Sequence record: PZ674595.1
Length of the DNA: 64,000 nucleotides
From: a phage
Direction: 5' to 3' (one strand)
The position numbers and the translations under genes were made by a program. Positions 1-64,000 of this stretch are shown here, one piece after another (position 1 is the stretch's first letter; the number at the start of each line of letters is the position of its first letter). A model generated the notes under the pieces. The model was not told the origin of the DNA. It did not search any database and saw only the letters and a list, made by a program, of their open reading frames with translations.

Positions 1-18
1 ACCGAGGATTGTGTAAAG

Positions 19-1491
19 GTGGCTGCGACCATAGCTAAGATCCTCAAAGACACTGAAAGTGAAAGCAAAGGTAAGGAGTCAGCTCCGGGAAAAACTTCCG
101 ATCCTTCAGACGCTGACCAGACGGATGCCTCTGGAGAAAACAATGAAGACAACGAAGATCATGAGACACCCTCATCGTTAGATAATCACAAATCTATTAA
201 ATCAGAGTCACATAGTAAGCACAAACATGATAATAACGACAGTGATGATTCAGATAATCCTGAATCATCAGAAACAATATTCGATGATACAGAAAATGAT
301 AAAGCGGTATCAGATTCTGATGCTTCTGATAACGCGGCGTCAGAATCATTAACCGCTGACCACGAAAAAAGAAAAACGACAGAAGACGGCTCTTCAGACA
401 TTCCAACTCCGTCAAAAATGAGTCTGGAAGAGGCTTTAGAGGAGTTGGATAGCATGGAAGATGAAGTCGGAGGCATGACAGAAGATGCGCTATCCGAAAC
501 GATTAAAAGCGAGTTAACAGAAAGCTCGAAAAGCGAATACAGGCCATACAATCGCTCATACGACTTCATCGGCTCGATTGATCAGGCAGAAGCCCATATC
601 AAACGGCTTATTAAAACATTCTCCGATATTGATTTAGGTGGATATCCAATCAGCCGTTATCGCATCGTTCCTGAAGGCAACCAACTCTTCGACAAATATA
701 TTGAAAAGCACCTTTCGTCAGGTGTTTCGTCGACGCTGGCAAAAGACCTGGAACGTGCAATAGCAAGCAGAAACAGAGTTCAGTTTATACCTGGCCAGCG
801 TCGGGGGCGCATTCATGGTTCAAGTATCTACAGATTAACAATGAATGATGATCGCGTGTTTCGTAAAAAAGAAGAATCTAAAGCCGTTAACGCCTGTGTT
901 CAACAAGTGATTGATTTATCGGGTTCAATGAGTGGCGAAACGATAAAACTAGCTCTTGCAAGTGCATATACCATCGCCGATGCACTTGATCGAATAAATG
1001 TTCCCAACATTATCACCGGCTTCACTACATTTGGCAGTCATATGGCAGCAGGAGAACTTAAGGCTATCAAATATGAGTTCTCTCGCTTTGAATCTTTAAT
1101 GCTACCTATCATCAAAAATTGGGATGAAAAAGCAAATTCTCGCGAAGTTCGCTCACGTATGGGGTGCGTAGGCTACACATTCCCACTTCTTAATAACGTG
1201 GATGGTGAAAGCATAGCCAGCCTTGCATCGTTATTTTCCGGTCGCTTGGAGGACAGGAAGATCATGCTTGTTCTGAGCGATGGCGCGCCGTGGGCTGTTG
1301 GGAGAGGTTTTGACGCCCATTTGCGTTCGGTTACGAAGCAAATTGAAACGCAGACTGACATTGATTTGATGGCAATTGGCATCATGACTGATGCACCGGA
1401 GAGATTTTACGCAAATCATGCCCTGGTAACTAGTGTTGATAGTCTTGGTTCATCTGTAGTTACTGAACTATCTCGTATCATTTTGAAGTAA
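19..1491 (+). CDS. VWA-domain protein, CobT-like partner of a MoxR-type ATPase; 5' end uncertain and possibly outside the window
   Basis: 490-aa ORF; C-terminal von Willebrand A domain with MIDAS-type motif DLSGSMSG and LVLSDGAPW; N-terminal ~170 aa extremely acidic and Ser/Asp/Glu-rich; GTG at 19 with no in-frame stop upstream in the window. Confidence 0.7.
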   Translation: MAATIAKILKDTESESKGKESAPGKTSDPSDADQTDASGENNEDNEDHETPSSLDNHKSIKSESHSKHKHDNNDSDDSDNPESSETIFDDTENDKAVSDSDASDNAASESLTADHEKRKTTEDGSSDIPTPSKMSLEEALEELDSMEDEVGGMTEDALSETIKSELTESSKSEYRPYNRSYDFIGSIDQAEAHIKRLIKTFSDIDLGGYPISRYRIVPEGNQLFDKYIEKHLSSGVSSTLAKDLERAIASRNRVQFIPGQRRGRIHGSSIYRLTMNDDRVFRKKEESKAVNACVQQVIDLSGSMSGETIKLALASAYTIADALDRINVPNIITGFTTFGSHMAAGELKAIKYEFSRFESLMLPIIKNWDEKANSREVRSRMGCVGYTFPLLNNVDGESIASLASLFSGRLEDRKIMLVLSDGAPWAVGRGFDAHLRSVTKQIETQTDIDLMAIGIMTDAPERFYANHALVTSVDSLGSSVVTELSRIILK

Positions 1492-1586
1492 TTAAAACAG
1501 CCTTAATGATAAGTAACTACTTACCATAGTTAATGGTATATTTATATAAGAACTTGAACGCTCATTAGAGAACAAAGGAAAAGCGC

Positions 1587-2822
1587 ATGACTACTACTGC
1601 ACTGCAAAATGATAAAAATCCTTCTGATTACCTTGTTTGCAAGTGGTGCGGCAAATCATTTCACTATTTTAAGTCCCATGTAGCCAATGGTAATTGCGAG
1701 GGCATTCCTGAGTCAGTAAAAGATGCCGATCCTGACACCGTACTGAAAATGTACACAACGCAGTTTCCAGATGAACCAACGCTATCGAAAAAGGCACTTG
1801 ATGCAATTCAAGCTAAACGTGCCGAGCAAAAAAGCGAAATGGCGAAATCTTCTGGCTTGACCAGTAGCCCAGGCTACACAGGCACAGTTGAGTACAAGAC
1901 AGATCTGGTCGCAGCTCACGAACTGCTAAACGTAACGGTGGAAGAACTCGGAACAAAACGTGGGACGCCGCTCATGGTTAGCGTCAACGTCAATACGCCG
2001 TATCCAGAGTTCGTTCCAGAAGTGAAGAAGGGCTACGTATATGGCGACTTCGAACTGATCAAAGATATTTTCATGATGCTTGAACTTGGCATACCTGGCT
2101 ATTTGTGGGGTCATGCAGGAACAGGCAAATCGTCATTGCCTACACAGCTATGTGCTTTGCTCAATCGTCCGTTGATCCGTGCCCAACATACAGCATCAAT
2201 GGAAGAGGCACATGTTACGGGGCAAATTCTGGCGCGTGATGGCTCTACGTATTTCGAGCCTGGCTTGCTTGCGCTCGCAATGAAGCATGGCTGGGTTTAC
2301 CTCGCGGATGAATACGACTTTGCGTTTCCACAAATTCTTGGCGTGTATCAGCCAGTGCTGGAAGGTGAGGCGTTGGTCATCAAAGAGGCAACTCCAGAAT
2401 GGCGTCGCATTACTCCGCATGAACGGTTTGCTTTCATTGGCACTGGCAACACAAACGGTTCTGGTGATGAAACCGGCTTGTACCAGGGTACAAACATCCA
2501 GAACGCCGCGAACTTTTCACGTTTTGGCATCGTTTCGAATGTGAAATACATGAGCAAAGAGGCAGAGATCAACATGTTGATAAATGCCGGCATCGTGGAT
2601 GAATACGCTGAAAAGATGGTTAAGTTTGCCGGTATCGTTCGCGATGGATATGAAGAACACCTTATCAGCCAGCCAATTGGGCCTCGTGAGCTTTTGTTGT
2701 CGGCCAAGATTGGAATGATGCGAGGCGACTTTGTGACAGGTATTGAGCGTTCTTTCATTAACAAACTCCCTTCAGCTTCTGCGCAAGCGGCTCGTGAAGT
2801 TGTTCAAAAAATATTTGGTTAA
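1587..2822 (+). CDS. AAA+ ATPase of MoxR/CobS-like family
   Basis: Walker A GHAGTGKSS, Walker B-like VYLADEYD, N-terminal Cys/His cluster CKWCGKSFHYFKSH; RBS AAAGGAAAAG before ATG; immediately follows the VWA partner. Confidence 0.8.
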   Translation: MTTTALQNDKNPSDYLVCKWCGKSFHYFKSHVANGNCEGIPESVKDADPDTVLKMYTTQFPDEPTLSKKALDAIQAKRAEQKSEMAKSSGLTSSPGYTGTVEYKTDLVAAHELLNVTVEELGTKRGTPLMVSVNVNTPYPEFVPEVKKGYVYGDFELIKDIFMMLELGIPGYLWGHAGTGKSSLPTQLCALLNRPLIRAQHTASMEEAHVTGQILARDGSTYFEPGLLALAMKHGWVYLADEYDFAFPQILGVYQPVLEGEALVIKEATPEWRRITPHERFAFIGTGNTNGSGDETGLYQGTNIQNAANFSRFGIVSNVKYMSKEAEINMLINAGIVDEYAEKMVKFAGIVRDGYEEHLISQPIGPRELLLSAKIGMMRGDFVTGIERSFINKLPSASAQAAREVVQKIFG

Positions 2823-2824
2823 TC

Positions 2825-3028
2825 GTGCGTAAAGGATGTTTCGGCTCTCTTATCGCTGCTTCTGAAACTGGCAAGGCTTGTCTGGGGTGTCCAGACAAGC
2901 CCGATTGTCACCAATCAGCAAAAGAAGTTGCGATTTCGATGTATGGGAAGTTCGTAGGCTTCCCCAATGACAAAATCAAAAAAACCAGAAAGGTAAAAAC
3001 ACATGAAGGCACTGATGGTTCGAACTGA
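2825..3028 (+). CDS. small Cys-rich hypothetical protein (GTG start, overlaps dnaE-like start)
   Basis: 67-aa ORF with CLGCPDKPDC motif; no clear RBS; overlaps next gene out of frame. Confidence 0.25.
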   Translation: MRKGCFGSLIAASETGKACLGCPDKPDCHQSAKEVAISMYGKFVGFPNDKIKKTRKVKTHEGTDGSN

Positions 3029-6000
3029 CTTCTCACTTGGGGAGTCGGCTCTAAAAGCAGAAAACGCGGTGAAGATTGCCAGAGAAGCTGGCTACACCGC
3101 TGTAATTTCAGCAGATAGCATGAATATTGCAAGTGTTATTCCACTACAACGTGCCGCTGGTGACGACATGGCGGTTATTTGTGGTGTGAAACTAAACATT
3201 GTTGATGATCCCACATACGAGCACCGGGCTAAACTTGCTAAAGAATCTATGAGATGTATGGAATCATTAGAGCGGGGACGTAACTACTCGTTTACCGCTC
3301 TAATTAAAAATGAGCAAGGATATCGCGACATCTGCGAACTAATGACGGCGGCCAACACACGAGAACAGTTCTACTTTGTACCGCGTCTCTCGCTCGAACA
3401 GTTGGTTTCTACATATGCCAAAGGCAACATCATCCTGCTTACTTCCGACATCGGTAGCGTGTTCCAACGCAACGATTTTGCAAAAATCATAAGCACACTG
3501 ATTACAGCGGGTGGAAAAGACAACTTCTATAGTGTGGTTTATCCGCACCCTACCCCATTCTACGACCAGATTAACGTCCGGGCGATGAAAGTCGCCAGCG
3601 CATTGAAAATAGAGCCAGTGGCGTTCTATCCCGCTTATTACGAATCGATCGACGATGCAGACATTAAAGACATTGCGCACATGGTTACGAACAACATCAA
3701 AATCGACCAGCCGCATCGTCTGCGTATCCCCCACCAGCGAGATAACGCCGTCAATGGTCGCCGCCATCTCCTTGAGGCGCTTAAAGCCTTCTCCGTTCGC
3801 ATGGATGTGCCGGTAACAGCTGCAATGGCCTCAACAACGCAGGATACCATTATCGATGCCTGCACATGGCGCTGGCATGAATTGCCGCCAGCACTGCCAA
3901 AGATGGCAGACGACGAGCCTGCAACGCTTATGAAACTGGCTGTTGCAGGGCTGCGTAAACGTCTTACCACAAAAGAGTTTGGCTACACACCACCTGCTTC
4001 TGAGAACAGGGTTTATGTTGAGCGGCTAAAGTACGAAATGGACACGCTGACTCGCCTGGGATTCTGTGGTTACTTCCTGATGGTGCGCGATCTGATGAAT
4101 CATAGTCGTGAAACTGGCATTCCCGTTGGGCCTGGTCGTGGTTCCTCTGCCGGTTCTCTGGTGGCGTGGTGCATAGGCATAACCAACGTCGACCCAATCC
4201 GTCACGGTCTTCTGTTTGAGCGTTTCATCAACCCTGAGCGTCTCGACTTGCCAGATGCGGATTTGGACTTCAGCCAGGCACGTCGCCATGAGGTGATCGA
4301 GTATCTGAATGAACGCTACGGCGAAGATTACGTTGCAGGCATTCCGAACTTCACCTACCTGGGCGCAGCCTCTGCACTACGTGACACCGCTCGTATTTAT
4401 GGTGTGGAGTCCGCAGATATGGCGGTATCAAAAGAACTGAAGAACGCTGAGGATGATAGCCTTCCATTGGAAGAACTGCGCGAACAACTGGCAAGTCTCG
4501 ACAAATACGCAACAAAATATCCTGATGCATTCAATGCAGCCTGCAAGTTACAAAGCCTTATGCGTGGCTTTGGTAGACATGCGGCAGGGATGATCGTAGC
4601 AGGTGTTCCTCTGACAGAACGTACACCGGTTGAGCGCCGTGGTGACGCGCGTTGTATCGCATTTGACAAGCGTTACTGCGAGGCTATGGGCCTAATTAAG
4701 CTGGACGTGCTTGGCCTGGCAACTCTCGATTTGCTCGATAGTGCAAAACGCTACATAAAAGAGAACACAGGTGAAGATATCAATCTTGATGCCATTTCTC
4801 TTGAAGATCGCAAGGTGCTGGATGGTTTTGCTGCTGGGTACACTCAAGGTGTTTTCCAGCTTGAATCAGGCCCAATGCGCAAGCTGCTTAAAGATTTAGG
4901 TGGTGGAATTGAGCCAATGAGCTTTAAAACGGTCGTCGCTACAACTGCGCTCTTCCGGCCGGGGCCAATTCAATCAGGCATGTTGGATGACTATGTTTCT
5001 GTCGCCAAAGGCTTTATGACGCCGGAATCATTACACCCCGTTCTTGATGAACTTACCGCGGAAACAAATGGCGTGATTCTCTATCAGGAACAGACGATGA
5101 ACGCGACTCGATTGCTTGCCGGCTTCACAATGGCTGAAGCTGACGCTGTGCGTTCCGCAATCGGTAAGAAGAACATGGAAAAAATGAAGAGCATGGGCGA
5201 GAAGTTCATCGTTCAGGCTCAAGCTGGCTGGATAGACGTTGAGCTGGAAGATGGCACTACACAGCGCATTCACCGTGCGGAACATTTTAAATGCGAAGAC
5301 GGAACTCTGAAAACTGTCGAAGAGGCACTTGAGCACGGCGCAAAACTACCTATAAACGCAGTACGCGTTACAGCGTCACATCCAGGGCTATCAGAGATGA
5401 AAGCGAAGGAGATCTGGACCGCATTTGAGAAAAACGGAGCCTATCAGTTCAATAAATCACACTCCGTTGCTTATTCTTTAATCAGTTATCAGTCTATGTG
5501 GCTAAAGACGCACTACCCTGCTGAGTTCTTCGCAGCTGCGCTCACCATTCTGGGCGAGGATAAGCATCAGGGGCTGGTGAAGGATGCGCTGACCTATGGC
5601 ATTCGCGTATTGCCACCAGACGTTAATGTGTCATCTAACCGAATTGAGATCCGCACACTCGAAGACGGCAGTCAGGCACTGTATGCGCCATTCTCTGCTG
5701 TGAAAGGCTGTTCTGAAAATGGTTGTCAGGCAATTATGCGTGCGCGTGAGAAAGTTGGTGGCAAATTCGAGTCAGTGGCACAATTCGATGAAGCGGTCGA
5801 GAAGCGTGCATGTAACAGTCGTGTACGCGAGTCGCTTCATAAAGTAGGGGCTTTTGCGTCAATTGAGCCAGGCAGTCTGCCAGCAACTGATCCTGAACGA
5901 CTGCGCGACCAGGCTGAGCTGATGGGCAATCTCATCATTGACGCTGTTAAAGCATCACGTCCGTTCGAAATGAATCCTAAGCGTTCTGCCGAAATCAACG

Positions 6001-6521
6001 TACTCATGACACGTATGGCGGCTGAAATGGGCTTGGGTGAGGAGTTGATACGCCCGACTATTGGTATTAAACCCAAAATCATGATCATTCTGGACAATGC
6101 GAACGGCAATGACGCTCGTACCGGCTACTTCATGGAGAACGGATACGACGACTTTAAGGCAAAACTACTGACAGTTGGAGATCTGCGCATGGGCGATCTT
6201 TATGTCACGGGTGTTTGTAAGAAGGTTAAGGACAAAGAGAAAGACTATACCAAAGACGAGATAGGCCAGTTCACAGACTTTATGCGGGAAGAAATTAATC
6301 TTGTACGACCAACCTACATTTTGACGTGTGGTAGTCGTTCAACCGCACTATTTAACAATAAGAGTAAACCATCAGATCTGATTGGTCGTAAGGAGTACTT
6401 CCCAGAGCTTGATGCAACCGTCTTCTACGGATTTAACCCGAATATCCTGTACTTCCGACCGGAAGAAGGAGAGCGACTGGAGGCCATTCTGGCTGATATC
6501 GCGGAGACAATAAATAAGTAA
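3003..6521 (+). CDS. dnaE: DNA polymerase III alpha subunit homologue (DnaE-like)
   Basis: 1172-aa ORF; DnaE-type motifs GVFQLESGPMRKLL and FNKSHSVAYSLISYQSMWLKTHYPAEFFAAAL; N-terminal PHP-like region; RBS AAAGGTAAAAACAC before ATG. Confidence 0.9.
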   Translation: MKALMVRTDFSLGESALKAENAVKIAREAGYTAVISADSMNIASVIPLQRAAGDDMAVICGVKLNIVDDPTYEHRAKLAKESMRCMESLERGRNYSFTALIKNEQGYRDICELMTAANTREQFYFVPRLSLEQLVSTYAKGNIILLTSDIGSVFQRNDFAKIISTLITAGGKDNFYSVVYPHPTPFYDQINVRAMKVASALKIEPVAFYPAYYESIDDADIKDIAHMVTNNIKIDQPHRLRIPHQRDNAVNGRRHLLEALKAFSVRMDVPVTAAMASTTQDTIIDACTWRWHELPPALPKMADDEPATLMKLAVAGLRKRLTTKEFGYTPPASENRVYVERLKYEMDTLTRLGFCGYFLMVRDLMNHSRETGIPVGPGRGSSAGSLVAWCIGITNVDPIRHGLLFERFINPERLDLPDADLDFSQARRHEVIEYLNERYGEDYVAGIPNFTYLGAASALRDTARIYGVESADMAVSKELKNAEDDSLPLEELREQLASLDKYATKYPDAFNAACKLQSLMRGFGRHAAGMIVAGVPLTERTPVERRGDARCIAFDKRYCEAMGLIKLDVLGLATLDLLDSAKRYIKENTGEDINLDAISLEDRKVLDGFAAGYTQGVFQLESGPMRKLLKDLGGGIEPMSFKTVVATTALFRPGPIQSGMLDDYVSVAKGFMTPESLHPVLDELTAETNGVILYQEQTMNATRLLAGFTMAEADAVRSAIGKKNMEKMKSMGEKFIVQAQAGWIDVELEDGTTQRIHRAEHFKCEDGTLKTVEEALEHGAKLPINAVRVTASHPGLSEMKAKEIWTAFEKNGAYQFNKSHSVAYSLISYQSMWLKTHYPAEFFAAALTILGEDKHQGLVKDALTYGIRVLPPDVNVSSNRIEIRTLEDGSQALYAPFSAVKGCSENGCQAIMRAREKVGGKFESVAQFDEAVEKRACNSRVRESLHKVGAFASIEPGSLPATDPERLRDQAELMGNLIIDAVKASRPFEMNPKRSAEINVLMTRMAAEMGLGEELIRPTIGIKPKIMIILDNANGNDARTGYFMENGYDDFKAKLLTVGDLRMGDLYVTGVCKKVKDKEKDYTKDEIGQFTDFMREEINLVRPTYILTCGSRSTALFNNKSKPSDLIGRKEYFPELDATVFYGFNPNILYFRPEEGERLEAILADIAETINK

Positions 6522-6525
6522 TAAA

Positions 6526-6551
6526 GAAAACCCGCCTGTTGGCGGGTTTAT
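6526..6551. terminator. Rho-independent terminator hairpin, usable on both strands (after dnaE-like; downstream of csp on minus)
   Basis: AAAACCCGCC-TGTT-GGCGGGTTTAT; A-run before and T-run after the stem. Confidence 0.6.
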
Positions 6552-6824
6552 AAAGAATTATGGCGCTTGTTGAGGAAGTCACTCCTCTTACGCACTTTGT
6601 TTTGCCATGCCGGCAGTTAGCTTCTGCCTTTGACTATTCATGCGGCAACCCCGCATTTCGCCACAATGGGCAATTCACTTTTATGGAATAAACTGGCCGT
6701 TGTGTCGATTTAATTAGCATGGCCTTACCATGCTAATTTATTCAACTTGTACAATCCTACAAATCTATCCACTCAGGCTTACACCGTCTTCGTTATTGTA
6801 GAAATGAGGATCATCAGCGTTGAA

Positions 6825-7040
6825 TCAGCTTAGAGCAACGACATTTGCTGCTGCTGGGCCTTTAGCCCCATTCTCGATAGAGAATTCGACCTGCTGGCCT
6901 TCTTCCAAAGTGCGGAAATTATTACTCTGAATTGCCGAAAAATGTACAAAAACATCTTTACTGCCATCAGCAGGAGAAATAAAGCCAAAGCCTTTATCAG
7001 AGTTAAACCATTTTACTAAACCAGTCATTTTATTAGACAT
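6825..7040 (-). CDS. Cold-shock protein, CspA family (closest in my recollection to CspB/G/I)
   Basis: Translation [38 protein letters not shown]... with RNP motifs KGFGFI and VFVHF; ATG at 7040 is internal Met33 of the 103-aa track ORF, preceded by GAAGGT. Confidence 0.9.
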
Positions 7041-7369
7041 AGATATTACCTTCTTAATTTTGTGAGCCACATAGTGCGGCGAGAATTTGATCTGTATAGA
7101 TTGGGACTTACTTAGGCACTTAAGGAGGAGACTCACGAAGAAGGGAAATCAGAAGATAACACTGAACTGAGACTGCTTTACTAAAACTGCTTACATAAGG
7201 TCTGTCTTGCAAACCAACGATGCTATTAACGCATACCCCTTCTTTTCATGCAACCTTTATTTTTCAAAGATAACTAATTTTTGTCACCATTGGTTTAGTA
7301 AACGTTAACGAACCAGACGATGCCAGACACCTTTACAGAGAACAGATGCCCGCCAATTGGCGGGCATCA

Positions 7370-7933
7370 TTATGCGCATTTCGCAATATCTTTGCGGCGT
7401 TTAATCAGTTTCTCCGCAATTTGCTCTATTTCGTTGAAATCTTTCGAGACGCTGTTTCGAAGCGCCAGATTCCATTTACTCAAAGTTCGGGCATTTTGGA
7501 CAATTTGATCGCCCTCTTTAAGTCGTCCGTTATTCATGAGCCATTCAGCCACATCAGCCCAATCCCAGAGAGGAGACTGGCCTTTTATGCGTTGTACAGG
7601 GCAAGGGAAGTCGCCGCTTCCGCGCTTACCGTCTTTGAGCAACGCCACTGCCTGGCGAGACAGGTCTGTCAGTTCCGCGATATCGCTTAAGCCCACAAGA
7701 GCCGAGTCGACGGATTCAACAATTGCACCGATACCGGCTGATTCAATATTGTCGACCGCAGATGCGATAGCTGCATCAAGTGATTGTGCTTCGCGGTCAA
7801 ATTCTACATAGACGGAGTTTCCATATGCGCAAATTAGCGCATCGTCACAGCCGTTTTGGTACAGCGCGTCTTCCAGTCCTTCCGTCTCATACGATACGCC
7901 TGAGAGCGTCAGAGTGAAGTTATAAAGCGCCAT
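7370..7933 (-). CDS. DNA-binding protein with C-terminal AlpA/excisionase-like HTH; possible antitoxin partner of upstream small gene
   Basis: Track ORF begins with TTG at 7969; first ATG (Met13) at 7933 has RBS AAAGGAAAA; C-terminal LTDLSRQAVALLKDGKRGSGDFPCPVQRIKGQSPLWDWADVAEWL resembles AlpA-type HTH. Confidence 0.5.
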   Translation of the reverse strand: MALYNFTLTLSGVSYETEGLEDALYQNGCDDALICAYGNSVYVEFDREAQSLDAAIASAVDNIESAGIGAIVESVDSALVGLSDIAELTDLSRQAVALLKDGKRGSGDFPCPVQRIKGQSPLWDWADVAEWLMNNGRLKEGDQIVQNARTLSKWNLALRNSVSKDFNEIEQIAEKLIKRRKDIAKCA

Positions 7934-7993
7934 AGTTTTCCTTTGAAGATAGTTGGACAGTTTCTGCAAAAGGCGGCTAATGCCGCCTTGAAA

Positions 7994-8218
7994 TCATTTA
8001 CAACGATCAACCATTCGTTTGATCTGTTTGGCATGGTTTTCGGGATTACCCGGAGTCGACCATACGCTCATTTGGTGAGTTTTGTGTTCACCTTCTGGAT
8101 TACCGCATCGCAGTCTGCAAAAACAATGTGCAGCACCACCAGCTGCTACCCAGATCCAGCCTTTACTTAATGCATAGTCAATGGCTGCTTGAATATGCTT
8201 ATTCGGATGTTGCTTCAT
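7994..8218 (-). CDS. small Cys/His-rich protein, weakly HicA-like; first gene of a two-gene minus-strand module
   Basis: 74-aa ORF, strong RBS GGAGG 5 nt before ATG at 8218; followed by hairpin GGCGGC-ATTA-GCCGCC then the HTH gene. Confidence 0.5.
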   Translation of the reverse strand: MKQHPNKHIQAAIDYALSKGWIWVAAGGAAHCFCRLRCGNPEGEHKTHQMSVWSTPGNPENHAKQIKRMVDRCK

Positions 8219-8228
8219 TCGCCTCCGA

Positions 8229-8264
8229 TAATAGTATTCTATTCACAGTGTTGACATCTGTCAA
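8229..8264 (-). promoter_or_regulatory. sigma70-like promoter with -35 inside a perfect palindrome (TTGACAGATGTCAA), 17-bp spacer, -10 TAGAAT
   Basis: Minus-strand reading TTGACA-N17-TAGAAT about 10 nt upstream of the GGAGG RBS of gene 7994-8218. Confidence 0.55.
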
Positions 8265-8473
8265 CGGCGACTGAATTTCATCCGTTCATGCCACACCCCC
8301 ATCCATCTCATGTATGTGACCTAAAGATGGTCAGCACAGCTTACCAAAATAAGACAACTAATTATCTTCGGTGATCTCAATATTTTTCCCCTGAACAAAG
8401 TTGACATGACGCCATAAACCCGTTCTCTGTTTGATATAATTGATACAGATTTTATAAGTAGGAACCTATTAGA

Positions 8474-8905
8474 GTGAACACTGATATTTTTTCTAAAATC
8501 ATGGCCGATCTGGAGTTCGACCGCGACAACCTTGAGGAAGTATGGCGTAAACAGCCACGGCTTTTAATGGAGTATGGGTCAAAACTAGCGCAGGCAGATC
8601 GAGATGTCGCAGAGGCAAAACTTAACCTTGAAGCTGTTGAAGCAAAGCTATACGACACAGAGCGTAAGAACTTGAGTATGAACGGCATTAAGTTCAACGA
8701 GTCTGTACTGGACGCTAAGGTTAAAACAAACCCACAGTATCTGTCTAAACGGCAGAAGTTGGATGAAGCACGGCACATCGCAGACATATACAAACATGCT
8801 GTCGCCGCCTTTTCGCATCGCCGAGACATGATCGTTCAGGCGTCAAAGATGGCCATCGTAGAATTAGAGCGATTAGGCTCTGAACGCTTTATTACTCCCC
8901 GTTGA
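8474..8905 (+). CDS. hypothetical protein (predicted coiled coil)
   Basis: 143-aa ORF with GTG start; extended -10 TGATATAAT at 8432-8440 upstream. Confidence 0.4.
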   Translation: MNTDIFSKIMADLEFDRDNLEEVWRKQPRLLMEYGSKLAQADRDVAEAKLNLEAVEAKLYDTERKNLSMNGIKFNESVLDAKVKTNPQYLSKRQKLDEARHIADIYKHAVAAFSHRRDMIVQASKMAIVELERLGSERFITPR

Positions 8906-9022
8906 TTTTTGATAGATAATAAGTAAGTACTGATCTATCATTTAACAGCTCGAAAGAGCCACGAATGAACGAAAGCCCAACGCGCATAGCGCCATCGGCC
9001 AAATCACAACAAGGAGAAACAC

Positions 9023-10051
9023 ATGTCTAAGACATTACTTGATTTGCTTAACAAAACTCGTGAAGACATTGCCGCCAAACGTGGCAACAACGTTGATCTG
9101 ACTCGCTTAAAAGACGGCGTCAACTATATCCGCATCTTCCCGAATAAAGACGACCCAAACGGTAAGTTCTTCCAGACTTTCGGTATGCACTACGTTAAGT
9201 ATCAGAACGAGGAAGGTAAAGAAGCAACCAACGCTTATATTTGTGAGCAACATACTCACGGTCGCGCTTGTCAGCTATGCGAAATGGTTATGGAAGGTCG
9301 CGCTCGTCACAAGGGTAACAAAGCAATGGAAGAACGCATCGGTCAAATGCGTGCCACTCCTCGCTACCTGGTCAACGGCATTCTTTCTGCTCGTGAGGAT
9401 TTCGCAGATGCTGAGAAATGCCAGTTAATCGAGCTGCCGTCTACTGTATTCGATGATATCTGCAAAGCAATCACCGAAGACATCGCTGATGATATCGGCA
9501 ATCCACTGAGCAAAGAGGAAGGCTACGCATTCCTGATTAAACGTACTGGCTCTGGTCGCGATACCAAATATGACGTCTCGCCTAAGCGTAAAGTCTACAA
9601 AGGCGATATCGAAGATAAATTCTGGAACACCCAGCATGATCTGATCGCATACGCAAATCAGGCTGATGAAACTCGTCTTCTGTCGACAGTTCGCACTATG
9701 GGTCGTCTGATTGGCATCGCTGCACCAACTGCCGCAGCATCTGCACCAGCAATTTCCTCAACCGCGAAAACATCGGCTGCGGCACTACCTGGATTTGGCT
9801 CTGTCACTGGTCATACAGAAGGAGCGACGGCTGTAGCAACCGCGCACACACCGGCTTCTGAACCAACCAGTCTGGTTGATGAAGAAATCCTCCGTGCCGT
9901 TGAAACTGAATTTAAACCAGAAGCAAGTTCCGCTGCCGTTGCAGTATCAGTCAAAGAGTCTGAAGCAGTCGCAGCGACATCTGTAGCAGCCGCATCTGCG
10001 ACGGAAGATGAAGGTCTGGATGACCTACTGAGAGAGCTGGACTCTCTGTAA
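9023..10051 (+). CDS. single-stranded DNA-binding protein, T4 gp32-like
   Basis: Cys-x2-His-x5-Cys-x2-Cys cluster (CEQHTHGRACQLC) as in the gp32 zinc subdomain; Ala/Ser-rich acidic C-terminal tail ending DDLLRELDSL; RBS AAGGAGAAACAC. Confidence 0.6.
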   Translation: MSKTLLDLLNKTREDIAAKRGNNVDLTRLKDGVNYIRIFPNKDDPNGKFFQTFGMHYVKYQNEEGKEATNAYICEQHTHGRACQLCEMVMEGRARHKGNKAMEERIGQMRATPRYLVNGILSAREDFADAEKCQLIELPSTVFDDICKAITEDIADDIGNPLSKEEGYAFLIKRTGSGRDTKYDVSPKRKVYKGDIEDKFWNTQHDLIAYANQADETRLLSTVRTMGRLIGIAAPTAAASAPAISSTAKTSAAALPGFGSVTGHTEGATAVATAHTPASEPTSLVDEEILRAVETEFKPEASSAAVAVSVKESEAVAATSVAAASATEDEGLDDLLRELDSL

Positions 10052-10070
10052 TCCCATTACGTGACCAGTA

Positions 10071-10097
10071 AGGCGTCTACGGACGCCTTACTTTTTG
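10071..10097 (+). terminator. Rho-independent terminator
   Basis: AGGCGTC-TACG-GACGCCT followed by TTTTT; same stem sequence as terminators at 12404 and 13541. Confidence 0.7.
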
Positions 10098-10111
10098 GAA
10101 GGAATGTACCG

Positions 10112-11056
10112 GTGAATTATCTCTTCGTAGATGGCAATAGCCTGGGTTATTACCACCAACAATCTGACAAATTGCACAACGGCGAAATGGAAGTACAGGC
10201 TGCTTTCGGCTTTGTTAAGAACGTCCGTCGTTATGCCTCCATCCTCCATGCCCGACCTATGATTCTTTGGGATGGATTTAGTGACAAGCGTCGCGACTTT
10301 TACCCGGACTACAAAGCAAATCGCGACGACGATCCTGATATGAAAAAGATGAAGGAAGGCTTTGCTATCCAGAAGCCATACATCCTCAAAATGATGACCG
10401 CGCTTGGAGTTACCCAACTCATTGCAAAAGATGCAGAAGCGGATGATCTGGCCGGGCTGCTGGTATCCCGCATGGCACCGCAGCCAACCGTTGAACACAT
10501 CTATCTGTTAACAGGCGATAGCGACTGGCTTCAGTTAGTTCGTGAAAACGTAAGCTGGGTAAGCCTGCGTGAAGACGCCAAAAACAAGCAGGTTAATTTT
10601 GAGCAATTTGCGGAGCTGACAGGATTCGCCACGCCTCGCGCATTTTTGGAAGCAAAAGCATTACAAGGCGATAACTCGGACAACATTAGCGGTGTTGGAG
10701 GCATTGGTGCTGGCGGTGCGAAAGAGCTGCTGCATGAATGGGGAAGTGTCGCAACGATGGTACGCGGCATCAACGACGGCTCAATCGTGGTTAATAAAGG
10801 GCGTCATAAGACCGCCTTCAACAAACTAGCGAAGAATGCCTTCAACGAGAAAACAGGCTGTCGAATGCTCGAAGCGTTCAAGAGAAACATCACGCTAATG
10901 AACCTGATTGAGACGAAGTTTCCGCCTACCGAAATCGAAACAATCAAAGGCAATCGTGACGTGAAAGCATTCGAGCAACTGTGCTACGAGCTGAATTTCC
11001 GTTCGTTCCTTGAAGACCTTGAAGTGTTTGTTCTTCCATTCGAAAGGTATTGCTAA
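10112..11056 (+). CDS. 5'-3' exonuclease / flap endonuclease (T4 RNase H / Pol I 5'-nuclease family)
   Basis: VNYLFVDGNSLGYY N-terminus, acidic-cluster motifs ADDLAGLL and GDSDWLQL; GTG start at 10112 with RBS GGAAGGAA; the track ORF start at 10061 lies inside the upstream terminator. Confidence 0.8.
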   Translation: MNYLFVDGNSLGYYHQQSDKLHNGEMEVQAAFGFVKNVRRYASILHARPMILWDGFSDKRRDFYPDYKANRDDDPDMKKMKEGFAIQKPYILKMMTALGVTQLIAKDAEADDLAGLLVSRMAPQPTVEHIYLLTGDSDWLQLVRENVSWVSLREDAKNKQVNFEQFAELTGFATPRAFLEAKALQGDNSDNISGVGGIGAGGAKELLHEWGSVATMVRGINDGSIVVNKGRHKTAFNKLAKNAFNEKTGCRMLEAFKRNITLMNLIETKFPPTEIETIKGNRDVKAFEQLCYELNFRSFLEDLEVFVLPFERYC

Positions 11057-11322
11057 TGCTTAAATCGATTATCAATGGCGCTACAACCACCCCTGCCCAA
11101 CTAGCAAAAGAGATTGTCTTTTATCACGGTGAGTACGCTGTCATCGCACTGCCGTCAATTCTAGGCGCTGCCGGAATGAAAGCGACAGATCGCGAGTTTG
11201 GATTAGTCAGCGAGCAGGTCGTAAAAATCCTCGCTCGTGTATCCAGACTCCTTAACCACGATGCGATTGTATTCGATGAATCCGCCGCTTTAAAACGAAT
11301 CAACGAAACAAAAGGAGCCTGA
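11056..11322 (+). CDS. hypothetical protein
   Basis: ATG overlapping the stop of the upstream gene (TAATG); RBS GAAAGG. Confidence 0.35.
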   Translation: MLKSIINGATTTPAQLAKEIVFYHGEYAVIALPSILGAAGMKATDREFGLVSEQVVKILARVSRLLNHDAIVFDESAALKRINETKGA

Positions 11323-11324
11323 TC

Positions 11325-12398
11325 ATGGCAAAAGGAAAATCCGCACTGGCACTTGCTCTGAAAAAGAAAATCGGTAGCAACGACGAAATTCAGAAAGTAA
11401 CTCATTGGATTGATACAGGCTTTCCACCGTTAAACAAAGCTATTTCTGGTCGTTACGATGGCGGCTTCCCATGTGGTCGTATCGTCGAAGTATTCGGTCC
11501 TCCAAGTGCAGGGAAAACGTTCCTTGCAACAGCAGCGATGATCTCCGCTCAAAAACAAGATGGTCTGGCGGTATTCCTCGATCATGAAAACAGTTTTGAC
11601 GTTGGCCTGGCTGTCGCCAATGGCCTGAACGCAGATGAGGATGACGGTCAGTGGGTATACAAGCAGCCAGATACCTTCGAAGACTCTGTAGAGTTGATCG
11701 GCACAATACTTAAATTGGTTCGTGATGAAGAGCTTATCCCCGAATCAGCACCAATCTGTATCGTGGCTGACTCTCTTGCGTCTATGGTTCCGAACTCCAA
11801 AGCCGAGAAGTTCGAAAAGATGGCTGAAGGCACTGCCAAAGACAAAGATCAGCTAAACATGAACGACAATACGGCACTGGCTCGTGCGACGAGTGCGAAC
11901 TTCCCTACTCTGGCTTTGTGGGCACGCAAATACAACGCCTGCATCATCTTCTTGAATCAGGTTCGCACAAAAATCGGTGTAATGTTTGGCGACCCTACTA
12001 CGTCGCCAGGTGGAGATTCACCGAAGTTCTACGCTTCTGTACGTATCCGTCTTGGTGCATCGGTGATGAAGGATGGTAAAGAGAAGATCGGCCAGGACGT
12101 AGGCGCAGAATGCATCAAAAACAAAGTTGCACCACCGTATGGCAAATGCACCTGGAAATTCTACTTCGATCCTACTCGTGGCCTCGACGTTATCGAATCG
12201 CTCGTCGAGTACATGCTGGAAGAAGGATACCTGCCAAAGAACGCCAGCGGGCGAGTTGAAATTGGTGACAAGAAATACACCAAATCGCAGATCGTCGAGA
12301 TGTATCGGGAGAAGCCACTGGCTGAAATCATTGCGGCTTTGCAGGCAATCGACGACCGAAGAGCAAAAGACAACCCCACCGAGTCAGTAGAAGAGTAA
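11325..12398 (+). CDS. RecA-superfamily recombinase (UvsX/RecA-like)
   Basis: Walker A GPPSAGKTFLA, RecA-like core; RBS AAGGAG. Confidence 0.85.
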   Translation: MAKGKSALALALKKKIGSNDEIQKVTHWIDTGFPPLNKAISGRYDGGFPCGRIVEVFGPPSAGKTFLATAAMISAQKQDGLAVFLDHENSFDVGLAVANGLNADEDDGQWVYKQPDTFEDSVELIGTILKLVRDEELIPESAPICIVADSLASMVPNSKAEKFEKMAEGTAKDKDQLNMNDNTALARATSANFPTLALWARKYNACIIFLNQVRTKIGVMFGDPTTSPGGDSPKFYASVRIRLGASVMKDGKEKIGQDVGAECIKNKVAPPYGKCTWKFYFDPTRGLDVIESLVEYMLEEGYLPKNASGRVEIGDKKYTKSQIVEMYREKPLAEIIAALQAIDDRRAKDNPTESVEE

Positions 12399-12403
12399 AC
12401 ACA

Positions 12404-12428
12404 AGGCGTCCACAGGACGCCTTTTTTA
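12404..12428 (+). terminator. Rho-independent terminator
   Basis: AGGCGTCC-ACAG-GACGCCT followed by TTTTTT. Confidence 0.75.
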
Positions 12429-12490
12429 TCTCTTGAAAATATATAAGTACTTACTTATTATTTTCGCATAACAACCACATAGGAAAACAC

Positions 12491-12691
12491 ATGATCAAAA
12501 TCTATCTATTGGCAGTAGCCACAGGCCTTTCAGTGGCTCTCATCTACGGTTTACTGGTTCCGTCGCTGATTTCTACCAAGAGTGATTTAGCCGTCATGTT
12601 TGGAGTTATCGTTGGTTTTGGTGCTCCTGTAATCGGTCTTATTGCTGGTCGTAAGTTTATCAACTCATTAATCAAAGCAAAGGGGAAATAA
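12491..12691 (+). CDS. small membrane protein
   Basis: 66-aa hydrophobic ORF; RBS TAGGAAAACAC. Confidence 0.4.
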   Translation: MIKIYLLAVATGLSVALIYGLLVPSLISTKSDLAVMFGVIVGFGAPVIGLIAGRKFINSLIKAKGK

Positions 12692-12694
12692 GTA

Positions 12695-13525
12695 ATGAAG
12701 AAAGGTTTACTTGCAGTTGCTCTGGCGGCTATTTGCACAATGGGTCTTACTGGCTGTGATCGCGTGGAGCCTGGATACGTTGGCATCAAAGTAAACAAAT
12801 TAGGTGAAGACAAAGGGATTGGTGAAGTGGTTGGCGTTGGTCGCCAATGGACAGGTCTTAACACCGAACTTTACGTATTCCCGACCTTCAAACAAATGAA
12901 GACCTACGACGAGCCGTTCACATTCCAGATGAGTGACGGTACTGCTATTGGTCACAAAATTGGCGTTGCGTATCTGGTTAATCGTGACAAGGTAACGACG
13001 GTGTTCCAGACCTATCGCAAAGGCGTAGACGATATCACCGAATCAGATCTGCGTCAGAAAATTGCCGACTCTCTAAACCGTTTGGCCAGCCGTATGACCA
13101 CTGACTCATTTATCGACGGTGGTAAGGCACAATTGCTGGACAACGCACTGAAAGATATTCAGAAAGAGATGTCTCCGGTTGGTATTGAGGTACTGAGCCT
13201 GTCATGGGTTGGAAAGCCTGATTACCCAAAAACTGTCATTGAATCTATTAACGCCAAAGTAACGGCTAACCAGCGTACTCTGCAACGTCAGCAGGAAGTT
13301 GAACAACGTAAAGCTGAGGCGAATATGCTACGTGAACAGGCTAATGGTGAAGCTGATGCTATCCGTGCTCGTGCGCAAGCAGAAGCAGACGCCATTCGTC
13401 TGCGCGGTGAAGCTCTGCGTCAAAACCCGAACGTTATGGAACTGGAAGCCATCAATAAATGGAATGGCCAGTTACCGCAGTACATGACTCAAGGGGCTAA
13501 CACTCCTTTCATTACAGTGAAATAA
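12695..13525 (+). CDS. SPFH/band-7 (prohibitin-like) lipoprotein
   Basis: Signal peptide with lipobox LTGC; band-7 core; C-terminal coiled coil with repeated AEADAIR; RBS AAAGGGGAAA. Confidence 0.7.
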   Translation: MKKGLLAVALAAICTMGLTGCDRVEPGYVGIKVNKLGEDKGIGEVVGVGRQWTGLNTELYVFPTFKQMKTYDEPFTFQMSDGTAIGHKIGVAYLVNRDKVTTVFQTYRKGVDDITESDLRQKIADSLNRLASRMTTDSFIDGGKAQLLDNALKDIQKEMSPVGIEVLSLSWVGKPDYPKTVIESINAKVTANQRTLQRQQEVEQRKAEANMLREQANGEADAIRARAQAEADAIRLRGEALRQNPNVMELEAINKWNGQLPQYMTQGANTPFITVK

Positions 13526-13540
13526 CTCCCCTAAAAAGTT

Positions 13541-13567
13541 CAGGCGTCCAGTTGGACGCCTTTTTTA
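13541..13567 (+). terminator. Rho-independent terminator
   Basis: AGGCGTCC-AGTT-GGACGCCT followed by TTTTTT. Confidence 0.75.
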
Positions 13568-13616
13568 TCGCAATTATCTTATTAAGAAAACAATTTGTTT
13601 AAAAGGATAAGAAAAC

Positions 13617-14042
13617 ATGACAGCTATTAAGAAACTCTACGATGCCGCAAACGTGGCTCTGGATGTTATTGATGATGAAGTAGCAAAAGGCTTTCCTGAA
13701 CCTGATTGGGCGCATCAGCTACGAAACGCTATCGCAGAAATGACCCCACCAGATCCAACCCCCGACGAGACAGACTGGCAGCGATTCATCCGTATGTACG
13801 CTCAGGAAATAGGTCCAACGCCAACGGCAGAGCAGGCAATGCTGCTGAAATACTTCAAAGAGGCGGGAGAGGATTTACCAATTGATGACTCAGCATATTG
13901 GTTCCACTGCGCATGGCGTAAGTATGACGTGATATTCACACAAGGCATGGGAAGCAAAGATATGGTTGTGTGGCATCTACTCCATATAGACACAGCCGTT
14001 GACAGAGTTATTGAACAGTTTTTCCCTAAACAAGAAGATTGA
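13617..14042 (+). CDS. hypothetical protein
   Basis: 141-aa ORF preceded by AAACAATTTGTTT motif and RBS. Confidence 0.4.
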   Translation: MTAIKKLYDAANVALDVIDDEVAKGFPEPDWAHQLRNAIAEMTPPDPTPDETDWQRFIRMYAQEIGPTPTAEQAMLLKYFKEAGEDLPIDDSAYWFHCAWRKYDVIFTQGMGSKDMVVWHLLHIDTAVDRVIEQFFPKQED

Positions 14043-14097
14043 TCGCCTATTCATAACTAACAAAATAAGTAAACACTAACCACAAAAGGAAAAACAC

Positions 14098-14373
14098 ATG
14101 AGAGTTTTAGTTCGAATCGTTACCAGCACTGTCTATGACGTGTTTCCGCTTTTTATGGTCAAAGCCGATGGCCTTAACGACGAAGAAACTGACGCGCTGA
14201 TCCAGCGTATTCTCGTTGAATATACAGGTCATGACGCTGATTCAGTGATGGTTGATGATGATGGTGTTTGTTGGCATAACGGCAACTGTTGGTACGTAGA
14301 AGAGACTCAACAAATCAGTGATGAAGATGCCGAACATCTTGAGCGTATTTTAAGCATCAGCACTTTTGAGTGA
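14098..14373 (+). CDS. hypothetical protein
   Basis: 91-aa ORF; RBS AAAGGAAAAACAC identical in context to many genes of the element. Confidence 0.4.
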   Translation: MRVLVRIVTSTVYDVFPLFMVKADGLNDEETDALIQRILVEYTGHDADSVMVDDDGVCWHNGNCWYVEETQQISDEDAEHLERILSISTFE

Positions 14374-14412
14374 GTTTACAGTAAAATTTATATAAGTTAG
14401 TATCTACCTATC

Positions 14413-14592
14413 ATGAAGATTTTTATTGAATACTTGTTACTCATCGTTTCAATAGCTTTTGTCATCGACTGCATTTTCACTGGTGTCATTCGTAAAGTCT
14501 TTTCCCCGGTGCACGACGTAGTCATAAACGCTTTGGCTATCGTGCTCGTATTTAATTCAGCATTTGATGTAATCAAAGAGGTGGCAGCATGA
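14413..14592 (+). CDS. small hydrophobic peptide (59 aa), below the track cutoff
   Basis: ATG at 14413, stop overlaps start of next gene (ATGA); no obvious RBS. Confidence 0.3.
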   Translation: MKIFIEYLLLIVSIAFVIDCIFTGVIRKVFSPVHDVVINALAIVLVFNSAFDVIKEVAA

Positions 14593-14924
14593 AGGCCATC
14601 CCATTCGCGCTGTTGTTCCTTTCTTCGATCGTTGTGGCCGACACCACTGTTTATCAGTGTGAAATGTCTGTAGCCGACGTTAAGAATGGCGCTCTTACCG
14701 ACGTCATAAAAGCACCATATGGAGCGATGGTCGTAGACAGCGGCGACCAGTTCTATGTTGTGCGTGACGATCGAGTGTTGTCATCCCCATATCTCACAAA
14801 TCGTAATGGCAAATTAACCGGCGTCGGAGAAGACCACTTCGTATACAACAAATACAAGGGCTTCTATGGCGTTCACGCTTCTCAGCAAAGCTACCTTTTC
14901 GATGACTGCAAGGAGGTTGGATAA
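14589..14924 (+). CDS. secreted hypothetical protein
   Basis: N-terminal signal peptide MKAIPFALLFLSSIVVA; RBS AAAGAGGTGG. Confidence 0.4.
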   Translation: MKAIPFALLFLSSIVVADTTVYQCEMSVADVKNGALTDVIKAPYGAMVVDSGDQFYVVRDDRVLSSPYLTNRNGKLTGVGEDHFVYNKYKGFYGVHASQQSYLFDDCKEVG

Positions 14925-15136
14925 TGGCATTAACACTGGCAGGTCTGGAAATCGAGAAAACAAGCGGCTACTGGCGTGCTAAGGGTTTCAAGCAGCCTGG
15001 CATTCTTGAGCGTCTGGAACGTGAAGATGGGTATATCGTCCACCAGCGGCGTGAATGGCGTATGTACGATCCAGAAACAGGAAAACTGACTACAAAAGCC
15101 GGAACACTTTGGGGTCTGTTGAAGAAAATACACTAA
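14924..15136 (+). CDS. hypothetical protein
   Basis: 70-aa ORF overlapping the upstream stop (TAATG). Confidence 0.35.
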   Translation: MALTLAGLEIEKTSGYWRAKGFKQPGILERLEREDGYIVHQRREWRMYDPETGKLTTKAGTLWGLLKKIH

Positions 15137-15184
15137 TAGCACCAACCACTGCGGTGAGTAGTCTGCTCACCGCATTCGTATCCA

Positions 15185-15625
15185 GCTCATTATCCACTGT
15201 AGTCAGTAACAAAACCTTCCTACATATCTGCTAACCACTGTAGCGAGTAGACAGCCTTTCATTCGCATCAAACAACCACTATGGTGAGTATTGGAGTGAG
15301 ATGTCCAGCGGGTATCCACTATGGTGAGTAAGCCTTTGCTGTTTTCAGTGGATATCCACTCGCCACAGTGGATACGCTCAAAGATGAGGGCGACAACAAC
15401 CACTATAGACAGTAAATTTTCCAAGATACCCAGTGACCACTAACCTCGCAGCCCTTGTTTCATCAGTGTTAGTGATCACTAACATTTAATTCAGTATTTG
15501 CATTCTACTGCCTACAGTGGTTATCAACAGATAACGATACTCACTATAGTGGATAGCGAATTACAGATATAAGTAAGGCTCACTACAGTGGATAGTGAGC
15601 CTTACTACTAACTACAGTGGTTGGG
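15185..15625. repeat. iteron array downstream of repA (P1 incA-like copy-control repeats)
   Basis: About ten copies of CCACTATAGTGG-type motifs (e.g. ATCCACTATGGTGAGTA, TCACTATAGTGGATAG, CTACAGTGGTT) in both orientations. Confidence 0.7.
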
Positions 15626-16681
15626 CTATTTGCGAGTCTTTGCCTTGCGCAACTCTTCGAGAAGCGCCAGTTCTTCTTTACTCAACATGACCATTTTGCC
15701 TTCTTTTTCGTCAGGCACAACGTCGATAATGTCATCTTGATTCTCATCTGGGAGGCTATATTCCGTCTCATCATTATCGATTTTTGTTGATATTTGTGCC
15801 TGGCGTAACTTTGGCCGCCTATAGTGGATGACGAAGTAGACCGAGTTTCCGCGCTTAACTTCCGTGTAATCGAGATATCCTATCTCTCGCAGCTGTTCCA
15901 TAGCCTTTCTTACCGTCGCATTCTGAGTAATAGTGCGACTTGTCAGATTAAGTCTGGCGCGTAAACGGGCTAGTGATATTGGTGCCGGATCAGGCGGCAA
16001 ACTTTCAATAAAAGTATAAAGCGCCTGAGCGGATTCTTTTCTTGAGAGTTCGTTTATAGCCCGGAGTTGCAGAAGAACCTTTTTGTCGAACTGGTAGAGT
16101 TCGAAAATCTTGGGATCTGCTTTCAGTTCGACCGTATCGTGCTTGACACTATATTTTGCCGTTTGCACAAGATGCGTTACGTAAAACTCATCAGAGCCTT
16201 TGCTACGGAACGAGATGGTATTTGTGGCAATACGGCTTAGCGAACTGTCCAGGCGTTTGCGTAACTTCGCTGATGACCTGGCGGTCGGAATGCCACACAG
16301 CCTTACAAACTCAACGAACGGCAACGTGACAGTATCGCCAACGACCTTGTGTTTGGCAAACGCGTGGATTATTCCCACCCACGTTTTAAAGTCGTTATCC
16401 ATATCAAGCCGAAGGCCAGAGATCCTTATGTCTTCGTACCCTTCGGCTTTTGCCAGAGACAGCTGTTTGAGTTCAGCAGAGGCATCCATAGAGACCATTT
16501 GCCCCTTTCTTCCTCTGGATGTCGATTTCAGCGTCGGAACGAAGAGGCCCAGACGCATCAAAGCAACAGGCTGAACAGTGTTATTAGTGTTAGGAACCAA
16601 CGTAACAACTTCGCCTGTCTTTTTATCTGTTTCTGAAAATGCTTCAACGATCGCTATGTTTTTATTGCCGTTTTCGCTCAT
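15626..16681 (-). CDS. repA: plasmid replication initiator, P1 RepA-like
   Basis: 351-aa ORF; [45 protein letters not shown] and [16 protein letters not shown] match P1 RepA as I recall it; flanked on both sides by iterons. Confidence 0.75.
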
Positions 16682-16689
16682 TCCAAATG

Positions 16690-17345
16690 TCTCTTGTTAT
16701 TCGACGGCTTTGGTGGCCTTTGCTGATTACAGTGGATAGTAGCACTCATCACAGCGGTTATCCTACCGTCTATAGTGGTTTTTCTCCTCTCTATAGTGGT
16801 TGCTTTGCTCCCTATAGTGGATTATTCGCTCTCTATAGTGGATATCGATCATGTCTGAAGGCAGATGGCACAACGGTTTGAGGTGGGCGGGGATCTTATT
16901 GGGTCTTTATGGGTCTCTTTGGTTCTCTTTGTGATCTGAATTACTGGATCGGGCCTGTGGATAAAAATCAGAGGATTTCAAGAACAGGTAACTCTACTCT
17001 TCTGTGGATATTTAAGGACATAAGAATCATGACTAAGAGTAGAGTTTAAAATATATCTATGTATATCAGTATGTTAATGAAGAATTAAGTCATTAAGTTA
17101 TCCATAAAAGACAATGTGCTCTACTCTCTACAGTGGATATATACAGCTCTCCAGAGTGGTTGTTTTACTCTTCATAGCGGTTATTCAGCTCTCTACAGAG
17201 GTTTCTTTGCTCTCCATAGTGGATGGCAACACCCTTTCAGACCAGTAACCGCAACGGCTAGAGGCGATCGGGGATCTCTTTGGATCTTCTATTTGATCTT
17301 ACTTGGGATCTCTTATTTGGATCTATCCAGTGGATAACTGGGATA
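16690..17345. other. origin of plasmid replication (oriV): two iteron arrays, DnaA boxes, GATC cluster, AT-rich stretch
   Basis: 21-22-bp direct repeats CTCTATAGTGG at 16740-16860 and 17116-17235; DnaA box TGTGGATAA at 16956-16964 and near-match at 17003-17011; six GATC within 17266-17323 as TGGATCT repeats; AT-rich 17040-17110; overlapping track ORFs 16639-16881 and 17116-17337 judged non-coding. Confidence 0.7.
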
Positions 17346-17424
17346 AGTAAAACAGGCAAATGCAGATTAAGGTATGCCTAATGAGTTATCGTAGCATCGG
17401 CCAATAACTACTGAAAAAACGATT

Positions 17425-18069
17425 ATGGATCTAAAACGCACGCGCTGGGTTCGTCGTCTTGAGGACGGCTCCTACACTATCGAATCAAATTCCAACCTGA
17501 ATAAGCAGAAGTTACTTTGTGATATCTGCGGTATAGCGGCGAAGTGCCCGATCTACGAAACCAGAATTAAACTTGATAAGGCTGGTGTGAACTTTCATTT
17601 GAATAGTTGTATCAGGTACGTTCCATTGCTCGCATTTCGTAAACCGATCATCGGATTGGATGCGCCCTACTTCAACACACTCCGTTCAGGAGTAACGTGG
17701 CGAGATCGTTTATCACCAGACAAACTGATTTGCCTTGTATCCGCAGATACAGGAAAAATCATTCGTTTTGGGAAAGTAGACAAGGTTTACTCAGGCCCAG
17801 TTGACGAGATGTTGCGGAAACACAGCCGGTTTAATCACCTCTGCATGGGTGGTGAGAAAATCGAGAAGGTTGAAGAAGTGATCCGCAAATCCTACGGACA
17901 CTTCCTGACCAAAGATAGCCTGCTCACTGCAATCTACATCAGACATGTAAAACGTGAGTTCGACCTTGAATACCATAGCGAAGAAGAACTGAACCTTGTC
18001 GATCCACGTCCTAAAGCTGGCGTCATAAGCATAAATGCAGCGCGTAAAAAGCCCACTGACGCGCTGTAA
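17425..18069 (+). CDS. hypothetical protein adjacent to origin
   Basis: 214-aa ORF; several Cys; no family recognised. Confidence 0.4.
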   Translation: MDLKRTRWVRRLEDGSYTIESNSNLNKQKLLCDICGIAAKCPIYETRIKLDKAGVNFHLNSCIRYVPLLAFRKPIIGLDAPYFNTLRSGVTWRDRLSPDKLICLVSADTGKIIRFGKVDKVYSGPVDEMLRKHSRFNHLCMGGEKIEKVEEVIRKSYGHFLTKDSLLTAIYIRHVKREFDLEYHSEEELNLVDPRPKAGVISINAARKKPTDAL

Positions 18070-18323
18070 CCCTCCAGATCGTATATTGGCGTAGATAGAA
18101 TCTACGCCCCCTCAAAATAGCTCTCATAGCGTTCTACAGTGATCCTGTCTTATTTTTAGTCATACAGACAAGCAAAGTTGCGCCACGATAAATAGGTATA
18201 TACTTACTTATAAATTTTGTATATTAAGGCGCTCGTTTCATTCCTAACATACCGTTATGCATAGTTGTTTACCTCCTCATTGCTCTTAGAATTTGTATCA
18301 AAATAACCACAAAGGAAAAACAC

Positions 18324-19409
18324 ATGACTTTGCCATACGGCGTCATTTCTGACTGCCACTACCATAAATGGGATGCGTTCTCCACGACGAACGCTGAGGG
18401 GCTTAACTCCAGACTTGAAATACAGTTGGAAGCAACGAAAGAAGCAGCCATCGCCATGAAGAAGGCCGGTTGTAAGTACATGTTGGTTGCCGGTGATACA
18501 TTTCACGTCCGAGGAACTGTGTCCCCTTCTGTTTTGCATTACGTAACTGAAACGTACAAGTGGATTATCAACGAGCTTGATCTGACAGTAGTAATGCTGG
18601 CCGGTAATCACGATCTTGAAACCAACGATTCAGTATATAGCGCCAACGCAGCAGCATCGCTGAGTTCTATCGGCGTGGTAATCGTATGTGGCAAGCGCCC
18701 ACACTCAATAAAAATTGGTGATGTGACTGTCCACCTGATTAGCTGGCGTAACAATCATGCGGAGCTTATCAGCGATCTGAAAGCATTACGTAAGAGCGTA
18801 GAAGGTGATAATCATGACGTTGTTATCCATACATCCATTAACAAAGCCATTCCAACAATGCCTGACGTCGGTATCGATGCGCAGGAGTTAAAGGATATCG
18901 GCTTTCGTCTCGTGCTTAGTGGGCATTACCACAACCACAAAGAGGTCATTCCTGGAGTTATCAGTGTCGGTGCACTGACTCATCAAAATTGGGGAGATGT
19001 TGGATCTCTGGCTGGCTACATGATCGTAAACCCGGACGGCAGTTTCAGTCACTACGAAACCAGTGCGCCTAAATTCATTAACCTGGAAGATGATGTTGCT
19101 GATGACCAAATTCGCGGCAACTACGTGCGTTTCCGCGCCGTAATTGAGAACGATGAAGAAGGCATTAAGTACCAGAACATCCTCAAAACAATGGGTGCAA
19201 AAGGTGTCGTGTGCAACTTCATCCGTAAGTCATCAATGATGGAAGGTACAGCCAGCACAACTGAAACCAGCAAAATCGATAGCCTGGGAGAGTCGGTATC
19301 TGCTTATTGCAAGATTGTCCACGATACTGACGGCGGATTTGATCTGAGCAAATTGGATATTTTGTGTCAGGAAATCCTCACCGAAGCGGAGAGTTCGGAG
19401 GCTGTGTGA
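18324..19409 (+). CDS. sbcD: SbcD/Mre11-like nuclease (calcineurin-type phosphoesterase; T4 gp47-like)
   Basis: Phosphoesterase motifs ISDCHYH, VAGDTFH, AGNHD, SGHYH; RBS AAAGGAAAAACAC. Confidence 0.8.
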   Translation: MTLPYGVISDCHYHKWDAFSTTNAEGLNSRLEIQLEATKEAAIAMKKAGCKYMLVAGDTFHVRGTVSPSVLHYVTETYKWIINELDLTVVMLAGNHDLETNDSVYSANAAASLSSIGVVIVCGKRPHSIKIGDVTVHLISWRNNHAELISDLKALRKSVEGDNHDVVIHTSINKAIPTMPDVGIDAQELKDIGFRLVLSGHYHNHKEVIPGVISVGALTHQNWGDVGSLAGYMIVNPDGSFSHYETSAPKFINLEDDVADDQIRGNYVRFRAVIENDEEGIKYQNILKTMGAKGVVCNFIRKSSMMEGTASTTETSKIDSLGESVSAYCKIVHDTDGGFDLSKLDILCQEILTEAESSEAV

Positions 19410-19642
19410 AGCAAAGTCGTTATGGGAGCTTTCGAGACTTTGCCATCACGATGAAAAGACTTGAACGAGGCCAGACGGTGATGTTTCACAAGCCCTACCC
19501 GCCACAAGGAAATCCCGTAGCGTTTTATCTTGGAAGGTTAACAAGAAAAGGCGTATTGAGGCGCAGATCCTTCCCGGCGCATACGGAGTTCAGATTGAAA
19601 GAAGGCCAAAAGCTAACACACGGTATCAGAGGTGTTATATGA
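19406..19642 (+). CDS. small basic hypothetical protein between sbcD-like and sbcC-like
   Basis: GTG at 19406 preceded by GGAGG; overlaps sbcD-like stop and sbcC-like start (ATGA). Confidence 0.3.
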   Translation: MKQSRYGSFRDFAITMKRLERGQTVMFHKPYPPQGNPVAFYLGRLTRKGVLRRRSFPAHTEFRLKEGQKLTHGIRGVI

Positions 19643-21555
19643 AGTTTTTAAAGCTCCAGGTTGAGAATTTTATGGCTATCGCCAGCGCGGAGGTCGAGTT
19701 AGATCAGCGTGGTTTAGTGCTTATTCAGGGTGTTAATAGTGATGATAGTTCCGCATCAAGTAATGGCTCTGGAAAGTCAACTCTAATGAATAGCCTGATG
19801 TGGTGTCTTTATGGCGAAACAGCTCATGGTGTGAAGGGTGACGATGTGTTGTCTACCGACCATGAAAAGAACTGTCGTGTTGCAGTAACCATCGAGGATG
19901 AAGGCAAGAGATACGCAATCATTCGTCACCGTAAACACAAAGAGTTCAAAAATCGTCTTATCGTTCGTGGTGAAGATGGCGATATGACGAAAGGCAAAGA
20001 TGCGCTGACGCAGGAGTTCGTCGAGCGTCTGATCGGTGCATCTAAAGAGGTTTTCATGGCTTCCATCTATGCGAGCCAAGAAGCTATGCCAGATTTACCT
20101 GGAATGTCCGACAAAAACCTCAAAACCATCGTAGAAGAAGCCGCTGGCGTTGACAGACTGACACGCGCCTACGCTATTGCTCGTGAGCGAGCTAATGCAG
20201 CTGCCGCACGTATGGATGTGGTTAAAACCAAATTGGAGTCGACAATCTCGACCATTGAGGCAACACAGTCAGAAATTGAGTCAGCGAAAGCCTCCTCTGA
20301 ATCATGGGAGCAAGAGCGTTCTAAACGTTATGACGATGCCCTGGCTGGGCTGGCCAGTGCCGAAGTTGAGTTAACGGAAGTTGAACTTGAGATCCGCACT
20401 CTTCCCGAACAGATACGTGATACCGAGAAGGCAATCGAAAGTGAGCGCAAAAAGTTAGCCTCAAAAGAAGAACATGACGCCAAGTTGCTCAAAGTTCGTG
20501 GTGCGATAACTGATATTCGGGCAAGCATCAAAGCTACAGAAAATAGTCAGGCTGATGCAATGAGCCGCGCGCGTAATTTTAAGACCAAAGCAGAAGAGGT
20601 TGGTACTAAAGTGGGATCACCATGCCCTACTTGTGGCAAAGCCTACTGCGAAGAAGATCTATCAACGGTGAAGGAGAATTTCATTGAACAAGCACGTCAG
20701 GAAATTGGTCAGGCGAAGACACTTGCAGAGGCAATGGCTAAACACAAAACGAATCTTGAGAAAGCGTTAAGCATTGAGTCTGCCCTTGTTAAAACGACAC
20801 CTGATGTAACGGCTATCATTGCCCGGATTGAAGAGCTTACGAAACAACTCTCATCTTTGCGTCATCGTGAGAAGGAGGTTGTTGCTATTGAGTCTCTTGT
20901 GACTCGTGCTCGTACTGAGGTCGATCGTATATCAAAAGAGATTAATCCGTTTATTGCTCTTATCGCCAGACACGAAGATAACCTGGTATCCAGTAAGTCT
21001 ACCTTCAAGTCCTTAAAAGATGAGTTGAAGGCTATTCAGGAACAAACGTTGCTATTGGAAAAAGCTCGTCAGGTCTACTCTCCTGCCGGGGTGCGTTCTC
21101 ATATTTTGACGTCTGTTACGCCTTTCCTGAATACACGCACTGCCGAGTATCTCAATACGTTGTCTGACGGGAATATTACTGCTGAGTGGTCGACGATGGA
21201 TGTCACTAAAAAAGGTGAGTATCGCGACAAATTCAACATTAGTGTGCAGAAGAAAGGTTCAAGTAAGTCGTTCCAGACCCTCTCTGGTGGTGAGAAGCGG
21301 AAGGTTCGCATTGCGTGTTCTTTGGCATTGCAGGATCTGGTTAGTAACCGGGCGAGTAAAAACATCGATTTGTTTATCGGCGACGAAATTGACGATGCAC
21401 TCGATACAGCCGGTCTTGAACGCCTCATGGGTATTCTGGAGTCCAAAGCTCGCGAGCGAGGTACTGTGCTGATTATCTCCCATAAAGAGATGAAGTCATG
21501 GTTCCGGGAAACTATTACGCTGGAAGTTAAAGAGGGGCGCAGCTATGTCGTTTAA
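19639..21555 (+). CDS. sbcC: SbcC/Rad50-like ATPase (T4 gp46-like)
   Basis: Walker A NGSGKST, long coiled coil with CxxC hook (CPTCGKAYC), signature LSGGEKRKV, Walker B FIGDEIDDALD. Confidence 0.85.
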   Translation: MKFLKLQVENFMAIASAEVELDQRGLVLIQGVNSDDSSASSNGSGKSTLMNSLMWCLYGETAHGVKGDDVLSTDHEKNCRVAVTIEDEGKRYAIIRHRKHKEFKNRLIVRGEDGDMTKGKDALTQEFVERLIGASKEVFMASIYASQEAMPDLPGMSDKNLKTIVEEAAGVDRLTRAYAIARERANAAAARMDVVKTKLESTISTIEATQSEIESAKASSESWEQERSKRYDDALAGLASAEVELTEVELEIRTLPEQIRDTEKAIESERKKLASKEEHDAKLLKVRGAITDIRASIKATENSQADAMSRARNFKTKAEEVGTKVGSPCPTCGKAYCEEDLSTVKENFIEQARQEIGQAKTLAEAMAKHKTNLEKALSIESALVKTTPDVTAIIARIEELTKQLSSLRHREKEVVAIESLVTRARTEVDRISKEINPFIALIARHEDNLVSSKSTFKSLKDELKAIQEQTLLLEKARQVYSPAGVRSHILTSVTPFLNTRTAEYLNTLSDGNITAEWSTMDVTKKGEYRDKFNISVQKKGSSKSFQTLSGGEKRKVRIACSLALQDLVSNRASKNIDLFIGDEIDDALDTAGLERLMGILESKARERGTVLIISHKEMKSWFRETITLEVKEGRSYVV

Positions 21556-22288
21556 ATTAAGCCGCTCGCAGTTTTTGCAGGTATTTGCAGTGATGCAGTC
21601 GATAAAACTGATCAATGGGCATACTTCCAATGGTGCGGCTCCACGTATTCTGTGGGGCAGCAACAATATTGACGGAGTACAATTCGCCGCGTTGCTTGGT
21701 CTAATATCCGAGACGCCATTGATGCAAAGTTTGAAATCACTACCACCTGGATGTATTGCGCCGATCCTGATTAATCCTTTTGTTGAGGGGGGATATCTTC
21801 CCAACGTCGGGCCTGGGTTTATTGCATCCCATGAAACTGAAGATCTTAACATTAATAGCGAAGGGTTCTTTGGGGGAATGGGTGCGCATCACTGTATGGC
21901 TTTCACGAACCTTATTCGACTTGCCAATAAGCGGGTGGATAGTTTGGCATCGCCAGGTGATGCTTTTACTGGTTTCCTTATCCAAAGGAGGGATAAAAAG
22001 TACAGTGCGGACAAACTACAGTTTGTTGGTAAGTATGGAGAAATGGTAGAAATCGAACTTCAGCTCCCTCATGTTTTAGCAAACGATAGTGCAGACAGTC
22101 GGAGGCTATTGGGCATCATGCGTCATTTCATAGCAAGTGGTGTTAAACATGCCGCAGATAAACGTGTCACGCAGGAAAATGAGTATTCAGACTTTGCAAA
22201 CTATCCCCAACCAACGTTGCAAACGGCAATAGTAGCCAATTCGTTGGAGGCGAGATTATTGGAAAACCCTATATGGGGAACATGGTAA
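21545..22288 (+). CDS. hypothetical protein
   Basis: 247-aa ORF overlapping sbcC-like stop. Confidence 0.4.
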   Translation: MSFKLSRSQFLQVFAVMQSIKLINGHTSNGAAPRILWGSNNIDGVQFAALLGLISETPLMQSLKSLPPGCIAPILINPFVEGGYLPNVGPGFIASHETEDLNINSEGFFGGMGAHHCMAFTNLIRLANKRVDSLASPGDAFTGFLIQRRDKKYSADKLQFVGKYGEMVEIELQLPHVLANDSADSRRLLGIMRHFIASGVKHAADKRVTQENEYSDFANYPQPTLQTAIVANSLEARLLENPIWGTW

Positions 22289-22297
22289 GGAGACTAT

Positions 22298-22867
22298 ATG
22301 AGTAAAAAAATCAGCGTAGTTGGTGTTGATCCCTCAATGAGCAACTTTGGGCTTGCTGTGGGCACTTTAGACCTTGAGACGGACGAACTTGAGATTCACG
22401 GCCTTACTCTTGTTGAGACTAAAGCGGGGAGTAACAAAAAGACCGTTCGTGTGAACAGTGACGATCTGCGCCGCGCCAGTGAAATATGGCGTGTTGCGAA
22501 GCCAATCATTGATAAGGCAAATATGGTTTTTTGTGAGCTACCGGTTGGGAGCCAAAACTCTCGTTCGCAGACGTCTTACGGTATTTGTATCGGTGTACTT
22601 GCGTGTGTGGATAAGCCATTGATCCAGGTTACTCCAAACGAAATCAAGCATTTTGTCGGCAATAAACTTACTACATCGAAAGAAGAGATTATCCAGTGGG
22701 CTACGAAAAAACACCCTAAAGCACCGTGGCTGCGTCGTAAGCAATCTGGACAGGATGTTCTCGTGAACAAAAACGAACATTTGGCTGATGCGGTGGCTGC
22801 CATCCATACCGGTATGCAAACAGATCAGTTCCGCCAGGTGCGCGATGTTCTTAAGTCTCTCATTTGA
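22298..22867 (+). CDS. RuvC-like Holliday junction resolvase (putative)
   Basis: N-terminal VVGVDPSMSNFGLAV and C-terminal LADAVAAIHTG resemble RuvC catalytic motifs; RBS AAGGAG. Confidence 0.55.
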   Translation: MSKKISVVGVDPSMSNFGLAVGTLDLETDELEIHGLTLVETKAGSNKKTVRVNSDDLRRASEIWRVAKPIIDKANMVFCELPVGSQNSRSQTSYGICIGVLACVDKPLIQVTPNEIKHFVGNKLTTSKEEIIQWATKKHPKAPWLRRKQSGQDVLVNKNEHLADAVAAIHTGMQTDQFRQVRDVLKSLI

Positions 22868-22940
22868 TTTCATTGATAGGTAAGTGCTTATCTATTAACA
22901 TGGGCCACTATATTTAGTGGCCCTCTTTATTTGGTGATAC

Positions 22941-25256
22941 ATGATAAGCATCGTAAAACGTAACGGCCAAACAGAGCCGTTATCCGAAGAAAAATACAAC
23001 CGCGTCGTAATGTATGGCGTAGAAGGCATTCGTGGTGTAAGCGCATCCGCTGTAGCAATGGGAGCTGCGGCCAGCATTTTTGATGGGATTACCACCAGCC
23101 AGTTGCATGAGGCTTTGGTTAAATCTGCCGCTGATTTGATCTCACCAGAAGCACCAAATTACTCACAGGTGGCTGCCCGCCTGAACATTTTTAAAATCCG
23201 CAAAGATGCCTTCGGTCGTTACGACTATCCGAACTTCTACCAACACATTGTCAAGAACGTTAACAAGGGCGTTTATGACAAGGATTTGCTGACACATTAT
23301 TCGTTTGAAGAGATCGAAGAACTCGGCAATTACATTAAGCCGAAACGTGACGATCTTTTTGGCTATGCAGCTACGGTGCAGTTGCAAAGCAAATACCTCG
23401 TTCAAAACCGTGTTACTGGTGAGATTCATGAGGGGCCGCAACATATCTATATGCTGGTAGGCATGTGTCTGTTCCAGAATTGGGAAGACGACTGCGCTGG
23501 CAAAACACGTATGGAGATGGTCAAAGGTTTCTATGACGTTACAAGTACGTTCAAACTGTCTCTGCCCACACCAATCATGGCCGGCGTCCGTACTCCAACC
23601 CGTCAGTTCTCCAGTTGTGTGCTGATTGAGTCTGGCGATAGTCTGAAAGGGATTAGTGCAGCTTCAGCCGCAATTATCGACTACGTTTCACGTCGTGCTG
23701 GAATTGGTATTGGTTTTGGCCGTATCCGTGCGCTGGGCAGCGAGATCCGCAATGGTGAAGCCACCCATACTGGAGTTATTCCATTCCTGAAGCATTTCCA
23801 GACGGCTGTTAAATCTTGTTCGCAAGGTGGTGTTCGTGGTGGCGCAGCAACAGCGTTTTACCCGATCTGGCATCTTGAAGTTGAAAGTCTGCTGGTGGTG
23901 AAAAATAACCGTGGTATTGATGAAAACCGCGTTCGCCATCTTGATTACGGCGTCATGAGTAACCGTCTAATGTACCGTCGACTCGTCAGAAGCGAGAACA
24001 TCACTCTGTTCAGCCCGCATGATGTGCCTGATATGTACGAAGCCTTCTTCACAGACCAGGAGCTGTTTGAAAAGCTGTACCATAAATACGAAGCCGATGA
24101 TTCAATTCGCAAGAAGTCAGTACCTGCCATTGAGCTGTTCTCATCTCTGATGCAGGAACGAGCGTCCACGGGCCGAATTTATATTGCGAACGTCGATCAT
24201 ATTAACGAGCATGGCGCTTTCATTCCTGCTCTTGCACCTGTTCGCCAGTCAAACCTGTGCATGGAGATCACTCTACCCACTCGTCCACTGGCATTTACCG
24301 ACGACCCGAACGGTGAGATCGCGCTATGCACTTTATCCGCTTTTAACCTCGGAGCCATCCGTTCACTGGAGTCTCTTAAAGAGGTGGCGTTCTATGCCGT
24401 TGCTGCACTGGATTCGTTACTGGATTATCAAGACTATCCGATGGAGGCAGCCGAAGTGCCTGCCAAAGCTCGTCGTAGCTTGGGAATTGGTGTAACCAAC
24501 TTTGCTTATTACCTGGCAAAGAATGGCGTTCGTTATTCTGATACCGCTGGCAATAAACTGGTGCATGAAACGTTCGAAGCTATCCAGTATTACCTTCTTG
24601 ATGCCAGCTGCCGACTTGCTGAAGCAAAAGGTGAGTGTGACTGGTTTGAGCAGACCAAGTACGCAATTGGTCAGTTGCCGATCGACCATTACCGTTCTTC
24701 ATTAGACGAAAGTGGCGAAACCAACTTTGAGTTAAAGATGCCGTGGGAAGAACTGCGTGAACGTATTGCAAAATACGGCCTTCGCAACTCCACACTGACG
24801 GCACAAATGCCATGCGAGACTTCCAGCCAGATCACTAATTCCACCAACGGCATCGAACCGCCTCGTGGCCCGGTGTCGGTGAAATCTTCTAAGGACGGCA
24901 TCGTTAAGATGGTCGTGCCTGAGTTTGAAAAACTGAAGGAACAGTATGAATACCTGTGGGATATGCCGGACAACCGCGGCTATCTGACAAAGGTGGCGAT
25001 CATCCAGAAGTTCTTTGACCAGGCTATTTCAGCCAATACCAACTATGACCCTTCTCGCTTTGAAGGCGATAAAGTCCCAATGATGACGCTACTGTCAGAT
25101 TTGCTTCTCGCCTACAAGATGGGAGTTAAAACGCTTTACTACCACAACACCAGAGATGGGGCAGGAAAGCGTGATGACGACGAACCGCAGAATCCACTCA
25201 CGCAAGCTGTAGCCGTCGAGCCAGAAGATGAGTGCGACGGAGCCTGCAAAATCTGA
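22941..25256 (+). CDS. nrdA: ribonucleoside-diphosphate reductase class Ia alpha subunit
   Basis: 771 aa; long identical stretches to E. coli NrdA as recalled (YLVQNRVTGEI, PTPIMAGVRTPTRQFSSCVLIE, QGGVRGGAAT, PVRQSNLC). Confidence 0.95.
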   Translation: MISIVKRNGQTEPLSEEKYNRVVMYGVEGIRGVSASAVAMGAAASIFDGITTSQLHEALVKSAADLISPEAPNYSQVAARLNIFKIRKDAFGRYDYPNFYQHIVKNVNKGVYDKDLLTHYSFEEIEELGNYIKPKRDDLFGYAATVQLQSKYLVQNRVTGEIHEGPQHIYMLVGMCLFQNWEDDCAGKTRMEMVKGFYDVTSTFKLSLPTPIMAGVRTPTRQFSSCVLIESGDSLKGISAASAAIIDYVSRRAGIGIGFGRIRALGSEIRNGEATHTGVIPFLKHFQTAVKSCSQGGVRGGAATAFYPIWHLEVESLLVVKNNRGIDENRVRHLDYGVMSNRLMYRRLVRSENITLFSPHDVPDMYEAFFTDQELFEKLYHKYEADDSIRKKSVPAIELFSSLMQERASTGRIYIANVDHINEHGAFIPALAPVRQSNLCMEITLPTRPLAFTDDPNGEIALCTLSAFNLGAIRSLESLKEVAFYAVAALDSLLDYQDYPMEAAEVPAKARRSLGIGVTNFAYYLAKNGVRYSDTAGNKLVHETFEAIQYYLLDASCRLAEAKGECDWFEQTKYAIGQLPIDHYRSSLDESGETNFELKMPWEELRERIAKYGLRNSTLTAQMPCETSSQITNSTNGIEPPRGPVSVKSSKDGIVKMVVPEFEKLKEQYEYLWDMPDNRGYLTKVAIIQKFFDQAISANTNYDPSRFEGDKVPMMTLLSDLLLAYKMGVKTLYYHNTRDGAGKRDDDEPQNPLTQAVAVEPEDECDGACKI

Positions 25257-25362
25257 CATATGGTGGGGGATATCCCCACCTTCTCTTTGATTTGTAAACC
25301 TTGTTTAAACACATAAGATAACAACTTGTTTAAACGCACCAAAAAAGAAAAAGGAAAAACAC

Positions 25363-26505
25363 ATGTCATATTCAACGTTCCGTTTGGGTGCTAATGATGC
25401 AACCAAAGAGCCTATGTTCCTCGGACAATCTGTCAACGTGGCACGTTACGATCAGCAAAAATACCGTGATTTTGAAAAGTTGATTGAACGTCAATTGTCT
25501 TTCTTCTGGCGGCCGGAAGAAGTTGATATTTCGAGCGATCGTATCGACTTCAACACGAAGCTGCGGGACCACGAACGTCACATTTTTCTGAGCAATCTCC
25601 GTTATCAAACGTTACTCGATTCAGTTCAGGGACGTAGCCCAAATGCAACGCTGCTGCCGCTTATCTCTATTCCTGAACTGGAAACGTGGGTTGAAACATG
25701 GTCTTTCTCTGAGACTATCCATAGCCGCAGCTACACCCACATTATTCGTGGCATGGTGGACGATCCGAGCATTGTTTTTGACGGTATTGTTACGGATGAA
25801 GAAATCATCAACCGAGCGATCAGTATCTCTGCTGAATATGACAGGCTTTATGGGATGACCTGCGAGCGCCAGTCGTTAGGTGAGAAAGAGTTTGAACGTC
25901 TGTACGTAAATGAATATGGCTGGGAGCCATACCCTTTGCATCGTCAGCTTTTCCGCACGTTGGTGTCCATTAATGCGCTTGAGGCGATCCGTTTCTATGT
26001 AAGTTTTGCATGTACGTTTGCCTTTGGCGAACGGAAGTTGCTTGAGGGTAACACCAAAATTATGCGCTTTATTGCCCGTGATGAAGCTCTGCATTGCGAA
26101 GGAACTGAACGCATGATCCGCTTCATGCGTACCGGTCGCGAAGGTTTATTGTGGAAAGAGATTGCTGCTGATGAAGAAAACGTCATTTACGACACCATGA
26201 AATCAGTCGCCGAACAAGAAATGAACTGGGCAGACTATCTCTTCAAAGACGGTTCGATGATTGGTTTAAACGCGGATATTCTGAAGACCTATGTAAAATA
26301 CCGAACCAATCTGGCTATGAATCGTCTTGGCCTGAAGGCTTTATTTCCAGAAGTTACCACTGATCCGCTGGTCTGGATGAACAAGTGGTTGTTAACCGAC
26401 ACACTGCAAATTGCACCACAAGAGGCAGAGCAAAGCACATATCTGGTAGGTCAGATCGATTCTACCGTGGATAAGGCTTCTCTAAGCCAGTTTGCTGACC
26501 TGTAA
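25363..26505 (+). CDS. nrdB: ribonucleoside-diphosphate reductase class Ia beta subunit
   Basis: 380 aa; [32 protein letters not shown] and [13 protein letters not shown] as in E. coli NrdB; RBS AAAGGAAAAACAC. Confidence 0.95.
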
Positions 26506-26582
26506 ACCGATACAAAGCATTATGTGGCCTGGCAACGCTGGGCCACAATGGATCACAAGAATTAAGAAGGAACAAAACTAGC

Positions 26583-27452
26583 ATGAACTTTACCAAACTG
26601 ACTGACCACCTGAAACTTGCCACCGATCGACTCATTGGATTTAAGCCAGAACCATATGAGTTGCATGAAGGTCATGGTGTAGCTACTGAAAGTATTTACA
26701 AGATGGTGGATCAGTTTCATGAACTCTTCCAGCATCCGAGACGCGTTATGCCGACACCAGAGCTGCTTCGTCTCCGTGCAAGCCTGATTCATGAAGAAGC
26801 TGTAGTGGAAGGTATTCCAGCCGCAATGAATGGGGATATTGAGCAACTGCTGGATGCAATGGCCGACTTTTTATACGTTGGTGTTGGTACGATGGTCGCC
26901 ATCAAAGGTGGTATTTCTACCGGCATGACCTATTACACGCAGGAACAGAGCATTGATCGCTTTATGCAGACAATTTTTGTGCCCGGTAACACTGTTTTCG
27001 ATGATATGGCAATGCCATTTCAGGAAGCTCGTGAGGCGTCATGTATGCTCGAAGAGCTGGCAGATAAACTTGAGAACAAGACTGTTAAGGATTCTGAGCT
27101 GATTCAGGAACTGCGCCGTGTCATGAACAAAATCTATGTGGCGTGCATGATGACCTATCGACTGGCTGATTTCCTCGGTATCAATGTAGTCGAGCTGGTT
27201 GGCGAAATTCATCGGTCTAACATGACAAAATTATGGCCTGCTGATGTTGAGGAACGTCGCCAGGCTGTGGCCAACTGCAAATACGACTCTTCAGACCTGG
27301 GATTCCGCCATGCTGATGGCACCGATAAGATGATCGGTTTTCGAATTTCCGATGGAAAGATTCTGAAGTCTCCAACCTATAGTGATGTCGATTTATCCTC
27401 CTTTGTTGAGCAAGCTAAAGCCTCAGCAATGTACGGAATGATCAAAAAATAA
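26583..27452 (+). CDS. putative all-alpha NTP pyrophosphohydrolase (MazG/dimeric dUTPase-like)
   Basis: 289-aa ORF in the nucleotide-metabolism cluster; acidic helices HEEAVVEG and LLDAMADFLYV suggest MazG-like fold; assignment tentative. Confidence 0.35.
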   Translation: MNFTKLTDHLKLATDRLIGFKPEPYELHEGHGVATESIYKMVDQFHELFQHPRRVMPTPELLRLRASLIHEEAVVEGIPAAMNGDIEQLLDAMADFLYVGVGTMVAIKGGISTGMTYYTQEQSIDRFMQTIFVPGNTVFDDMAMPFQEAREASCMLEELADKLENKTVKDSELIQELRRVMNKIYVACMMTYRLADFLGINVVELVGEIHRSNMTKLWPADVEERRQAVANCKYDSSDLGFRHADGTDKMIGFRISDGKILKSPTYSDVDLSSFVEQAKASAMYGMIKK

Positions 27453-27519
27453 TTGTAGGTAGTTATCTATCTGTGTATATTGCGTTGGCGCGTTAAATTT
27501 CTGAAACAACTATTCGTTT

Positions 27520-27548
27520 TTGGTGGCCTATGGCCACCATTTTTTTAT
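27520..27548 (+). terminator. Rho-independent terminator
   Basis: TGGTGGCC-TA-TGGCCACCA followed by TTTTTTT. Confidence 0.7.
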
Positions 27549-27596
27549 CTGTCTGGTCTTGTTCTCTCAATAAATGTAAACTCACGCAATGAATAA

Positions 27597-28727
27597 GTGG
27601 TTACTTATCTTTGTGAGGTTTTTGTGTCACTCCTTTTGAATCGTGAGCATACGAACGGTCAGGTAACAAACGCATCGTATGCAAAAGTTATTGAGACGGT
27701 GCTTAAAAGCGGCGTGCAGGCTGATGATCGCACAGGCACTGGTACTTTAAGCACCTGCTACGTTCCCTCTTACTACATGCTTACTGGTGGGACTGTGCCG
27801 CTTATTTCTGGAAAGGCGGTAAATCTTAAGCCACTACTTGTCGAACTTGAGTGGTATCTGAAAGGCACGGGCAACATCCAATTTCTCAAGGATAACGGCG
27901 TTAAGATTTGGGATGCATGGGCCGATGAGAATGGCGATTTGGGGCCGGTTTACGGTAAGCAGTGGCGTCGATGGGAAGATACCCGCATCGTGAGCCATAG
28001 TGAATATCTGAGCAAGATCGATACTTTCCGTGAACGCGGGTACAAAGTCGAGGGATACCTGGGTATCAGTGAAGATCGCGTAGTGCTGTCCCGTGAAATC
28101 GATCAGCTACAGCGTATTGTCGATACACTGCGCACGAACCCTACCGATCGTCGCATCATGCTTAACGCATGGAACGTAGGCGAGCTTGAGGATATGAAAC
28201 TGCCACCTTGCCACTTTGTCTTCTCTTTGTGGAGTCGTGAGCTGGATTTTGAAACCCGTTTAACGATGGCAACTGACATTGGTCTTCAACACAGTCGCCT
28301 CGGTTACGAGTCTATCTACACCAAGATGCTATACGATCTGGAGATGGACGGCAGTGTTACTGAAGCTGAACTGGATGAACTTGGAATCCCCAAACGCATC
28401 CTCAACTCCTGCCTCGTACAGCGTAGCGTAGACACTTTTGTTGGTATGCCATTCAATATTGCTGGCTATGGCATTCTCACTCATTTTCTCGCGAAGATTA
28501 CGGGTCACATGGCCGGTGCATTTGTGCATTTTGGCTTTGACGTGCATTTGTACAACAACCACATGGAAGGTGTGTGTGAGCTAATGAAACGACAGGCTCC
28601 AGAGCATTCAGATCCGGTCGTTATTTTCCCTCATGAATGGTCAGAGTTGGATGATTTCAAATGGGACGAGGTTTTAATTCTTGGCTATGACCCTCTATCG
28701 TGGATCAAGGTTCCAGTGGCGGTGTGA
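27597..28727 (+). CDS. thyA: thymidylate synthase with internal insertion; start codon uncertain
   Basis: DRTGTGTLS, WADENGDLGPVYGKQWRRW, PPCH and SCLVQRSVDTFVGMPFNIAGYGILTHFLA motifs; alternative GTG start at 27624 behind GAGG. Confidence 0.85.
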   Translation: MVTYLCEVFVSLLLNREHTNGQVTNASYAKVIETVLKSGVQADDRTGTGTLSTCYVPSYYMLTGGTVPLISGKAVNLKPLLVELEWYLKGTGNIQFLKDNGVKIWDAWADENGDLGPVYGKQWRRWEDTRIVSHSEYLSKIDTFRERGYKVEGYLGISEDRVVLSREIDQLQRIVDTLRTNPTDRRIMLNAWNVGELEDMKLPPCHFVFSLWSRELDFETRLTMATDIGLQHSRLGYESIYTKMLYDLEMDGSVTEAELDELGIPKRILNSCLVQRSVDTFVGMPFNIAGYGILTHFLAKITGHMAGAFVHFGFDVHLYNNHMEGVCELMKRQAPEHSDPVVIFPHEWSELDDFKWDEVLILGYDPLSWIKVPVAV

Positions 28728-28728
28728 T

Positions 28729-29142
28729 ATGGCAAGAGGTATGTATGTCTTATGCGAAATTGAAGGTGTGCTGGCAAATGCCAGCCATCGTAAATCAGTA
28801 TCTGACGCGGATGCAGGCCAGCTCATTGCCGGTGATGAACTCATTTTCCCCACCAGCCGTATGTTGCGTGGTTTTGCTCGCTCAGGGGCTGAAGTGGTGC
28901 TTATCAGTAGCCGCTCTGAAACTCTTGAAGCGCCAACTAAACGATGGCTGAAAGATTTTGGCGTTGATTATGACTGGCTTCATCTCGTACCGAATGGCAC
29001 CAGTTATGAGAAGCATATTAAGCGCACATTAGCGGAGCATAAAGGCGATCTGCTTATCGCTGCGCTGGTGCACGATCCTCGACTCCGTGCCGCTTTAGCT
29101 GACTCTCATCATAGACCGGTCATCTATGAGGTGAGCAAATGA
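28729..29142 (+). CDS. hypothetical protein (possibly HAD-like hydrolase)
   Basis: ATG at 28729 overlaps thyA stop; stop overlaps DHFR start (ATGA); weak HAD-like N-terminus. Confidence 0.3.
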   Translation: MARGMYVLCEIEGVLANASHRKSVSDADAGQLIAGDELIFPTSRMLRGFARSGAEVVLISSRSETLEAPTKRWLKDFGVDYDWLHLVPNGTSYEKHIKRTLAEHKGDLLIAALVHDPRLRAALADSHHRPVIYEVSK

Positions 29143-29615
29143 AGATGATAGCTGCTGTTGGCCGTAACTATGAGATCGGCATAGCGAACGAACTGCCCTG
29201 GCGTTGTTCTACCGATCTGAAGCTATTTAAGAGACTCACCAAAAACGCCACTGTCGTTATGGGGCGTAAAACGATGGAAAGTCTCAAACGCCCTCTTCCA
29301 GAGCGTCATAACCTCGTTTTGACGCGCTCTCATGGCTTTGTACCAAATGGATTCTACCCTGCTGGTGTGGATGATGTGTTGCGATTACCAGAGCCTGTGT
29401 GGGTGATTGGCGGGGAACAAATTTACTCGCTATTCATGCCGCATGTTGAAGAGATTTGGCTCTCCCACATCGGCGTTGATGTGCCAAACGCCGATGCATT
29501 CTTCCCGGCAAGCATGATGCGTAATTTAGGCTTTGTGCCTGTTGAAACAGCTTATACCCAACGAGCCAGCGAGGAAGAGCCTGGCTTTTCGCAGATCGTA
29601 TACAGAAGGTCGTAA
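29139..29615 (+). CDS. folA: dihydrofolate reductase
   Basis: MKMIAAVGRNYEIGIANELPW, VVMGRKTMESLKRPLPERHNLVLT, VIGGEQIY match DHFR motifs; RBS GAGGTGAG. Confidence 0.85.
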   Translation: MKMIAAVGRNYEIGIANELPWRCSTDLKLFKRLTKNATVVMGRKTMESLKRPLPERHNLVLTRSHGFVPNGFYPAGVDDVLRLPEPVWVIGGEQIYSLFMPHVEEIWLSHIGVDVPNADAFFPASMMRNLGFVPVETAYTQRASEEEPGFSQIVYRRS

Positions 29616-30259
29616 TGGATTACCGGATTGGGATCACTGGTGCTCAGGGCAGTGGGAAAACAACCCTGGCTAAATATATCGACAAACATTACGGAATCCC
29701 TTACGTGGATGCTGGTGTCGGAAGTTTGATGAGCCGCCTCGGTGTTCGAGTAGGTGATTCTATGCCTCTATATGAGCGGCTTCAGATTCAAATGGAAATA
29801 GCAAAGCATATAGAGCTACTTACGCGTGGTGTTGAAGGCTTTGTTATCGATCGCACACCTGCTGATGTTATGGCCTACACGTTGGATTTGGTCGGCCATA
29901 CAAATGAAGATCGGTGTATTGAGTTAGCCCTCGATATCGAAAAGTTTTGCCACAAAACTGCTATTTCAAACTTTAACGCCATTGCTGGCTTACGCCCGGG
30001 AGTCGCTCTCTCAGAGCGAGATTACTTGCGATCACAACGAGCATCATTAGACCGTCTGTATGTCGCTCGTATTGATGCGTTGATGTGCGGGGAACTGACA
30101 AAAATTCACCTGCATCCGCAAAGGGGAGATCTGCAAACCTTCGTCGTTTCCAACCGATATCGCACGGTTGAAGCAAGAGCCAGATCAGTGATGAGAATGC
30201 TAGATAACGCTGTAGAAAAGATAGAAAACCGGTTCTGTGGCCGAGTGACCGTTCATTAG
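29615..30259 (+). CDS. P-loop nucleotide kinase (putative dNMP kinase)
   Basis: Walker A GITGAQGSGKTTLAKYI; follows thyA/DHFR; RBS GAAGG. Confidence 0.45.
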   Translation: MDYRIGITGAQGSGKTTLAKYIDKHYGIPYVDAGVGSLMSRLGVRVGDSMPLYERLQIQMEIAKHIELLTRGVEGFVIDRTPADVMAYTLDLVGHTNEDRCIELALDIEKFCHKTAISNFNAIAGLRPGVALSERDYLRSQRASLDRLYVARIDALMCGELTKIHLHPQRGDLQTFVVSNRYRTVEARARSVMRMLDNAVEKIENRFCGRVTVH

Positions 30260-30320
30260 AAATTGTTCGCCTCTTCGACATTGCGACAATAAAACTCTCA
30301 AAATGGGTTAAGGATAAAAA

Positions 30321-30740
30321 ATGTTTAGTGAAATGTTGCTTGAAGATGAACTGGATCGGAAAACAACAGAGGCTTTGATTCGTGTAGCGGACGAACATTC
30401 CCGGTCGCTTATGAGCGATCGAGAGGCTCGTCTGGCTATTCGTGCCATATTCGAAACTGCGCAGGGGCTTGTTGGTACACAAGTGGGTGAAGCCATTAAC
30501 ATCGCCATGTCTCAGTTCAGTGAAGGCAGTAAAAAGCCTCTGTTTCCTATGCATTTGATGCTGGCTGGTGGCACGGTGCTTTATATCTCTGTTTGTCTGG
30601 ATAGCAACCAAATCAATATTCTCAACACTGTGTCAGGTAAGTGGAAAGATCCGATTGTCTGTGAAACCAGTGAAGAAACTTTGAAAAAAGCGGCTCAATT
30701 TGTACGTAGCGCACTACTTAAGGGCGCTAAGAAGTTGTAA
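30321..30740 (+). CDS. hypothetical protein
   Basis: 139-aa ORF; RBS AAGGATAAAAA. Confidence 0.4.
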   Translation: MFSEMLLEDELDRKTTEALIRVADEHSRSLMSDREARLAIRAIFETAQGLVGTQVGEAINIAMSQFSEGSKKPLFPMHLMLAGGTVLYISVCLDSNQINILNTVSGKWKDPIVCETSEETLKKAAQFVRSALLKGAKKL

Positions 30741-30749
30741 GGAGTTCTG

Positions 30750-31307
30750 ATGACAACGATTGTTGCAGGCATCGATATCGAGTCTACGGGACTGGATTTC
30801 CTTGCTGGTCATAAAATTATTGAAATCGCAATTACCCGCTATGAACTGGAGACACAGAGACATATTGATAGTCTGGAGATGCGTTTTAACCCTCGCAGAA
30901 ACATAGATCCGAAAGCTCAAGCCGTTCATGGCATTTCATTGGAACAGCTCGCAGCTGAACCTTTGTTGTCAAATCATGCCAGCGAAATTGGCGCTTATAT
31001 GGGGGCATGTAGTGTGTGGGTTGCTCATAACGGCGAAGCATTTGATATACCATTTATTCGACACGAGTTTTCAGGGTATGGAGTAAGACTGCCAGAAGTT
31101 CCTGTTATAGATACTATGTTATCGGGATTGTGGGCCACAGAAGACGGTAAACGTCCCCGCCTTGAAGAGTTGGCCTTCTCTCTTGGCTTTATATACGATC
31201 ATGCCAAAGCACATAGTGCCTTATATGACACAAACTTAATGATGCAATGCTTCTTTAAGGCACGTAATAAGTACGGATTTTTTAAATTACCCTCTGAAAT
31301 TGTGTAA
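30750..31307 (+). CDS. dnaQ: DnaQ-like 3'-5' proofreading exonuclease (DEDDh)
   Basis: Exo I GIDIESTG, HKIIEIA, VHGI, Exo II HNGEAFDIPF, Exo III HSALYD; RBS AAGGAG. Confidence 0.8.
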   Translation: MTTIVAGIDIESTGLDFLAGHKIIEIAITRYELETQRHIDSLEMRFNPRRNIDPKAQAVHGISLEQLAAEPLLSNHASEIGAYMGACSVWVAHNGEAFDIPFIRHEFSGYGVRLPEVPVIDTMLSGLWATEDGKRPRLEELAFSLGFIYDHAKAHSALYDTNLMMQCFFKARNKYGFFKLPSEIV

Positions 31308-31310
31308 AAC

Positions 31311-31349
31311 AAAAGCCTACTTTAAAAAGTTTAAAGTAGGCTTTCTTTT
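31311..31349 (+). terminator. Rho-independent terminator (long stem)
   Basis: AAGCCTACTTTA-AAAAG-TTTAAAGTAGGCTT followed by TCTTTT. Confidence 0.65.
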
Positions 31350-31465
31350 AAAGAACAGTCGCCTTTCAATCATTTCCTGCCTGTATTTAATACTTTTCCG
31401 CCTGATAGGTTTAGTCAAAATGTAGCCATCGAAACGCAAATGTAACCAAACAGAAGGAGACTTAC

Positions 31466-32275
31466 ATGAGTTCGGTTGAAAATGTAATGACAAATGATGA
31501 TCTGGACGAGCTGACAGCCATGTTGCAATCACTTGATGAACCAGTAAAAAAAGCTGCACAGGTTGAAAATACTGATGATATTGACGATCTGCTGCTCGGC
31601 CTAGATGCTGGCGTAGCCATGAGTTCTGATGATGTTGCCGAAGAACTGTTCAATGAAGAAAAAGCAGGTGATTTCAGCTCTGCTTTAAATGAGTTGGAGT
31701 TAGCGCATGAGCCTATAAACGTAATTAACGCTGAAAGTGTTGAAGCTGCCGAAAACGAGCCAGAACAATTGGGATTTATTGAGGTTGAAGAGTGTGTTGA
31801 GGTTAATGATGAATTAAAAGTTCAACAGTCAAATGATAGCAATACAAATAAAAAAGCTCGTACTGCAAGAGGTCCTCGTTTTACTTTAAGTGATAAAGAT
31901 GATTCGTTTTTCAATAAAGCGGGCTTAGAAAAAGATATTTTCTTAGACGCTTACGATAACGCGCCTGTCAAAGCAAAGGATAAGATATTAAACCTTCTTA
32001 ATTGGTTTAGCGGAGGTCCAGATATTAGTGTTTACACGGTAATTTCCATGAGACACCTTCTCACAGAAAAGAAGGCTACAAGTAATAGTATTAAGATTGC
32101 TTTAATGAGCAATCCAGAAAAACCGTATCCGCTTAACACTGCGTCAACTCAGGCTGGGCAAATGATGGCTGTATTTCCAGCGACAGGAATTGCCGTTAGA
32201 GACGGTGGAAATCTAACATTGAACGAAGAATCACCGATCGTTAAGAAGTTTGTCGCGGAGTACACTATTGGATGA
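31466..32275 (+). CDS. acidic hypothetical protein
   Basis: 269-aa ORF; Asp/Glu-rich N-terminal half; RBS AAGGAGA. Confidence 0.4.
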   Translation: MSSVENVMTNDDLDELTAMLQSLDEPVKKAAQVENTDDIDDLLLGLDAGVAMSSDDVAEELFNEEKAGDFSSALNELELAHEPINVINAESVEAAENEPEQLGFIEVEECVEVNDELKVQQSNDSNTNKKARTARGPRFTLSDKDDSFFNKAGLEKDIFLDAYDNAPVKAKDKILNLLNWFSGGPDISVYTVISMRHLLTEKKATSNSIKIALMSNPEKPYPLNTASTQAGQMMAVFPATGIAVRDGGNLTLNEESPIVKKFVAEYTIG

Positions 32276-32458
32276 CGTTCCCCTACTGAAAATAAAGCCC
32301 ATAGAGAGCTTTATAGTGCTGGGCAAGCCAATCACATACCCAGCACCACAAAAACGCGCCAGAGAGCTTCTCGTTTGCATTTCTGGCGCGTTTTATTTGA
32401 TTGCCAGACATAAAATCAAATGCAAAAATAGGTATATACTTACCTATCGAGAAAGAAG

Positions 32459-33052
32459 ATGATTGCAGCCGAAAAAATCAAACAGCGAAAGCGCGACAAC
32501 TCTCTTCGTGACCTCTGGAGAACACCTGACTGGCTGTTTTCTGCCATTCAACGTTATCTTGGGGTGACATTTGATGTTGACGTTGCCTGCAACAAGGACA
32601 ATGCAAAGCTGCCTAATTTCATAGGCGTTGAGCGTGATGCTTTGAAATCTGAATGGGGACAGCCAGGTACAATTGCCTTCCTCAATCCCCCCTACTCCAA
32701 AATCTCCCCCTGGATTGATGCGGCTATACGTGAGCAGGCTCGCGGAGTTACAACAGTGATGCTAATTCCTCAATCCCTAGATACAAAGTGGTATGAGCGT
32801 GCAACAGAGTGTGCGAATGAGACGATTATTCTGTCTGGTGGCCGCGTAGCGTTTGTCGAGCCTGACGTCAATCTGGGTCAGGTAGAAGTAAACATCAACC
32901 CAGGTGGCAGTATGCTCGTTGTTTTTCGAGGATTCTGTCAGGACGCTGGGCACTCTATAAGCAAGATCCCTTTGGACGTCATGAAAAGTCTGGGAGGGTA
33001 TGATCCTGCGAATGTGATCAGGAAAAAAAGACCATCAAAGAAGGCTGCTTAG
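32459..33052 (+). CDS. phage-type DNA N6-adenine methyltransferase
   Basis: 197-aa ORF with FLNPPYS catalytic motif. Confidence 0.75.
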   Translation: MIAAEKIKQRKRDNSLRDLWRTPDWLFSAIQRYLGVTFDVDVACNKDNAKLPNFIGVERDALKSEWGQPGTIAFLNPPYSKISPWIDAAIREQARGVTTVMLIPQSLDTKWYERATECANETIILSGGRVAFVEPDVNLGQVEVNINPGGSMLVVFRGFCQDAGHSISKIPLDVMKSLGGYDPANVIRKKRPSKKAA

Positions 33053-33073
33053 TTTGTTCTGGCGTCTGTAATT

Positions 33074-33132
33074 AGCCTGCTTCTGTATATATAAATAACT
33101 ACATATTAATTATTAATATACGGAAGCAGGCT
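33074..33132. repeat. 59-bp inverted-repeat element (19-bp arms), copy 1 of 2
   Basis: AGCCTGCTTCTGTATATAT...ATATATACGGAAGCAGGCT; second copy at 63193-63253 shares an identical right arm. Confidence 0.6.
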
Positions 33133-33237
33133 GTTTTGTATCAGAGACTCCAGACCTGAACATCACTACAGAATCCACTAGAACCCCTTCCCAGACGCTT
33201 TAAAATCGATTTTATGAATCACTTTAAGGAAACTAAC

Positions 33238-33468
33238 ATGTCATACCCGACTAATGTCGTTGCGCTCGTAGAGAGCGATTTTCTGGCCCAGGCCCGTGAA
33301 ATGATGAAAGATCGCGAGCAGGCTTTCAACTTGTACGAATGGGCAATTAAGTGCTTGCATCTTGGGGAGCATCGCGAACTTGTTGAACAGCTTTTAGGTG
33401 AGTTGATCAACGAGGTGTTTGCCTTGAATGTTCAACTACATGGTCGAGAAAATAATCAATCGAAATGA
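33238..33468 (+). CDS. hypothetical protein
   Basis: Track ORF 33214-33468; likely start at second Met (MSYPTN) behind AAGGAAA. Confidence 0.35.
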   Translation: MSYPTNVVALVESDFLAQAREMMKDREQAFNLYEWAIKCLHLGEHRELVEQLLGELINEVFALNVQLHGRENNQSK

Positions 33469-33479
33469 TAGATAAGTAC

Positions 33480-34000
33480 AAACTATTCATAAAGTGAATT
33501 GTAAGTGCTAAGATCTGATAGTTTCCAGTCGTAGACTGGAGACTCGACCTGATGGGTGGGGGTAAGCGTCACTGGCGTCAGGTTTAAAAAAGCTCACTAC
33601 CAGCGTAGAACCGGTGCCGTTTAGGTGTCGGGGAAGGGGGAACCAAAGTGAGCGGAGACAAGGGTCACTTTATGATTGTCGAGTCTGGGGTGTTTCGAGA
33701 GGTTGAATCCAGTACTCCCCTTCATAAAGTGTGGGAAGATCTCGGTTCTGGGGTGCTGTCATCCATAACTTCCCAAGTCTAAGCTGGCAGTAGACTTAGG
33801 CCATAACTTTTCAGGTTATGAAACGACCAGGTTGGTGAGGGATTTTTATACTCACCTCCCTGGGAGAGTATTACCTGAAAAGACAACCTCTCACTTCGTT
33901 CGAGGTGAACTTCACTCACTTCGTTCGTTCAGTTCAGGTTTATAAAAACCTGTTCTGGGAAGTAATTTGTTTATTTTAATAATTATTAACACGCACGCGT
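33480..34000. other. ORF-free structured region (candidate ncRNA or cis-acting site)
   Basis: About 520 bp without any ORF on either strand in a densely packed genome; several hairpins (CCAGTC-GTAGA-CTGG, GGTGAGGGATTTTTATACTCACC, AGGTTTATAAAAACCT); ends with alternating Pu/Py palindrome CACGCACGCGTGTGCGCACGCGCG. Confidence 0.4.
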
Positions 34001-34054
34001 GTGCGCACGCGCGAGGAAAAAAAAATCGGCGCGGCGCTTGATTCAGGAGTTTAT

Positions 34055-34648
34055 ATGACGACGAAGACACCAGCCCGATCGCAAGAAAAAACTCGCAAAA
34101 AAGCCAAAAACAAAAATTCTCCCCGCACCAATTCCACAACGCCTGTCGTAGAGTTCAATCCCCAGCTTAAAACCGTGAAAATCTTCAGTGATGGCTCTTG
34201 CCTTAAAAATCCGGGTGGCCCGGGCGGTTACGGTATAGTTCTCCAGTATCGTGGTGAGGAACGCGAGTTCTCAGATGGTTTTCATAGCACCACCAATAAC
34301 CGCATGGAGATGATGGGGGCACTTATTGGGCTGGAGCGTTTGAAATATCCATGCAACGTTATTTTGCACTCTGATAGCCAGTATCTGAAAAACGGCATGA
34401 CACAGTGGATGAAATGGTGGAAACGCAATGGATGGGTGACTTCTGACAAAAAACCGGTAAAGAATGTTGATCTGTGGAAGCGTCTGGATGAGGCTGCAAG
34501 TCGACATAATGTTCGCTGGAAGTGGGTTAAAGGTCACGCCGGGCATCGTGAAAATGAAATATGTGATCGACTCGCGAAGATCGCAGCTTTTTCCGCAGCA
34601 GATATGCCTCACAAGAAAGATATTGGTTTTGTTTACAACAAGAAGTAA
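34055..34648 (+). CDS. rnhA: ribonuclease HI with basic N-terminal extension
   Basis: [74 protein letters not shown] as in E. coli RNase HI; ATG at 34055 behind CAGGAG. Confidence 0.85.
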
Positions 34649-34793
34649 GTAAGTGTTTACCTATCATTTTAAATCATGTATCTTATCAGCGTCAGGATGA
34701 CAATGTGTCGGTAAGACACAGTTCCAGGATGGAACGAGAAAGGCGGCTGGCAATCGCCAGCCGCAACTCTTTCTGACACTGGATGGAGTCCAC

Positions 34794-35288
34794 ATGGCAC
34801 GTCAAACCTATTTCACTTCTGCAACTAAACGTCCTCGTTCACTACGTCAAATTTTGGCCGAATTATTTAGCGGTCGTGTTCTGTCACGTCTTGATGAACT
34901 AGAGACTGCCGTTCGGTTGCTGAATGAACGTTTAGATAAGCAAGCGTCAGTTGTTGCGAACGTGGGGGCGATTGTTACCTCTGGTTCTTCACGCGAAGCG
35001 AAAAGTACACGGCCTTTAGTGAAGGAGAAAAACAACAAGGACAGTTCGAATGGAAAATTTTCAAAGAAAGAGGCTGAAACCAATGGCCTACGTTCTCATT
35101 ATAGTTTCACTGGCGACGGTAGCCGTTCCAGCCGGCCAGAGCCTTTTGATGCCGGGTTCATCCATCACCACACCTCCGTCGACGACAATTACCACCACTC
35201 CAGTAGAGCGTCCTGTCACTCTGGATGGGATGACGGTGGATGCGATACCTCAAGTTCATCCAGTTACTCAGGATCATGCTGTGACTAA
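34794..35288 (+). CDS. hypothetical protein; 3' end uncertain (low-complexity C-terminus overlaps an alternative frame)
   Basis: 164-aa ORF; N-terminal ~100 aa look protein-like, C-terminal ~60 aa are Ser/His/Asp low-complexity; overlaps ORF 35050-35301, which has a TM segment. Confidence 0.3.
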   Translation: MARQTYFTSATKRPRSLRQILAELFSGRVLSRLDELETAVRLLNERLDKQASVVANVGAIVTSGSSREAKSTRPLVKEKNNKDSSNGKFSKKEAETNGLRSHYSFTGDGSRSSRPEPFDAGFIHHHTSVDDNYHHSSRASCHSGWDDGGCDTSSSSSYSGSCCD

Positions 35289-35297
35289 GGCGGTTGT

Positions 35298-35495
35298 ATG
35301 AACTGGTTTTCAAATCACTTTGGAAAAACTTGGCTGGCGATTCTGGCTTTCATAGCTCTCATGGCCGCCGGTTGGGTATCGAACATTGTAAAACTCGTTT
35401 GCTCTGGTGATCTCCAGTTTCAGGCTGGTATGACCTTGGCTCGTGTTGTTGGGATTTTTGTTTTTCCAGTCGGTTCGGTACTTGGTTATTTCTGA
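35298..35495 (+). CDS. small membrane protein
   Basis: 65-aa ORF with two hydrophobic segments; ATGA overlap with upstream frame. Confidence 0.35.
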   Translation: MNWFSNHFGKTWLAILAFIALMAAGWVSNIVKLVCSGDLQFQAGMTLARVVGIFVFPVGSVLGYF

Positions 35496-35588
35496 CGGTT
35501 GTTAGTGCATATGCATTGACCGTCTTTTCGTAAGCAATTCATGTAACTAGAAAACAACTTGTTTTAACAAATAACAAAAGGAAAGCAC

Positions 35589-36014
35589 ATGTTAGGTTTA
35601 TTCAAAAAGAAAACTCGTAAAGCTGTTATCGAGGTCAAAAAAATGGAGAACCGAGATGCGGTTGAAGCCACCGTGTGGGGCGCGTACATGATCTCCTATG
35701 CCGATGGCACATGCGACGCAAAGGAAATTTCCATTCTTGAGAAAACAATTGCAGCTCTGCCTGCGTTTTCTCCGTTTGCTGGTGAGATTGCCCAAATGAG
35801 CGCCAATATCCGTGCTCAATACGAAGCCTCACCGCGCCGCGCTAATGCCCAGGCTTTACGTGAGCTGGCTGATGTGGCCGGGACTAATGATGCAGTAGAT
35901 GTACTGTGTCTGTGCCTTGATATTGCCGACCAAGACGGTATTGGCGAACAAGAAGAGCTGGCACTGAAAAAGATCGCACAGGCGCTTCAGTTGTCACTGG
36001 ATGCTTATCTCTAA
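35589..36014 (+). CDS. TerB-like domain protein
   Basis: YADGTCDAKEISILEK and DIADQDGIGEQEELALKKIAQAL repeats typical of TerB; preceded by AAACAACTTGTTT motif. Confidence 0.45.
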   Translation: MLGLFKKKTRKAVIEVKKMENRDAVEATVWGAYMISYADGTCDAKEISILEKTIAALPAFSPFAGEIAQMSANIRAQYEASPRRANAQALRELADVAGTNDAVDVLCLCLDIADQDGIGEQEELALKKIAQALQLSLDAYL

Positions 36015-36172
36015 TGCTTGAGAGATTCCGGCTTGTGACCGTCATTGCTCTTCTGGTGATGGCGGTGTTGGTGGATTTTACGGGAAAGATGATGTCTGTC
36101 ATTTCTGATGGCGTCCTCATTGGTCTGGCGATCTACTTCGCTTATCCGCTAGTCCGTAAAGCAACGTGTTAA
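36014..36172 (+). CDS. small hydrophobic peptide (52 aa), below track cutoff
   Basis: ATG overlaps upstream stop (TAATG); followed by terminator. Confidence 0.3.
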   Translation: MLERFRLVTVIALLVMAVLVDFTGKMMSVISDGVLIGLAIYFAYPLVRKATC

Positions 36173-36173
36173 T

Positions 36174-36202
36174 GACAAGGGCCAAATGGCCCTTGTGTTT
36201 CG
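36174..36202 (+). terminator. Rho-independent terminator
   Basis: ACAAGGGCC-AAAT-GGCCCTTGT followed by GTTTCG. Confidence 0.6.
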
Positions 36203-36311
36203 TTGACCGAAATAGAGAGTTTGCACCTTTACGTTTAGCTTGCTCCCCTTTTATGCCACATCACAATAAAGCCAATAAGAAAACAACTTGTTTAAGCATT
36301 AGGAAAAACAC

Positions 36312-36881
36312 ATGTGCAAGAAATGCAAAGCGATAGCTGATGAACAAAACGCCTTATTCGAAGAAATGGATGCTAATGAACTGGTCAAAATGTTAGCCAT
36401 TCTTCGAGGAATAGAAGACGTTTCCATATTTGAGAGAGTGGTTACAGCACTTAATTTTGAGTCCACCTTTGAAGAGCCAACTCAGGTTGTAGCTTTAGCA
36501 CATCATTTCGGTGTTCATTATCTTGCTGAAAAAGAGCGCGCTGATAAGTTGCAGGCGACTTTGGATATGGTGAGCGAGACTCAACGAACTGATGACACTA
36601 ACAAGAGTGAGGCGATTATTGCCAGCAAAGATCGTGAAATTGCTGGGTTTAAATCCTCTCTAACGATGTTGATGTCTGCGTTCAATCTTATGTCTTCTCA
36701 GGCGGGTTATAAAATGCCATCACTAAACAGCGATGATCCGATGGCCGTTCGTCAGCTTTTGGGAGCAATGGCCGACCAACTCGACGACACAAAGAGTCGG
36801 TTTGAAGACATGATGCGTGAGTTAAGCCATCGACATAACCTCGCAACACAGCCACACAAAGCCTTTCAAAGCTCTAATTGA
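36312..36881 (+). CDS. hypothetical protein
   Basis: 189-aa ORF preceded by AAACAACTTGTTT motif and RBS TAGGAAAAACAC. Confidence 0.4.
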   Translation: MCKKCKAIADEQNALFEEMDANELVKMLAILRGIEDVSIFERVVTALNFESTFEEPTQVVALAHHFGVHYLAEKERADKLQATLDMVSETQRTDDTNKSEAIIASKDREIAGFKSSLTMLMSAFNLMSSQAGYKMPSLNSDDPMAVRQLLGAMADQLDDTKSRFEDMMRELSHRHNLATQPHKAFQSSN

Positions 36882-36936
36882 TCTGATATGGCCGCATGAT
36901 CGGCCATATTGTGTTGATAAAAAACAAGGATGAAAA

Positions 36937-37218
36937 ATGGCATACGGTACAGGGATTTACAACAATAAAGGAATTAACGTTACTGGCTTCCTTACTCCTA
37001 TTTTTTTTCTTGATCGATTTACTGCGTCATCAGGCTCTAAGACGTACTCCAATCCGCCACCGGGTAAATCGCTACATGCCGTGTGGTCATTGATGCCTCT
37101 TAACAACGACAACTACATTAATTTACCTGTTCCAACAGTTACTATTAATGGAAATACGGTTAGTTGGTCAAATTTATATACGGGGCTTGGTTCTTACATA
37201 TACACATACTGGGGATAA
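36937..37218 (+). CDS. hypothetical protein (low G+C)
   Basis: 93-aa ORF; RBS AAGGATGAAAA; AT-rich codon usage unlike neighbours. Confidence 0.3.
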   Translation: MAYGTGIYNNKGINVTGFLTPIFFLDRFTASSGSKTYSNPPPGKSLHAVWSLMPLNNDNYINLPVPTVTINGNTVSWSNLYTGLGSYIYTYWG

Positions 37219-37220
37219 TT

Positions 37221-37835
37221 ATGTTCGGGATGTCAATTACACAATCAGATGGAAGTTTGTGGATGAGTCCAGAATTTACTCCGCAAAATCTGATTAATAA
37301 AGGGACAATGTCTACATCTAAAGGTTCTGTTTTTCAAACATCAATCCCATCAAACAAATCATGCTTTTTCTTCATAAAAAGCAGTAATAAGGCGAACATG
37401 ATGTTTATTCATGAGCATAGTAACGGATACAATGCTCTCAGATTGCATCAGGTAAATGGTAACCCCGGAACAATAACAGTTTATGCTTTTTCTGATATGG
37501 TGTTACCACATTCTGGCTATGGCATTGCCATGTATAACAGCGCAGGCGCAATGGTGTATCACGGTGAGATGATGCCCCTTGATGCGAAACTTATCACTAT
37601 TTCTGACCCTCAATTTACAATAGATATGGGGTATCCATGTGCGGTAATGCCTGCTATGGTTGGGGTATATAACTATAGACGAACCGATTACGACAGACCT
37701 GTCTATGTAACAATGACAGGTGCAACTGGAAACCAAGTATATAACGGTCAATGGTATTCCGGTAATGTCACATGGGATATTAAGAAGATTTATACAAACA
37801 AAATTCTGGTGATAAATACCTCCAAGTATGATTAG
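37221..37835 (+). CDS. hypothetical protein (low G+C)
   Basis: ATG at 37221, 2 nt after upstream stop; Gly/Tyr/Asn-rich; track ORF starts earlier at 37164. Confidence 0.35.
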   Translation: MFGMSITQSDGSLWMSPEFTPQNLINKGTMSTSKGSVFQTSIPSNKSCFFFIKSSNKANMMFIHEHSNGYNALRLHQVNGNPGTITVYAFSDMVLPHSGYGIAMYNSAGAMVYHGEMMPLDAKLITISDPQFTIDMGYPCAVMPAMVGVYNYRRTDYDRPVYVTMTGATGNQVYNGQWYSGNVTWDIKKIYTNKILVINTSKYD

Positions 37836-37938
37836 CCAATGCCTTTATTTGAAGGATTGCCTGTTTATTTCTATTTAGTACCTTTTCATTTTTGAAATAA
37901 TTGCACCATTAAACAAATCACTTCTTAATGGTGCAATT

Positions 37939-39624
37939 ATGAATACAGCCCTTTCCATCATCGACGATGCCAACTCAAACACTGCTATCGACTATCGGCA
38001 GGAAATGAACGTCATCCACGAAATTGTGGCCGAGTGCGAGAAAGAGATCGCCTTCATGTATCAGGTACACGACTTCGTTTATGGCGACGAACGCCACAAC
38101 ATGATTAATCGCCTGCTGAGACTAAACCATCGACCAGATGAAGATCGCTCGCGTTTAAATCGAGGTTGGTTGGATAAAGTCGATCTGGAATGGGTGAAAC
38201 AGAATATTTGGGCCGAGTACTGGAGGAAGGTCACGGACATGACTAACGTTTTGCTGATCATGCCAGCTTCCCGTCGAGATGAGTGGCGCGAGCAGTTTAT
38301 AGAGGGCAAACAGGAAGTCATCAAAACTGACAGAACCGGCTACCAGATGAAGGTTAAAGAGTTCGTTGGTGTACCGGAGTTCAAAGCAGAAACGGTCATA
38401 CCCACGATGCTTAATTTGCTGAATGACAGGCACAAATATCTCTCTGAGCGCGTGTATGGCTTGTTTAAGGCGCTGAGTCCTGCGCACAAGACAAATAAGA
38501 CAAACGGTTTCAGCGAACGTCTGATAATCGCTGACTGCATTTCTGATTTCTGGCGGGACAGCGTTAGTGTGAACTATCGCAAAGAGGACTATATCGACGA
38601 TCTGCGTGTCTTGCTTCATTTCTTCGCGCACAAAGAATTTATTACCATCAACCGCACTGCTGAGGTGCTATCAGCTGCGTATCGGGCAAACGACTGCCAG
38701 ACCGGTGACTGGATGAATGTCGATGGAAATCTAATGCGCGTGAAGATGTTCAAGAACGGCAACGTTCACTTTGAAATACATCCTGACGTGGCCTGGAAGT
38801 TGAATGAGGTGCTGGCTTACAGTATGCCTGCTGCAATCCCCGCGCCATGTCGCACCGCGCCAAAAACACGGGCACCAAAGCAGTTCGGGTTAATCCAGAA
38901 GACGATCTCCGTGCCGGTTCGCACTGCGCTTCGTGACGGGCGATTAAGCAAAGACAAAGGCGTATGGTACTTCTCTGATTCAGCTCTCCAGAAGTCGCAG
39001 GTGGAAGAGCTTGAGCGCACACTGAGCTTCATTGGCGGCGTGCAGGAGAAAAAGCACTGGCAGTTCCCGTATGACATCGGCCATACGCTAAATACGATTG
39101 TGGCTACCGGTTTAATACCGGATACAAAATCACACCAGTTCTACCCTACCCCACGCTTGATTGCTGAGTACGTTGCCAGAGCCACTGAATTGAAGCCTGG
39201 TGAGAAGCTGTTGGAGCCTCAAGCCGGACGTGGGGATCTTCTGGCCTATATTAACGCCGATCTGGAAGATGTTACTTGCATAGAAATCGCACCTCTCTTC
39301 GCTGATATCCTGCGTGGAAAAGGGTATACGAACACGATTTGCTGCGACTTCATAAAGTGGTCTGAGGACAACGCAGGTTATCAGTTCGACAAAATCGTTA
39401 TGAACCCGCCGTACTCGCTTGGTCGTCATAGAGAACACACGCTTGCTGCGCTGGGGCATCTGAAAGTCGGCGGGCGTCTTGTAGCAGTATTGCCGGGCAC
39501 TGCGCCAATACTGGACTGGATGACGATGGATAATTACGTTTATGCCAGAGGGAAGTCGTTTACCAACGAGTTTGAAGACACAGGGATCACAGTCAGCGTA
39601 TACGTTTTCAAACGCGTTAAATGA
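37939..39624 (+). CDS. N6-adenine DNA methyltransferase with large N-terminal domain of unknown function
   Basis: C-terminal motifs FYPTP, LEPQAGRGDL (AdoMet binding) and VMNPPYS (catalytic); 561 aa. Confidence 0.7.
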   Translation: MNTALSIIDDANSNTAIDYRQEMNVIHEIVAECEKEIAFMYQVHDFVYGDERHNMINRLLRLNHRPDEDRSRLNRGWLDKVDLEWVKQNIWAEYWRKVTDMTNVLLIMPASRRDEWREQFIEGKQEVIKTDRTGYQMKVKEFVGVPEFKAETVIPTMLNLLNDRHKYLSERVYGLFKALSPAHKTNKTNGFSERLIIADCISDFWRDSVSVNYRKEDYIDDLRVLLHFFAHKEFITINRTAEVLSAAYRANDCQTGDWMNVDGNLMRVKMFKNGNVHFEIHPDVAWKLNEVLAYSMPAAIPAPCRTAPKTRAPKQFGLIQKTISVPVRTALRDGRLSKDKGVWYFSDSALQKSQVEELERTLSFIGGVQEKKHWQFPYDIGHTLNTIVATGLIPDTKSHQFYPTPRLIAEYVARATELKPGEKLLEPQAGRGDLLAYINADLEDVTCIEIAPLFADILRGKGYTNTICCDFIKWSEDNAGYQFDKIVMNPPYSLGRHREHTLAALGHLKVGGRLVAVLPGTAPILDWMTMDNYVYARGKSFTNEFEDTGITVSVYVFKRVK

Positions 39625-39684
39625 TAGGTAAATACTTACTTAATTTTTGTAAGAATGTAGTTACTAAACGATAAGAGAAAACAC

Positions 39685-40389
39685 ATGAACAACCTCCAGT
39701 TAGAGCATTTTAACGTCACAGGCCATTCTGATTTTCCTTTCAAGTTTACATTGAAAGGTTATGCAGAGGATGCGGTAGGCCAGATCATTATTGATAAAGG
39801 CATCGTTAAGTTTGAGGGGAATTTTGATGAATCCGCGAAAACATTCATAGACTTCGTTGCCAAACGTTGGAGCGAGCAATGGAAAGACCTGGAAAAGCGC
39901 GCTAGTGAGTTTGATCGGTTCATGGATGCAATGGATACAGCAAAAGAGGCTCTTGCTGCCGGTACTCCGTTAGATCTGGAGTCACTTTTCAACGGCGAAG
40001 TGGCCTCTGCGATGTTCGCCACCATGTTCGCGGGTGAGTTCGTCCGCAGCGGTGCCAAAAATTACCTTGAGCTGGATTACAACGTCCCGGAAATTGGCGA
40101 TTTCGTCGTTACCATCCAACGCAAAGAAGGTAAGACGCCAGGTGAACGCGTCGCAGAACTTGAGGCTGTTGTGGATCAGCGTAACGGAGAGTGTGACCGT
40201 TTGATCAACGAGCTTCATGCACTTCGAGAAGAAAGAATATGCGCGGGTAGCAATACACGTAATGCAGCGGATATCTACTTCCAGTTAGTTGAGGAATGCC
40301 AGATTCCACCAGGCGGCTCTCTTGTCGATTACGTCAGACATTTAATGACGGAAGTTAACTCCAGCCATAAAGATGGTGAGGTGCGCTGA
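39685..40389 (+). CDS. hypothetical protein
   Basis: 234-aa ORF; RBS AAGAGAAAACAC; preceded by palindrome 39624-39645. Confidence 0.4.
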   Translation: MNNLQLEHFNVTGHSDFPFKFTLKGYAEDAVGQIIIDKGIVKFEGNFDESAKTFIDFVAKRWSEQWKDLEKRASEFDRFMDAMDTAKEALAAGTPLDLESLFNGEVASAMFATMFAGEFVRSGAKNYLELDYNVPEIGDFVVTIQRKEGKTPGERVAELEAVVDQRNGECDRLINELHALREERICAGSNTRNAADIYFQLVEECQIPPGGSLVDYVRHLMTEVNSSHKDGEVR

Positions 40390-40769
40390 TGTTTGGCATT
40401 GATGCACAGCGTATAGCAGCTTTTGCAAAAAGCCCTCTTGATAATCCCTTGTCTCGTAGTGAGCAAATGGAGCTGGCAAGGCTTTTTCTTCACATTCAAA
40501 AACAGGCAGACGTTTTCAATAACATGCCTGATCAACCTATTCTGGATGGTCACATCCAGATGGTCATTAACAGTCATGAGAAAGGCTGGGCTGCAATCGT
40601 CCCCTGCACAATTACATACAAGTTGGCGAAAGAGGTTCAAGAGTTTCGAAAAGTCAGCGTCGAATCAGAGTCTACCAAAGCCGCAATAAACACTCTTATT
40701 CGCATGGGGTTCACATGGGACGGTGGAGCTTACTGGCAAGCACCTCAACCCATTTTATACGGCAATTAG
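40389..40769 (+). CDS. hypothetical protein
   Basis: 126-aa ORF overlapping upstream stop. Confidence 0.4.
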   Translation: MFGIDAQRIAAFAKSPLDNPLSRSEQMELARLFLHIQKQADVFNNMPDQPILDGHIQMVINSHEKGWAAIVPCTITYKLAKEVQEFRKVSVESESTKAAINTLIRMGFTWDGGAYWQAPQPILYGN

Positions 40770-40907
40770 GCGCTACAAATCCTTCTGCATGAATAAATAA
40801 AGGCCATAACTTATGGCCTTAAATAAATTGTTTTCTACCTTTTCTTATTTGTGAAAATAAACCAGCACTTGGTAGTGCTTATGTAACAGCAAAGAAGAGA
40901 AAAACAC

Positions 40908-41636
40908 ATGAGTAACAAAATCGAAAATCCCGTAGTTCTCATTCACAAGCGCGAGAACCACGACTCCTATGCGGTGGCGATCACCAATGGGAGTCACGAT
41001 TTTTACGATGGCCTGCTAATGGCCTCAGTGTCGCCTGATGAGGCAGACAACTCTTTTGCCGTCTTCGCTATGGTTGGTTACTACATGGCTGCTGAAATTG
41101 AGAAGTTGCGGGCGCAGAGAGACGCATTAGCGGCGGAGAATGCAGCCCTGAAAGAATCTGAGCGAGCATTCGATGCGATGTGTGCCGAGGAACACGGAGA
41201 TAAGAGTGATGACGGATATTTTAAGATAGGGCGTACTTTTGCAGATGAACATTATGAAAAATCACGCGTAACAGTAGTTGATGATAGTGATCCCGATGTG
41301 ATTGCACTGCTGGACGAACTGGATAAAAGACAGCAACACATCCGACGTCTTGAGCAGGAGAACGTAGAGATGGCCCTAACGCTTGAGAAACTGCGTGTTG
41401 AGCTGGAGACCGTTAAACAGCGGGAAAAGGATCTGTTTATGGAAAATGTTCGACTTAAGTCAGGTATAGCAGGTCTGATACACCTCGGTATTCGATATGC
41501 GAATGTCGAAGTCATGAAAATAGCTGGAGATGTCCAGCTTTCTACTCCCTGTACTGACAGCATCATAAACAGTATTGCATCAGGCGTTTTCACCAAAGAG
41601 GGTCAGCATTATGAGAACAGTAGAAGTTCGCGCTGA
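40908..41636 (+). CDS. hypothetical coiled-coil protein
   Basis: 242-aa ORF; RBS AGAGAAAAACAC. Confidence 0.4.
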   Translation: MSNKIENPVVLIHKRENHDSYAVAITNGSHDFYDGLLMASVSPDEADNSFAVFAMVGYYMAAEIEKLRAQRDALAAENAALKESERAFDAMCAEEHGDKSDDGYFKIGRTFADEHYEKSRVTVVDDSDPDVIALLDELDKRQQHIRRLEQENVEMALTLEKLRVELETVKQREKDLFMENVRLKSGIAGLIHLGIRYANVEVMKIAGDVQLSTPCTDSIINSIASGVFTKEGQHYENSRSSR

Positions 41637-41796
41637 AGATGTAACCCCAGGTGATGTGGTCATAACATCTAAAGGCAAACGATGTGCGGTTAAATCTTTC
41701 TGGATGGAAGGTGACAAAGTGACTCTGTTCGGTACGGATGGTTCCGAAACGGATTATGACTACGACGAATTGCTTGTTGTTGAGAGAGCTGCCTAA
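41611..41796 (+). CDS. small hypothetical protein
   Basis: ATG at 41611 (MRTVEV...), overlapping upstream gene end. Confidence 0.3.
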   Translation: MRTVEVRAEDVTPGDVVITSKGKRCAVKSFWMEGDKVTLFGTDGSETDYDYDELLVVERAA

Positions 41797-42554
41797 TGAC
41801 CACCTTAACCAAAGAACAGTTAATCTCCCATGAACGCGAAAGCGTTAGTTATCTGGAAGACTTGAAAGGACGTGTTAGTAAAGAAGGTGCGGACTGCAAA
41901 GTTGTTATTGAGATGGTTGCACGAGATCTAAAACTGGCACGAATTGCACTGGCCTCGCTTGAGGCAAAACCAATAGGTGCATTCCACATTGCAGAACAGC
42001 AAGTTGACGGCACAAGTGACTACCTCAAGGATGGAGAATGGCCTATTGATAATGGGACAATTGAAGTATACGCCGCCCCTCCAGTGCCAGTAGTACCGGA
42101 AGAAAAACCAATGCCTAACGCTCTAAGCATGCTTGAAAGAGAGATCACACAACTGATTGGTGATGCGCAGGAAGCCACTGTTACTGGCTATGAGTTAATC
42201 GCTGAAGCTTGGCGTTTGATGGATGGACAAGACCCTAAAACCAGCGATTGGCATAGCAAGGCTTCGAAGTATTTAAATTCCAATATTGTAGAAAAAGTTG
42301 ATGATGACCGTATTGAGGCTGTTAAGGCCGTTTTGCGTAGACTGGCTGGCAACCATCCGGATTTTCCGGATAGTTCCCAACAATCGCCCAAGAAAAGCGT
42401 AAAAACCACTCTGGAAAGAGGCTATCTTGAGGCCGCATTAAAGATTAAGCCGGGCCATACGCTAGGCGTCATTGATGCCATGTTGGTTCATGAAATGGCG
42501 AAGGCTTTATTGCCGCTGGTGGCTGATAAAATTCCGAATAAGGCCGATATCTGA
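41796..42554 (+). CDS. hypothetical protein
   Basis: 252-aa ORF overlapping upstream stop (TAATG). Confidence 0.4.
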   Translation: MTTLTKEQLISHERESVSYLEDLKGRVSKEGADCKVVIEMVARDLKLARIALASLEAKPIGAFHIAEQQVDGTSDYLKDGEWPIDNGTIEVYAAPPVPVVPEEKPMPNALSMLEREITQLIGDAQEATVTGYELIAEAWRLMDGQDPKTSDWHSKASKYLNSNIVEKVDDDRIEAVKAVLRRLAGNHPDFPDSSQQSPKKSVKTTLERGYLEAALKIKPGHTLGVIDAMLVHEMAKALLPLVADKIPNKADI

Positions 42555-42565
42555 TCACCATGCTA

Positions 42566-42596
42566 AAATCCCCTCAATTCACAGAGGGGATTTTTG
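42566..42596 (+). terminator. Rho-independent terminator
   Basis: AATCCCCTC-AATTCACA-GAGGGGATT followed by TTTTG. Confidence 0.7.
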
Positions 42597-42866
42597 TATA
42601 TGTTGCATAGAGTTTTATGGAAAAGCGTTATTGTCGGCGCGATACTGGCTATATCTGGGTGTGCAATGGTGCAATACAACGACGGTGAAAAGGTAAGCAT
42701 ACAGTCAGATGGTTGGTATGGTCTGGATAGCCTGCAAAAAACCGCAGATAAAGCCTGTCAGCAATATGGGAAGTCTAAAGCAGTATATCAGCATAGCGCG
42801 AACGCTAACCCTAATCTTGCGCCCGGTTCGGGTGTTCAGAATACCATCTGGAAATGTGAGCCTTAA
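42594..42866 (+). CDS. small lipoprotein
   Basis: Signal peptide with lipobox ISGC; start could be ATG 42594 or 42600. Confidence 0.45.
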
Positions 42867-42868
42867 AT

Positions 42869-43120
42869 ATGAGCGACTGGAATATTGCAGCTAAAAGTCA
42901 GGAAGAACGGGATAAGGTTAACGTTGATCTGGCTGCCAGCGGTGTGGCGTACAAAGAGCGATTGAACATACCTGTCATAGCTGAACAGGTAGCCCGCGAG
43001 CAACCAGAGAACCTGCGCACCTATTTCATGGAACGGTTACGGCACTACCGGCAGTTAAGCCTCCAGTTGCCAAAAGGGAGCCATCCGGTGTATCAGAACG
43101 AGGATGCACCAAGAAAATAA
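42869..43120 (+). CDS. hot: DNA polymerase III theta-subunit homologue (HolE-like; P1 Hot-like)
   Basis: [43 protein letters not shown] closely parallels E. coli HolE as recalled. Confidence 0.75.
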
Positions 43121-43145
43121 CGGCAAGATGGGGAAGACATTAAAC

Positions 43146-43496
43146 ATGCTTAACTATCACGACAACACGCGTTCTATGCAGACAATCCGCACCAATACAG
43201 CGGTGGTCGATAGCTTTCCTGTACATACTCAAGGCCGTGAAGATACCGTGGAAGTGCGACGCATGTTGTGTCGCCGGTCACCAGGCCACCAGCACTTCAT
43301 CGTAACGTTTAAAAGCGATGTAGAGCGCGCCGAGAAAATCTCTAACTCCACATCTCTGGTTAGTCCGTTGGCGGAGGTTATTGTGCGCAACAATAAGGCG
43401 CGCTTTGTCCTTGAGGAGCATCATTCTGATTTTAATGAAAAAATTAAGTCAAGCATTTTGCAATATATGAATGGCAAGTTCACGCCACCAATGTGA
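43146..43496 (+). CDS. hypothetical protein between hot-like and humD-like (position of P1 lxr)
   Basis: Track ORF 43104-43496; internal ATG 43146 has the best RBS (GGGGAAG). Confidence 0.35.
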   Translation: MLNYHDNTRSMQTIRTNTAVVDSFPVHTQGREDTVEVRRMLCRRSPGHQHFIVTFKSDVERAEKISNSTSLVSPLAEVIVRNNKARFVLEEHHSDFNEKIKSSILQYMNGKFTPPM

Positions 43497-43557
43497 TTAG
43501 CCCCCAGCGTGGCGCGCCTGCAAACCCCGCTTTCACAAACTATGCCTTTTCAATGTA

Positions 43558-43577
43558 TACTGTATGAATAAACAGTA
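43558..43577 (+). promoter_or_regulatory. LexA (SOS) box upstream of umuD'-like gene
   Basis: TACTGTATGAATAAACAGTA fits CTGT-N8-ACAG consensus, 19 bp before the ATG. Confidence 0.8.
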
Positions 43578-43595
43578 TCATTGAGGTAAAACGCT

Positions 43596-43985
43596 ATGGG
43601 CTTCCCTTCTCCTGCGGCGGATTATGCAGAGAGCCGTATTTCTCTTGATCAGCAACTAATCAGACATCCTTCAGCGACCTACTTCATGCGGGCGGCAGAC
43701 AGCCATCACCGTGAGGGAATATTGCAAGGTGCTTTGCTGGTGGTTGATTCCTCACTTACCCCGGTTGATGGTTCTCTGCTTGTATGCGCTCTGGATGGGG
43801 AATATCGCGTAAAAAGATACCGGAAGTATCCACGTCAGCATCTGGAGGATTTAAGAACCGGTAAGAAGGAAGAATTGCCAAAGGATGACGATGGATGCAC
43901 GGGCAGCAATGCCGTGTTTGGTGTGATCACTCACATTATCAACGACGCAAGAAGTGGCGAGTTTGATGATTGTCCCGTGATGTAG
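43596..43985 (+). CDS. humD: UmuD'-like protein lacking the N-terminal cleavable tail (P1 HumD-like)
   Basis: MGFPSPAADYAESRISLDQQLIRHPSATYFMRA aligns with UmuD residues after the Cys-Gly cleavage site; S24 peptidase-like C-terminus; RBS GAGG. Confidence 0.8.
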   Translation: MGFPSPAADYAESRISLDQQLIRHPSATYFMRAADSHHREGILQGALLVVDSSLTPVDGSLLVCALDGEYRVKRYRKYPRQHLEDLRTGKKEELPKDDDGCTGSNAVFGVITHIINDARSGEFDDCPVM

Positions 43986-43995
43986 GAGAACTGAT

Positions 43996-44020
43996 TAGGC
44001 GGTGCAATGCACCGCCTTTT
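43996..44020. terminator. bidirectional terminator between humD-like (+) and mrp (-)
   Basis: AGGCGGTGC-AA-TGCACCGCCT followed by TTTTTAT; A/T-rich flank on the other side. Confidence 0.7.
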
Positions 44021-44022
44021 TA

Positions 44023-45123
44023 TCACACTGCGCGGAATGCGATTTCGCCAGGTATTACTTCACCTTGCCAATACATTTGGGCAGCAACGCGATCTGCGAG
44101 GTCACGATAAATAGCCGTAAATTCGCTATCTGGACGACTAATAACGGTTGGTGTTCCGTTATCCAGATCTTCACGAAGAGAGATATGAAGTGGCATTTGG
44201 CCTAACAACTGCGTGTTGTATTTCTCGGCCAGTTTCTGTGCGCCACCGGTGCCAAAAATTGGCTCGTGATGACCGCAGTTACTGCAAATATGCACACTCA
44301 TGTTTTCGACGATACCCAGTACCGGCACTTCGACTTTTTCGAACATCACAATGCCTTTCTTCGCATCGATCAGCGCGATGTCTTGCGGCGTAGTTACCAC
44401 AACCGCACCAGTTACAGGAATGTTCTGCGCCAGCGTCAACTGAATATCACCAGTGCCCGGCGGCATATCGAGAACGAGATAGTCCAGATCAGGCCATAGA
44501 GTTTCCTGCAACATCTGCATCAGCGCCTTGCTGGCCATCGGTCCACGCCACACCATTGCATTGTCGTCGGTGACCAGATAACCAATAGAGTTGGTTGCCA
44601 GGCCATGAGACATGATAGGTGCCATGTGAGTACCGTCAGGTGAGGTTGGACGTTGGTTTTCCGCGCCCAGCATGGTTGGAATTGATGGACCATAGATATC
44701 GGCATCCAAAATACCAACTTTCGCACCTTCAGCAGCCAACGCCAGTGCCAGGTTTACCGCCGTGGAGGATTTACCCACGCCGCCCTTGCCTGAGCTGACG
44801 GCGATAATGTTCTTAACGCCATTAATGCCTGGTTGGTTTTTGACGCGCTTAAGCGTGGCAATGTTGTACGACAGCTTCCAGTCAATAGCCTTTGCGCCAG
44901 TGATACGGAGCAGATCACCACTACATTGCTCTTTCAGGTCTTCAAAAGGCTTATTCCACACGAAAGGCATGATTAGTTCGACATGCAGTGTGTCATCCAT
45001 CAACGCAACATGGTGTAACGCTTTAAGCGTAGTCAGGTTGTGTTTCAGGGTTGGGTGCTGAAAATTAGCCAGCGTACCGGCTACCATTGCTCTCAGGGCA
45101 TCCGGCGATTTGGACTCGCTCAT
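44023..45123 (-). CDS. mrp: iron-sulfur cluster carrier ATPase Mrp/ApbC
   Basis: 366 aa; IIAVSSGKGGVGKSSTAVNLALALAAEGAKVGILDADIYGPSIP and C-terminal ICSNCGHHEPIFG...GEIAFRAV essentially as in E. coli Mrp as recalled. Confidence 0.95.
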   Translation of the reverse strand: MSESKSPDALRAMVAGTLANFQHPTLKHNLTTLKALHHVALMDDTLHVELIMPFVWNKPFEDLKEQCSGDLLRITGAKAIDWKLSYNIATLKRVKNQPGINGVKNIIAVSSGKGGVGKSSTAVNLALALAAEGAKVGILDADIYGPSIPTMLGAENQRPTSPDGTHMAPIMSHGLATNSIGYLVTDDNAMVWRGPMASKALMQMLQETLWPDLDYLVLDMPPGTGDIQLTLAQNIPVTGAVVVTTPQDIALIDAKKGIVMFEKVEVPVLGIVENMSVHICSNCGHHEPIFGTGGAQKLAEKYNTQLLGQMPLHISLREDLDNGTPTVISRPDSEFTAIYRDLADRVAAQMYWQGEVIPGEIAFRAV

Positions 45124-45280
45124 CCCGTCTCCTTTATTTTAATTTGCGCAATTGTCGCCTTGTAGTGTACTCCAGCTACGACATTTAATCATTTATGAGA
45201 AATGCTGTTATCACATGGCAGACATAAGGCCATTTTGTTACTATCAAGCCCCTTTTCACTACAAAGAAGTAATGCCTACT

Positions 45281-47314
45281 ATGACCCAAGTCGCGAAGAA
45301 AATTCTGGTGACGTGCGCGCTGCCGTACGCTAACGGCTCAATCCACCTCGGCCATATGCTGGAGCACATCCAGGCTGATGTCTGGGTTCGTTACCAGCGA
45401 ATGCGCGGCCACGAGGTTAATTTCATCTGTGCCGACGATGCCCACGGTACGCCGATCATGCTGAAAGCACAGCAGCTTGGTATCACACCGGAGCAGATGA
45501 TTGGCGAAATGAGTCAGGAACACCAGACTGATTTCGCAGGCTTTAACATCAGCTATGACAACTATCACTCGACGCACAGCGAAGAGAACCGTCAGTTGTC
45601 TGAGCTTATCTATACTCGCCTGAAAGAGAACGGTTTTATTAAAAACCGCACTATCTCTCAGTTGTACGACCCGGAAAAAGGCATGTTCCTGCCGGATCGT
45701 TTTGTAAAAGGCACCTGCCCGAAATGTAAAGCGCCAGATCAATACGGCGATAACTGTGAAGTCTGCGGCGCAACATATAGCCCGACTGAATTGATCGAGC
45801 CGAAATCGGTGGTTTCTGGCGCTACCCCGGTAATGCGTGATTCCGAACACTTCTTCTTTGATCTGCCTTCTTTCAGCGAAATGTTGCAGGCATGGACCCG
45901 CAGCGGCGCGTTGCAGGAGCAGGTGGCGAACAAAATGCAGGAATGGTTTGAATCCGGCCTGCAACAGTGGGATATCTCCCGAGATGCGCCTTACTTCGGT
46001 TTTGAAATTCCGAACGCGCCGGGCAAATATTTCTACGTCTGGCTGGACGCGCCGATTGGCTACATGGGTTCCTTCAAGAATCTGTGCGACAAGCGCGGCG
46101 ATACCACCAGCTTCGATGAATACTGGAAGAAAGACTCCACCGCCGAGCTGTACCACTTCATCGGTAAAGATATTGTTTACTTCCACAGCCTGTTCTGGCC
46201 TGCCATGCTGGAAGGCAGCAACTTCCGCAAGCCGACCAACCTGTTTGTTCACGGCTATGTGACGGTGAACGGCGCGAAGATGTCCAAGTCTCGCGGCACC
46301 TTTGTTAAAGCCAGCACCTGGCTGAATCATTTTGACGCCGACAGCCTGCGTTACTACTACACTGCGAAACTCTCTTCGCGCATTGATGATATCGATCTCA
46401 ACCTGGAGGATTTCGTTCAGCGCGTGAATGCCGATATCGTGAACAAAGTGGTTAACCTGGCCTCCCGTAATGCAGGCTTTATCAACAAGCGTTTTGACGG
46501 CGTGCTGGCAAGCGAACTGGCTGACCCGCAACTGTACAAAACCTTTACTGATGCCGCTGAAGTGATTGGCGAAGCATGGGAAAGCCGCGAATTTGGTAAA
46601 GCTATCCGTGAAATCATGGCATTGGCTGACCTGGCTAACCGCTATGTCGATGAACAGGCTCCGTGGGTGGTGGCGAAGCAGGAAGGACGCGATGCCGATC
46701 TGCAGGCGATTTGCTCTATGGGCATTAACCTGTTCCGCGTGCTGATGACGTACCTGAAGCCGGTACTGCCGAAACTGACTGAACGTGCAGAAGCATTCCT
46801 GAATACAGAACTGACCTGGGATGGTATCCAGCAACCGCTGCTGGGCCATAAAGTAAATCCGTTCAAGGCACTGTATAACCGCATCGATATGAAGCAGGTT
46901 GAAGCACTGGTGGAAGCATCCAAAGAAGAAGTGAAAGCCACAGCCGCACCGGTAACTGGCCCACTGGCTGACGACCCGATTCAGGAAACTATCACCTTTG
47001 ACGACTTCGCCAAAGTTGACCTGCGCGTGGCGCTGATTGAAAACGCAGAGTTTGTAGAAGGTTCTGACAAACTGCTTCACCTGACGCTGGATCTCGGTGG
47101 TGAAAAGCGTAATGTCTTCTCAGGCATCCGTTCCGCTTATCCAGATCCACAGGCACTGATTGGTCGTCACACCATTATGGTGGCTAACCTGGCACCACGT
47201 AAAATGCGCTTCGGTATCTCTGAAGGCATGGTGATGGCTGCTGGCCCCGGCGGGAAAGATATCTTCCTGTTAAGCCCGGATGCTGGTGCTAAACCTGGCC
47301 ACCAGGTTAAGTAA
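45281..47314 (+). CDS. metG: methionyl-tRNA synthetase
   Basis: 677-aa product from ATG 45281 ([29 protein letters not shown]...KMSKS...); near-identical to E. coli MetG as recalled; track ORF begins upstream at 45152. Confidence 0.97.
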
Positions 47315-47335
47315 TTAAACAACCTCTCTTCGCAA

Positions 47336-47361
47336 TGCCCGGCAACACGCCGGGCATTTTC
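47336..47361 (+). terminator. Rho-independent terminator after metG
   Basis: GCCCGGC-AACAC-GCCGGGC followed by ATTTT. Confidence 0.75.
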
Positions 47362-47475
47362 ATATAGACACAATCCCTTCTGATTTACACAGTACCTAAA
47401 ACAATTTGTTTTCTGCCTTTTGTTGATGGAGATAATAAACCACATAAGAAAACAACTTGTTTTGGAGTGGTTGAA

Positions 47476-47775
47476 ATGTTGAACATTACCCAAGCCTACC
47501 AGGTGGCATTGATCAGCTCATCTCATACATCAGAGGAAGATGCTCGCCGATTCATGATCGCAAGCAATGAGCTGGATTGGGTTTCACAAATTGAGTACGG
47601 TTGCATTGTCCACGCAGGGTTACAGGACGATGACTGGAAAGATGAGTTGCGTCGATATGGTATATCCGAGGGCGCGATTGCGAACATTCAGAAAGTACTT
47701 GATGTAGGCTTTGACTCTGTACATTTTGATTGTGGTGCACCGGTCGTTGAAGGGCTAGAGTGCTGGCAATGGTAA
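47476..47775 (+). CDS. hypothetical protein
   Basis: ATG 47476 behind GGAG; two AAACAAnnTGTTT motifs upstream (47398-47411, 47448-47463). Confidence 0.4.
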   Translation: MLNITQAYQVALISSSHTSEEDARRFMIASNELDWVSQIEYGCIVHAGLQDDDWKDELRRYGISEGAIANIQKVLDVGFDSVHFDCGAPVVEGLECWQW

Positions 47776-47811
47776 TCCGGCAATCGCTTCATACTAGACA
47801 ACGGAGAATTT

Positions 47812-47997
47812 ATGCTTAAAGAAGACTCATATCTACTAAAGGCGCTTGAAATGCGTGGCGTTGAACCTACAGTGAAAAACGCTCACGATATCTACCTTCA
47901 GTTTTCACCGGAGCTGAAACGGTTCATAAATCAATACGGGGTTAATGACTCAAGTGTTAAAGCAATGATAGATGATGAATTAGACCATCTCATCTAA
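47812..47997 (+). CDS. small hypothetical protein
   Basis: 61-aa ORF; RBS AACGGAGAA. Confidence 0.3.
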   Translation: MLKEDSYLLKALEMRGVEPTVKNAHDIYLQFSPELKRFINQYGVNDSSVKAMIDDELDHLI

Positions 47998-48149
47998 TCG
48001 TTTCCTATGATAATGGTTTTCACTTTGAGATTGTTATTTTTCATAGCTAAAGCTGATGTTTGTGGAAGGTGGATTGATAAACGGATGCGTATTTAGGTTA
48101 TACAAGTGAGAAAATTGATAATATATAAACGCGATTTTTATGTGATGGA

Positions 48150-48719
48150 ATGGATGTGATGGAAACCCAGAACCAACAAACAAAACCTCTGAATAACATT
48201 TATGCGTGGATTCTAGCGTTCATGCCTTTCTTCTTTGGAGTATCGCCGGAAGAGTATACCAATTACGCTATTATAATTGGGGGTGTAACTACCATCGGTT
48301 TGTTAGTAGCTGACAGAATGGCTCTATCGGAGTCTGGCTGTGAACCACCTTCAATTCTATGGGGGGTATTCCTCCTGCCTGTCTATCTCTGGAAGCGCGC
48401 GACTATTACAAAAGGCAGCAGAGTGCCATTTATCATAATCGTTGCGTCGCTGGCTTGGATTATCTTCATCGGCATCCCACACAAGGACGAGGTTGCTCTT
48501 GAAGAAGCAGCCTGCCCTCTCGTGACAACTATTCTGAAAGAGAATAACGGTTCGACTGCACCAAAATGTATGAAGGTGACAATAGAGGACAAGGTGACGG
48601 ATAAGTTCTATAGAGCAACGGCTACACTAGACAATGGTAATGACATTAACATTACTCTGGAACTTACCGGCGACAGGAACTTCTACGTCCGTGTTCCAAA
48701 TGTTTATCTGAACAACTAA
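48150..48719 (+). CDS. membrane protein (AT-rich gene)
   Basis: Three predicted N-terminal TM segments; low G+C. Confidence 0.4.
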   Translation: MDVMETQNQQTKPLNNIYAWILAFMPFFFGVSPEEYTNYAIIIGGVTTIGLLVADRMALSESGCEPPSILWGVFLLPVYLWKRATITKGSRVPFIIIVASLAWIIFIGIPHKDEVALEEAACPLVTTILKENNGSTAPKCMKVTIEDKVTDKFYRATATLDNGNDINITLELTGDRNFYVRVPNVYLNN

Positions 48720-48839
48720 CGGTTGCAACTTATTGATAATGGCGGTCACAATTTGATTCTTTTCTATAAGAACCCGTTGATCGCCACTACTCCCCTCCCA
48801 TACCAGCAATCACATCATTAAATATCAATAGGTTATGGT

Positions 48840-49700
48840 TGTTTATACAAATAAGAAAACAACTAAATAACAGATCAACGAAACGTCAACGCTTTCACCC
48901 GATTTGGTCTAAAAAATTGACGTTTTCACACATCACTTCTTATACCCGTAACTCTACGCAGCAGACAGCGCCACAGCGTCCAATTTTCACCACAGACGAC
49001 CCAACACACTACCAACAAAAACACACGCTCAAAATCGCTCCCGTTGCGTTACACAACCATATAAACAACTTATTTTCAGGCATAACAAAACAACTAAATA
49101 ACACACATGCCATTTCCAAAAACAACCAACCTCTTTATGGCAGGCTACCGAAAAGACCCACCTCTTCTCCCCAGTCTACCGAAAAGACCCACCTCTTCTC
49201 CCCAGGCTACCGGACAACCAACCTAACTTTCACAGGCAATCCGAAAACATTCATACGCGCGATACCCACGACACGCCATTCCCCAAACAGCGAAGAAACA
49301 CCAGAATCACTGAAACCCCAACGAAGCCTGTAACCGCAAGGATTCTCTCAATCCCAAAAGACACGAAACAGAACAATCACGGGAAACGCCATTACCCAAT
49401 ACACGAATAACTACAAAAGCCTTTCACACACTCCAGACAAACAACTCAAACACAACAACGAAAGGAATCGCCCACCTGCCATTACTCCATACACGGAGAA
49501 GAACAATCACCAAAACGACGAGAACACCCCATAGAAGAACCACCGCAAAACGAACGAAACCACATACACCGACAGAGAAAACAACACACCCAATTCACCA
49601 ACAGAAATAGTCGCCGTATAGAACATTCTGGAAGGAGTGAGCATTAACGCCTATAGAGAGGTTGAGACAGATAAAACACAACATGTATAGCGAAGAAGCC
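48840..49700. repeat. strand-asymmetric C/A-rich, G-poor tract with tandem 29-bp repeats
   Basis: Plus strand almost devoid of G over ~860 bp; perfect tandem copies of CTACCGAAAAGACCCACCTCTTCTCCCCA at 49155-49183 and 49186-49214 plus a degenerate third; track ORF 48839-49333 judged a composition artefact. Confidence 0.6.
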
Positions 49701-49810
49701 AGGTATGTATAAGTGGGGAGAGAAGGAGGGGTGTCGCCTCCTTTTTCGTATTTATTCAACTCCTGATTTTACCCCCCCGTAACACCCCTACGGTCAGCCT
49801 TCGGTCCATA

Positions 49811-49945
49811 CAGGGAAAAGGCTGCATCCCGCTACAGAAACGGCTGGGTTGCCTTCGGGGAACGGCTGGAGGTTTTCAGGGAAACGGTCGAGTTGCCTGT
49901 GTGGATTTCGGGAAAAGGCTCGATGCCGGTTCAGGAACGGTGGCG
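49811..49945. repeat. array of six ~14-bp direct repeats, consensus CRGGGAAAMGGCYG, spaced 21-24 bp
   Basis: Copies starting near 49811, 49835, 49856, 49877, 49909, 49932. Confidence 0.6.
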
Positions 49946-50324
49946 TACCGGTATAGCGTGAGGGAGAGTTGCGGCTGTCCACCTGTAATGTGCGGGAAGA
50001 AGAGAGGCGCTCACGTGCAGGCGAACTTACTTACCGCTGGATTCCCTCTGAATGCCCAGCTACAGCGTAATTGTGCCAGACAGTCAGCGGGTCACAATCG
50101 ATTTCAGTAGGTTTTCGGGGAGAGGATTATTCTGCCCACCAGCCCCGCGGCGCGCGTAGAGCAGAATATCGTAAATACTGGCTCTCGTGTCGTTCCCGGA
50201 TATTCACTGCCAAGCCTGGCTTTCCCGACATAAAATCCTTTTTCGCCTTTGTCTTATTTCGATAATAACACCAACAAGTAAACAACATATTTAGACGTTA
50301 TAGAAACGAAGTGAGGATGAAGAG

Positions 50325-50543
50325 ATGATTAAGATGCCTGTGACGGTTGAGGTGTGGGGCGTGGATTCCCTGGCTGAGTGTCTGGATGCAGTGGGGCCGG
50401 AGTTGTACCGCAAGTTGTGGTCGTTCGTCCCGGCAGAAGGGGAATCGCCCAAAGGGAAGGATATCTGGCACCTGCTGAGTGAAGATGAAAAGCGGGAGCT
50501 GGTGGGCGCGGTACACAGCGAGTTCCCGGGCGACGAAGATTAA
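50325..50543 (+). CDS. hypothetical small protein
   Basis: 72-aa acidic ORF; RBS GAGGATGAAGAG; terminator follows. Confidence 0.4.
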   Translation: MIKMPVTVEVWGVDSLAECLDAVGPELYRKLWSFVPAEGESPKGKDIWHLLSEDEKRELVGAVHSEFPGDED

Positions 50544-50548
50544 GAGTG

Positions 50549-50573
50549 AGGCCACCAGCACGGTGGCTTTTGT
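50549..50573 (+). terminator. terminator hairpin
   Basis: GCCACC-AGCAC-GGTGGC followed by TTTTGT. Confidence 0.6.
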
Positions 50574-50681
50574 CGCTATTAACCTCCGGGCAGCGCAGCA
50601 CCGTAACGATATACTTTGTGGCCGTTTTCTTACTGGTATTGTTTACGCAATTCAGAAAACAACATGTTTAAGGATTGCGTT

Positions 50682-51011
50682 ATGTTTGCAAATATCGACA
50701 TCAACCAAATCAAGAAAATGACTCAAAAAGAGTTTGACCAGTTTTATGAGTTAGAAGGTTGGTCTTCCACTCTGATCAATTCGCGGTGGGTGCTTGAGCT
50801 GATGACTCGTGATGACGCACCTGCTTTGATGATTTGCGACATGGGTGAAGATGCTGACTTTATGGATATGAGCGAATTTTGTGTGGACACATACAACCGC
50901 AGCCAGAAGTACTACTTCACATGCGATAGCGAAAATGACGTGATTTCTAAGATCTATCTTCACCTCGTCCAGCATTGGGACGTTCAGGAGTTTCTTGAGG
51001 TATTCGCGTAA
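50682..51011 (+). CDS. hypothetical small protein
   Basis: ATG 50682 behind AAGGA, 11 nt after motif GAAAACAACATGTTTA; track ORF starts at 50616. Confidence 0.4.
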   Translation: MFANIDINQIKKMTQKEFDQFYELEGWSSTLINSRWVLELMTRDDAPALMICDMGEDADFMDMSEFCVDTYNRSQKYYFTCDSENDVISKIYLHLVQHWDVQEFLEVFA

Positions 51012-51165
51012 TCACAATCAAAGCCAGCATTGCTGGCTTAACTTAATCTGTAGCCGCAGGGAAGAACCTGCATATCGCTCATGCGCCTGATCAATATGCT
51101 TTGTAGCCGTTTTCTTACTGGTATTATTTACGCCATTGAGAAAACAAGTTGTTTACGGAGTTGTG

Positions 51166-51477
51166 ATGAAAAAATCATTGGTTCTTGGTCTGGACAAAGA
51201 CCAGAAGAGAAAAGAGAAGCCTGCGCTGGTTGCTCAATTAACTTTGCTGGACATCGTTGCCAATGGAACCTCTATTCGTCTGTTCCGTGAAACAGCGGTG
51301 TCTTTCGATAAAAACACCTTTACTCGTTATGTAATGAATGTTCGTCGCCAGCGTGGAAAAGGCTGGGTGGCATTTCAAAGAATGTGGCCGGAACATCAGC
51401 TCGAACTGGCTTTGATGGAAGTTAACCGCGTGGCCCAGCAAGAGATTCAGAGAGCATCAGTGATGGCAATAGCCTGA
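51166..51477 (+). CDS. hypothetical small basic protein
   Basis: ATG 51166 behind ACGGAG, 10 nt after motif GAAAACAAGTTGTTTA; upstream 50 bp nearly identical to the region before gene 50682. Confidence 0.4.
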   Translation: MKKSLVLGLDKDQKRKEKPALVAQLTLLDIVANGTSIRLFRETAVSFDKNTFTRYVMNVRRQRGKGWVAFQRMWPEHQLELALMEVNRVAQQEIQRASVMAIA

Positions 51478-51603
51478 TAATGTGCAAGTGGTAATTAGTC
51501 GACCGTACGACAGCCCCGCCATCCTTACGGGGCTTTTTTGTATTGTAAGTACATACTTACGATCATAGAATAGAAAAATAACCAATACACTACGGAGAGT
51601 GAA

Positions 51604-51999
51604 ATGACCGTTAAACGCGAAAAACTGACAGTTGATGTTTACTATGCCTCTGAAACCGCCGAAGGTAAGAATGTGGCAAAAATCACCGTTGTTACGTACA
51701 ACACCGAAACTGGTGCCGAAGTCCAGGCCAGTACGATCGTGCGTAAAGGTGATGCCTCCGGCGGCGAGTACGCGACTCAATACCAGTCTATTTTCGATGC
51801 AACTGACCCGCTGCTGCTGAAAATCGAGAACTACTTCCGCCAGGTTGATGAAGAGGTGTTTGAAACCATGATGAATATGGTTAACACCGTATTCGCCTCC
51901 AGCCTGAATACCAACACTACCTGGATTGGTCAGTACGGCCTGCGCATTACCTCTGGCATTCCTGCCGACACCTTAATCCCTGAAAGCGTATTCGCTTAA
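51604..51999 (+). CDS. hypothetical protein
   Basis: 131-aa ORF; RBS ACGGAGAG; palindrome GTAAGTACATACTTAC with TTGTAA-N17-TAGAAT upstream. Confidence 0.45.
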   Translation: MTVKREKLTVDVYYASETAEGKNVAKITVVTYNTETGAEVQASTIVRKGDASGGEYATQYQSIFDATDPLLLKIENYFRQVDEEVFETMMNMVNTVFASSLNTNTTWIGQYGLRITSGIPADTLIPESVFA

Positions 52000-52009
52000 T
52001 CCTCTTTAA

Positions 52010-52036
52010 GTGGCGCGTAAACCGCGCCATTTTATT
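52010..52036 (+). terminator. Rho-independent terminator
   Basis: TGGCGCG-TAAAC-CGCGCCA followed by TTTTATT. Confidence 0.7.
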
Positions 52037-52116
52037 AAGCCCGATAACAATTTGTTTTCTGCCTTATCTGATTTGTGAAAATGATTTCACTGAAGCAACT
52101 TAATAAGGAAACCATC

Positions 52117-52491
52117 ATGGGACTTGATATCTATATCGAGACACAGCCTAAAAACGATCTGAATAACGAGGCATCCAGAAAGCGGGTTGCTTACTTCCGT
52201 AAGTTCAATGCGCTCGTTGGGTGGATGGAGCGCAACGTAGGTGAAGTCGAAAATTGTGAGCTTTTAGAATTAACGATGAATGACATTTGTTTTCTGAAGG
52301 CTCATTTGATGCACATAAACGAAAGTAATTGCGAAGAGTACTTGCCTACCCGGGAAGGTTTTTTCTTCGGCAGTCAGGAGTACGATGAAGGTTACTGGCA
52401 TGATGTGGGGCAGTTGAAAGAGCTTGTGGAAGATCTGATTAAGAACCACGACTTTCACAATAACAGACTGACCTTCTGCGCCTGGTGGTAA
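52117..52491 (+). CDS. hypothetical protein
   Basis: ATG 52117 behind AGGAAA; track ORF starts at 52075. Confidence 0.4.
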   Translation: MGLDIYIETQPKNDLNNEASRKRVAYFRKFNALVGWMERNVGEVENCELLELTMNDICFLKAHLMHINESNCEEYLPTREGFFFGSQEYDEGYWHDVGQLKELVEDLIKNHDFHNNRLTFCAWW

Positions 52492-52493
52492 AT

Positions 52494-52637
52494 ATGGGCG
52501 ATTTCAAGAAACGCCTGAAGGAAAGAGCCGAGATGGTCAGAAAGCAAAACGCCTCTTCTGTCATCAGATACGCAAGGCAGTTTAGTCGCAACAACAAATC
52601 AGTTGAGGAAAAGATCCTTAGCGTAATCGGGCGATAA
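52494..52637 (+). CDS. small basic peptide (47 aa), below track cutoff
   Basis: ATG 2 nt after upstream stop; followed by GGCCACCAGCGTTGGTGG hairpin. Confidence 0.25.
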   Translation: MGDFKKRLKERAEMVRKQNASSVIRYARQFSRNNKSVEEKILSVIGR

Positions 52638-52826
52638 TTATTAAGGCCACCAGCGTTGGTGGTCTTAAATAACTTTTAATAACCGAAGGTTAGTTTGAAA
52701 CCTGGCTATCAACTTCCAGAACCTTTCTTGTGTATTCAGCCTGTATTAACTTCTTTTATGCCTTATCTACACTGCGATAATTACACCAACAAGAAAACAA
52801 CATGTTTACGCAGTGAGGATATGCTC

Positions 52827-53108
52827 ATGACTGATTTCACCATTACCCCTAAAGCACAAAATGTATTCCTTGAATCATGGCTGGACTTGCCGGAAACAGA
52901 ACAGCAAGAAATGGATCATGTGGATTATGACGAGCAGGTAAGCACGCGATTCTTCCACTTTGAGGGCTGCGTTTACGACATTGCCGACTTCATGCGAGAT
53001 GACCGCTTCCCTGAATGGCACGCAAGCTATCCACTAAACGCCTTTGCCATGCTGATGATCCGTGTGGATGATTCAGGGGATACCATCGACATCGGTCTGC
53101 TCCACTAA
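52827..53108 (+). CDS. hypothetical small acidic protein
   Basis: ATG 52827 seven nt after GAGGA; 20 nt after motif GAAAACAACATGTTTA; track ORF starts at 52695. Confidence 0.4.
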   Translation: MTDFTITPKAQNVFLESWLDLPETEQQEMDHVDYDEQVSTRFFHFEGCVYDIADFMRDDRFPEWHASYPLNAFAMLMIRVDDSGDTIDIGLLH

Positions 53109-53159
53109 AGATTAAGGCCACCAATGCTGGTGGCCTTAAATGACCATCCTGTTTCCCGC

Positions 53160-53240
53160 AGGCTAAAAACACCAACCTCTTACCTCCAGGCAACCGACAA
53201 ACCCACCTGTTCCCGTCCGGCTACCGCAACTTTCCACTTT
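53160..53240. repeat. three ~30-bp C-rich direct repeats related to the 49155-49245 repeats
   Basis: GCAGGCTAAAAACACCAACCTCTTACCTC / CAGGCAACCGACAAACCCACCTGTTCCCG / CGGCTACCGCAACTTTCCAC. Confidence 0.5.
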
Positions 53241-53312
53241 GACGCCTTATTCGTACAACGATAATTAACACCAACAAGAAAACAATTTGTTATTTACGAT
53301 AAGGAATTAATC

Positions 53313-53795
53313 ATGAATTTTATCGCTACTGTAAACGCACCCGCACATGGCAATATCGCTGTAACGTTCTCTGACATTGAAAAACGAGTACTTGGTGCAT
53401 GGCGCGACAATGAGACGGTAGAACTGTCAGCACAAGAAAAATGCATTATTGCACGCGACATCATTGGCAATCGTCGTTACTCGCGGGTATTTGAGAAAGC
53501 GTATGTGGTAAATTCTGGGTTCGGAACGTTCGTCTTTCCGGTGCGCTCAGGGCGATTCTGCCAGTCCAAGCTGATTGAGTTCGCTACGCAGATTTCTGTC
53601 TGGATTAAAACTCAATCGTCGTTCAAATTTTCCGACGATGAAGCAGTATCGCAGGGGATGCGGATCGCCAACAATGCGATTAAATGCAAAAACATTACGT
53701 ATACCGCTGGCGTTGACACATGGAAACTGTTTTGCGCTAACTTTATGCTGAATGTATACGCAAGCAACCGCATCCACATCCTTGATGGCGTGTAA
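53313..53795 (+). CDS. hypothetical protein
   Basis: 160-aa ORF; RBS AAGGAA; promoter motif GAAAACAATTTGTTA 21 nt upstream. Confidence 0.4.
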   Translation: MNFIATVNAPAHGNIAVTFSDIEKRVLGAWRDNETVELSAQEKCIIARDIIGNRRYSRVFEKAYVVNSGFGTFVFPVRSGRFCQSKLIEFATQISVWIKTQSSFKFSDDEAVSQGMRIANNAIKCKNITYTAGVDTWKLFCANFMLNVYASNRIHILDGV

Positions 53796-53835
53796 CTGAG
53801 AAGAGGGCCAGAAACGGCCCTTTCTCTATAGCCAC

Positions 53836-53930
53836 CAGCTGCCGCAGGGAAATTTTCAGAAACGGCGAGGAACGTATTCATGAGCCGACGGGAAACGGCC
53901 AGGATTTTTTCGGGAAACGGCTGCATTCGC
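53836..53930. repeat. second array of CRGGGAAAMGGCYG-type direct repeats
   Basis: CAGGGAAATTTTCAG, CAGAAACGGCGAGG, CGGGAAACGGCCAGG, CGGGAAACGGCTGC. Confidence 0.5.
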
Positions 53931-54382
53931 CTTTATGTAGAAAAAACATCGGGAAGCTGGTGGAATCCAACCAGCGGTTGTCGGACAGGCGAGCGGGGAA
54001 AATTATGATGACTTTCGTCGCCTGAGACATCCAGATTTCTTTCGTAGCGTAATCACATACGTGATTAAGTGGTGTGATTATGTGAAAAATCACGCGCACA
54101 TAATACGCGAGCGGATACAGAACAACACAAAATGCCGATCCGCGCCGACAAATAAACGCGGATCACATAGCAAGAATAAAAGCCAATGATTAGCCATACG
54201 TTATAGCGCAATATAACGCATTTTAAGCGCGTTAATGTGCTAAGTAATGGGTATGTACTGGTAAGGATATAAAAGCGCGTCTATGGCGTTATTTTGGCGC
54301 TTATTTTTATGTTGTTGGAGTGAGTTAAAGACAATAAAAAACGCGCCAATGATGGCGCGCTATGGTGGGAGTATTGGAAACG

Positions 54383-54418
54383 AAAAAAGCGCCCATAGTG
54401 GGCGCTCGATTTTATTTG
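54383..54418. terminator. bidirectional terminator hairpin (also one of a pair of 24-bp direct repeats)
   Basis: AAAAAAGCGCCCATAGTGGGCGCTCGATTTTATTTG; near-identical hairpin at 54658-54685. Confidence 0.65.
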
Positions 54419-54642
54419 TGTAAACTGATTTTAAATCCCATTTCTACAAACGCTTTTAACATTAAAAATATATCAGCGTCGTTGATTCCAATATCCGAAC
54501 GCTCAATATCATTTAATAAATCAATTTTACGCGTTGTTTCATCGATAAACTCGACTGAGCGCCCAGCGTAACCAGCGATCCCAGCGATGCGATTAACAAA
54601 ATATTCATTGCGCACGTTAACGCCAGCGATAAGAACAAACAT
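54412..54642 (-). CDS. hypothetical small protein bracketed by 24-bp direct-repeat hairpins
   Basis: 76-aa ORF; RBS AAGGAG 7 nt before ATG; terminator immediately after stop. Confidence 0.45.
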   Translation of the reverse strand: MFVLIAGVNVRNEYFVNRIAGIAGYAGRSVEFIDETTRKIDLLNDIERSDIGINDADIFLMLKAFVEMGFKISLHK

Positions 54643-54689
54643 GATAAAGCTCCTTTAAAGCGCCCATAGTGGGCGCTTGATTCCATTAA

Positions 54690-55340
54690 TTACGCTTTAA
54701 AAGCATCAGCCAGATAGTTATAAAAATCATTTTTAACGAAGCGATATTGCTGAGTACCAGCTTTCGCGCTCCCAGCTCCTTTGACTTTTTCAACAAGTCC
54801 GAGACGTTCGCAAAGATTGATCAACTGGTTGGCTTGAGTATAGCCAGCGTCCAATTTAATTTCGTTGGCTTTTTTCGCTTCATTCATTAAATCGAAAACA
54901 GCGCCATTAGTGAACGTGTCGATCTCGTCGTTAATCATATCGATTAAAGCAAATACACGAGATCCTGACATATCAGCGACGGAATAAACGCATTTACCAG
55001 ATTTAATTGATTTGACCAGATAAACCAGTTTTTCCAGAGAGTAACTATTAGCCATTGCATCACGGAAAAATACTTCTGGCGCTTGTTTGCTTGCTTTGAT
55101 CGCATAGTAGAAAACAGAGCATAATTTTTCGTCTTCCACAGCGTTTACGACGTTGTTGATGAAGTAAGCAAGTTTAGTGGTCGCAGCTTGCATATTTGCT
55201 TTGTCTGCTTTAGTGTGCGTACCATTTTTATAATGTTCGTTATATGTTTGAGTTGCCAGATCTGCTTTTTCGCGCAGTTCATCGGATACAATGGAAGCAG
55301 CTTCAACGATGGATTTTTTAGAAATGATAACGTTAGCCAT
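54690..55340 (-). CDS. hypothetical protein (AT-rich block)
   Basis: ATG at 55340 (MANVIISKK...) behind AAGGA; track ORF starts at 55415. Confidence 0.45.
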   Translation of the reverse strand: MANVIISKKSIVEAASIVSDELREKADLATQTYNEHYKNGTHTKADKANMQAATTKLAYFINNVVNAVEDEKLCSVFYYAIKASKQAPEVFFRDAMANSYSLEKLVYLVKSIKSGKCVYSVADMSGSRVFALIDMINDEIDTFTNGAVFDLMNEAKKANEIKLDAGYTQANQLINLCERLGLVEKVKGAGSAKAGTQQYRFVKNDFYNYLADAFKA

Positions 55341-55634
55341 GATAATATCCTTACGAAAAATTAAAATGAATTTATTTTTTACTGTCGTTAGCCAGCTCGC
55401 TTTCGACGAGTTCAATTATCGATACGTGAAAAAAGATTGCAAGTGTTTTTTTTAAATTTTTTGCAGGGGTGAAAGTCCTAGAAATAAAAGAGAGAGCGTC
55501 GAAGGTGTTCCCTAAATAAATAATCAATTCAGGCTTTTAACCTTATATATTTATACAGAGTGGCATTGAAAGAGTTTTAAATGAATGGCATGTAAAATAA
55601 TAACCGGACTTAGCCGGTTATTACCCTTATAGAT

Positions 55635-56156
55635 TTAAAATGGAAGGATTCGTTCAACCCAATCGAAGAAAACAAGTATTTTTCTGCCGTCTTCTAACTT
55701 AAGAGTGACCTGACAAGCATCAACGCCTCTTGACACCCCTTCTATTTCACGACCGTCTGCCATGTAGACCCTTATAGATTGGTCGTTTTGATAAGCCTTG
55801 CGACATATCGCAAAAAAGTCACGGCGTGATGGCTGATTGTCAACATAGTCTGGATGTATTGTTAGCCTACCTTTGAACTCGCGAGCAATGCCATCGATTA
55901 CACCTGATTCAATTGTGCTAATGCGCTCAAGTGGGAGTCTTATACGATTTTCTTTATCATATGGAAGCGGGCATAAATCTAGCTTATTGCGGGAAGGCAT
56001 TGTCCCCTGAACGTACATGCAAAACACCTGACCGTCTTCAAGCGTGACTCTTACAGGAATGTTGTTCTTCCGCCAGAACATAAGTATGTTTTCAGCATGT
56101 TCGTAGTCTCGCGGCCAGACTTCAGCCGGTATGCCGTAGGTGATGTCTTTAACCAT
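55635..56156 (-). CDS. hypothetical protein with internal sequence duplication (AT-rich block)
   Basis: 173 aa; two similar segments (VRVTLEDGQVFCMYVQG and IRVYMADGREIEG...VTLKLEDGRKILVFF). Confidence 0.45.
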   Translation of the reverse strand: MVKDITYGIPAEVWPRDYEHAENILMFWRKNNIPVRVTLEDGQVFCMYVQGTMPSRNKLDLCPLPYDKENRIRLPLERISTIESGVIDGIAREFKGRLTIHPDYVDNQPSRRDFFAICRKAYQNDQSIRVYMADGREIEGVSRGVDACQVTLKLEDGRKILVFFDWVERILPF

Positions 56157-56258
56157 AGTCTACCTTTTTAAGTCTTTTTTGGTCATTATATACATCTCTA
56201 TGATGCGTAGACAGACTAACCGTACATTCCACCAAAAATTGATTATGGAATAAGTTTC

Positions 56259-57059
56259 ATGAAGAATGGGGTGAATAAAAAATACTCATTAGCATTGTTA
56301 ATAGCGGCTTTACTATTAACAGGTTGTGATTCTGATGAAGAGCGAGCCATAAATCTAGTTGAAAAGGATATTCGCTCTACACTGCTAGATCCTGATGCTG
56401 GTCGGTTCACGAATATGCGAGCTATTCAGTTAGGTGAAAATAGCTATTCATATATGGTATGTGGAGAGGTGAATGGCAAAAACGTCTTGAACGCCTATAC
56501 AGGTGCGACCGCATTCAATGCACACATCTTTGATGTTCGTGAACGTAACCCGATTGTATTCGTTACAATGGATAAAAGTACCAACTCGGCAAGAGAACGA
56601 TTACGTTTTGAACGCCAAAATCTAGCATGTAAAGAAAATGGTGTGAAACTTTATCTGGAAAACGAATCTAAAATCAGGAAGGAAAAAGAGAAAATAGATG
56701 ATTTAAAAAAAACTCCATTAGGTCAGGCTGTGTTTGATGCTGCAAGTGATTCGACATATGTGAGTAGAGAGTTGGGCGAATCGAGAGGTGTTAGTGAAGT
56801 GTATGCAAGAGAAAATGATAAATATGCTCTTGTTAGCGTCACCAATTATGACACTCCTGACTTTTACAAATTTAGGAAAAAAGACAACGGTGAATTAGAA
56901 CCTGTTAGAGGGCTGTCTTACACCGGCTATCCATTCGCAGTTGCGCTGTGCCATTCTGAACAAACAGATTATGACAAATGCATAACAGAAGAAGAAATCA
57001 GGTTGCTTCGAGACGAAAAGAATAAGCTCGACGATTTTGTCGTACCACCAGAAGAATAA
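56259..57059 (+). CDS. lipoprotein of unknown function (AT-rich block)
   Basis: Signal peptide with lipobox LLTGC; 266 aa; Lys/Glu-rich middle. Confidence 0.5.
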   Translation: MKNGVNKKYSLALLIAALLLTGCDSDEERAINLVEKDIRSTLLDPDAGRFTNMRAIQLGENSYSYMVCGEVNGKNVLNAYTGATAFNAHIFDVRERNPIVFVTMDKSTNSARERLRFERQNLACKENGVKLYLENESKIRKEKEKIDDLKKTPLGQAVFDAASDSTYVSRELGESRGVSEVYARENDKYALVSVTNYDTPDFYKFRKKDNGELEPVRGLSYTGYPFAVALCHSEQTDYDKCITEEEIRLLRDEKNKLDDFVVPPEE

Positions 57060-57444
57060 CATATACAAAATATTTAATTGCTGTAAAATTTAATCGTTCA
57101 GACATAGGGAAAGCCCGACGCCCTCGACAAATCTTTTTGGTATCGTCGAGGGCGTGTTTCAGATATGCATCCTATTGAACTCTTCAGATTTATAGGTAGA
57201 TAGCGTTAATTGGCGTTTTTGTTCTTCTCTTTTTTGCTAATTTCATCACATGCAATATCATCTACTATATTTCTTAGGTCACACGTTTTTATAAATTGTC
57301 GCATATATCCTCCGAATTTCTTCGGAGGCGAAGCCTACAAATATCATTCAGCCTATCAAGATCTTTTTTCAGCCGAAGGTATATACATTCAAAAATGTGA
57401 TGAGTGTCACATGCAGGTGCTCTCATACACCTGCATGTAGACTA

Positions 57445-58010
57445 TTAATCATTCAATAATCTATATTTTCTTTTGATTAAATCTTCACCTTTTTTGGTGA
57501 ACACAAAACCAAATTGCGATTTTTTGTTCAGCCTAAGGACTCTGTTATCCAACGCATCGGTTGATGGAATCAATGTTTGATCATCTATCCAATTAAGTAG
57601 CGTAAGAAAGTTCAGCAGCCTCAACGTTGTTGTGCGAAGCTCTTTCGATATATTTTCAATGCTGGCAATTCGTCTTTCTTTTTTCTCAGGTGGTACAGAT
57701 AATTGTTCTTGAGGTTTCGTGGGTAGATAATCAATTTCGTTTGCTGAATCGAATGATATGTGTGGCGTAATTTTGCTAAAAAAGCCTTTCGCTGACTCAC
57801 TTGATAATAAACCAGACCTATTCATATCGTTTGTTATTCTGTACAGGAGTGGACTGTGTTTCATTTCAGGATAACGTTGATAAAAGTTAAGCAATTCAAA
57901 AGCAGCATTAGCACCAACAAGAAAATCGGAAGGATCGCTGACTTTCCAGAAAGAATGATTTTTCTTAGCGCCAGTGGTGTCAACAAATGATAATTCTTTT
58001 AACCAACTCA
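57445..58010 (-). CDS. hypothetical protein (AT-rich block)
   Basis: ATG at 58010 (MSWLKEL...) behind GGAG; track ORF starts at 58044. Confidence 0.4.
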
Positions 58011-58076
58011 TGATGTGCTCCTTTCTAACAAGTGAGCACATCATAGAATTAGTAGATAGGGGGTAAATATGAAATG

Positions 58077-58355
58077 TTACGGCAACCTGCTCAGTATTTC
58101 CTCTAGATCTTTTTTTGTCATATTGGAGTTCTCATAGATGCGCATGATTTTCTCACGCGTCTTAGCGGAAACCCCAACGGCAGATGTGACTTTGTCAAAT
58201 TCAGCCATAGTCATCGTCTCCAGAATGGCATTGATAACTTCAGCCTTAGACATCTTGATTTTTTTCTCTTTGAGTTTTATTTGAAATTTTCCAAGTTTTT
58301 CATTGGCCTTATCAGACAATGCCACTTGGCAATAAGTTGTTTTCTTTTCGCTCAT
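58077..58355 (-). CDS. small protein downstream of helicase (possible UvsW.1-like)
   Basis: 92-aa Lys-rich ORF; start 2 nt after helicase stop. Confidence 0.35.
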   Translation of the reverse strand: MSEKKTTYCQVALSDKANEKLGKFQIKLKEKKIKMSKAEVINAILETMTMAEFDKVTSAVGVSAKTREKIMRIYENSNMTKKDLEEILSRLP

Positions 58356-58357
58356 AA

Positions 58358-59917
58358 CTAATCTCGTTTCAGAACTCCAAAATCGAATGCGCCATCAATA
58401 GGCAATACACCTTCTGCAAAGCCAGGTGTGGTGTCGATGATGTGTTTTCGCTCATAAGAGTGAGACAACAGGTATTTGTTGCTAATGTCAATGAAATCAG
58501 TGATAAAACACACGTTTGCCTGATTTTTTTTTGCTCGTAAGCCACGACCGACACGCTGTCTCATTTCAACTTCTGCTTTCCCACCACCAGCAAGAATGAC
58601 CGCGCCCACGCTTGGCACATCAACACCGACATCCAGAATAGTCGAGCCTATTAAAACATCTATTTCGCCAGACGCTAAACTGTTCAGCTTTGCTTGCCTT
58701 GTCGCCTGGTTCGATTCCCCATAAATGAAGTCAACTCTAAGGCCGGACTCCTTCATCATCTCCATCAGGATTTGCCCGTGGCGTTTAAGACGAACCAGAG
58801 TCATACAATTGAGAGAATGTTGCTTATAGAGCAATGCTTCGCGCACAATGGCCTCGTTACGTCCCAAATTATACACGATCCCCAACTGATAAGCCTTTTG
58901 GTAGGCAGTGCTCATACCTACTCTAAAATTAAGGTGTTTGTTGGCAAGTTCCGCCTTGATTCTGACCTCGTCTGGCTTGTAAGCAACTTTATGATAAAGG
59001 AAGTACGGTTTTGCCAGAATACCTCGATCAATCAGGTACTTTTCTGTGACTTTAATTTCAATTCGCCCGGCCACAGCCATCAGACGCATGTTGGCTTCTG
59101 TAGAATCCTTCATGAACGGCGTGGCTGTAAGCGCCAGACGATAGTCTGCGTTCACACATAATCTGGCGATGTCATAGAAATTAGAGCCTGAAGACTCATG
59201 CGCCTCTTCCAGAATAAGCAGAGACACACTTGAAAGGAAGCGTTTCACCAAGTCCCGACGTTTGAGGTGGTAGCTCTTCTTATCTGGTGTTGCATCGCGT
59301 GGTGGTTCTTCAAGGAAACTTGCCAGAGTTTGAACTGTAGCGACGTTGATATGTCGTGATACCTGGAACTCACCCGAGCCAATGACTCCAACCTTTTGGT
59401 CTTTTAACCACGGTTCGCCATTTTTGGCGCGGTAGTCGATGGATCTCTGGAAGTTTTCGGCCATTTGAAACATCAGAACAGAGCGGGTTGTTAAAAATAA
59501 TGTCATTCGACCGATACGTGCAGCTGCTTTGCAGGCAACATTAGATTTCCCGCCACCAGTAGCGATCTGCGCAATCATCATTCCCTCGCGAACTAGTGTT
59601 TCCACAGTCTGATCCTGATACGCATAATCAGGATTGTATGGGAATGGGTTAACCGCCGGATTTGGCTTTCCAAGCGCCGGGGCTTTGTCTTTGCGGATAT
59701 GAACACATTTGATGCCCGCCTTGTTCAAGTTCGCCGCTACAGGCTTGGCAAAGCCAGCAGGGAACGAGTTTTTACTCCAGTTGAACATCGTGCTTGTGCC
59801 CTTCCAGTCGCCAGTCTCGACTTCGTAGCTCAACATTTGCTGCACCAGTTGCTTTACCTTGTCATCTGCGCCAGAAATAAGCGCATTTACTGCGTTAGAT
59901 ACAATCCGAACAGTCAT
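58358..59917 (-). CDS. superfamily-2 DNA helicase (UvsW-like)
   Basis: Walker A ATGGGKS, DExH-type box LILEEAHE, LTATPF, helicase C-terminal motifs GSTILDVGVDVP and QRVGRGLR; RBS AAGGAAAGAGG. Confidence 0.8.
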   Translation of the reverse strand: MTVRIVSNAVNALISGADDKVKQLVQQMLSYEVETGDWKGTSTMFNWSKNSFPAGFAKPVAANLNKAGIKCVHIRKDKAPALGKPNPAVNPFPYNPDYAYQDQTVETLVREGMMIAQIATGGGKSNVACKAAARIGRMTLFLTTRSVLMFQMAENFQRSIDYRAKNGEPWLKDQKVGVIGSGEFQVSRHINVATVQTLASFLEEPPRDATPDKKSYHLKRRDLVKRFLSSVSLLILEEAHESSGSNFYDIARLCVNADYRLALTATPFMKDSTEANMRLMAVAGRIEIKVTEKYLIDRGILAKPYFLYHKVAYKPDEVRIKAELANKHLNFRVGMSTAYQKAYQLGIVYNLGRNEAIVREALLYKQHSLNCMTLVRLKRHGQILMEMMKESGLRVDFIYGESNQATRQAKLNSLASGEIDVLIGSTILDVGVDVPSVGAVILAGGGKAEVEMRQRVGRGLRAKKNQANVCFITDFIDISNKYLLSHSYERKHIIDTTPGFAEGVLPIDGAFDFGVLKRD

Positions 59918-59999
59918 AAACCTCTTTCCTTAGTGCCTTTTGTATGTTATTTGGCTATTATAATAAGTAAGTGATTACTTAGTGGATTGTAGCAATAAA

Positions 60000-60680
60000 A
60001 TGGATGTAAAAATCACGATTTTGCAGGTTGATGTTGCCAACCTTCGCCCGAATACCTGGAACACCAATTCGGTTGGTGCGCAGAATTTTGAAAAACTGAA
60101 AGGTTCTATCGAAAAATTGGGCTTTTTTAAGCCAATTTTGGCTCGTGAACTTGAAGATGGATTTTTTGAAATCCTCGGCGGCGAACATCGCTGGCGTGCC
60201 GCTATTGAGCAAGGAATTTCAACGGTTCCGGTGCTTTCTGTGGGCAAAATTAGCGATGTCGTAGCTAAACAGATGTCACTGGTGGACAACGAGCGATACG
60301 GTGAAGACGACCAAATCGCATTGCAACGCTTCATTGAAGAAATTCAGTCAGAACTTGACTATCAGCTGTCTGAAATCGCCCCGTATGACGACGAAATCTC
60401 GATGGTTTTAGCAAAAGAGGCGGCAATCGACCTTGAAGCACTGGAGGCGTTGTCTCGTGGTAGTGATGAGCCTGTCGATACCGACAAACGAGAGAAAACC
60501 GAACGTGTGGGTGCGGAACATCAGACCATGCGCTTCAAAGTAACTTTCGATGCGTCAGATCGTGTTGCAGAAACCATAAAAAACATCATCAAAGAGCAGG
60601 CTATTAACACCGGTAATGAAATGGAGAACGCTGGTGAGGCTCTGGTGTGGCTGGTCGACTACTACAAGGAGCGTATGTAA
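60000..60680 (+). CDS. ParB N-terminal-domain (ParB/Srx fold) protein 1
   Basis: ILGGEHRWRAA arginine-finger motif of ParB-type NTP-binding domains; track ORF starts with GTG at 59982; start choice uncertain (no clear RBS). Confidence 0.6.
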   Translation: MDVKITILQVDVANLRPNTWNTNSVGAQNFEKLKGSIEKLGFFKPILARELEDGFFEILGGEHRWRAAIEQGISTVPVLSVGKISDVVAKQMSLVDNERYGEDDQIALQRFIEEIQSELDYQLSEIAPYDDEISMVLAKEAAIDLEALEALSRGSDEPVDTDKREKTERVGAEHQTMRFKVTFDASDRVAETIKNIIKEQAINTGNEMENAGEALVWLVDYYKERM

Positions 60681-61348
60681 TGACCAAAAAGTTTGAAATC
60701 GTATATCGCGACCCGGCAGATCTTATTCCCTATGAGATGAATGCCAAAAAGCATGATGAACAGCAGATCCGAGATCTAGCCGCAGCCATTAAAAAGCGCG
60801 GATTTGACCAGCCAATTACGGTCGATAAGAACGACGTAATTATTACTGGCCACGGCCGCCGTGAGGCTGCAATTTTTGCTGGACTTGAGCGCGTACCGGT
60901 TATTGTTCGCGATGATCTCAGTGATGACGAGGTTCGTGCGAAGCGCCTTGAAGATAACCGACTTGCCAGCATTGATTACGATGCAATTAAGCTACAGAAA
61001 GAGCTTGAGTCGCTTGTTCTGGACGATATCGAGGTTTTCGGCTTTGAAGAGCGTGAGTTGAATGTTCTCGTTGGCAGCATGACAGAAGAAATGGACACCG
61101 ACTCGCTAGTTATCGATCTTGGCGAAGAAACTAAACGACAGAAGGATGAACACACCGAGATCAGTCGTGAAGTTGCAGCGGAAGAAGTACGTGTTGTCGA
61201 CGTATTGGGCTTTAAAACGCTTCCTGCTGGCTCTGCCATTGTTGTTGGTGATTTGCTTGCCCACATGGAAGAAATGACGGGAGAAAGCGGGGTAGACGCA
61301 TTTGTGGCATATGCGGAGAAGATCTCTTCCGGGGAGATGGCTGCATGA
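60680..61348 (+). CDS. ParB N-terminal-domain protein 2 (paralogue)
   Basis: IITGHGRREAA motif; ATG overlaps upstream stop (TAATG); acidic C-terminus. Confidence 0.6.
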   Translation: MTKKFEIVYRDPADLIPYEMNAKKHDEQQIRDLAAAIKKRGFDQPITVDKNDVIITGHGRREAAIFAGLERVPVIVRDDLSDDEVRAKRLEDNRLASIDYDAIKLQKELESLVLDDIEVFGFEERELNVLVGSMTEEMDTDSLVIDLGEETKRQKDEHTEISREVAAEEVRVVDVLGFKTLPAGSAIVVGDLLAHMEEMTGESGVDAFVAYAEKISSGEMAA

Positions 61349-62010
61349 ACAAATACATCATCAACGTATCGTTTCAGACACGCGTAAATAAAACCACGCG
61401 CACGTTGGAAATCGCTGAGTCGTTCGGGCTTGGCCTGGACGAAAAAGAGTGGACGCTTTACGACAATCTGGAGCTGGAAGTGAAGCAGGGCGATGTGGTG
61501 TACATCACCGGCCAATCCGGTTCCGGCAAATCCGTTGTGCTGCGCGAGTTGCAACGACAGATGAAGGATGAAGGGCTGTCTGTAGCCTCCATCGATGATT
61601 TTACCTTCGATAATGAGGTTAACGTCATCGATCAGTTGGGCAAAACGACCAGCGATGCGCTTGGGTTGTTATCTATGGCTGGTCTGAACGATGCATATCT
61701 GTTTGTTCGCAAGCCTTCTGAAATGTCAGACGGTCAGAAATATCGTCTCAAGATTGCCAAACTGATTGAGTCAGGCGCTAAAGTGTGGGCTGCTGACGAG
61801 TTCGGTGCTGTTCTAGACCGTGTAACCGCTCAGGTTGTGGCATCTAACCTCCAGCGTGCCGCTCGAAAGGTTGGTGCGACGGTAATGGTGGCGACGACTC
61901 ACGAAGACCTGAAGAACGCGCTGCGCCCGGATATGCAGATCACCAAGCACTACAAAGAACGCGTGAAGGTGGAATATCACAATGGTAGTCATGATGAGGT
62001 TCATTTATGA
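61345..62010 (+). CDS. stand-alone ABC-type ATPase (nucleotide-binding domain only)
   Basis: Walker A GQSGSGKS, signature-like SDGQKYRL, Walker B VWAADEFGAVLD, H-loop ATTHED; ATGA overlap with upstream gene. Confidence 0.6.
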   Translation: MNKYIINVSFQTRVNKTTRTLEIAESFGLGLDEKEWTLYDNLELEVKQGDVVYITGQSGSGKSVVLRELQRQMKDEGLSVASIDDFTFDNEVNVIDQLGKTTSDALGLLSMAGLNDAYLFVRKPSEMSDGQKYRLKIAKLIESGAKVWAADEFGAVLDRVTAQVVASNLQRAARKVGATVMVATTHEDLKNALRPDMQITKHYKERVKVEYHNGSHDEVHL

Positions 62011-62897
62011 CGGACATCATCATTAAACGCTACCGCCCTGAAGAGTTTCCGCGTCATCTGGACTTTCTGGAGCGAATGACTGTCACAAAGGGAACTGTAG
62101 AGGACTGGCACGCTCTTAAGTCGCTTCACTACAAAACAGACGGCAAACCTTTCGCGCCAACTTACTATCGCTGCGAACTTGATGACCGTCTGGTGGGCGT
62201 CGTGGTTATGGCTTACCCGAAACTACTGCTGGCACCTCGCCACCGCATGTTTCCTAAGTTGAAACCAACCACTAATACCACCGTGGCTAACCAGTACTGG
62301 GGTCGGTACGTGAATAACAACTTTGCGGTGATCAGTCGCTCAGTTGTGGATACTCAGTATCGTGGCGTAGGCGTCTCTTATCGAATGATTAACCTGGTTA
62401 GCAGGATGCATGACCGGCCAATCATTGAGATCCAGTCCTCGATGAGCAAATACAATCCCTTCGCCATGAAAGCAGGGTTTAAGTTCATCCGCCCTGAGCG
62501 ACCGAAGAGCTATGAAAGTGCACTGCGTGTATTCCAGCGCCATTTCCGTTCCGACCCGGGTGATAACGAGGCGATCGTCAAAGAGTTGTTCGCAATGAGC
62601 GAGTCTCGTCGTCGCCGTGCACTGCGTGATCTGGTGGCGGACTACCACAAGAACAGTTCCCTGGCAAAAGCTGGGCGGAATCGTGGCACGACGATTCAGG
62701 ACATTGCCGACAGTCTGGTGGACGAGGCCAGCATTGTGAAGCTGCTCAAGGACATTCACAACCTGAGCTTTACGTCTCCGTTGTATGGTGTGTACCGAAA
62801 CCCTGACTTTGGCCGTCGACTGCCTGACACGCTGCCACTGCTGGCATTCGACAAACAACCTTTGGATAAACCGTTAGAAATTGCTTTACCGGCATAA
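62007..62897 (+). CDS. GNAT-like acyltransferase-fold protein with C-terminal extension
   Basis: Motif-A-like VDTQYRGVGVSYRMI preceded by hydrophobic strand LVGVVVMAY; ATGA overlap with ATPase gene. Confidence 0.5.
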   Translation: MTDIIIKRYRPEEFPRHLDFLERMTVTKGTVEDWHALKSLHYKTDGKPFAPTYYRCELDDRLVGVVVMAYPKLLLAPRHRMFPKLKPTTNTTVANQYWGRYVNNNFAVISRSVVDTQYRGVGVSYRMINLVSRMHDRPIIEIQSSMSKYNPFAMKAGFKFIRPERPKSYESALRVFQRHFRSDPGDNEAIVKELFAMSESRRRRALRDLVADYHKNSSLAKAGRNRGTTIQDIADSLVDEASIVKLLKDIHNLSFTSPLYGVYRNPDFGRRLPDTLPLLAFDKQPLDKPLEIALPA

Positions 62898-62906
62898 GGA
62901 TTTGCC

Positions 62907-63173
62907 ATGACGTTAACCGATAAACAAAAGGACATCATCAAAACGCTCAATCTCGGTTATGAGCGAGGTCATCTACTTGACCTGGACGAATTGCTTGAAG
63001 TTTTGCCGTACAAGACAACCAAGCAAAGTATCCAGTTCTCAATTCGCGCTCTGATAAAAAAGGGGCTGGTGGAGAAAGGGCATACGCGCCAACGCAGTGA
63101 CAATCGCTATCACCGCCGAACTCTTGGGTTAACCACTTTAGGTCGAGCCAAAGCGAAGTTACTGGTGATGTAA
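62907..63173 (+). CDS. small putative winged-helix DNA-binding protein
   Basis: 88-aa basic ORF 10 nt after the GNAT-like gene; RBS AAGGA. Confidence 0.4.
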   Translation: MTLTDKQKDIIKTLNLGYERGHLLDLDELLEVLPYKTTKQSIQFSIRALIKKGLVEKGHTRQRSDNRYHRRTLGLTTLGRAKAKLLVM

Positions 63174-63192
63174 TCGGTCTGGGAGCTTATTT

Positions 63193-63253
63193 AAAGACCT
63201 GCATCTGTATATATAAATAATAAGTAACTTATTAAATATATACGGAAGCAGGC
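63193..63253. repeat. copy 2 of the conserved inverted-repeat element
   Basis: Right arm ATATACGGAAGCAGGCT identical to copy at 33074-33132; left arm diverged; loop carries AATAAGTAACTTATT palindrome. Confidence 0.55.
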
Positions 63254-63368
63254 TTCGTAAGACATGCCAGACCTAATTAAACACCTCAGAAAACAAGTTG
63301 GTTAGCAGATGCAGTAAACAAGTTGTTTTAGAGCGCATGGACGCGCTCTGTGTGTTTTAGAGGGATCT

Positions 63369-64000
63369 ATGACGGTCGAAAAAGACGAGGTAAAAACTCG
63401 CCTGACACCAGCGGAGTGGGCCGAAGCTGAAGCCAAATGGACGTCAGGCGAATATACACTCTCAAAGCTGGAGGAAGAGTACGGCATTCGTCGTGAAACA
63501 CTCTCCAGACATTTCAAAAAGCGAGGATTAGAGAAAGGCGCGGACTCTGTTGGGAAGATGGTTCGTGAGTCTCTTAAATCTGACGCAGAGCTTCGCGCTA
63601 AAGCCCGTGCGGAAAAGATAGAAGAACGTCGTACACGTTATGACGGCTGGGCGTATGCGTTGGGGCAGATGGTGATGGTCGAAGTCACTACGGCCAAACG
63701 TGAGGGTAAGCCTTTAGGGGCGATTGAGGATTCTCTCAAGAGCTTACAGAGAGCCAGTAATACCCTTGCAAAATGCTTTGAAGTTTCGTCCAAAGCATTG
63801 GGCATGGATCATGCGGAAAATGACGAGGAAGAAATTCCGAACCTGGTATTTGGTGAGCTTACGCCTTCCCAGGTGGCGAAATTACGTCAGGAAGACGACG
63901 AGCCTGAAATCATCGATGACGAATTGCTTGAGACGTTGGAAGAAGAAGCTCTAAGCGAATTTGATGCGACAGATGATGGAAGTGAAGGGGAGGACGAATA
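63369..64000 (+). CDS. putative terminase small subunit, 3'-truncated by window end
   Basis: ORF open to window edge, so absent from the track; N-terminal HTH-like LTPAEWAEAEAKWTSGEYTLSKLEEEYGIRRETLSRHF, very acidic C-terminal region; RBS GAGGG; two AAACAAGTTGKTT motifs upstream. Confidence 0.55.
   Translation, partial: MTVEKDEVKTRLTPAEWAEAEAKWTSGEYTLSKLEEEYGIRRETLSRHFKKRGLEKGADSVGKMVRESLKSDAELRAKARAEKIEERRTRYDGWAYALGQMVMVEVTTAKREGKPLGAIEDSLKSLQRASNTLAKCFEVSSKALGMDHAENDEEEIPNLVFGELTPSQVAKLRQEDDEPEIIDDELLETLEEEALSEFDATDDGSEGEDE

What the first reader, a model, noticed from the sequence alone, without database searches (positions are those of the whole stretch)
13586..63330. Recurrent 13-15-bp palindrome AAACAAnnTGTTT immediately upstream of at least 12 genes
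Seen in sequence: near-identical GAAAACAACTTGTTTAA-type motifs at about 13586, 25319, 35550, 36279, 47398, 47448, 50655, 51140, 52046, 52792, 53278, 63288 and 63317, almost always 10-60 nt upstream of a plus-strand start codon and often extended as ACACCAACAAGAAAACAA (50265, 52776, 53266). Some share a second conserved segment TTGTTTTCTRCCTT...TTTGTGAAAA (40828, 47401, 52047). Inference: a palindromic site so close to start codons is more likely the operator of a dimeric regulator or a phage-specific promoter element than an RNA hairpin (the loop would be only 1-3 nt). It defines a co-regulated gene set that includes the small-gene array and the terminase gene.
Basis: partly seen in the sequence, partly recalled or inferred. 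Interest (0 to 1): 0.5.

Follow-up and report, generated by a model that had tools for sequence, protein, structure and literature searches.

The report
Recurrent operator in phage-plasmid promoters
A 13-base palindrome repeated in front of about fourteen gene groups of an SSU5-type phage-plasmid is a real, family-wide control site. It sits at two fixed positions on ordinary bacterial promoters and is most likely where a repressor binds to keep the phage's early genes and packaging operon silent during plasmid life.

Summary
AAACAA-N-TTGTTT occurs at 10 exact sites (16 with up to 1 mismatch) against about 0.06 expected. Of the 16, 15 are intergenic. It is the top palindrome in this window and in three diverged relatives. 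The window is about 97-98% identical to Escherichia phage Cyrano (pLF82), an SSU5/pHCM2/pMT1-type phage-plasmid.

The dyad is tied to promoters, not to start codons. It sits in two fixed registers of extended -10 sigma-70 promoters (TGnGATAAT): centre about +14 and centre about -38. When both are present they are exactly 51 bp apart.

Variation is one-sided and symmetric (1 compensatory change in 229 instances), and the RNA hairpin is worth only -0.7 kcal/mol. This points to a duplex-DNA operator, not an RNA structure. Downstream genes are silent in published lysogen RNA-seq.

The binder is unresolved. Largely excluded are the Xre repressor, the ParB-like pair, the 88-aa wHTH-like protein and the small par-operon protein. 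The element's FljA homologue tracks the motif across lineages and is expressed in lysogens. However, it has a tandem Sm/Hfq fold, which implies RNA binding.

Verdict: a new member of a known kind, the dispersed operator regulon. Moderate interest.

The parts
13588..13600 (+). Dyad AAACAATTTGTTT, downstream type (5' AGA), 16 nt before the ATG of the DUF7238 gene (13617) that heads the CY58-62 operon
25319..25331 (+). Dyad TAACAACTTGTTT (1 mismatch), downstream type, in the nrdA-nrdB intergenic region before nrdB (25363)
35552..35564 (+). Dyad AAACAACTTGTTT, downstream type, before the tciA/TerB-like gene (35589). Conserved in 5 of 5 lineages.
36262..36293 (+). -10 CACAAT (36262-36267) followed 13 nt later by dyad AAACAACTTGTTT (36281-36293), before the CY87 homologue (36312)
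40821..40858 (+). Upstream-type dyad AAATAAATTGTTT (40821-40833), then TCTACCTTTTCTTATT and the extended -10 TGtGAAAAT (hexamer 40853-40858). Promoter of orf242 (40908).
47399..47462 (+). Double-operator promoter: upstream dyad 47399-47411, -10 GATAAT 47431-47436, downstream dyad 47450-47462. Centres are 51 bp apart. Drives the DUF5983 gene (47476). The same layout occurs in three relatives.
49063..49075 (.). Dyad AAACAACTTATTT (1 mismatch), unclassified register. Lies inside the annotated CYRAN_103 homologue but is conserved and intergenic in SSU5.
50261..50292 (+). -10 GATAAT (50261-50266), then ACACCAACAAGT and a degenerate dyad AAACAACATATTT (50280-50292), before orf72 (50325)
50637..50669 (+). 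Extended -10 TGgTATTGT (hexamer 50637-50642) and downstream dyad AAACAACATGTTT (50657-50669), before the CY105 homologue (SD-supported ATG at 50682)
51122..51154 (+). Extended -10 TGgTATTAT (hexamer 51122-51127) and downstream dyad AAACAAGTTGTTT (51142-51154), before the CY106 homologue (51166)
52045..52082 (+). Upstream-type dyad TAACAATTTGTTT (52045-52057), then TCTGCCTTATCTGATT and the extended -10 TGtGAAAAT (hexamer 52077-52082). Promoter of the CY108 homologue.
52776..52807 (+). Extended -10 TGcGATAAT (hexamer 52776-52781) and downstream dyad AAACAACATGTTT (52795-52807), before the CY110 homologue
53260..53292 (+). -10 GATAAT (53260-53265) and downstream dyad AAACAATTTGTTA (53280-53292), before the CY111 homologue (53313)
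63291..63350 (+). Late-operon leader: dyad AAACAAGTTGGTT (63291-63303), second dyad AAACAAGTTGTTT (63316-63328, 25 bp later), then a terminator-like hairpin 63329-63350 plus TGTGTTTT, before terS (63369). Some lineages have one dyad, a 25-bp unit difference.
55635..56156 (-). FljA-family gene (tandem Sm/Hfq-like fold). It is the only regulator-like gene whose presence or absence follows the dyad across the lineages examined. Candidate trans-factor, not shown to bind.

Best explanation
AAACAA-N-TTGTTT is a duplex-DNA operator built into a roughly 70-bp promoter cassette that is specific to SSU5/pHCM2/pMT1-type phage-plasmids.

The cassette is an ordinary host sigma-70 promoter of the extended -10 type (TGnGATAAT with a weak -35). 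The dyad occupies one or both of two fixed registers. In the first, its centre is at about +14, with the -10 ending 14-15 nt before the dyad. In the second, its centre is at about -38, with the -10 ending 25 nt after it. When both are present the centres are 51 bp apart, about five helical turns. The extended half (AGAAAACAA / TTGTTTTCT) always faces the core promoter.

Both registers lie inside the RNA polymerase footprint, so a dimeric protein bound there should occlude or trap polymerase. That makes it a repressor operator.

About 14 transcription units in this window carry the dyad: the CY58-62 operon, nrdB, tciA, CY87, orf242, the DUF5983 gene, the small-gene array and the head of the terS late operon. 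At least four more carry it in the rest of the genome (parA, helicase, a weak copy before primase, and cobT). Together they form one regulon that is shut in the plasmid-prophage state.

Shown here: the motif, its enrichment, its two registers, its family-wide conservation, its symmetric non-compensatory constraint, the lack of RNA structure, and the silence of downstream genes in lysogens.

Inferred: transcription start positions, repression as the mode of action, and the existence of a dimeric DNA-binding regulator. The regulator is not identified.
For: - Enrichment: 16 against 0.06 expected; top palindrome in the window and in three relatives, including a branch with typically 45-85% protein identity.
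- Location: 15 of 16 sites are intergenic against a 16% background.
- Register: 34 of 57 sites have a -10 hexamer with A2/T6 and at least 4 of 6 matches exactly in register, against about 5% background per register. Most of these hexamers carry TGn.
- Double sites are exactly 51 bp apart in four genomes.
- The -38 copies usually follow terminators, so they are not transcribed from their own promoter.
- Variation: of 229 unique instances, 111 are perfect. Changes are one-sided and evenly split between left and right halves, with 1 compensatory pair.
- The RNA hairpin is worth -0.7 kcal/mol with z about 0.
- Footprinting: the dyad is a conserved island upstream of helicase (down to 65% protein identity), cobT (6 of 7), tciA (5 of 5) and parA (10 of 10).
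- Expression: genes directly downstream are at background in LF82 lysogen RNA-seq. Values are terS 7, cobT 8, CY58 6, nrdB 13, tciA 7, CY87 7, CY93 6 and CY101 7, against a median of 9.8. Motif-less minus-strand maintenance genes are expressed (PMC9928086 supplement).
- The cassette occurs in multiple copies only in SSU5-type contigs.
Against: - No transcription start, binding or reporter data exist. The -10 assignments are consensus matches, and the strict -35/-10 scan does not call these promoters.
- No classical DNA-binding candidate survives scrutiny.
  - The Xre repressor has its own, different dyad.
  - The ParB-like pair is silent in lysogens and is retained in a motif-less relative.
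  - The 88-aa wHTH-like protein is retained (61%) in the motif-less relative.
  - The small par-operon protein is absent from pMT1, which keeps the sites. It is present with an unchanged putative reading head in the Providencia element, which lacks them.
- The one protein that follows the motif phyletically, the FljA-like protein, has an RNA-binding Sm fold.
- The parA operon carries the dyad yet is expressed in lysogens.
- About 40% of sites lack a recognisable -10 in register.
Confidence: 0.55

Rival explanations
1. The motif is the target of the element's FljA homologue (55635-56156, minus strand) and is read mainly on RNA. The +14 copies place AGAAAACAAnUUGUUU at the 5' end of the leader, 5-25 nt before the Shine-Dalgarno sequence. 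Binding by the tandem-Sm protein would block ribosome loading and destabilise the mRNA, as FljA does to fliC mRNA in Salmonella.
For: - Full-length PF03614 match, E = 5e-81.
- Phyletic tracking: the FljA-like gene is present in all motif-bearing lineages, including the deep branch and pMT1, and is absent from the motif-less Providencia relative.
- It is expressed in lysogens at log2 7-8 in 4 of 5 conditions.
- Many promoters keep only the A-rich leader half AGAAAACAA.
- The Salmonella fliC leader contains CAAGTTGT, the dyad core.
Against: - The -38 copies are 28% of sites overall and half of the sites in the deep branch. They are as well conserved as the +14 copies, but they lie upstream of the start and mostly behind terminators.
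- A dyad with symmetric constraint has no meaning for single-stranded RNA, and the hairpin is unstable and shows no covariation.
- The protein is only 34% identical in a branch where the site is unchanged.
- The fliC leader scores 3 bits on the site PWM against 17-21 for real sites, P = 0.02-0.09.
- The phyletic evidence rests on a single motif-less lineage in which 48% of all proteins are missing.
Confidence: 0.25
2. The dyad is a positive-control or promoter-class element. A phage-encoded activator bound at about -38 substitutes for the weak -35 and switches on a temporal class of promoters after induction.
For: - The cassette promoters have weak -35 hexamers.
- A centre at -38 is close to class II activator positions (established knowledge).
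- The genes are off in lysogens, which would equally fit a missing activator.
Against: - Most copies sit at +14, where activation is unusual. Promoters with both copies would then be activated and blocked by the same protein.
- Extended -10 promoters generally do not need a -35 or an activator (established knowledge).
- No sigma-like or activator-like gene tracks the motif.
Confidence: 0.06
3. The dyads are the terminal inverted repeats, or junctions, of a small promoter cassette spread by recombination. This would resemble the promoter-stem-loop cassettes of T4-type hyperplastic regions. No dedicated trans-factor would be involved.
For: - The upstream dyad plus TCT and AGA plus the downstream dyad are 16-nt reverse complements flanking the promoter core. 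Upstream-only promoters still keep the 9-nt pair TTGTTTTCT...AGAAAACAA.
- The interior TCTGCCTT is conserved although it has no obvious promoter role.
- The cassettes cluster in the variable small-gene array.
Against: - Downstream-only sites dominate and lack a partner repeat.
- The dyad is kept at orthologous core-gene promoters across deep divergence while the flanks drift. That indicates purifying selection on the site itself rather than recent spread.
- Per-position constraint is very strong: 111 perfect copies of 229.
Confidence: 0.05
4. The dyads are dispersed centromere/operator sites of the type Ib partition system. On this reading, the small protein encoded after parA (Cyrano 29975-30334, outside the window) couples segregation to silencing, as omega of pSM19035 does or as the dispersed IR sites of N15 do.
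For: - The dyad is the only conserved dyad in the parA promoter, in the repressing register, in 10 of 10 lineages.
- parA is a small Walker ParA.
- The small protein has a disordered basic tail plus a beta-alpha-alpha pattern with invariant segments and is well expressed in lysogens.
- N15 has four separate centromere sites.
Against: - There is no repeat array upstream of parA.
- pMT1 lacks the gene but keeps 7 sites.
- The Providencia relative keeps the protein with an almost unchanged putative reading strand (KSRTVS) but has no sites, not even at parA.
Confidence: 0.04
5. The dyad is the binding site of a host transcription factor shared by Enterobacteriaceae and Yersinia, which the element exploits.
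For: - The site is invariant across elements living in Escherichia, Klebsiella, Salmonella, Enterobacter and Yersinia.
- It is absent from the relative living in Providencia, a member of the Morganellaceae.
Against: - I know of no E. coli regulator with this consensus (from memory, not tested).
- Outside SSU5-type contigs the extended motif occurs only as scattered single matches.
- The host chromosome itself was not scanned.
Confidence: 0.03

Closest known systems
Dispersed C1 immunity operators of phage-plasmid P1
   Same: A plasmid-prophage in which one short operator sequence is scattered over the genome, at many promoters of lytic and accessory operons. A single factor can therefore hold many transcription units shut in the lysogen (established knowledge).
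   Different: - P1 operators are asymmetric 17-mers (ATTGCTCTAATAAATTT). None occurs here, even with 3 mismatches allowed.
- The present site is a perfect 13-bp dyad in two fixed registers of extended -10 promoters.
- No C1 homologue was seen, and the element's Xre-type repressor has its own, different dyad.
KorB/KorA global regulon of IncP plasmid RK2 (OB sites)
   Same: A 13-bp odd-centred palindrome repeated about a dozen times on one replicon. Some copies are centred about 39-40 bp upstream of transcription starts and silence many operons in the plasmid state (established knowledge).
   Different: - The sequence is unrelated (TTTAGCSGCTAAA).
- The ParB-like pair encoded here is transcriptionally silent in lysogens and is retained in a relative that lacks the dyad.
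- The registers here are strict (-38 and +14) rather than spread over three distance classes.
FljA acting on the fliC mRNA leader (Salmonella flagellar phase variation)
   Same: The element encodes a full-length FljA-family protein. Most dyads lie in 5' leaders close to the ribosome-binding site, where FljA acts on fliC. The fliC leader shares the core CAAGTTGT.
   Different: - There would be about 20-25 targets instead of one.
- A quarter of the sites lie upstream of the start.
- The PWM similarity to the fliC leader is weak.
- Identity to chromosomal FljA is only about 40%.
Promoter-early stem-loop (PeSL) cassettes of T4-type phages
   Same: A short conserved promoter module is repeated in front of many small ORFs in a plastic genome region. 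Each small gene is its own transcription unit (established knowledge).
   Different: - The dyad here is not a stable stem-loop.
- It also sits at core genes (parA, helicase, nrdB, terS) and is conserved at orthologous positions across deep divergence.
Dispersed centromere sites of linear phage-plasmid N15 and the omega regulon of pSM19035
   Same: Partition-protein binding sites are scattered on a plasmid-prophage, or are used as operators of several operons (established knowledge).
   Different: The partition-linked small protein does not follow the dyad across lineages, and there is no repeat array at parA.

Membership tests
Sigma-70 extended -10 promoter | TGn immediately upstream of a -10 hexamer with A at position 2 and T at position 6 | tested here: met
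   In-register hexamers are mostly GATAAT, GAAAAT, TATTAT or TATTGT, preceded by TG in most cases. Examples: 50637, 51122, 52776, 40853, 52077.
Sigma-70 extended -10 promoter | Transcription starts 6-8 nt downstream of the hexamer | not testable with these tools
   No 5'-end data were available. The strict -35/-10 scan does not call these promoters because the -35 is weak.
Palindromic operator of a dimeric repressor | Dyad symmetry, with both halves equally constrained and no compensatory change | tested here: met
   229 instances: 111 perfect, left and right changes about equal at every mirrored pair, 1 compensatory pair.
Palindromic operator of a dimeric repressor | Site overlaps the RNA polymerase footprint at a fixed position | tested here: met
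   There are two registers relative to the -10, centred at about +14 and about -38, with double sites 51 bp apart in 4 genomes. These positions rest on inferred start sites.
Palindromic operator of a dimeric repressor | A cognate duplex-DNA-binding protein | tested here: inconclusive
   The Xre repressor, the ParB-like pair, the 88-aa wHTH-like protein and the small par protein each fail at least one test. CY37 (wHTH-like by eye) and CY62 fit the phyletic profile but are uncharacterised.
Palindromic operator of a dimeric repressor | Target genes are off when the regulator is present | tested here: inconclusive
   Downstream genes are at background in lysogen RNA-seq, except parA. This is correlative only.
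P1 C1 operator regulon | Asymmetric 17-bp consensus ATTGCTCTAATAAATTT | tested here: not met
   0 matches with up to 3 mismatches.
IncP KorB OB regulon | The TTTAGCSGCTAAA palindrome bound by a ParB-family protein that is made in the plasmid state | tested here: not met
   One chance-level match inside the polymerase gene. The ParB-like genes are silent in lysogens and are retained in the motif-less relative.
FljA / fliC-leader post-transcriptional operator | An FljA-family protein with an RNA-binding fold is encoded by the element | tested here: met
FljA / fliC-leader post-transcriptional operator | The target lies in the transcribed 5' leader near the ribosome-binding site | tested here: inconclusive
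   True, by inference, for the +14 copies (about 60% of sites). Not true for the -38 copies (28%).
FljA / fliC-leader post-transcriptional operator | Target sequence resembles the fliC leader operator | tested here: inconclusive
   Shares CAAGTTGT, but the PWM score is 3.1 against 17-21 for real sites, P = 0.02-0.09. The mapped FljA site on fliC was not available, because the primary papers are not held.
Type Ib partition centromere/operator (ParG / omega type) | A small ParA plus a small ribbon-helix-helix centromere-binding protein | tested here: inconclusive
   ParA_partition at 2e-33. For the small protein, only a weak RHH-family hit at 2e-4. The AF2 monomer has pLDDT 64 and there is no structural or profile match.
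Type Ib partition centromere/operator (ParG / omega type) | Sites co-occur with the centromere-binding protein, and repeats form an array at parA | tested here: not met
   pMT1 has the sites without the protein. The Providencia relative has the protein without the sites. There is a single dyad at parA.
Stable RNA hairpin / intrinsic terminator | Thermodynamically stable stem, with covariation across homologues | tested here: not met
   -0.7 kcal/mol with z about 0. 1 compensatory change in 229 instances. No Rfam family lies at any site.

The most novel reading that the evidence does not exclude
The conserved 'flagellin repressor' homologue carried by more than 800 SSU5/pHCM2/pMT1-type phage-plasmids is not a host-directed moron. 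On this reading it is the element's own global silencer: a tandem-Sm (Hfq-like) protein that recognises the AGAAAACAAnUUGUUU leader code on some 20-25 early, accessory and late-operon transcripts, and perhaps the same sequence on melted or duplex promoter DNA. That would give the plasmid-prophage a post-transcriptional layer of lysogeny control in addition to its Xre-type repressor.
Probability: 0.2. Interest if true: 0.75.

Novelty: new member of a known kind. Interest (0 to 1): 0.45.

Why it matters
SSU5-type phage-plasmids are abundant in clinical Enterobacterales. The marker genes used here hit about 800 plasmids in PLSDB, including pHCM2 of Salmonella Typhi and pMT1 of Yersinia pestis. 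The family is reported to carry antibiotic-resistance genes (PMC9600943).

I found no description of their transcriptional wiring in the held literature.

- The dyad and its promoter cassette give a sequence-level map of one regulon, and the TAAGTAnnTACTTA dyad appears to map a second.
- They correct several annotated gene starts.
- They predict exactly which bases to mutate to test lysogeny control.
- They narrow the regulator search to a short list that can be tested directly.

If the FljA-like protein is the regulator, it would also explain why a 'flagellin repressor' is a core gene of these elements.

Tried and rejected
- **RNA hairpin:** rejected. It is unstable and shows no covariation. 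No Rfam family lies at any site.
- **Xre-type lysogeny repressor (CYRAN_45) as binder:** its own switch region has a different dyad, GGTAAGTGCTTACC, and no AAACAA site. It is also retained in the motif-less Providencia element.
- **ParB-like pair (59982-61348) as a KorB analogue:** silent in lysogens and retained in the motif-less relative.
- **88-aa wHTH-like protein (62907-63173):** well conserved and next to the late leader, but low in lysogens and retained (61%) in the motif-less relative. It may instead serve the late operon.
- **Small par-operon protein:** an attractive candidate because of the parA promoter dyad, but contradicted by pMT1 and Providencia. Its fold is unconfirmed.
- **fliC-leader resemblance:** real at the 8-mer level but statistically weak. 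The E. coli K-12 leader has no match.
- **Search for the cassette outside the family:** a scan of viral contigs found only chance single matches in AT-rich contigs.
- **Half-site clustering as a centromere-like array at parA:** not found.
- **Literature:** nothing was found on an SSU5-family operator. The primary FljA papers are not held.

Full report
**What the window is.** The window is 97-98% identical to Escherichia phage Cyrano (pLF82 of E. coli LF82, OV696614.1). It covers Cyrano positions about 43.7-108.4 kb and then runs into the small-terminase gene. Cyrano is an SSU5/pHCM2-type phage-plasmid that is inducible by ciprofloxacin (PMC9928086). The window holds replication, recombination and nucleotide-metabolism genes, a variable array of small genes and a few minus-strand maintenance genes. 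The late structural operon begins at its right end.

**Checking the observation.**
- The pattern as written gives 16 strand-matches (10 sites) against 0.06 expected. With one mismatch it gives 32 against 2.6.
- The real symmetry is AAACAA-N-TTGTTT.
- A census of all 5+5 palindromes with 0-4 nt gaps ranks it first in the window. It also ranks first in three relatives fetched through an unrelated gene: SSU5 and two Klebsiella plasmids of a deep branch.
- Of 16 sites, 15 are intergenic although only 16% of the window is intergenic.
- In the complete Cyrano genome the dyad is absent from the 28-kb structural operon. It recurs before parA, the helicase gene and cobT, and as a tandem pair before terS.

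**Anatomy.** I aligned sites on the dyad. The conserved column outside the dyad is the last T of a -10-like hexamer, and the distance to the ATG floats. Across 57 sites in five sequences two discrete classes appear.
- Sites preceded by AGA have a -10 hexamer ending 14-15 nt upstream. The hexamer is mostly GATAAT, usually with TGn.
- Sites followed by TCT have such a hexamer ending exactly 25 nt downstream.
- 34 of 57 sites are in register, against about 5% per register by chance.

With a start 7 nt after the hexamer, the dyad centres fall at about +14 and about -38.

Four genomes have a promoter with both copies, exactly 51 bp apart. In this window that is 47399/47450.

The extended half (AGAAAACAA, or TTGTTTTCT on the other strand) always faces the core promoter. 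Many promoters with an upstream dyad keep only the AGAAAACAA half in their leader.

The strict -35/-10 consensus scan does not call these promoters. This is consistent with extended -10 promoters that have weak -35 elements.

**DNA or RNA.**
- As RNA the dyad folds at -0.7 kcal/mol, no better than shuffles.
- In 229 unique instances from SSU5-type sequences, 111 are perfect. Changes are one-sided and evenly split between the halves at every mirrored position. Only one compensatory pair exists, and doubles at mirror positions occur at chance frequency.
- The -38 copies lie upstream of the start and usually behind a terminator.
- No Rfam family lies at any site.

This is the signature of a duplex site read by sequence.

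**Selection.** The dyad is a conserved island at orthologous promoters.
- Upstream of helicase it is invariant down to 65% protein identity while the flanks diverge.
- It is kept in 6 of 7 lineages at cobT, 5 of 5 at tciA and 10 of 10 at parA. The parA promoter reads TTTACA-17-TAGGCT-15-dyad.
- At terS, lineages differ by a clean 25-bp unit, giving one or two dyads.
- The extended motif occurs in multiple copies only in SSU5-type viral contigs.

**Expression.** Published RNA-seq of the LF82 lysogen (PMC9928086 supplement) has a median of 9.8 normalised reads for Cyrano genes.
- Genes directly downstream of a dyad sit at background: terS 7, cobT 8, CY58 6, nrdB 13, tciA 7, CY87 7, CY93 6, CY101 7 and CY105-110 at 6-13.
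- The exception is parA (50), whose promoter has a near-consensus -35.
- Minus-strand maintenance genes that lack the dyad are expressed: hicAB, repA, the minD-like gene and CY117-118.

This fits negative control in the plasmid state, but it is only a correlation.

**Who binds.** I tested the candidates one by one.
- **Xre-type repressor:** it has its own dyad, GGTAAGTGCTTACC, in its switch region and no AAACAA site there.
- **ParB-like pair:** silent in lysogens.
- **88-aa protein just upstream of the late leader:** it reads like a winged helix and is 78% conserved in the deep branch, but it is poorly expressed in lysogens.
- **Small protein after parA:** it looked promising. It follows a small Walker ParA, and it has a disordered basic tail plus a beta-alpha-alpha pattern with invariant segments. 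The dyad is also the only conserved dyad in the parA promoter. Its fold could not be confirmed.

Two natural experiments then bear on these candidates.
- Y. pestis pMT1 has lost parA and this small protein but keeps seven dyads. This is weak evidence, because the decay is recent.
- A distant SSU5-type plasmid from Providencia shares 63 of 122 proteins. It keeps the small par protein with an almost unchanged putative reading strand, the ParB-like pair, the 88-aa protein and the Xre repressor. It has no exact dyad and no cassette anywhere, not even at parA, helicase, cobT or terS.

The proteins present in the deep branch and in pMT1 but absent from Providencia are CY34, 37, 38, 56, 57, 59, 61, 62, 69-71, 111 and 114. 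Only CY114, the FljA homologue, has a recognised nucleic-acid-binding fold. CY37 looks like a small winged helix by eye, and CY62 is unknown.

**The FljA homologue.**
- The gene at 55635-56156 (minus strand) is a full-length PF03614 protein.
- It occurs in 831 plasmids of this family.
- It is about 40% identical to chromosomal FljA.
- It is expressed in lysogens.
- FljA is described as a translational repressor that binds the fliC mRNA leader.
- The Salmonella fliC leader contains CAAGTTGT, the core of the dyad. However, it scores only 3 bits on the site PWM against 17-21 for real sites, P = 0.02-0.09.
- The protein is only 34% identical in the deep branch, where the site is unchanged.

An Sm-fold protein could explain the +14 copies and the A-rich leader half. 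It does not explain the symmetric constraint or the -38 copies.

**Verdict.**
- Most likely (0.55): the dyad is a duplex-DNA operator in two fixed registers of extended -10 host-type promoters. It defines a regulon of early, accessory and late-leader promoters that is shut in the plasmid state. The repressor is unidentified.
- Main rival (0.25): the FljA-like Sm protein reads the same sequence on leader RNA.
- Minor rivals: an activator site, a repeat-bounded mobile promoter cassette, partition-protein sites and a host factor.

The kind of system is known. P1 C1 operators and RK2 KorB sites are the closest analogues, and their consensus sequences are absent here. I found no description of this particular operator and cassette in the held literature.

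**Limits.**
- All promoter positions are inferred from consensus.
- Repression is inferred from position and from one RNA-seq data set.
- The phyletic argument rests on one motif-less lineage and on tblastn detection of small proteins.
- The host chromosome was not scanned.

Noticed in passing
window 1510, 8920, 12444, 18193, 27594, 32429, 39625/39629, 51546, 59968: A second dispersed palindrome, TAAGTAnnTACTTA, gives 10 matches against 0.13 expected. It lies in a complementary set of intergenic regions, within or overlapping the -35/-10 spacer of other promoters (for example TTGAAA-17-TATTAT at 12444 and TTGTAA-17-TAGAAT at 51546). It also occurs between late structural genes of Cyrano. It probably marks a second regulon.
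   Followed up: partly
window 63329-63350 (and 63218-63235): A terminator-like hairpin (TAGAGCGC...GCGCTCTG followed by TGTGTTTT) sits in the leader of the late terS operon, between the dyads and the ribosome-binding site, and is conserved across lineages. This suggests the late operon needs antitermination. A conserved AATAAGTnACTTATT dyad lies about 80 nt upstream.
   Followed up: partly
window 43558-43577: A perfect LexA box, TACTGTATGAATAAACAGTA, lies 19 nt upstream of the umuD-like (peptidase S24) gene at 43596-43985. This fits the reported SOS inducibility of Cyrano.
   Followed up: no
window 55635-56156 (-): The FljA family (PF03614, 'repressor of phase-1 flagellin') is predicted with good confidence to consist of two tandem Sm/Hfq-like domains preceded by an invariant, disordered N-terminal arm (DITYGIPAEVWPRDY).
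   Followed up: yes
window 6800-7218 (-): Rfam cspA thermoregulator match (185.7 bits) together with a 70-aa CspA-family ORF (6828-7040, [21 protein letters not shown]...). It lies in a gap of the Cyrano annotation, so the phage-plasmid carries a cold-shock gene with its thermosensing 5'UTR.
   Followed up: partly
window 11325-12398: recA is 357 aa here, whereas CYRAN_55 is 2340 nt. The Cyrano copy carries an insertion of about 1.3 kb (possibly an intein or homing element) that this window lacks.
   Followed up: no
window 50661, 52081, 52758: The annotated starts of the CYRAN_105, 108 and 110 homologues fall inside the dyad or the -10 hexamer, or upstream of the promoter. ATGs supported by a Shine-Dalgarno sequence lie downstream, at 50682, about 52117 and about 52827. 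These starts are probably mis-called.
   Followed up: partly
L003 42605-42618 (Cyrano, outside the window): The switch region between the Xre-type repressor (CYRAN_45) and CYRAN_46 carries the perfect dyad GGTAAGTGCTTACC plus GGTAAG/CTTACC half-sites. These are presumably the lysogeny repressor's own operators.
   Followed up: partly
CP096299.1 (L134-L137): A Providencia plasmid is a distant SSU5-type phage-plasmid, with 63 of 122 proteins shared and 38% GC. It lacks both the AAACAA dyad cassette and the fljA-like gene, which makes it a useful outgroup for dissecting the family's regulation.
   Followed up: yes
window 47399-47462 and relatives: The upstream dyad plus TCT and AGA plus the downstream dyad are 16-nt reverse complements of each other, with a 35-nt spacer that holds the -10. 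Read-through RNA could therefore fold into a long A/U-rich hairpin that encloses the promoter core.
   Followed up: no

Follow-up and report, generated by a model that had tools for sequence, protein, structure and literature searches.

A tandemly duplicated P1-oriR-like unit upstream of repA in a phage-plasmid of the SSU5 type

Organisation of the repA locus

The window (the whole stretch of 64,000 nucleotides that was analysed, from record PZ674595.1) carries a repA-like gene on its minus strand with iterons on both sides, as the first-pass annotation had read from the letters; the features of the region are listed in Table 1. Iterons were located by scanning the 64-kb window with a position weight matrix (PWM) made from the repeats themselves (consensus approximately CTACTCnCTAyAGTGGwTA). 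The scan yielded 23 iterons of at least 19 bits, all within 15140–17228, and the best score elsewhere was 12.4 bits. Twelve of them are situated downstream of repA, six upstream and proximal to the gene (module A) and five upstream and distal (module B). All three arrays had been noticed in the earlier reading, with other limits: the downstream array had been placed at 15185–15625 with about ten copies, where 12 were counted, one of them (15140–15161) ahead of that start; the upstream arrays had been placed at 16740–16860 and 17116–17235, borders that are replaced by those in Table 1. The iterons are spaced by 22/21/21/21/21 bp in module A, by 23/21/21/21 bp in module B and by about 41 bp in the first block of the downstream array. 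A weaker iteron (15.7 bits) is present inside repA at 15812–15833. An 18-bp perfect palindrome in the downstream array (15467–15484) was considered as a conserved protein site and rejected; the relatives show a direct pair of ACCACTAAC motifs instead.

Table 1. Features of the replicon region, in window coordinates (PWM scores in bits).
Feature	Position	Strand	Description
Downstream incA-like array (putative control locus)	15140–15626	both	12 iterons, 22 nt each, 19.5–27.7 bits
Downstream iterons, one orientation	15140, 15188, 15229, 15270, 15310, 15394		PWM
Downstream iterons, opposite orientation	15336, 15356, 15505, 15537, 15576, 15605		PWM
repA	15626–16681	minus	351-aa putative iteron-binding initiator of the Rep_3 family (function by homology)
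Module A iterons (proximal, adjoining repA)	16720–16847	+	6 copies, 19.3–26.3 bits
Module A GC-rich spacer	16848–16887		aligns with module B spacer and P1 spacer
Module A phased GATC-type tract, partly decayed	16888–16951		GATC at 16892, 16933, 16947
Module A DnaA box	16956–16964	minus	TTATCCACA, perfect; TGTGGATAA on the window strand
Inter-module spacer	16965–17120		poorly conserved; AT-rich in this lineage only
Module B iterons (distal)	17121–17228	+	5 copies, 19.1–26.7 bits
Module B GC-rich spacer	17229–17265		aligns with module A and P1 spacers
Module B phased GATC tract	17266–17323		GATC at 17266, 17273, 17283, 17295, 17307, 17320
Module B DnaA box	17329–17346	minus	TTATCCACT at 17329–17337 (one mismatch), then a degenerate second box

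The cluster of six GATC sites that had been pointed out in module B was found again, and nowhere else in the window do more than three GATC fall within 60 bp; the Poisson expectation for such clusters is about 3e-4 per window. Both the iterons and the GATC cluster are far beyond chance. In the tract of module A, three further units read GGTCT, GGTCT and GTTCT. A scan of the window reproduced the perfect DnaA box of module A, which is one of two perfect boxes in the whole window; in relatives this position reads TTATACACA. The first box of module B matches exactly the first of the two tandem DnaA boxes of P1.

The spacer between the modules contains two one-mismatch DnaA boxes (17003–17011 and 17098–17106) and a promoter-like site on the minus strand (17077 to 17050). 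The AT-rich stretch reported in the first-pass annotation is present here (72–80% AT over 17040–17119), but it is not a conserved origin element: the spacer is 71% AT in the window and 55–59% in SSU5, pMT1, pHCM2 and other relatives. Because the stretch is AT-rich in this lineage alone, it was rejected as a candidate for a conserved unwinding element.

Module A, lying next to repA, is probably the operator/promoter region of the gene. A promoter scan gave no convincing conserved repA promoter, module A included; the minus strand of module A showed only weak matches to the promoter consensus (9/12), which relatives do not conserve. A search with Rfam over 14000–18500 and a tRNA search of the window found nothing, so that there is no evidence from these searches for an RNA regulator.

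RepA contains the Rep3_N (1.3e-10) and Rep3_C (1.3e-4) domains of Pfam, both above the curated cut-off. The suggested homology to P1 RepA was upheld by BLASTP, which gave 49% identity over 267 residues (E = 5e-93). RepA is 91% identical to that of SSU5 and 69% identical to that of a Pantoea plasmid, and the counterpart gene is annotated as RepA in Cyrano and in plasmid records. A sequence search of the PDB with RepA gave no match at E ≤ 1, and NCBIfam gave none for RepA or for either neighbour gene; the family assignment therefore rests on Pfam and the direct alignment to P1.

Identity of the element

At the nucleotide level, the 2.3-kb replicon region matches Escherichia phage Cyrano (OV696614) with 100% identity and Salmonella phage SSU5 with 83%; a further 105 plasmid records, most of them from E. 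coli or E. albertii, match it with 99% identity or more. The plasmid records examined are typed as IncFIB (PLSDB), and of the 382 plasmids that match, 360 are non-mobilizable. Over most of its length the window is 95–99% identical to Cyrano, with a rearranged patch near 41–43 kb; it is a close relative of Cyrano and not the Cyrano record itself. Its gene content, with phage genes beside a plasmid replicon, is that of an SSU5-type phage-plasmid. Cyrano is the plasmid pLF82 of E. coli LF82 and has been demonstrated by experiment to be a phage-plasmid: there are about 5.5 copies of it for each chromosome, and ciprofloxacin induces its siphovirus particles (PMC9928086). The earlier proposal that the element is a phage-plasmid is thus borne out by the perfect match of its replicon to an element with low copy number and inducible virions. 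In terms of plasmid typing, the replicon is IncFIB (pHCM2/pLF82 type) and not that of P1 itself (IncY), because the iterons are unrelated in sequence to those of P1.

Comparison with P1, RepFIB and SSU5-like replicons

The P1 record contains nine incA iterons, repA, five incC iterons, five Dam sites and an outer DnaA-binding site. The order of elements in the window is the same (downstream iterons, repA, upstream iterons, GC-rich spacer, GATC repeats and DnaA box), and the downstream array occupies the position of incA. P1 likewise has five iterons at 21-bp spacing, a GC-rich spacer and five or six phased GATC repeats. The P1-type organisation proposed earlier is supported by the Rep3 domains, the identity to P1 RepA and the agreement in element order with the annotated P1 record. 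The six GATC sites of module B are collinear and alignable with the five annotated Dam sites of P1, and the tract is the counterpart of the Dam-methylated repeats in P1 oriR; by analogy, it is probably the site of strand opening and of sequestration by SeqA. The nucleotide sequence of the distal GC-rich spacer, GATC repeats and DnaA box can be aligned with P1 oriR and with classical RepFIB (phage RCS47), and also with the origins of a Kosakonia plasmid and of Klebsiella and Shigella SSU5-like elements. The GATC/DnaA core is shared with P1 in stretches such as GGATCTATCCAGTGGATAA; in another example, P1 has GGATCTATCCAGTGGATAATGTGGATAAG and the window GGATCTATCCAGTGGATAACTGGGATAAG.

The differences from P1 lie elsewhere. 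P1 has a single origin unit, whereas two are present here in tandem. The iterons are unrelated (GATGTGTGCTGGAGGGAAA-type in P1, CTCnCTAyAGTGGwT here), the downstream array comprises 12 iterons in both orientations compared with nine in P1, and RepA is longer at both ends, by about 27 aa at the N-terminus and by an acidic tail of about 58 aa at the C-terminus. That the iterons alone vary between lineages is as expected if iterons co-evolve with their initiator.

Classical RepFIB (F, P307 and pO157; read in RCS47) also has upstream origin iterons and downstream control iterons, with a GATC/DnaA core as in the window. It differs in having a single upstream module, a RepA of about 45% identity and ATCGCGTATAGTCAAC-type iterons. 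In FIB the downstream iteron block exerts incompatibility and by itself displaces the replicon; its negative control works through pairing with the origin iterons (PMC11983097). In Klebsiella and Shigella SSU5-like phage-plasmids (such as pF132_1 and p1538007_2), a replicon is found at the same genomic position and is flanked by the same genes (80–84% aa identity). Its GATC/DnaA core and right flank are as in the window, but RepA is 53% identical, the iterons are of the ACCGCTGACAGCATA type and there is a single origin module. SSU5, pHCM2, pMT1 and pLF82 (Cyrano) have the same replicon as the window, with both modules and the downstream array shared. Only details of lineage set the window apart from SSU5, pHCM2 and pMT1: its inter-module spacer is AT-rich, the DnaA box of module A is perfect, the right end of module B is P1/Klebsiella-like, and the downstream array counts 12 iterons where these relatives have 13–16 at the same place.

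Anatomy and distribution of the tandem duplication

Modules A (16720–16964) and B (17121–17346) can be aligned over their entire length, from the iterons across the spacer and the GATC repeats to the DnaA-type box. A duplicated origin had been suspected in the first-pass annotation, and since the two modules align throughout, the duplication is real: A and B are tandem copies of a complete P1-oriR-like unit, and the period of the repeat is about 375 bp. Two modules had also been called unusual, which is true relative to P1 but not within this RepA clade, where they are the rule.

The 743-bp upstream region is found at about 80% identity in pMT1 (Y. pestis), pHCM2 (S. Typhi), SSU5 and Enterobacter plasmids; in a second group from E. 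coli the identity is 77%. A six-way alignment of close relatives, including SSU5, pMT1, pHCM2, Enterobacter and E. coli AH04, gave a mean all-pair identity of 93% for module A and 94% for module B, compared with 80% for the inter-module spacer. All six GATC sites of module B and all three of module A are invariant in this alignment, as are the decayed units GGTCT, GGTCT and GTTCT of module A. Two complete modules are also present in a 184-kb plasmid of Pantoea agglomerans (RepA 69% identical) that has no phage character.

The distribution of the layout was surveyed at 80 loci with RepA relatives (62–91% identity) from species-representative genomes, 78 of which had enough upstream sequence for module calls. 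A custom script recorded periodic arrays with a lag of 21–23, clusters of GATC-type units and DnaA boxes; it called two complete modules at 36 loci, one module at 40 and none at 2. Some arrays were missed by the script, and two modules were recognised by eye at three further loci (L061, L066 and L069). In a neighbour-joining tree of RepA, the loci with two modules group with their derivatives in a single clade, which comprises Tolumonas, Cedecea, Buttiauxella, the Cyrano/pMT1 group, Rahnella and several Pantoea/Erwinia groups. The Xenorhabdus loci L066 and L069 sit in the adjacent Photorhabdus/Xenorhabdus/Kosakonia clade, and the duplication may therefore be older still. A single module adjoining repA is found in P1, classical RepFIB, the Klebsiella/Shigella type, Kosakonia, Photorhabdus and a second Pantoea clade. 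On this comparison of sequences, the two-module layout is the norm in the RepA lineage of the window, old and conserved, and the doubled origin entered the SSU5-type phage-plasmids together with the replicon.

None of the plasmid and phage records examined annotates this origin, and the accessible literature gave no origin anatomy for pMT1, pHCM2 or SSU5. The 11 upstream repeats may have been mentioned in print before, and we do not claim the tandem origin as undescribed.

Asymmetry of the proximal and distal modules

The two modules differ systematically in their GATC tracts. At the 36 two-module loci called by the script, the proximal tract holds 3–5 GATC sites (mean 3.6) and the distal tract 5–6 (mean 5.5); the distal count is higher at 35 loci and tied at one. 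A nominal sign test gave P = 6e-11, a value that overstates independence because the loci are phylogenetically related. The asymmetry was seen in every sub-clade. A DnaA box follows the distal tract at 35/36 loci and the proximal tract at 20/36. Compared with the single-module origins of other lineages, module B also shows the higher identity (0.67–0.70, vs 0.57–0.61 for module A).

Partial loss of the arrangement was observed in both directions. Nine related loci have a full module in the distal position only. Four of these (L025, L033, L048 and L057) were read directly, and all four have kept the proximal iterons beside repA and lost the proximal GATC tract. The reverse is seen at L062, where the proximal module is intact and the distal one is cut to one iteron and three spaced GATC sites; the proximal module can therefore apparently suffice.

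Proposed mode of replication and roles of the modules

We consider it very probable that the locus is the replicon by which an SSU5-family phage-plasmid is maintained as a plasmid-prophage, and that it is an iteron-driven theta replicon of the P1/RepFIB type with a doubled origin. As the literature gave no experiment on the origin of this replicon, every mechanistic step is transferred from P1. Autonomous replication, which would depend on RepA, DnaA and Dam methylation, has indirect support in the plasmid state (about 5.5 copies) of the element with the identical replicon. RepA monomers would bind the iterons and, together with host DnaA bound to the box at the outer end of the unit, would open the adjacent phased GATC tract. 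Dam methylation of this tract would license initiation, and SeqA, bound to the hemimethylated form, would delay re-initiation; in P1, replication requires methylation and is subject to methylation-based control. The 12 downstream iterons would keep the copy number low through titration of RepA and pairing with the origin ('handcuffing'), and RepA would repress its own promoter via the iterons adjoining repA. Half of the GATC repeats of module A would now be invisible to Dam and SeqA. The element encodes a Dam-family methyltransferase of its own (32459–33052, PF05869, 2.5e-38). At the P1 origin, DnaA can start the opening and RepA helps greatly (PMC5043065). Abeles and Austin (1987) and Abeles et al. 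(1993), as cited in PMC2865523, name in their titles the need for methylated DNA and the methylation-based control of P1 replication.

On balance, we favour module B as the principal origin, with module A acting mainly as the repA operator and as an extra partner that binds RepA and DnaA. In favour of this assignment are the six GATC sites kept in module B, its P1-like DnaA box and its ancestral sequence, together with the higher GATC counts and more frequent DnaA boxes of the distal tract at the 36 loci and the nine loci with a distal module only. In close relatives module A is as conserved as module B, and in the window it has the better DnaA box, observations that speak against a mere operator. 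L062, with its intact proximal module, and the lack of a convincing repA promoter in module A count against the assignment as well.

A more tentative reading, to which we give somewhat less than even weight, is that the tandem origin, far from being a recent accident, is ancestral and selectively maintained in a large enterobacterial RepA clade that would include the SSU5/pHCM2/pMT1 phage-plasmids and many plasmids of Pantoea, Erwinia, Rahnella and Xenorhabdus. The distal copy would be the origin under full control by Dam and SeqA, and the proximal copy an operator or auxiliary origin that is partly blind to methylation, so that the copies would split jobs that the single incC/oriR of P1 does at once. 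If true, autoregulation of the initiator and firing of the origin would here have been separated in nature, a case of which no description was found in the accessible literature.

Since the replicon, its IncFIB typing and the life of the element as a phage-plasmid were known before, the main yield is confirmation of what had been read from the sequence, and the doubled origin is the useful remainder. This replicon type maintains phage-plasmids that are common in the clinic (pHCM2 of S. Typhi, pMT1 of Y. pestis and pLF82/Cyrano-like elements of E. coli), some relatives of which carry resistance genes, as well as many plasmids of plant-associated Pantoea and Erwinia. Which module fires and which regulates is relevant to copy-number control and to curing cassettes based on incompatibility; in work on the FIB replicon, the iteron block chosen decides success (PMC11983097). 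The arrangement also offers a natural test of the conflict between initiator autorepression and origin saturation, long debated for iteron plasmids.

Alternative explanations

Both modules could be working origins, either redundant or condition-specific, for instance with B controlled by methylation and A partly escaping Dam and SeqA. In favour of this reading, purifying selection in close relatives acts on every class of element in module A, the DnaA box and even the decayed GGTCT/GTTCT units among them, and the two-module layout is kept down to about 67% RepA identity (about 62% in Xenorhabdus). Loss in either direction, with nine loci retaining the distal module only and one the proximal only, fits as well. 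We nevertheless regard it as rather unlikely. The proximal module is systematically poor in GATC, its DnaA box was detected at fewer loci than the distal one (20/36 vs 35/36), and the GATC repeats of P1 are reportedly critical core sequences, as described by Brendler, Abeles and Austin. Moreover, two origins 375 bp apart that are served by one initiator would compete.

It is improbable that module A is the sole origin and module B a regulatory decoy, that is, an incA-like sink for RepA, DnaA and SeqA that lowers the copy number. Module A is indeed placed relative to repA like incC/oriR in P1, it holds the one perfect DnaA box found in either module of the window, and L062 retains only the proximal module. 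The ancestral sequence and the full set of GATC sites, however, belong to module B; the nine distal-only loci lack a detectable proximal module, with no proximal GATC tract at any of the four that were read. In a decoy, moreover, conserved GATC repeats would be superfluous, and so would the DnaA box, which is present at 35/36 loci. Least credible of all, and hardly to be entertained, is that the replicon is a relic and that the element is maintained by replication genes of the phage type (DNA polymerase III alpha, recombination proteins) and not by RepA. The annotation of the window does include many phage replication and recombination proteins. Against this stand an intact repA and strong purifying selection on the gene and its sites in hundreds of plasmids from at least six genera, a copy number that is low and stable, and the occurrence of the same replicon in non-phage plasmids of Pantoea, Rahnella and Erwinia.

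Relation of the replicon to those of SSU5-like phage-plasmids

The region comprising the replicon and its flanks (window positions 14924–18069) was compared with the corresponding loci of Klebsiella pneumoniae pF132_1 and Shigella sonnei p1538007_2 (L009 and L010, respectively). The flanking genes share 80–84% protein identity with those of the two plasmids; RepA shares only 53%, and there is no relationship between the iteron sequences. Homology at the nucleotide level restarts at ∼17255, which is inside the conserved GATC/DnaA core. On the basis of these sequence comparisons, the replicon appears to be a cassette that SSU5-like phage-plasmids can exchange. Because homology restarts in the GATC/DnaA core, beyond the divergent RepA and iterons, the comparison also suggests that the common origin core acts as the recombination joint for the exchange of Rep/iteron specificity.

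The upstream region of one locus, L062 (Buttiauxella MAG contig DASXXQ010000321.1), was assessed over 0–450 nt upstream of rep. The proximal origin module is intact and the distal one has decayed, with a single iteron left and three GATC sites set far apart, a combination found at no other surveyed locus. Both modules are present on a second contig of the same MAG bin (L052).

RepA termini and additional sites

Relative to P1 RepA, the RepA of the window has two additional segments, an extension at the N-terminus and an acidic tail at the C-terminus (see the table). The Pantoea homologue has kept the tail, for which the sole Pfam match was T4_y05I_C, which is sub-threshold.

The perfect palindrome in the downstream iteron array, TGTTAGTGATCACTAACA, occurs once in the 64-kb window and is lineage-specific; in the relatives, two half-iteron-like ACCACTAAC motifs in direct orientation are conserved instead. 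The palindrome could be a site for a RepA dimer or another regulator. The weaker iteron copy within repA has counterparts at the matching position in SSU5, pMT1, pHCM2 and E. coli AH04 (15.3–16.9 bits), and none was found in the Pantoea homologue. Coding constraint may be the sole cause of this conservation. The predicted promoter-like site lies in the lineage-specific AT-rich spacer between the modules and is directed through the proximal module towards repA; the spacer sequence that bears it has diverged in each of SSU5, pMT1 and pHCM2.

Features in and outside the replicon, with their positions in the window.
Feature	Position	Strand	Remarks
Half-iteron-like ACCACTAAC motif pair	15438–15446 and 15475–15483		direct
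Palindrome	15467–15484		18 bp; GATC at centre; in gap of downstream iteron array
RepA acidic C-terminal tail	15626–15799		residues about 294–351; short helix-like motif at its end
Iteron copy in repA	15812–15833	+	15.7 bits; 3' part of coding sequence
RepA N-terminal extension	16600–16681		residues 1–27
Predicted sigma-70-like promoter	17077→17050	−	near-consensus TTAACA-16-TATATT; 10/12 match
Phage-type DNA adenine methyltransferase	32459–33052	+	Pfam Dam PF05869, 2.5e-38
S24 LexA-like peptidase	43596–43985	+	adjoins ATPase gene
Mrp/NUBPL-type P-loop ATPase	44023–45123	−	PF10609, 2.4e-102; annotated MinD in Cyrano

Methylation, partition and relation to Cyrano

P1 has its own methylase, and the element likewise encodes a predicted Dam-family methyltransferase. 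If GATC-specific, this enzyme could, by analogy with the same role in P1, methylate the GATC-rich origin independently of the host.

The product of the ATPase gene is not an obvious partition ParA, and no P1-type parAB was found among the few window ORFs checked. Identity of the window with the record of Escherichia phage Cyrano (OV696614) was considered and rejected: the replicon is 100% identical and other parts are 95–99% identical, and a rearranged or divergent patch is present around 41.1–43.5 kb.

What the first reader, a model, noticed from the sequence alone, without database searches (positions are those of the whole stretch)
33074..33132. Conserved about 60-bp inverted-repeat element present twice (33074-33132 and 63193-63253) with homologous downstream flank
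Seen in sequence: copy 1 forms a 19-bp stem (AGCCTGCTTCTGTATATAT / ATATATACGGAAGCAGGCT, one mismatch that would be a G-U pair in RNA). Copy 2 retains an identical right arm but a diverged left arm, and both are followed by a related CCAGACCT-containing segment. One copy follows the Dam-type methyltransferase gene, the other follows the five-gene operon before the terminase gene. Inference: conservation of one arm beyond what a hairpin needs suggests a protein recognition site or RNA processing/termination element shared by two operon ends.
Basis: seen in the sequence. Interest (0 to 1): 0.4.

Follow-up and report, generated by a model that had tools for sequence, protein, structure and literature searches.

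The report
Conserved nested palindrome marking phage-plasmid module boundaries
The two look-alike hairpin sequences are real members of a three-per-genome family of about 55-base palindromes that sit between gene modules of SSU5-type phage-plasmids. They most likely act as transcript hairpins (terminators or processing signals), but their exact job has never been described or tested.

Summary
The window is an E. coli SSU5-like phage-plasmid (98-99% identical to phage Cyrano/pLF82). Both copies (33074-33132 and 63195-63254) are near-perfect palindromes of about 55-60 nt: GC-rich arms (RCCTGCNTYYGTATATA) around a centre that is about 94% A+T. Each lies inside an outer inverted repeat, with TCTGG 13-15 nt upstream and CCAGA 13-18 nt downstream. 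A third copy lies outside the window, upstream of the helicase/primase module. The same three loci carry the element in about 780 plasmids (Escherichia, Klebsiella, Enterobacter, Salmonella, Yersinia pestis pMT1) and in all sampled IMG/VR relatives.

The core is better conserved between genera (84-95%) than the neighbouring genes (67-86%). Loci 1 and 3 are almost always followed by a run of at least 4 T; locus 2, before the terminase gene, never is. More divergent relatives carry ordinary terminators at the same three junctions.

Best reading (confidence about 0.4): a strong RNA hairpin that insulates or terminates at module boundaries, with an outer stem that can form only on read-through, as in lambda sib/tI. 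The main rival is a DNA-level protein-binding site (origin, regulator or packaging). It stays open because arm covariation is not significant, one arm survives without a hairpin in a relative, and extra copies sit where nothing needs terminating. No Rfam family or publication was found.

The parts
33058..33062 (+). Copy 1, outer left half-site TCTGG, 13 nt before the inner palindrome.
   Evidence: Read. TCTGG lies 13-15 nt upstream of the left arm in 100% of 39 distinct locus-1 variants, against 0.03 per sequence in shuffles.
33074..33132 (+). Copy 1, inner palindrome. Left arm AGCCTGCTTCTGTATATAT, AT-rich centre, right arm TAATATACGGAAGCAGGCT.
   Evidence: RNA fold -27.8 kcal/mol, z = -6.5. 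nhmmer E = 5.6e-16.
33133..33139 (+). Copy 1, T-run (GTTTTGT) directly after the stem; a putative U-tract.
   Evidence: A run of at least 4 T within 10 nt of the right arm occurs in 51 of 52 distinct locus-1 variants.
33150..33157 (+). Copy 1, outer right half-site CCAGACCT. It pairs with the upstream TCTGG region in the extended fold.
33190..33206 (+). Copy 1 downstream flank: second CCCAGAC followed by GCT-T-TAAAAT (a -10-like hexamer), about 30 nt before the start of the 76-aa ORF at 33238.
   Evidence: The block CCAG(A/T)CGC-TA(N)(N)AT is conserved at loci 1 and 3 across genera. The promoter role is inferred; no consensus sigma-70 site was called on the + strand.
63176..63185 (+). Copy 2, outer left half-site GGTCTGGGAG, 3 nt after the ORF88 stop codon and 15 nt before CCTGC.
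   Evidence: Present in 90% of 31 distinct locus-2 variants.
63195..63254 (+). Copy 2, inner palindrome: AGACCTGCATCTGTATATATAAATAATAAGT-A-ACTTATTAAATATATACGGAAGCAGGCT. No T-run follows it.
   Evidence: RNA fold -26.3 kcal/mol, z = -6.7. nhmmer E = 6e-18. None of 41 variants has a T-run of 4 or more.
63267..63274 (+). Copy 2, outer right half-site CCAGACCT.
   Evidence: The extended fold pairs 63176-63182 with 63267-63273: -44.9 kcal/mol, z = -7.75.
63287..63350 (+). Not part of the repeat but contiguous with copy 2. Two copies of the genome-wide palindromic motif AAACAAGTTGKTT (63291-63303, 63316-63328), then a small GC hairpin plus T-run (63329-63350) just before the terS ribosome-binding site. 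Probably the control region of the late operon.
   Evidence: The same arrangement is conserved in SSU5, Klebsiella and K. oxytoca relatives.

Best explanation
The two sequences are copies 1 and 2 of a three-copy family of nested palindromes. The family is specific to SSU5-type phage-plasmids and sits at the junctions between gene modules:
- locus 1: nucleotide-metabolism/Dam module | small ORFs and RNase H;
- locus 2: ParB-like/ABC/wHTH operon | terminase and structural genes;
- locus 3: partition/cargo genes | helicase-primase module.

Proposed mechanism, acting on the + strand transcript. The inner palindrome folds into a hairpin of about 25 bp: a GC-rich base with an AU-rich top.

At loci 1 and 3 (copy 1 in this window) a U-tract follows the hairpin directly, so it works as an intrinsic terminator or insulator. 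This keeps transcription of the upstream and often variable genes out of the next module.

If RNA polymerase reads through, the downstream CUCCCAGAC segment pairs with the upstream GUCUGGGAG segment. That produces a longer two-tier duplex that exists only in read-through RNA. This is the logic of lambda tI/sib, where such a duplex is an RNase III target.

At locus 2 (copy 2) the U-tract is absent. There the same hairpin would not terminate and would instead act as a processing, stability or pause signal just before the separately controlled late (terminase) operon.

Status of each step:
- Shown: anatomy, copy number, conservation, the locus-specific T-run, and ordinary terminators at the same junctions in relatives.
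- Inferred: termination, read-through pairing and RNase III processing.
For: - Hairpin strength: -26 to -33 kcal/mol, z = -5.5 to -8.7. The two-tier fold with flanks gives z = -5.3 to -9.0.
- Position: in the window and in Cyrano all copies are intergenic between co-directional + strand genes.
- T-run: at least 4 T directly after the stem in 51 of 52 (locus 1) and 50 of 56 (locus 3) distinct variants, and in 0 of 41 at locus 2. The surrounding spacers are only 51-87% conserved.
- Divergent relatives have ordinary intrinsic terminators at the same junctions. K. oxytoca pCAV1752-111 has them at all three loci, OW968253 at locus 2, and Morganella at locus 3.
- Centre length varies from 51 to 57 nt, including TA slippage. 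A hairpin tolerates this; rigidly spaced protein half-sites would not.
- Non-Watson-Crick cells in the GC stem are mostly G.U on the + strand (about 43), against about 11 A.C.
- Three lineage-specific double substitutions keep the pairing: Klebsiella locus 1 C-G to T-A, OW968253 T-A to C-G, Raoultella G-C to C-G.
- The profile scores higher on the + strand at both window copies, so the element has a polarity that matches transcription.
- The outer TCTGG/CCAGA pair is present in 90-100% of locus 1 and 2 variants.
Against: - Among 59 distinct arm pairs, covariation is no better than shuffled controls: 91.3% paired against 91.0%, with 120 of 500 shuffles as high.
- Primary sequence is conserved more than structure alone requires. 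The core is 84-95% identical between genera, above the flanking genes at 67-86%.
- Copy 2 and all locus-2 variants lack a U-tract.
- In pCAV1752-111, loci 1 and 3 keep only the AT-rich centre and a right-arm homologue, with no hairpin. A separate terminator follows.
- An extra copy in E. albertii lies about 110 nt after an ordinary terminator.
- In Enterobacter pEH4236 the locus-3 copy lies between divergent genes, so there is no upstream co-directional gene to terminate.
- Ordinary terminators elsewhere in this genome are short, GC-rich and unrelated in sequence.
- A 25-bp stem with a conserved AU-rich top and extra CCAGA repeats downstream (mean 2.4 at locus 1) is not typical of terminators.
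- No transcript data were available.
Confidence: 0.4

Rival explanations
1. DNA-level protein-binding array. A phage-plasmid protein recognises the conserved arms (CCTGCNTYYGTATA, inverted) and the flanking TCTGG/CCAGA motifs on double-stranded DNA, for example the wHTH ORF88, the ParB_N proteins, the RHH partner of ParA, or the unknown protein upstream of the helicase. The three sites would then act as operators or silencing or centromere-like sites spread over the genome. Precedents are KorB sites on RK2, the dispersed SopB centromeres of N15, and the three omega-binding parS/operator sites of pSM19035.
For: - Arm sequence is near-invariant: 92% mean column identity, with both arms varying only at the same three positions.
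- The core is more conserved than neighbouring genes.
- Covariation is not significant.
- TCTGG/CCAGA lie at fixed offsets, with extra CCAGA repeats downstream.
- In pCAV1752-111 a half element without a hairpin is kept as a 43-nt repeat at two loci, and all three loci share a genome-specific right-arm variant.
- At locus 3 the element stays with the downstream module whatever lies upstream.
- DNA-binding genes lie next to loci 2 and 3.
Against: - No binder was identified.
- The distance between the arms varies by up to 6 bp, and the TCTGG offset ranges over 15-29 nt at locus 3.
- The locus-specific T-run is unexplained by this model.
- There is no similarity to known parS, sopC or OB sequences (from my own knowledge; not tested against a database).
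Confidence: 0.22
2. Lytic replication origins or recombination-initiation sites. The ~35-bp centre (94% A+T), clamped by GC-rich inverted arms, would be a DNA unwinding element or a cruciform-prone site. It would be used by the element's T4-like replication and recombination set: helicase, primase, Pol III alpha, UvsW, UvsY, gp32-like SSB, RecA, SbcCD-like and RuvC-like proteins. The layout resembles herpesvirus oriS/oriL palindromes or the paired oriL/oriR of SPP1.
For: - Anatomy of the element.
- Three copies, as in multi-origin phages.
- Locus 3 lies directly upstream of the unknown-protein/DnaB-like helicase/primase operon and always travels with it.
- The element encodes a full T4-like recombination-dependent replication gene set.
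- Primary-sequence conservation.
Against: - No initiator was identified. The protein downstream of locus 3 has no Pfam, NCBIfam or PDB sequence match.
- There are no classical iterons.
- The palindrome is lost at two of three loci in a viable-looking relative.
- The T-run pattern and + strand polarity are better explained by RNA.
- The plasmid replicon (RepA) is elsewhere.
Confidence: 0.12
3. Packaging site. Copy 2, directly upstream of the small terminase gene, would be the pac or cos site where terminase cuts. The other copies would be secondary or pseudo sites.
For: - Position immediately 5' of terS.
- The GenBank records of phages SSU5 and Cyrano are linearised inside this palindrome...CTTATTA|AATATATACGG.
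- The flanking repeated motifs could be terS-binding sites.
Against: - Four unrelated draft contigs also start inside the locus 1 and locus 3 palindromes. Record ends there look like assembly breaks at a three-copy palindromic repeat.
- Cyrano is a re-annotation of plasmid pLF82 that its authors compared with SSU5; no packaging data were reported. That its start point was chosen to match SSU5 is my inference from the coincident coordinates.
- Three near-identical copies, sometimes with identical 55-nt cores at loci 2 and 3, would fragment a cos genome.
- TerL is of the T4-like Terminase_6N type and closest to P74-26 TerL, which gives no hint of cos cutting.
Confidence: 0.06
4. Recombination or mobility cassette, not exclusive of the other readings. 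The conserved palindromes would serve mainly as short homology or hairpin hot-spots that mediate module shuffling and cargo exchange. Precedents are the PeSL terminator/promoter cassettes of T4-type phages, or MITE/REP-like elements.
For: - At locus 3 the upstream flank falls into at least 7 unrelated sequence clusters, while the downstream flank forms one. Homology breaks within a few nt of the left arm.
- In some E. coli elements loci 2 and 3 carry identical 55-nt cores, which implies gene conversion.
- A fourth copy lies inside a 2.2-kb replacement cassette in E. albertii.
- PeSLs are described as conserved terminator/promoter motifs associated with indels (PMC2839356, PMC4122927).
Against: - Only three fixed loci occur in nearly all genomes.
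- Both flanks are conserved at loci 1 and 2.
- No target-site duplications or dispersed copies were seen outside SSU5-type elements.
- No consensus sigma-70 promoter is attached.
Confidence: 0.1

Closest known systems
Lambda tI terminator / sib retroregulator (RNase III site formed only on read-through)
   Same: A terminator hairpin whose stem can be lengthened by sequence lying beyond the termination point. Terminated and read-through RNAs would therefore differ in structure. Here the TCTGGGAG ... CTCCCAGA outer pair brackets the inner hairpin plus T-run.
   Different: Three homologous copies per genome rather than one. The inner stem is much longer and AU-rich. A large internal loop (about 14 x 17 nt) separates the two tiers. 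One copy has no U-tract. RNase III cleavage is untested. The comparison rests on my knowledge of lambda, not on a tool result.
PeSL / PmSL composite terminator-promoter cassettes of T4-type phages (PMC2839356, PMC4122927)
   Same: Repeated, conserved stem-loop elements at gene-module boundaries, associated with variable cargo and recombination.
   Different: PeSLs are short stems joined to near-consensus sigma-70 early promoters, and they occur in many copies within hyperplastic regions. Here there are only three fixed copies, a ~55-nt palindrome, an outer inverted repeat, and no consensus promoter.
T7-type RNase III processing sites
   Same: Several sequence-related two-tier hairpins (upper stem, internal loop, lower stem) in intergenic regions of a single-direction transcription map.
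   Different: No sequence similarity, no Rfam match, a far larger internal loop, and no processing data.
Palindromic origins with an AT-rich centre (HSV oriS/oriL) and dispersed plasmid-prophage protein sites (N15 centromeres, RK2 KorB operators)
   Same: Inverted conserved arms around an AT-rich centre. A few copies dispersed at regulatory junctions of a plasmid or phage genome.
   Different: No cognate binding protein is known here. The arm spacing is variable. There is a transcription-linked polarity and a T-run. The comparison is from my own knowledge only.

Membership tests
Intrinsic (Rho-independent) terminator | Stable GC-containing stem-loop on the transcribed strand | tested here: met
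   -26 to -33 kcal/mol, z <= -5.5. The stem is unusually long (about 25 bp) with an AU-rich top.
Intrinsic (Rho-independent) terminator | U-tract immediately 3' of the stem | tested here: inconclusive
   Copy 1: GTTTTGT; a run of at least 4 T in 51 of 52 locus-1 and 50 of 56 locus-3 variants. Copy 2 and all 41 locus-2 variants lack it. The feature is met for copy 1 and not met for copy 2.
Intrinsic (Rho-independent) terminator | Lies downstream of a co-directional gene | tested here: inconclusive
   True in the window and in Cyrano. Not true for locus 3 of pEH4236, where the neighbouring gene is divergent. The E. albertii extra copy follows another terminator.
Intrinsic (Rho-independent) terminator | RNA 3' ends map to the U-tract | not testable with these tools
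   No Term-seq or RNA-seq data were accessible.
PeSL terminator/promoter cassette (T4-type phages) | Stem-loop joined to a sigma-70-type early promoter consensus | tested here: not met
   No + strand promoter-like site was called next to either copy. There are only weak -10-like hexamers (TAAAAT, TATCAT) with poor -35 regions.
PeSL terminator/promoter cassette (T4-type phages) | Many copies concentrated in hyperplastic regions and at indel junctions | tested here: inconclusive
   Only three copies per genome. Locus 3 does border a hypervariable cargo region; loci 1 and 2 do not.
RNase III processing site | About two turns or more of dsRNA, often two-tier | tested here: met
   Predicted inner stem of about 25 bp plus an outer stem of 7-11 bp.
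RNase III processing site | RNase III-dependent cleavage | not testable with these tools
   Needs rnc+/rnc- RNA end mapping.
cos / pac packaging site | Physical genome end or packaging-series start at the site | tested here: inconclusive
   The SSU5 and Cyrano records start inside copy 2. Draft contigs also start inside the locus 1 and locus 3 copies, as expected for assembly breaks. No virion read data were available.
cos / pac packaging site | Unique site next to the terminase genes | tested here: not met
   Copy 2 is next to terS, but there are three homologous copies per genome, sometimes with identical cores.
Replication origin | AT-rich unwinding element flanked by initiator-binding repeats, next to replication genes | tested here: inconclusive
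   An AT-rich centre and inverted arms are present, and locus 3 is next to the helicase/primase genes. No initiator or iterons were identified.
MITE / REP-like mobile palindromic repeat | Many dispersed copies in unrelated contexts, with target-site duplications | tested here: not met
   All 128 IMG/VR instances and all plasmid hits that were inspected lie in SSU5-type elements, almost always at the same three loci. No target-site duplication was seen.
Any Rfam RNA family | Match at or above the gathering score | tested here: not met
   The only window hit is the cspA thermoregulator, located elsewhere. At the two copies there are only sub-threshold generic-hairpin (miRNA precursor) matches.

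The most novel reading that the evidence does not exclude
The three nested palindromes are cis-acting DNA sites of the lytic cycle. A phage-plasmid protein binds the invariant CCTGCNTYYGTATA arms and the TCTGG/CCAGA flanks and opens or extrudes the AT-rich centre. This creates multiple origins, or cruciform or double-strand-break entry points, for the element's T4-like recombination-dependent replication (UvsW, UvsY, RecA, SbcCD-like, RuvC-like). The adjacent T-runs would be a secondary adaptation. If so, this would define the unknown lytic origin system of a clinically widespread phage-plasmid family that includes SSU5, pHCM2 of S. Typhi, pMT1 of Y. pestis and many resistance plasmids.
Probability: 0.15. 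Interest if true: 0.75.

Novelty: new variant of a known kind. Interest (0 to 1): 0.42.

Why it matters
SSU5-type phage-plasmids are common in clinical Enterobacteriaceae. About 780 PLSDB plasmids carry this element, including Y. pestis pMT1 and plasmids of Salmonella, Klebsiella and Enterobacter. Their cis-acting control sites are essentially unmapped.

This three-copy nested palindrome is the most conserved non-coding sequence at the junctions between the metabolism, replication and packaging modules. It is therefore a prime candidate for whatever separates or coordinates these modules, whether by termination or insulation, RNA processing, or protein binding.

There are also practical consequences. 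The element breaks short-read assemblies and determines where published genomes were linearised. At locus 3 it marks the edge of the cargo region where accessory genes are exchanged.

If it proves to be only an unusually conserved terminator, the finding is useful annotation and not a surprise.

Tried and rejected
- **Rfam.** Searches at gathering and permissive thresholds found no family.
- **Literature.** Searches for an SSU5 cos site, termini, origin or palindrome found nothing describing the element. The SSU5 genome announcement and one 2026 preprint could not be read.
- **cos/pac from record starts.** Rejected as evidence after finding draft contigs that start inside the other two copies.
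- **Genome-wide CCAGAC operator.** Rejected. CCAGAC occurs 45 times on the + strand and 50 on the - strand in the 108-kb Cyrano genome, only about twice the roughly 22 per strand expected from composition. The longer CCCAGAC is at expectation (5 + 5 against about 4.8 per strand) and stands out only beside the palindromes.
- **Sigma-54 or MotA-box promoter** within or next to the arms. Considered by eye and rejected on spacing and on mismatches at the critical positions.
- **Homology between the small neighbouring proteins** (ORF88 and ORF76). None.
- **Function of the protein downstream of locus 3.** No Pfam, NCBIfam or PDB sequence match. Structure prediction was not run.
- **Raoultella-type arm variant in IMG/VR.** No hits.
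- **GTDB genome scan with terS.** Only 4 loci, all of the standard type.
- **More distant relatives.** Aeromonas and Acinetobacter (terS about 30% identical) have no recognisable element.
- **Formal covariation test on the arms.** No signal above shuffles.

Full report
**What the window is.** The region around both copies is 97-99.6% identical to Escherichia phage-plasmids CMS-2020a, Cyrano (pLF82) and PhiR41_1. It is about 76-79% identical to Salmonella phage SSU5 and to Klebsiella SSU5-like elements. By alignment with Cyrano, the window covers roughly Cyrano 45,000-108,379 plus the first ~770 bases. Almost all genes are on the + strand.

**Check of the observation.** Copy 1 is at 33074-33132 and copy 2 at 63195-63254.
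- The 17-nt right arm is identical in the two copies. The left-arm/centre 23-mer differs at one base.
- Both motifs are far above chance: 0.14 and 0.00 matches expected.
- CCAGACCT follows each copy. The two regions align over about 190 columns at 78% identity.
- A profile HMM built from 75 distinct family members finds exactly these two copies in the window and three in the complete Cyrano genome.
The whole ~55-60 nt is a near-palindrome, because the centre (about 94% A+T) also pairs.

**Anatomy.** Each copy is nested.
- A TCTGG(GAG) motif lies 13-16 nt upstream of the left arm. A (CTC)CCAGA motif lies 13-20 nt downstream of the right arm.
- These outer motifs are present in 90-100% of distinct variants at loci 1 and 2 and in 60-89% at locus 3. 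Shuffled flanks give 0.03-0.09 per sequence.
- Locus 1 has further CCAGA copies downstream (mean 2.4 within 80 nt).
- With flanks, the RNA folds into a two-tier hairpin: outer stem, large internal loop, inner stem of about 25 bp. Energies are -41 to -48 kcal/mol, z = -5.3 to -9.0.
- Downstream of copy 1 there is a CCCAGACGC-T-TAAAAT block and then the ribosome-binding site and start of a 76-aa ORF (33238).
- Downstream of copy 2 come two copies of an unrelated genome-wide palindromic motif, then a small GC hairpin with a T-run, then terS.

**The family.**
- A 156-nt query from copy 1 hits 780 PLSDB plasmids, mostly with three places per E. coli record. Hosts are Klebsiella, Escherichia, Enterobacter, Yersinia pestis pMT1, Salmonella, Citrobacter and Cronobacter.
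- A pattern scan of IMG/VR gave 128 instances. By flank homology, all fall at three loci:
  - locus 1: Dam | ORF76;
  - locus 2: ORF88 | terS;
  - locus 3: partition/cargo | unknown protein-helicase-primase. Locus 3 is at Cyrano 31157-31216, outside the window.
- Samples that do not depend on the pattern were collected through the neighbouring proteins. Nearly every full-length locus carries the element: 41 of 44, 52 of 53 and 56 of 61 distinct upstream sequences at loci 2, 1 and 3. Most of the exceptions are truncated contigs.
- Enterobacter plasmid pEH4236 also has exactly three copies.

**Conservation.**
- Between E. coli, Salmonella SSU5 and Klebsiella pJN2-26 the core is 84-95% identical. 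The adjacent spacers are 51-87% identical and the neighbouring coding sequence 67-86%.
- Both arms are near-invariant and vary at the same three positions.
- Orthologous loci resemble each other more than paralogous copies do, so the triplication is old. In some E. coli elements, however, loci 2 and 3 have identical 55-nt cores, which indicates occasional gene conversion.

**Evidence for an RNA-level hairpin, terminator or insulator.**
- A run of at least 4 T follows the stem in 51 of 52 locus-1 and 50 of 56 locus-3 variants, but in 0 of 41 locus-2 variants.
- Centre length varies from 51 to 57 nt.
- Non-canonical pairs in the GC stem are mainly G.U on the + strand.
- The profile scores higher on the + strand for both window copies.
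- More divergent relatives have ordinary terminators at the same junctions:
  - K. oxytoca pCAV1752-111 (terS 65% identical) has CAGAGC-ACG-GCTCTG-T8 at locus 2 and separate GC hairpins with T-runs at loci 1 and 3.
  - OW968253 has a diverged palindrome plus T5.
  - Morganella has an ordinary terminator at locus 3.
- Three lineages show double substitutions that keep the pairing.

**Evidence that termination is not the whole story.**
- Covariation in 59 distinct arm pairs is no better than shuffled controls.
- Copy 2 has no U-tract.
- pCAV1752-111 keeps a 43-nt repeat (AT-rich centre plus right-arm homologue) at loci 1 and 3 without any hairpin, each followed by its own terminator.
- E. albertii p3RM15113 has a fourth copy inside a 2.2-kb replacement cassette, about 110 nt after an ordinary terminator and ahead of a toxin-antitoxin pair.
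- In pEH4236 the locus-3 copy lies between divergent genes.
- At locus 3 the upstream flank falls into at least 7 unrelated clusters while the downstream flank is a single cluster. Homology stops within a few nt of the left arm. The element therefore belongs to the downstream replication module.
- Other + strand terminators in this genome are short, GC-rich and unrelated to each other.

**Packaging-site idea.** The SSU5 and Cyrano GenBank records start inside the copy 2 palindrome. This looked like a physical end. However, four draft contigs start inside the locus 1 and locus 3 palindromes, which is what assemblers do at a three-copy palindromic repeat. The LF82 paper gives no packaging data for Cyrano. 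TerL is of the T4-like Terminase_6N type and is closest to P74-26 TerL. Three near-identical sites also argue against cos.

**Known families.** No Rfam family matches, and no paper describing the element was found. The closest concepts are:
- lambda tI/sib, a terminator whose read-through form is a longer duplex;
- the PeSL terminator/promoter cassettes of T4-type phages (PMC2839356, PMC4122927);
- T7-type RNase III sites.

None fits as a membership. The promoter half of a PeSL is missing, the copy number is three, and no processing data exist.

**Verdict.** It is a conserved, three-copy, nested palindromic boundary element of SSU5-type phage-plasmids.
- Most likely (about 0.4): it works in RNA. 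It would be a terminator or insulator at loci 1 and 3 (copy 1), and a non-terminating structural or processing hairpin at locus 2 (copy 2).
- Rivals: a DNA-level protein-binding role as regulator or centromere-like site (about 0.22), an origin (about 0.12) or a packaging site (about 0.06). A recombination role (about 0.1) is compatible with any of these.

Noticed in passing
window 13588-13600, 25319-25331, 35552-35564, 36281-36293, 47399-47411, 47450-47462, 49063-49075, 50657-50669, 51142-51154, 52045-52057, 52795-52807, 53280-53292, 63291-63303, 63316-63328 and others: A 13-bp palindrome, AAACAA-N-TTGTTT, occurs at about 18 sites: 33 strand-matches at up to 2 mismatches against about 3 expected. 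By their coordinates, many sites lie just upstream of small + strand genes, and two lie in front of terS. The motif also occurs upstream of parA and of the helicase gene in Cyrano. It is probably the operator or promoter motif of a global phage regulator.
   Followed up: partly
window 63329-63350: A small GC-rich hairpin plus T-run (AGAGCGCATGGACGCGCTCT-GTGTGTTTT) lies immediately before the terS ribosome-binding site. A hairpin is kept at the same position in K. oxytoca and K. pneumoniae relatives with a different stem sequence (GGCGTC...GATGCC). It could be an attenuator or antitermination target for the late operon.
   Followed up: partly
window 6800-7218 (- strand); ORF 6825-7136 (-): A full-length Rfam cspA thermoregulator match (185.7 bits, E = 2.4e-49) overlaps an ORF encoding a CspA-family cold-shock protein ([20 protein letters not shown]...). 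This appears to be a cold-shock moron carried with its thermosensing 5' UTR. By my coordinate mapping, Cyrano annotates HicA/HicB at about the corresponding position.
   Followed up: partly
L006 (SSU5 1-20), L007 (SSU5 end); L220, L237, L295, L308: The published SSU5 and Cyrano genomes are linearised inside the locus-2 palindrome. Several IMG/VR draft contigs begin inside the locus-1 or locus-3 palindromes. The three-copy palindrome appears to be a systematic assembly break point for this plasmid family.
   Followed up: yes
Cyrano 29307-31134 (L008) and homologous IMG/VR loci L293-L372: The segment between the ParA/RHH partition genes and the locus-3 palindrome is a cargo hot-spot. At least 7 unrelated upstream sequences abut the same palindrome. 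In pEH4236 the DUF2971 gene there is inverted.
   Followed up: partly
window 60000-63173: The five-gene operon upstream of terS encodes two paralogous ParB_N-domain proteins, two ABC-type ATPases (the second matches only PHROG 886) and an 88-aa winged-helix protein (weak Sta1/Lrs14 and LexA-N matches). Its function is unknown. It is conserved next to the terminase genes across the family.
   Followed up: partly
L217 2795-5026 (E. albertii p3RM15113): A 2.2-kb cassette replaces the Cyrano 97742-98258 region. It contains an ordinary terminator, a fourth copy of the palindrome with its TCTGG/CCAGA flanks, a RelE/ParE toxin-antitoxin pair and two unknown genes.
   Followed up: partly
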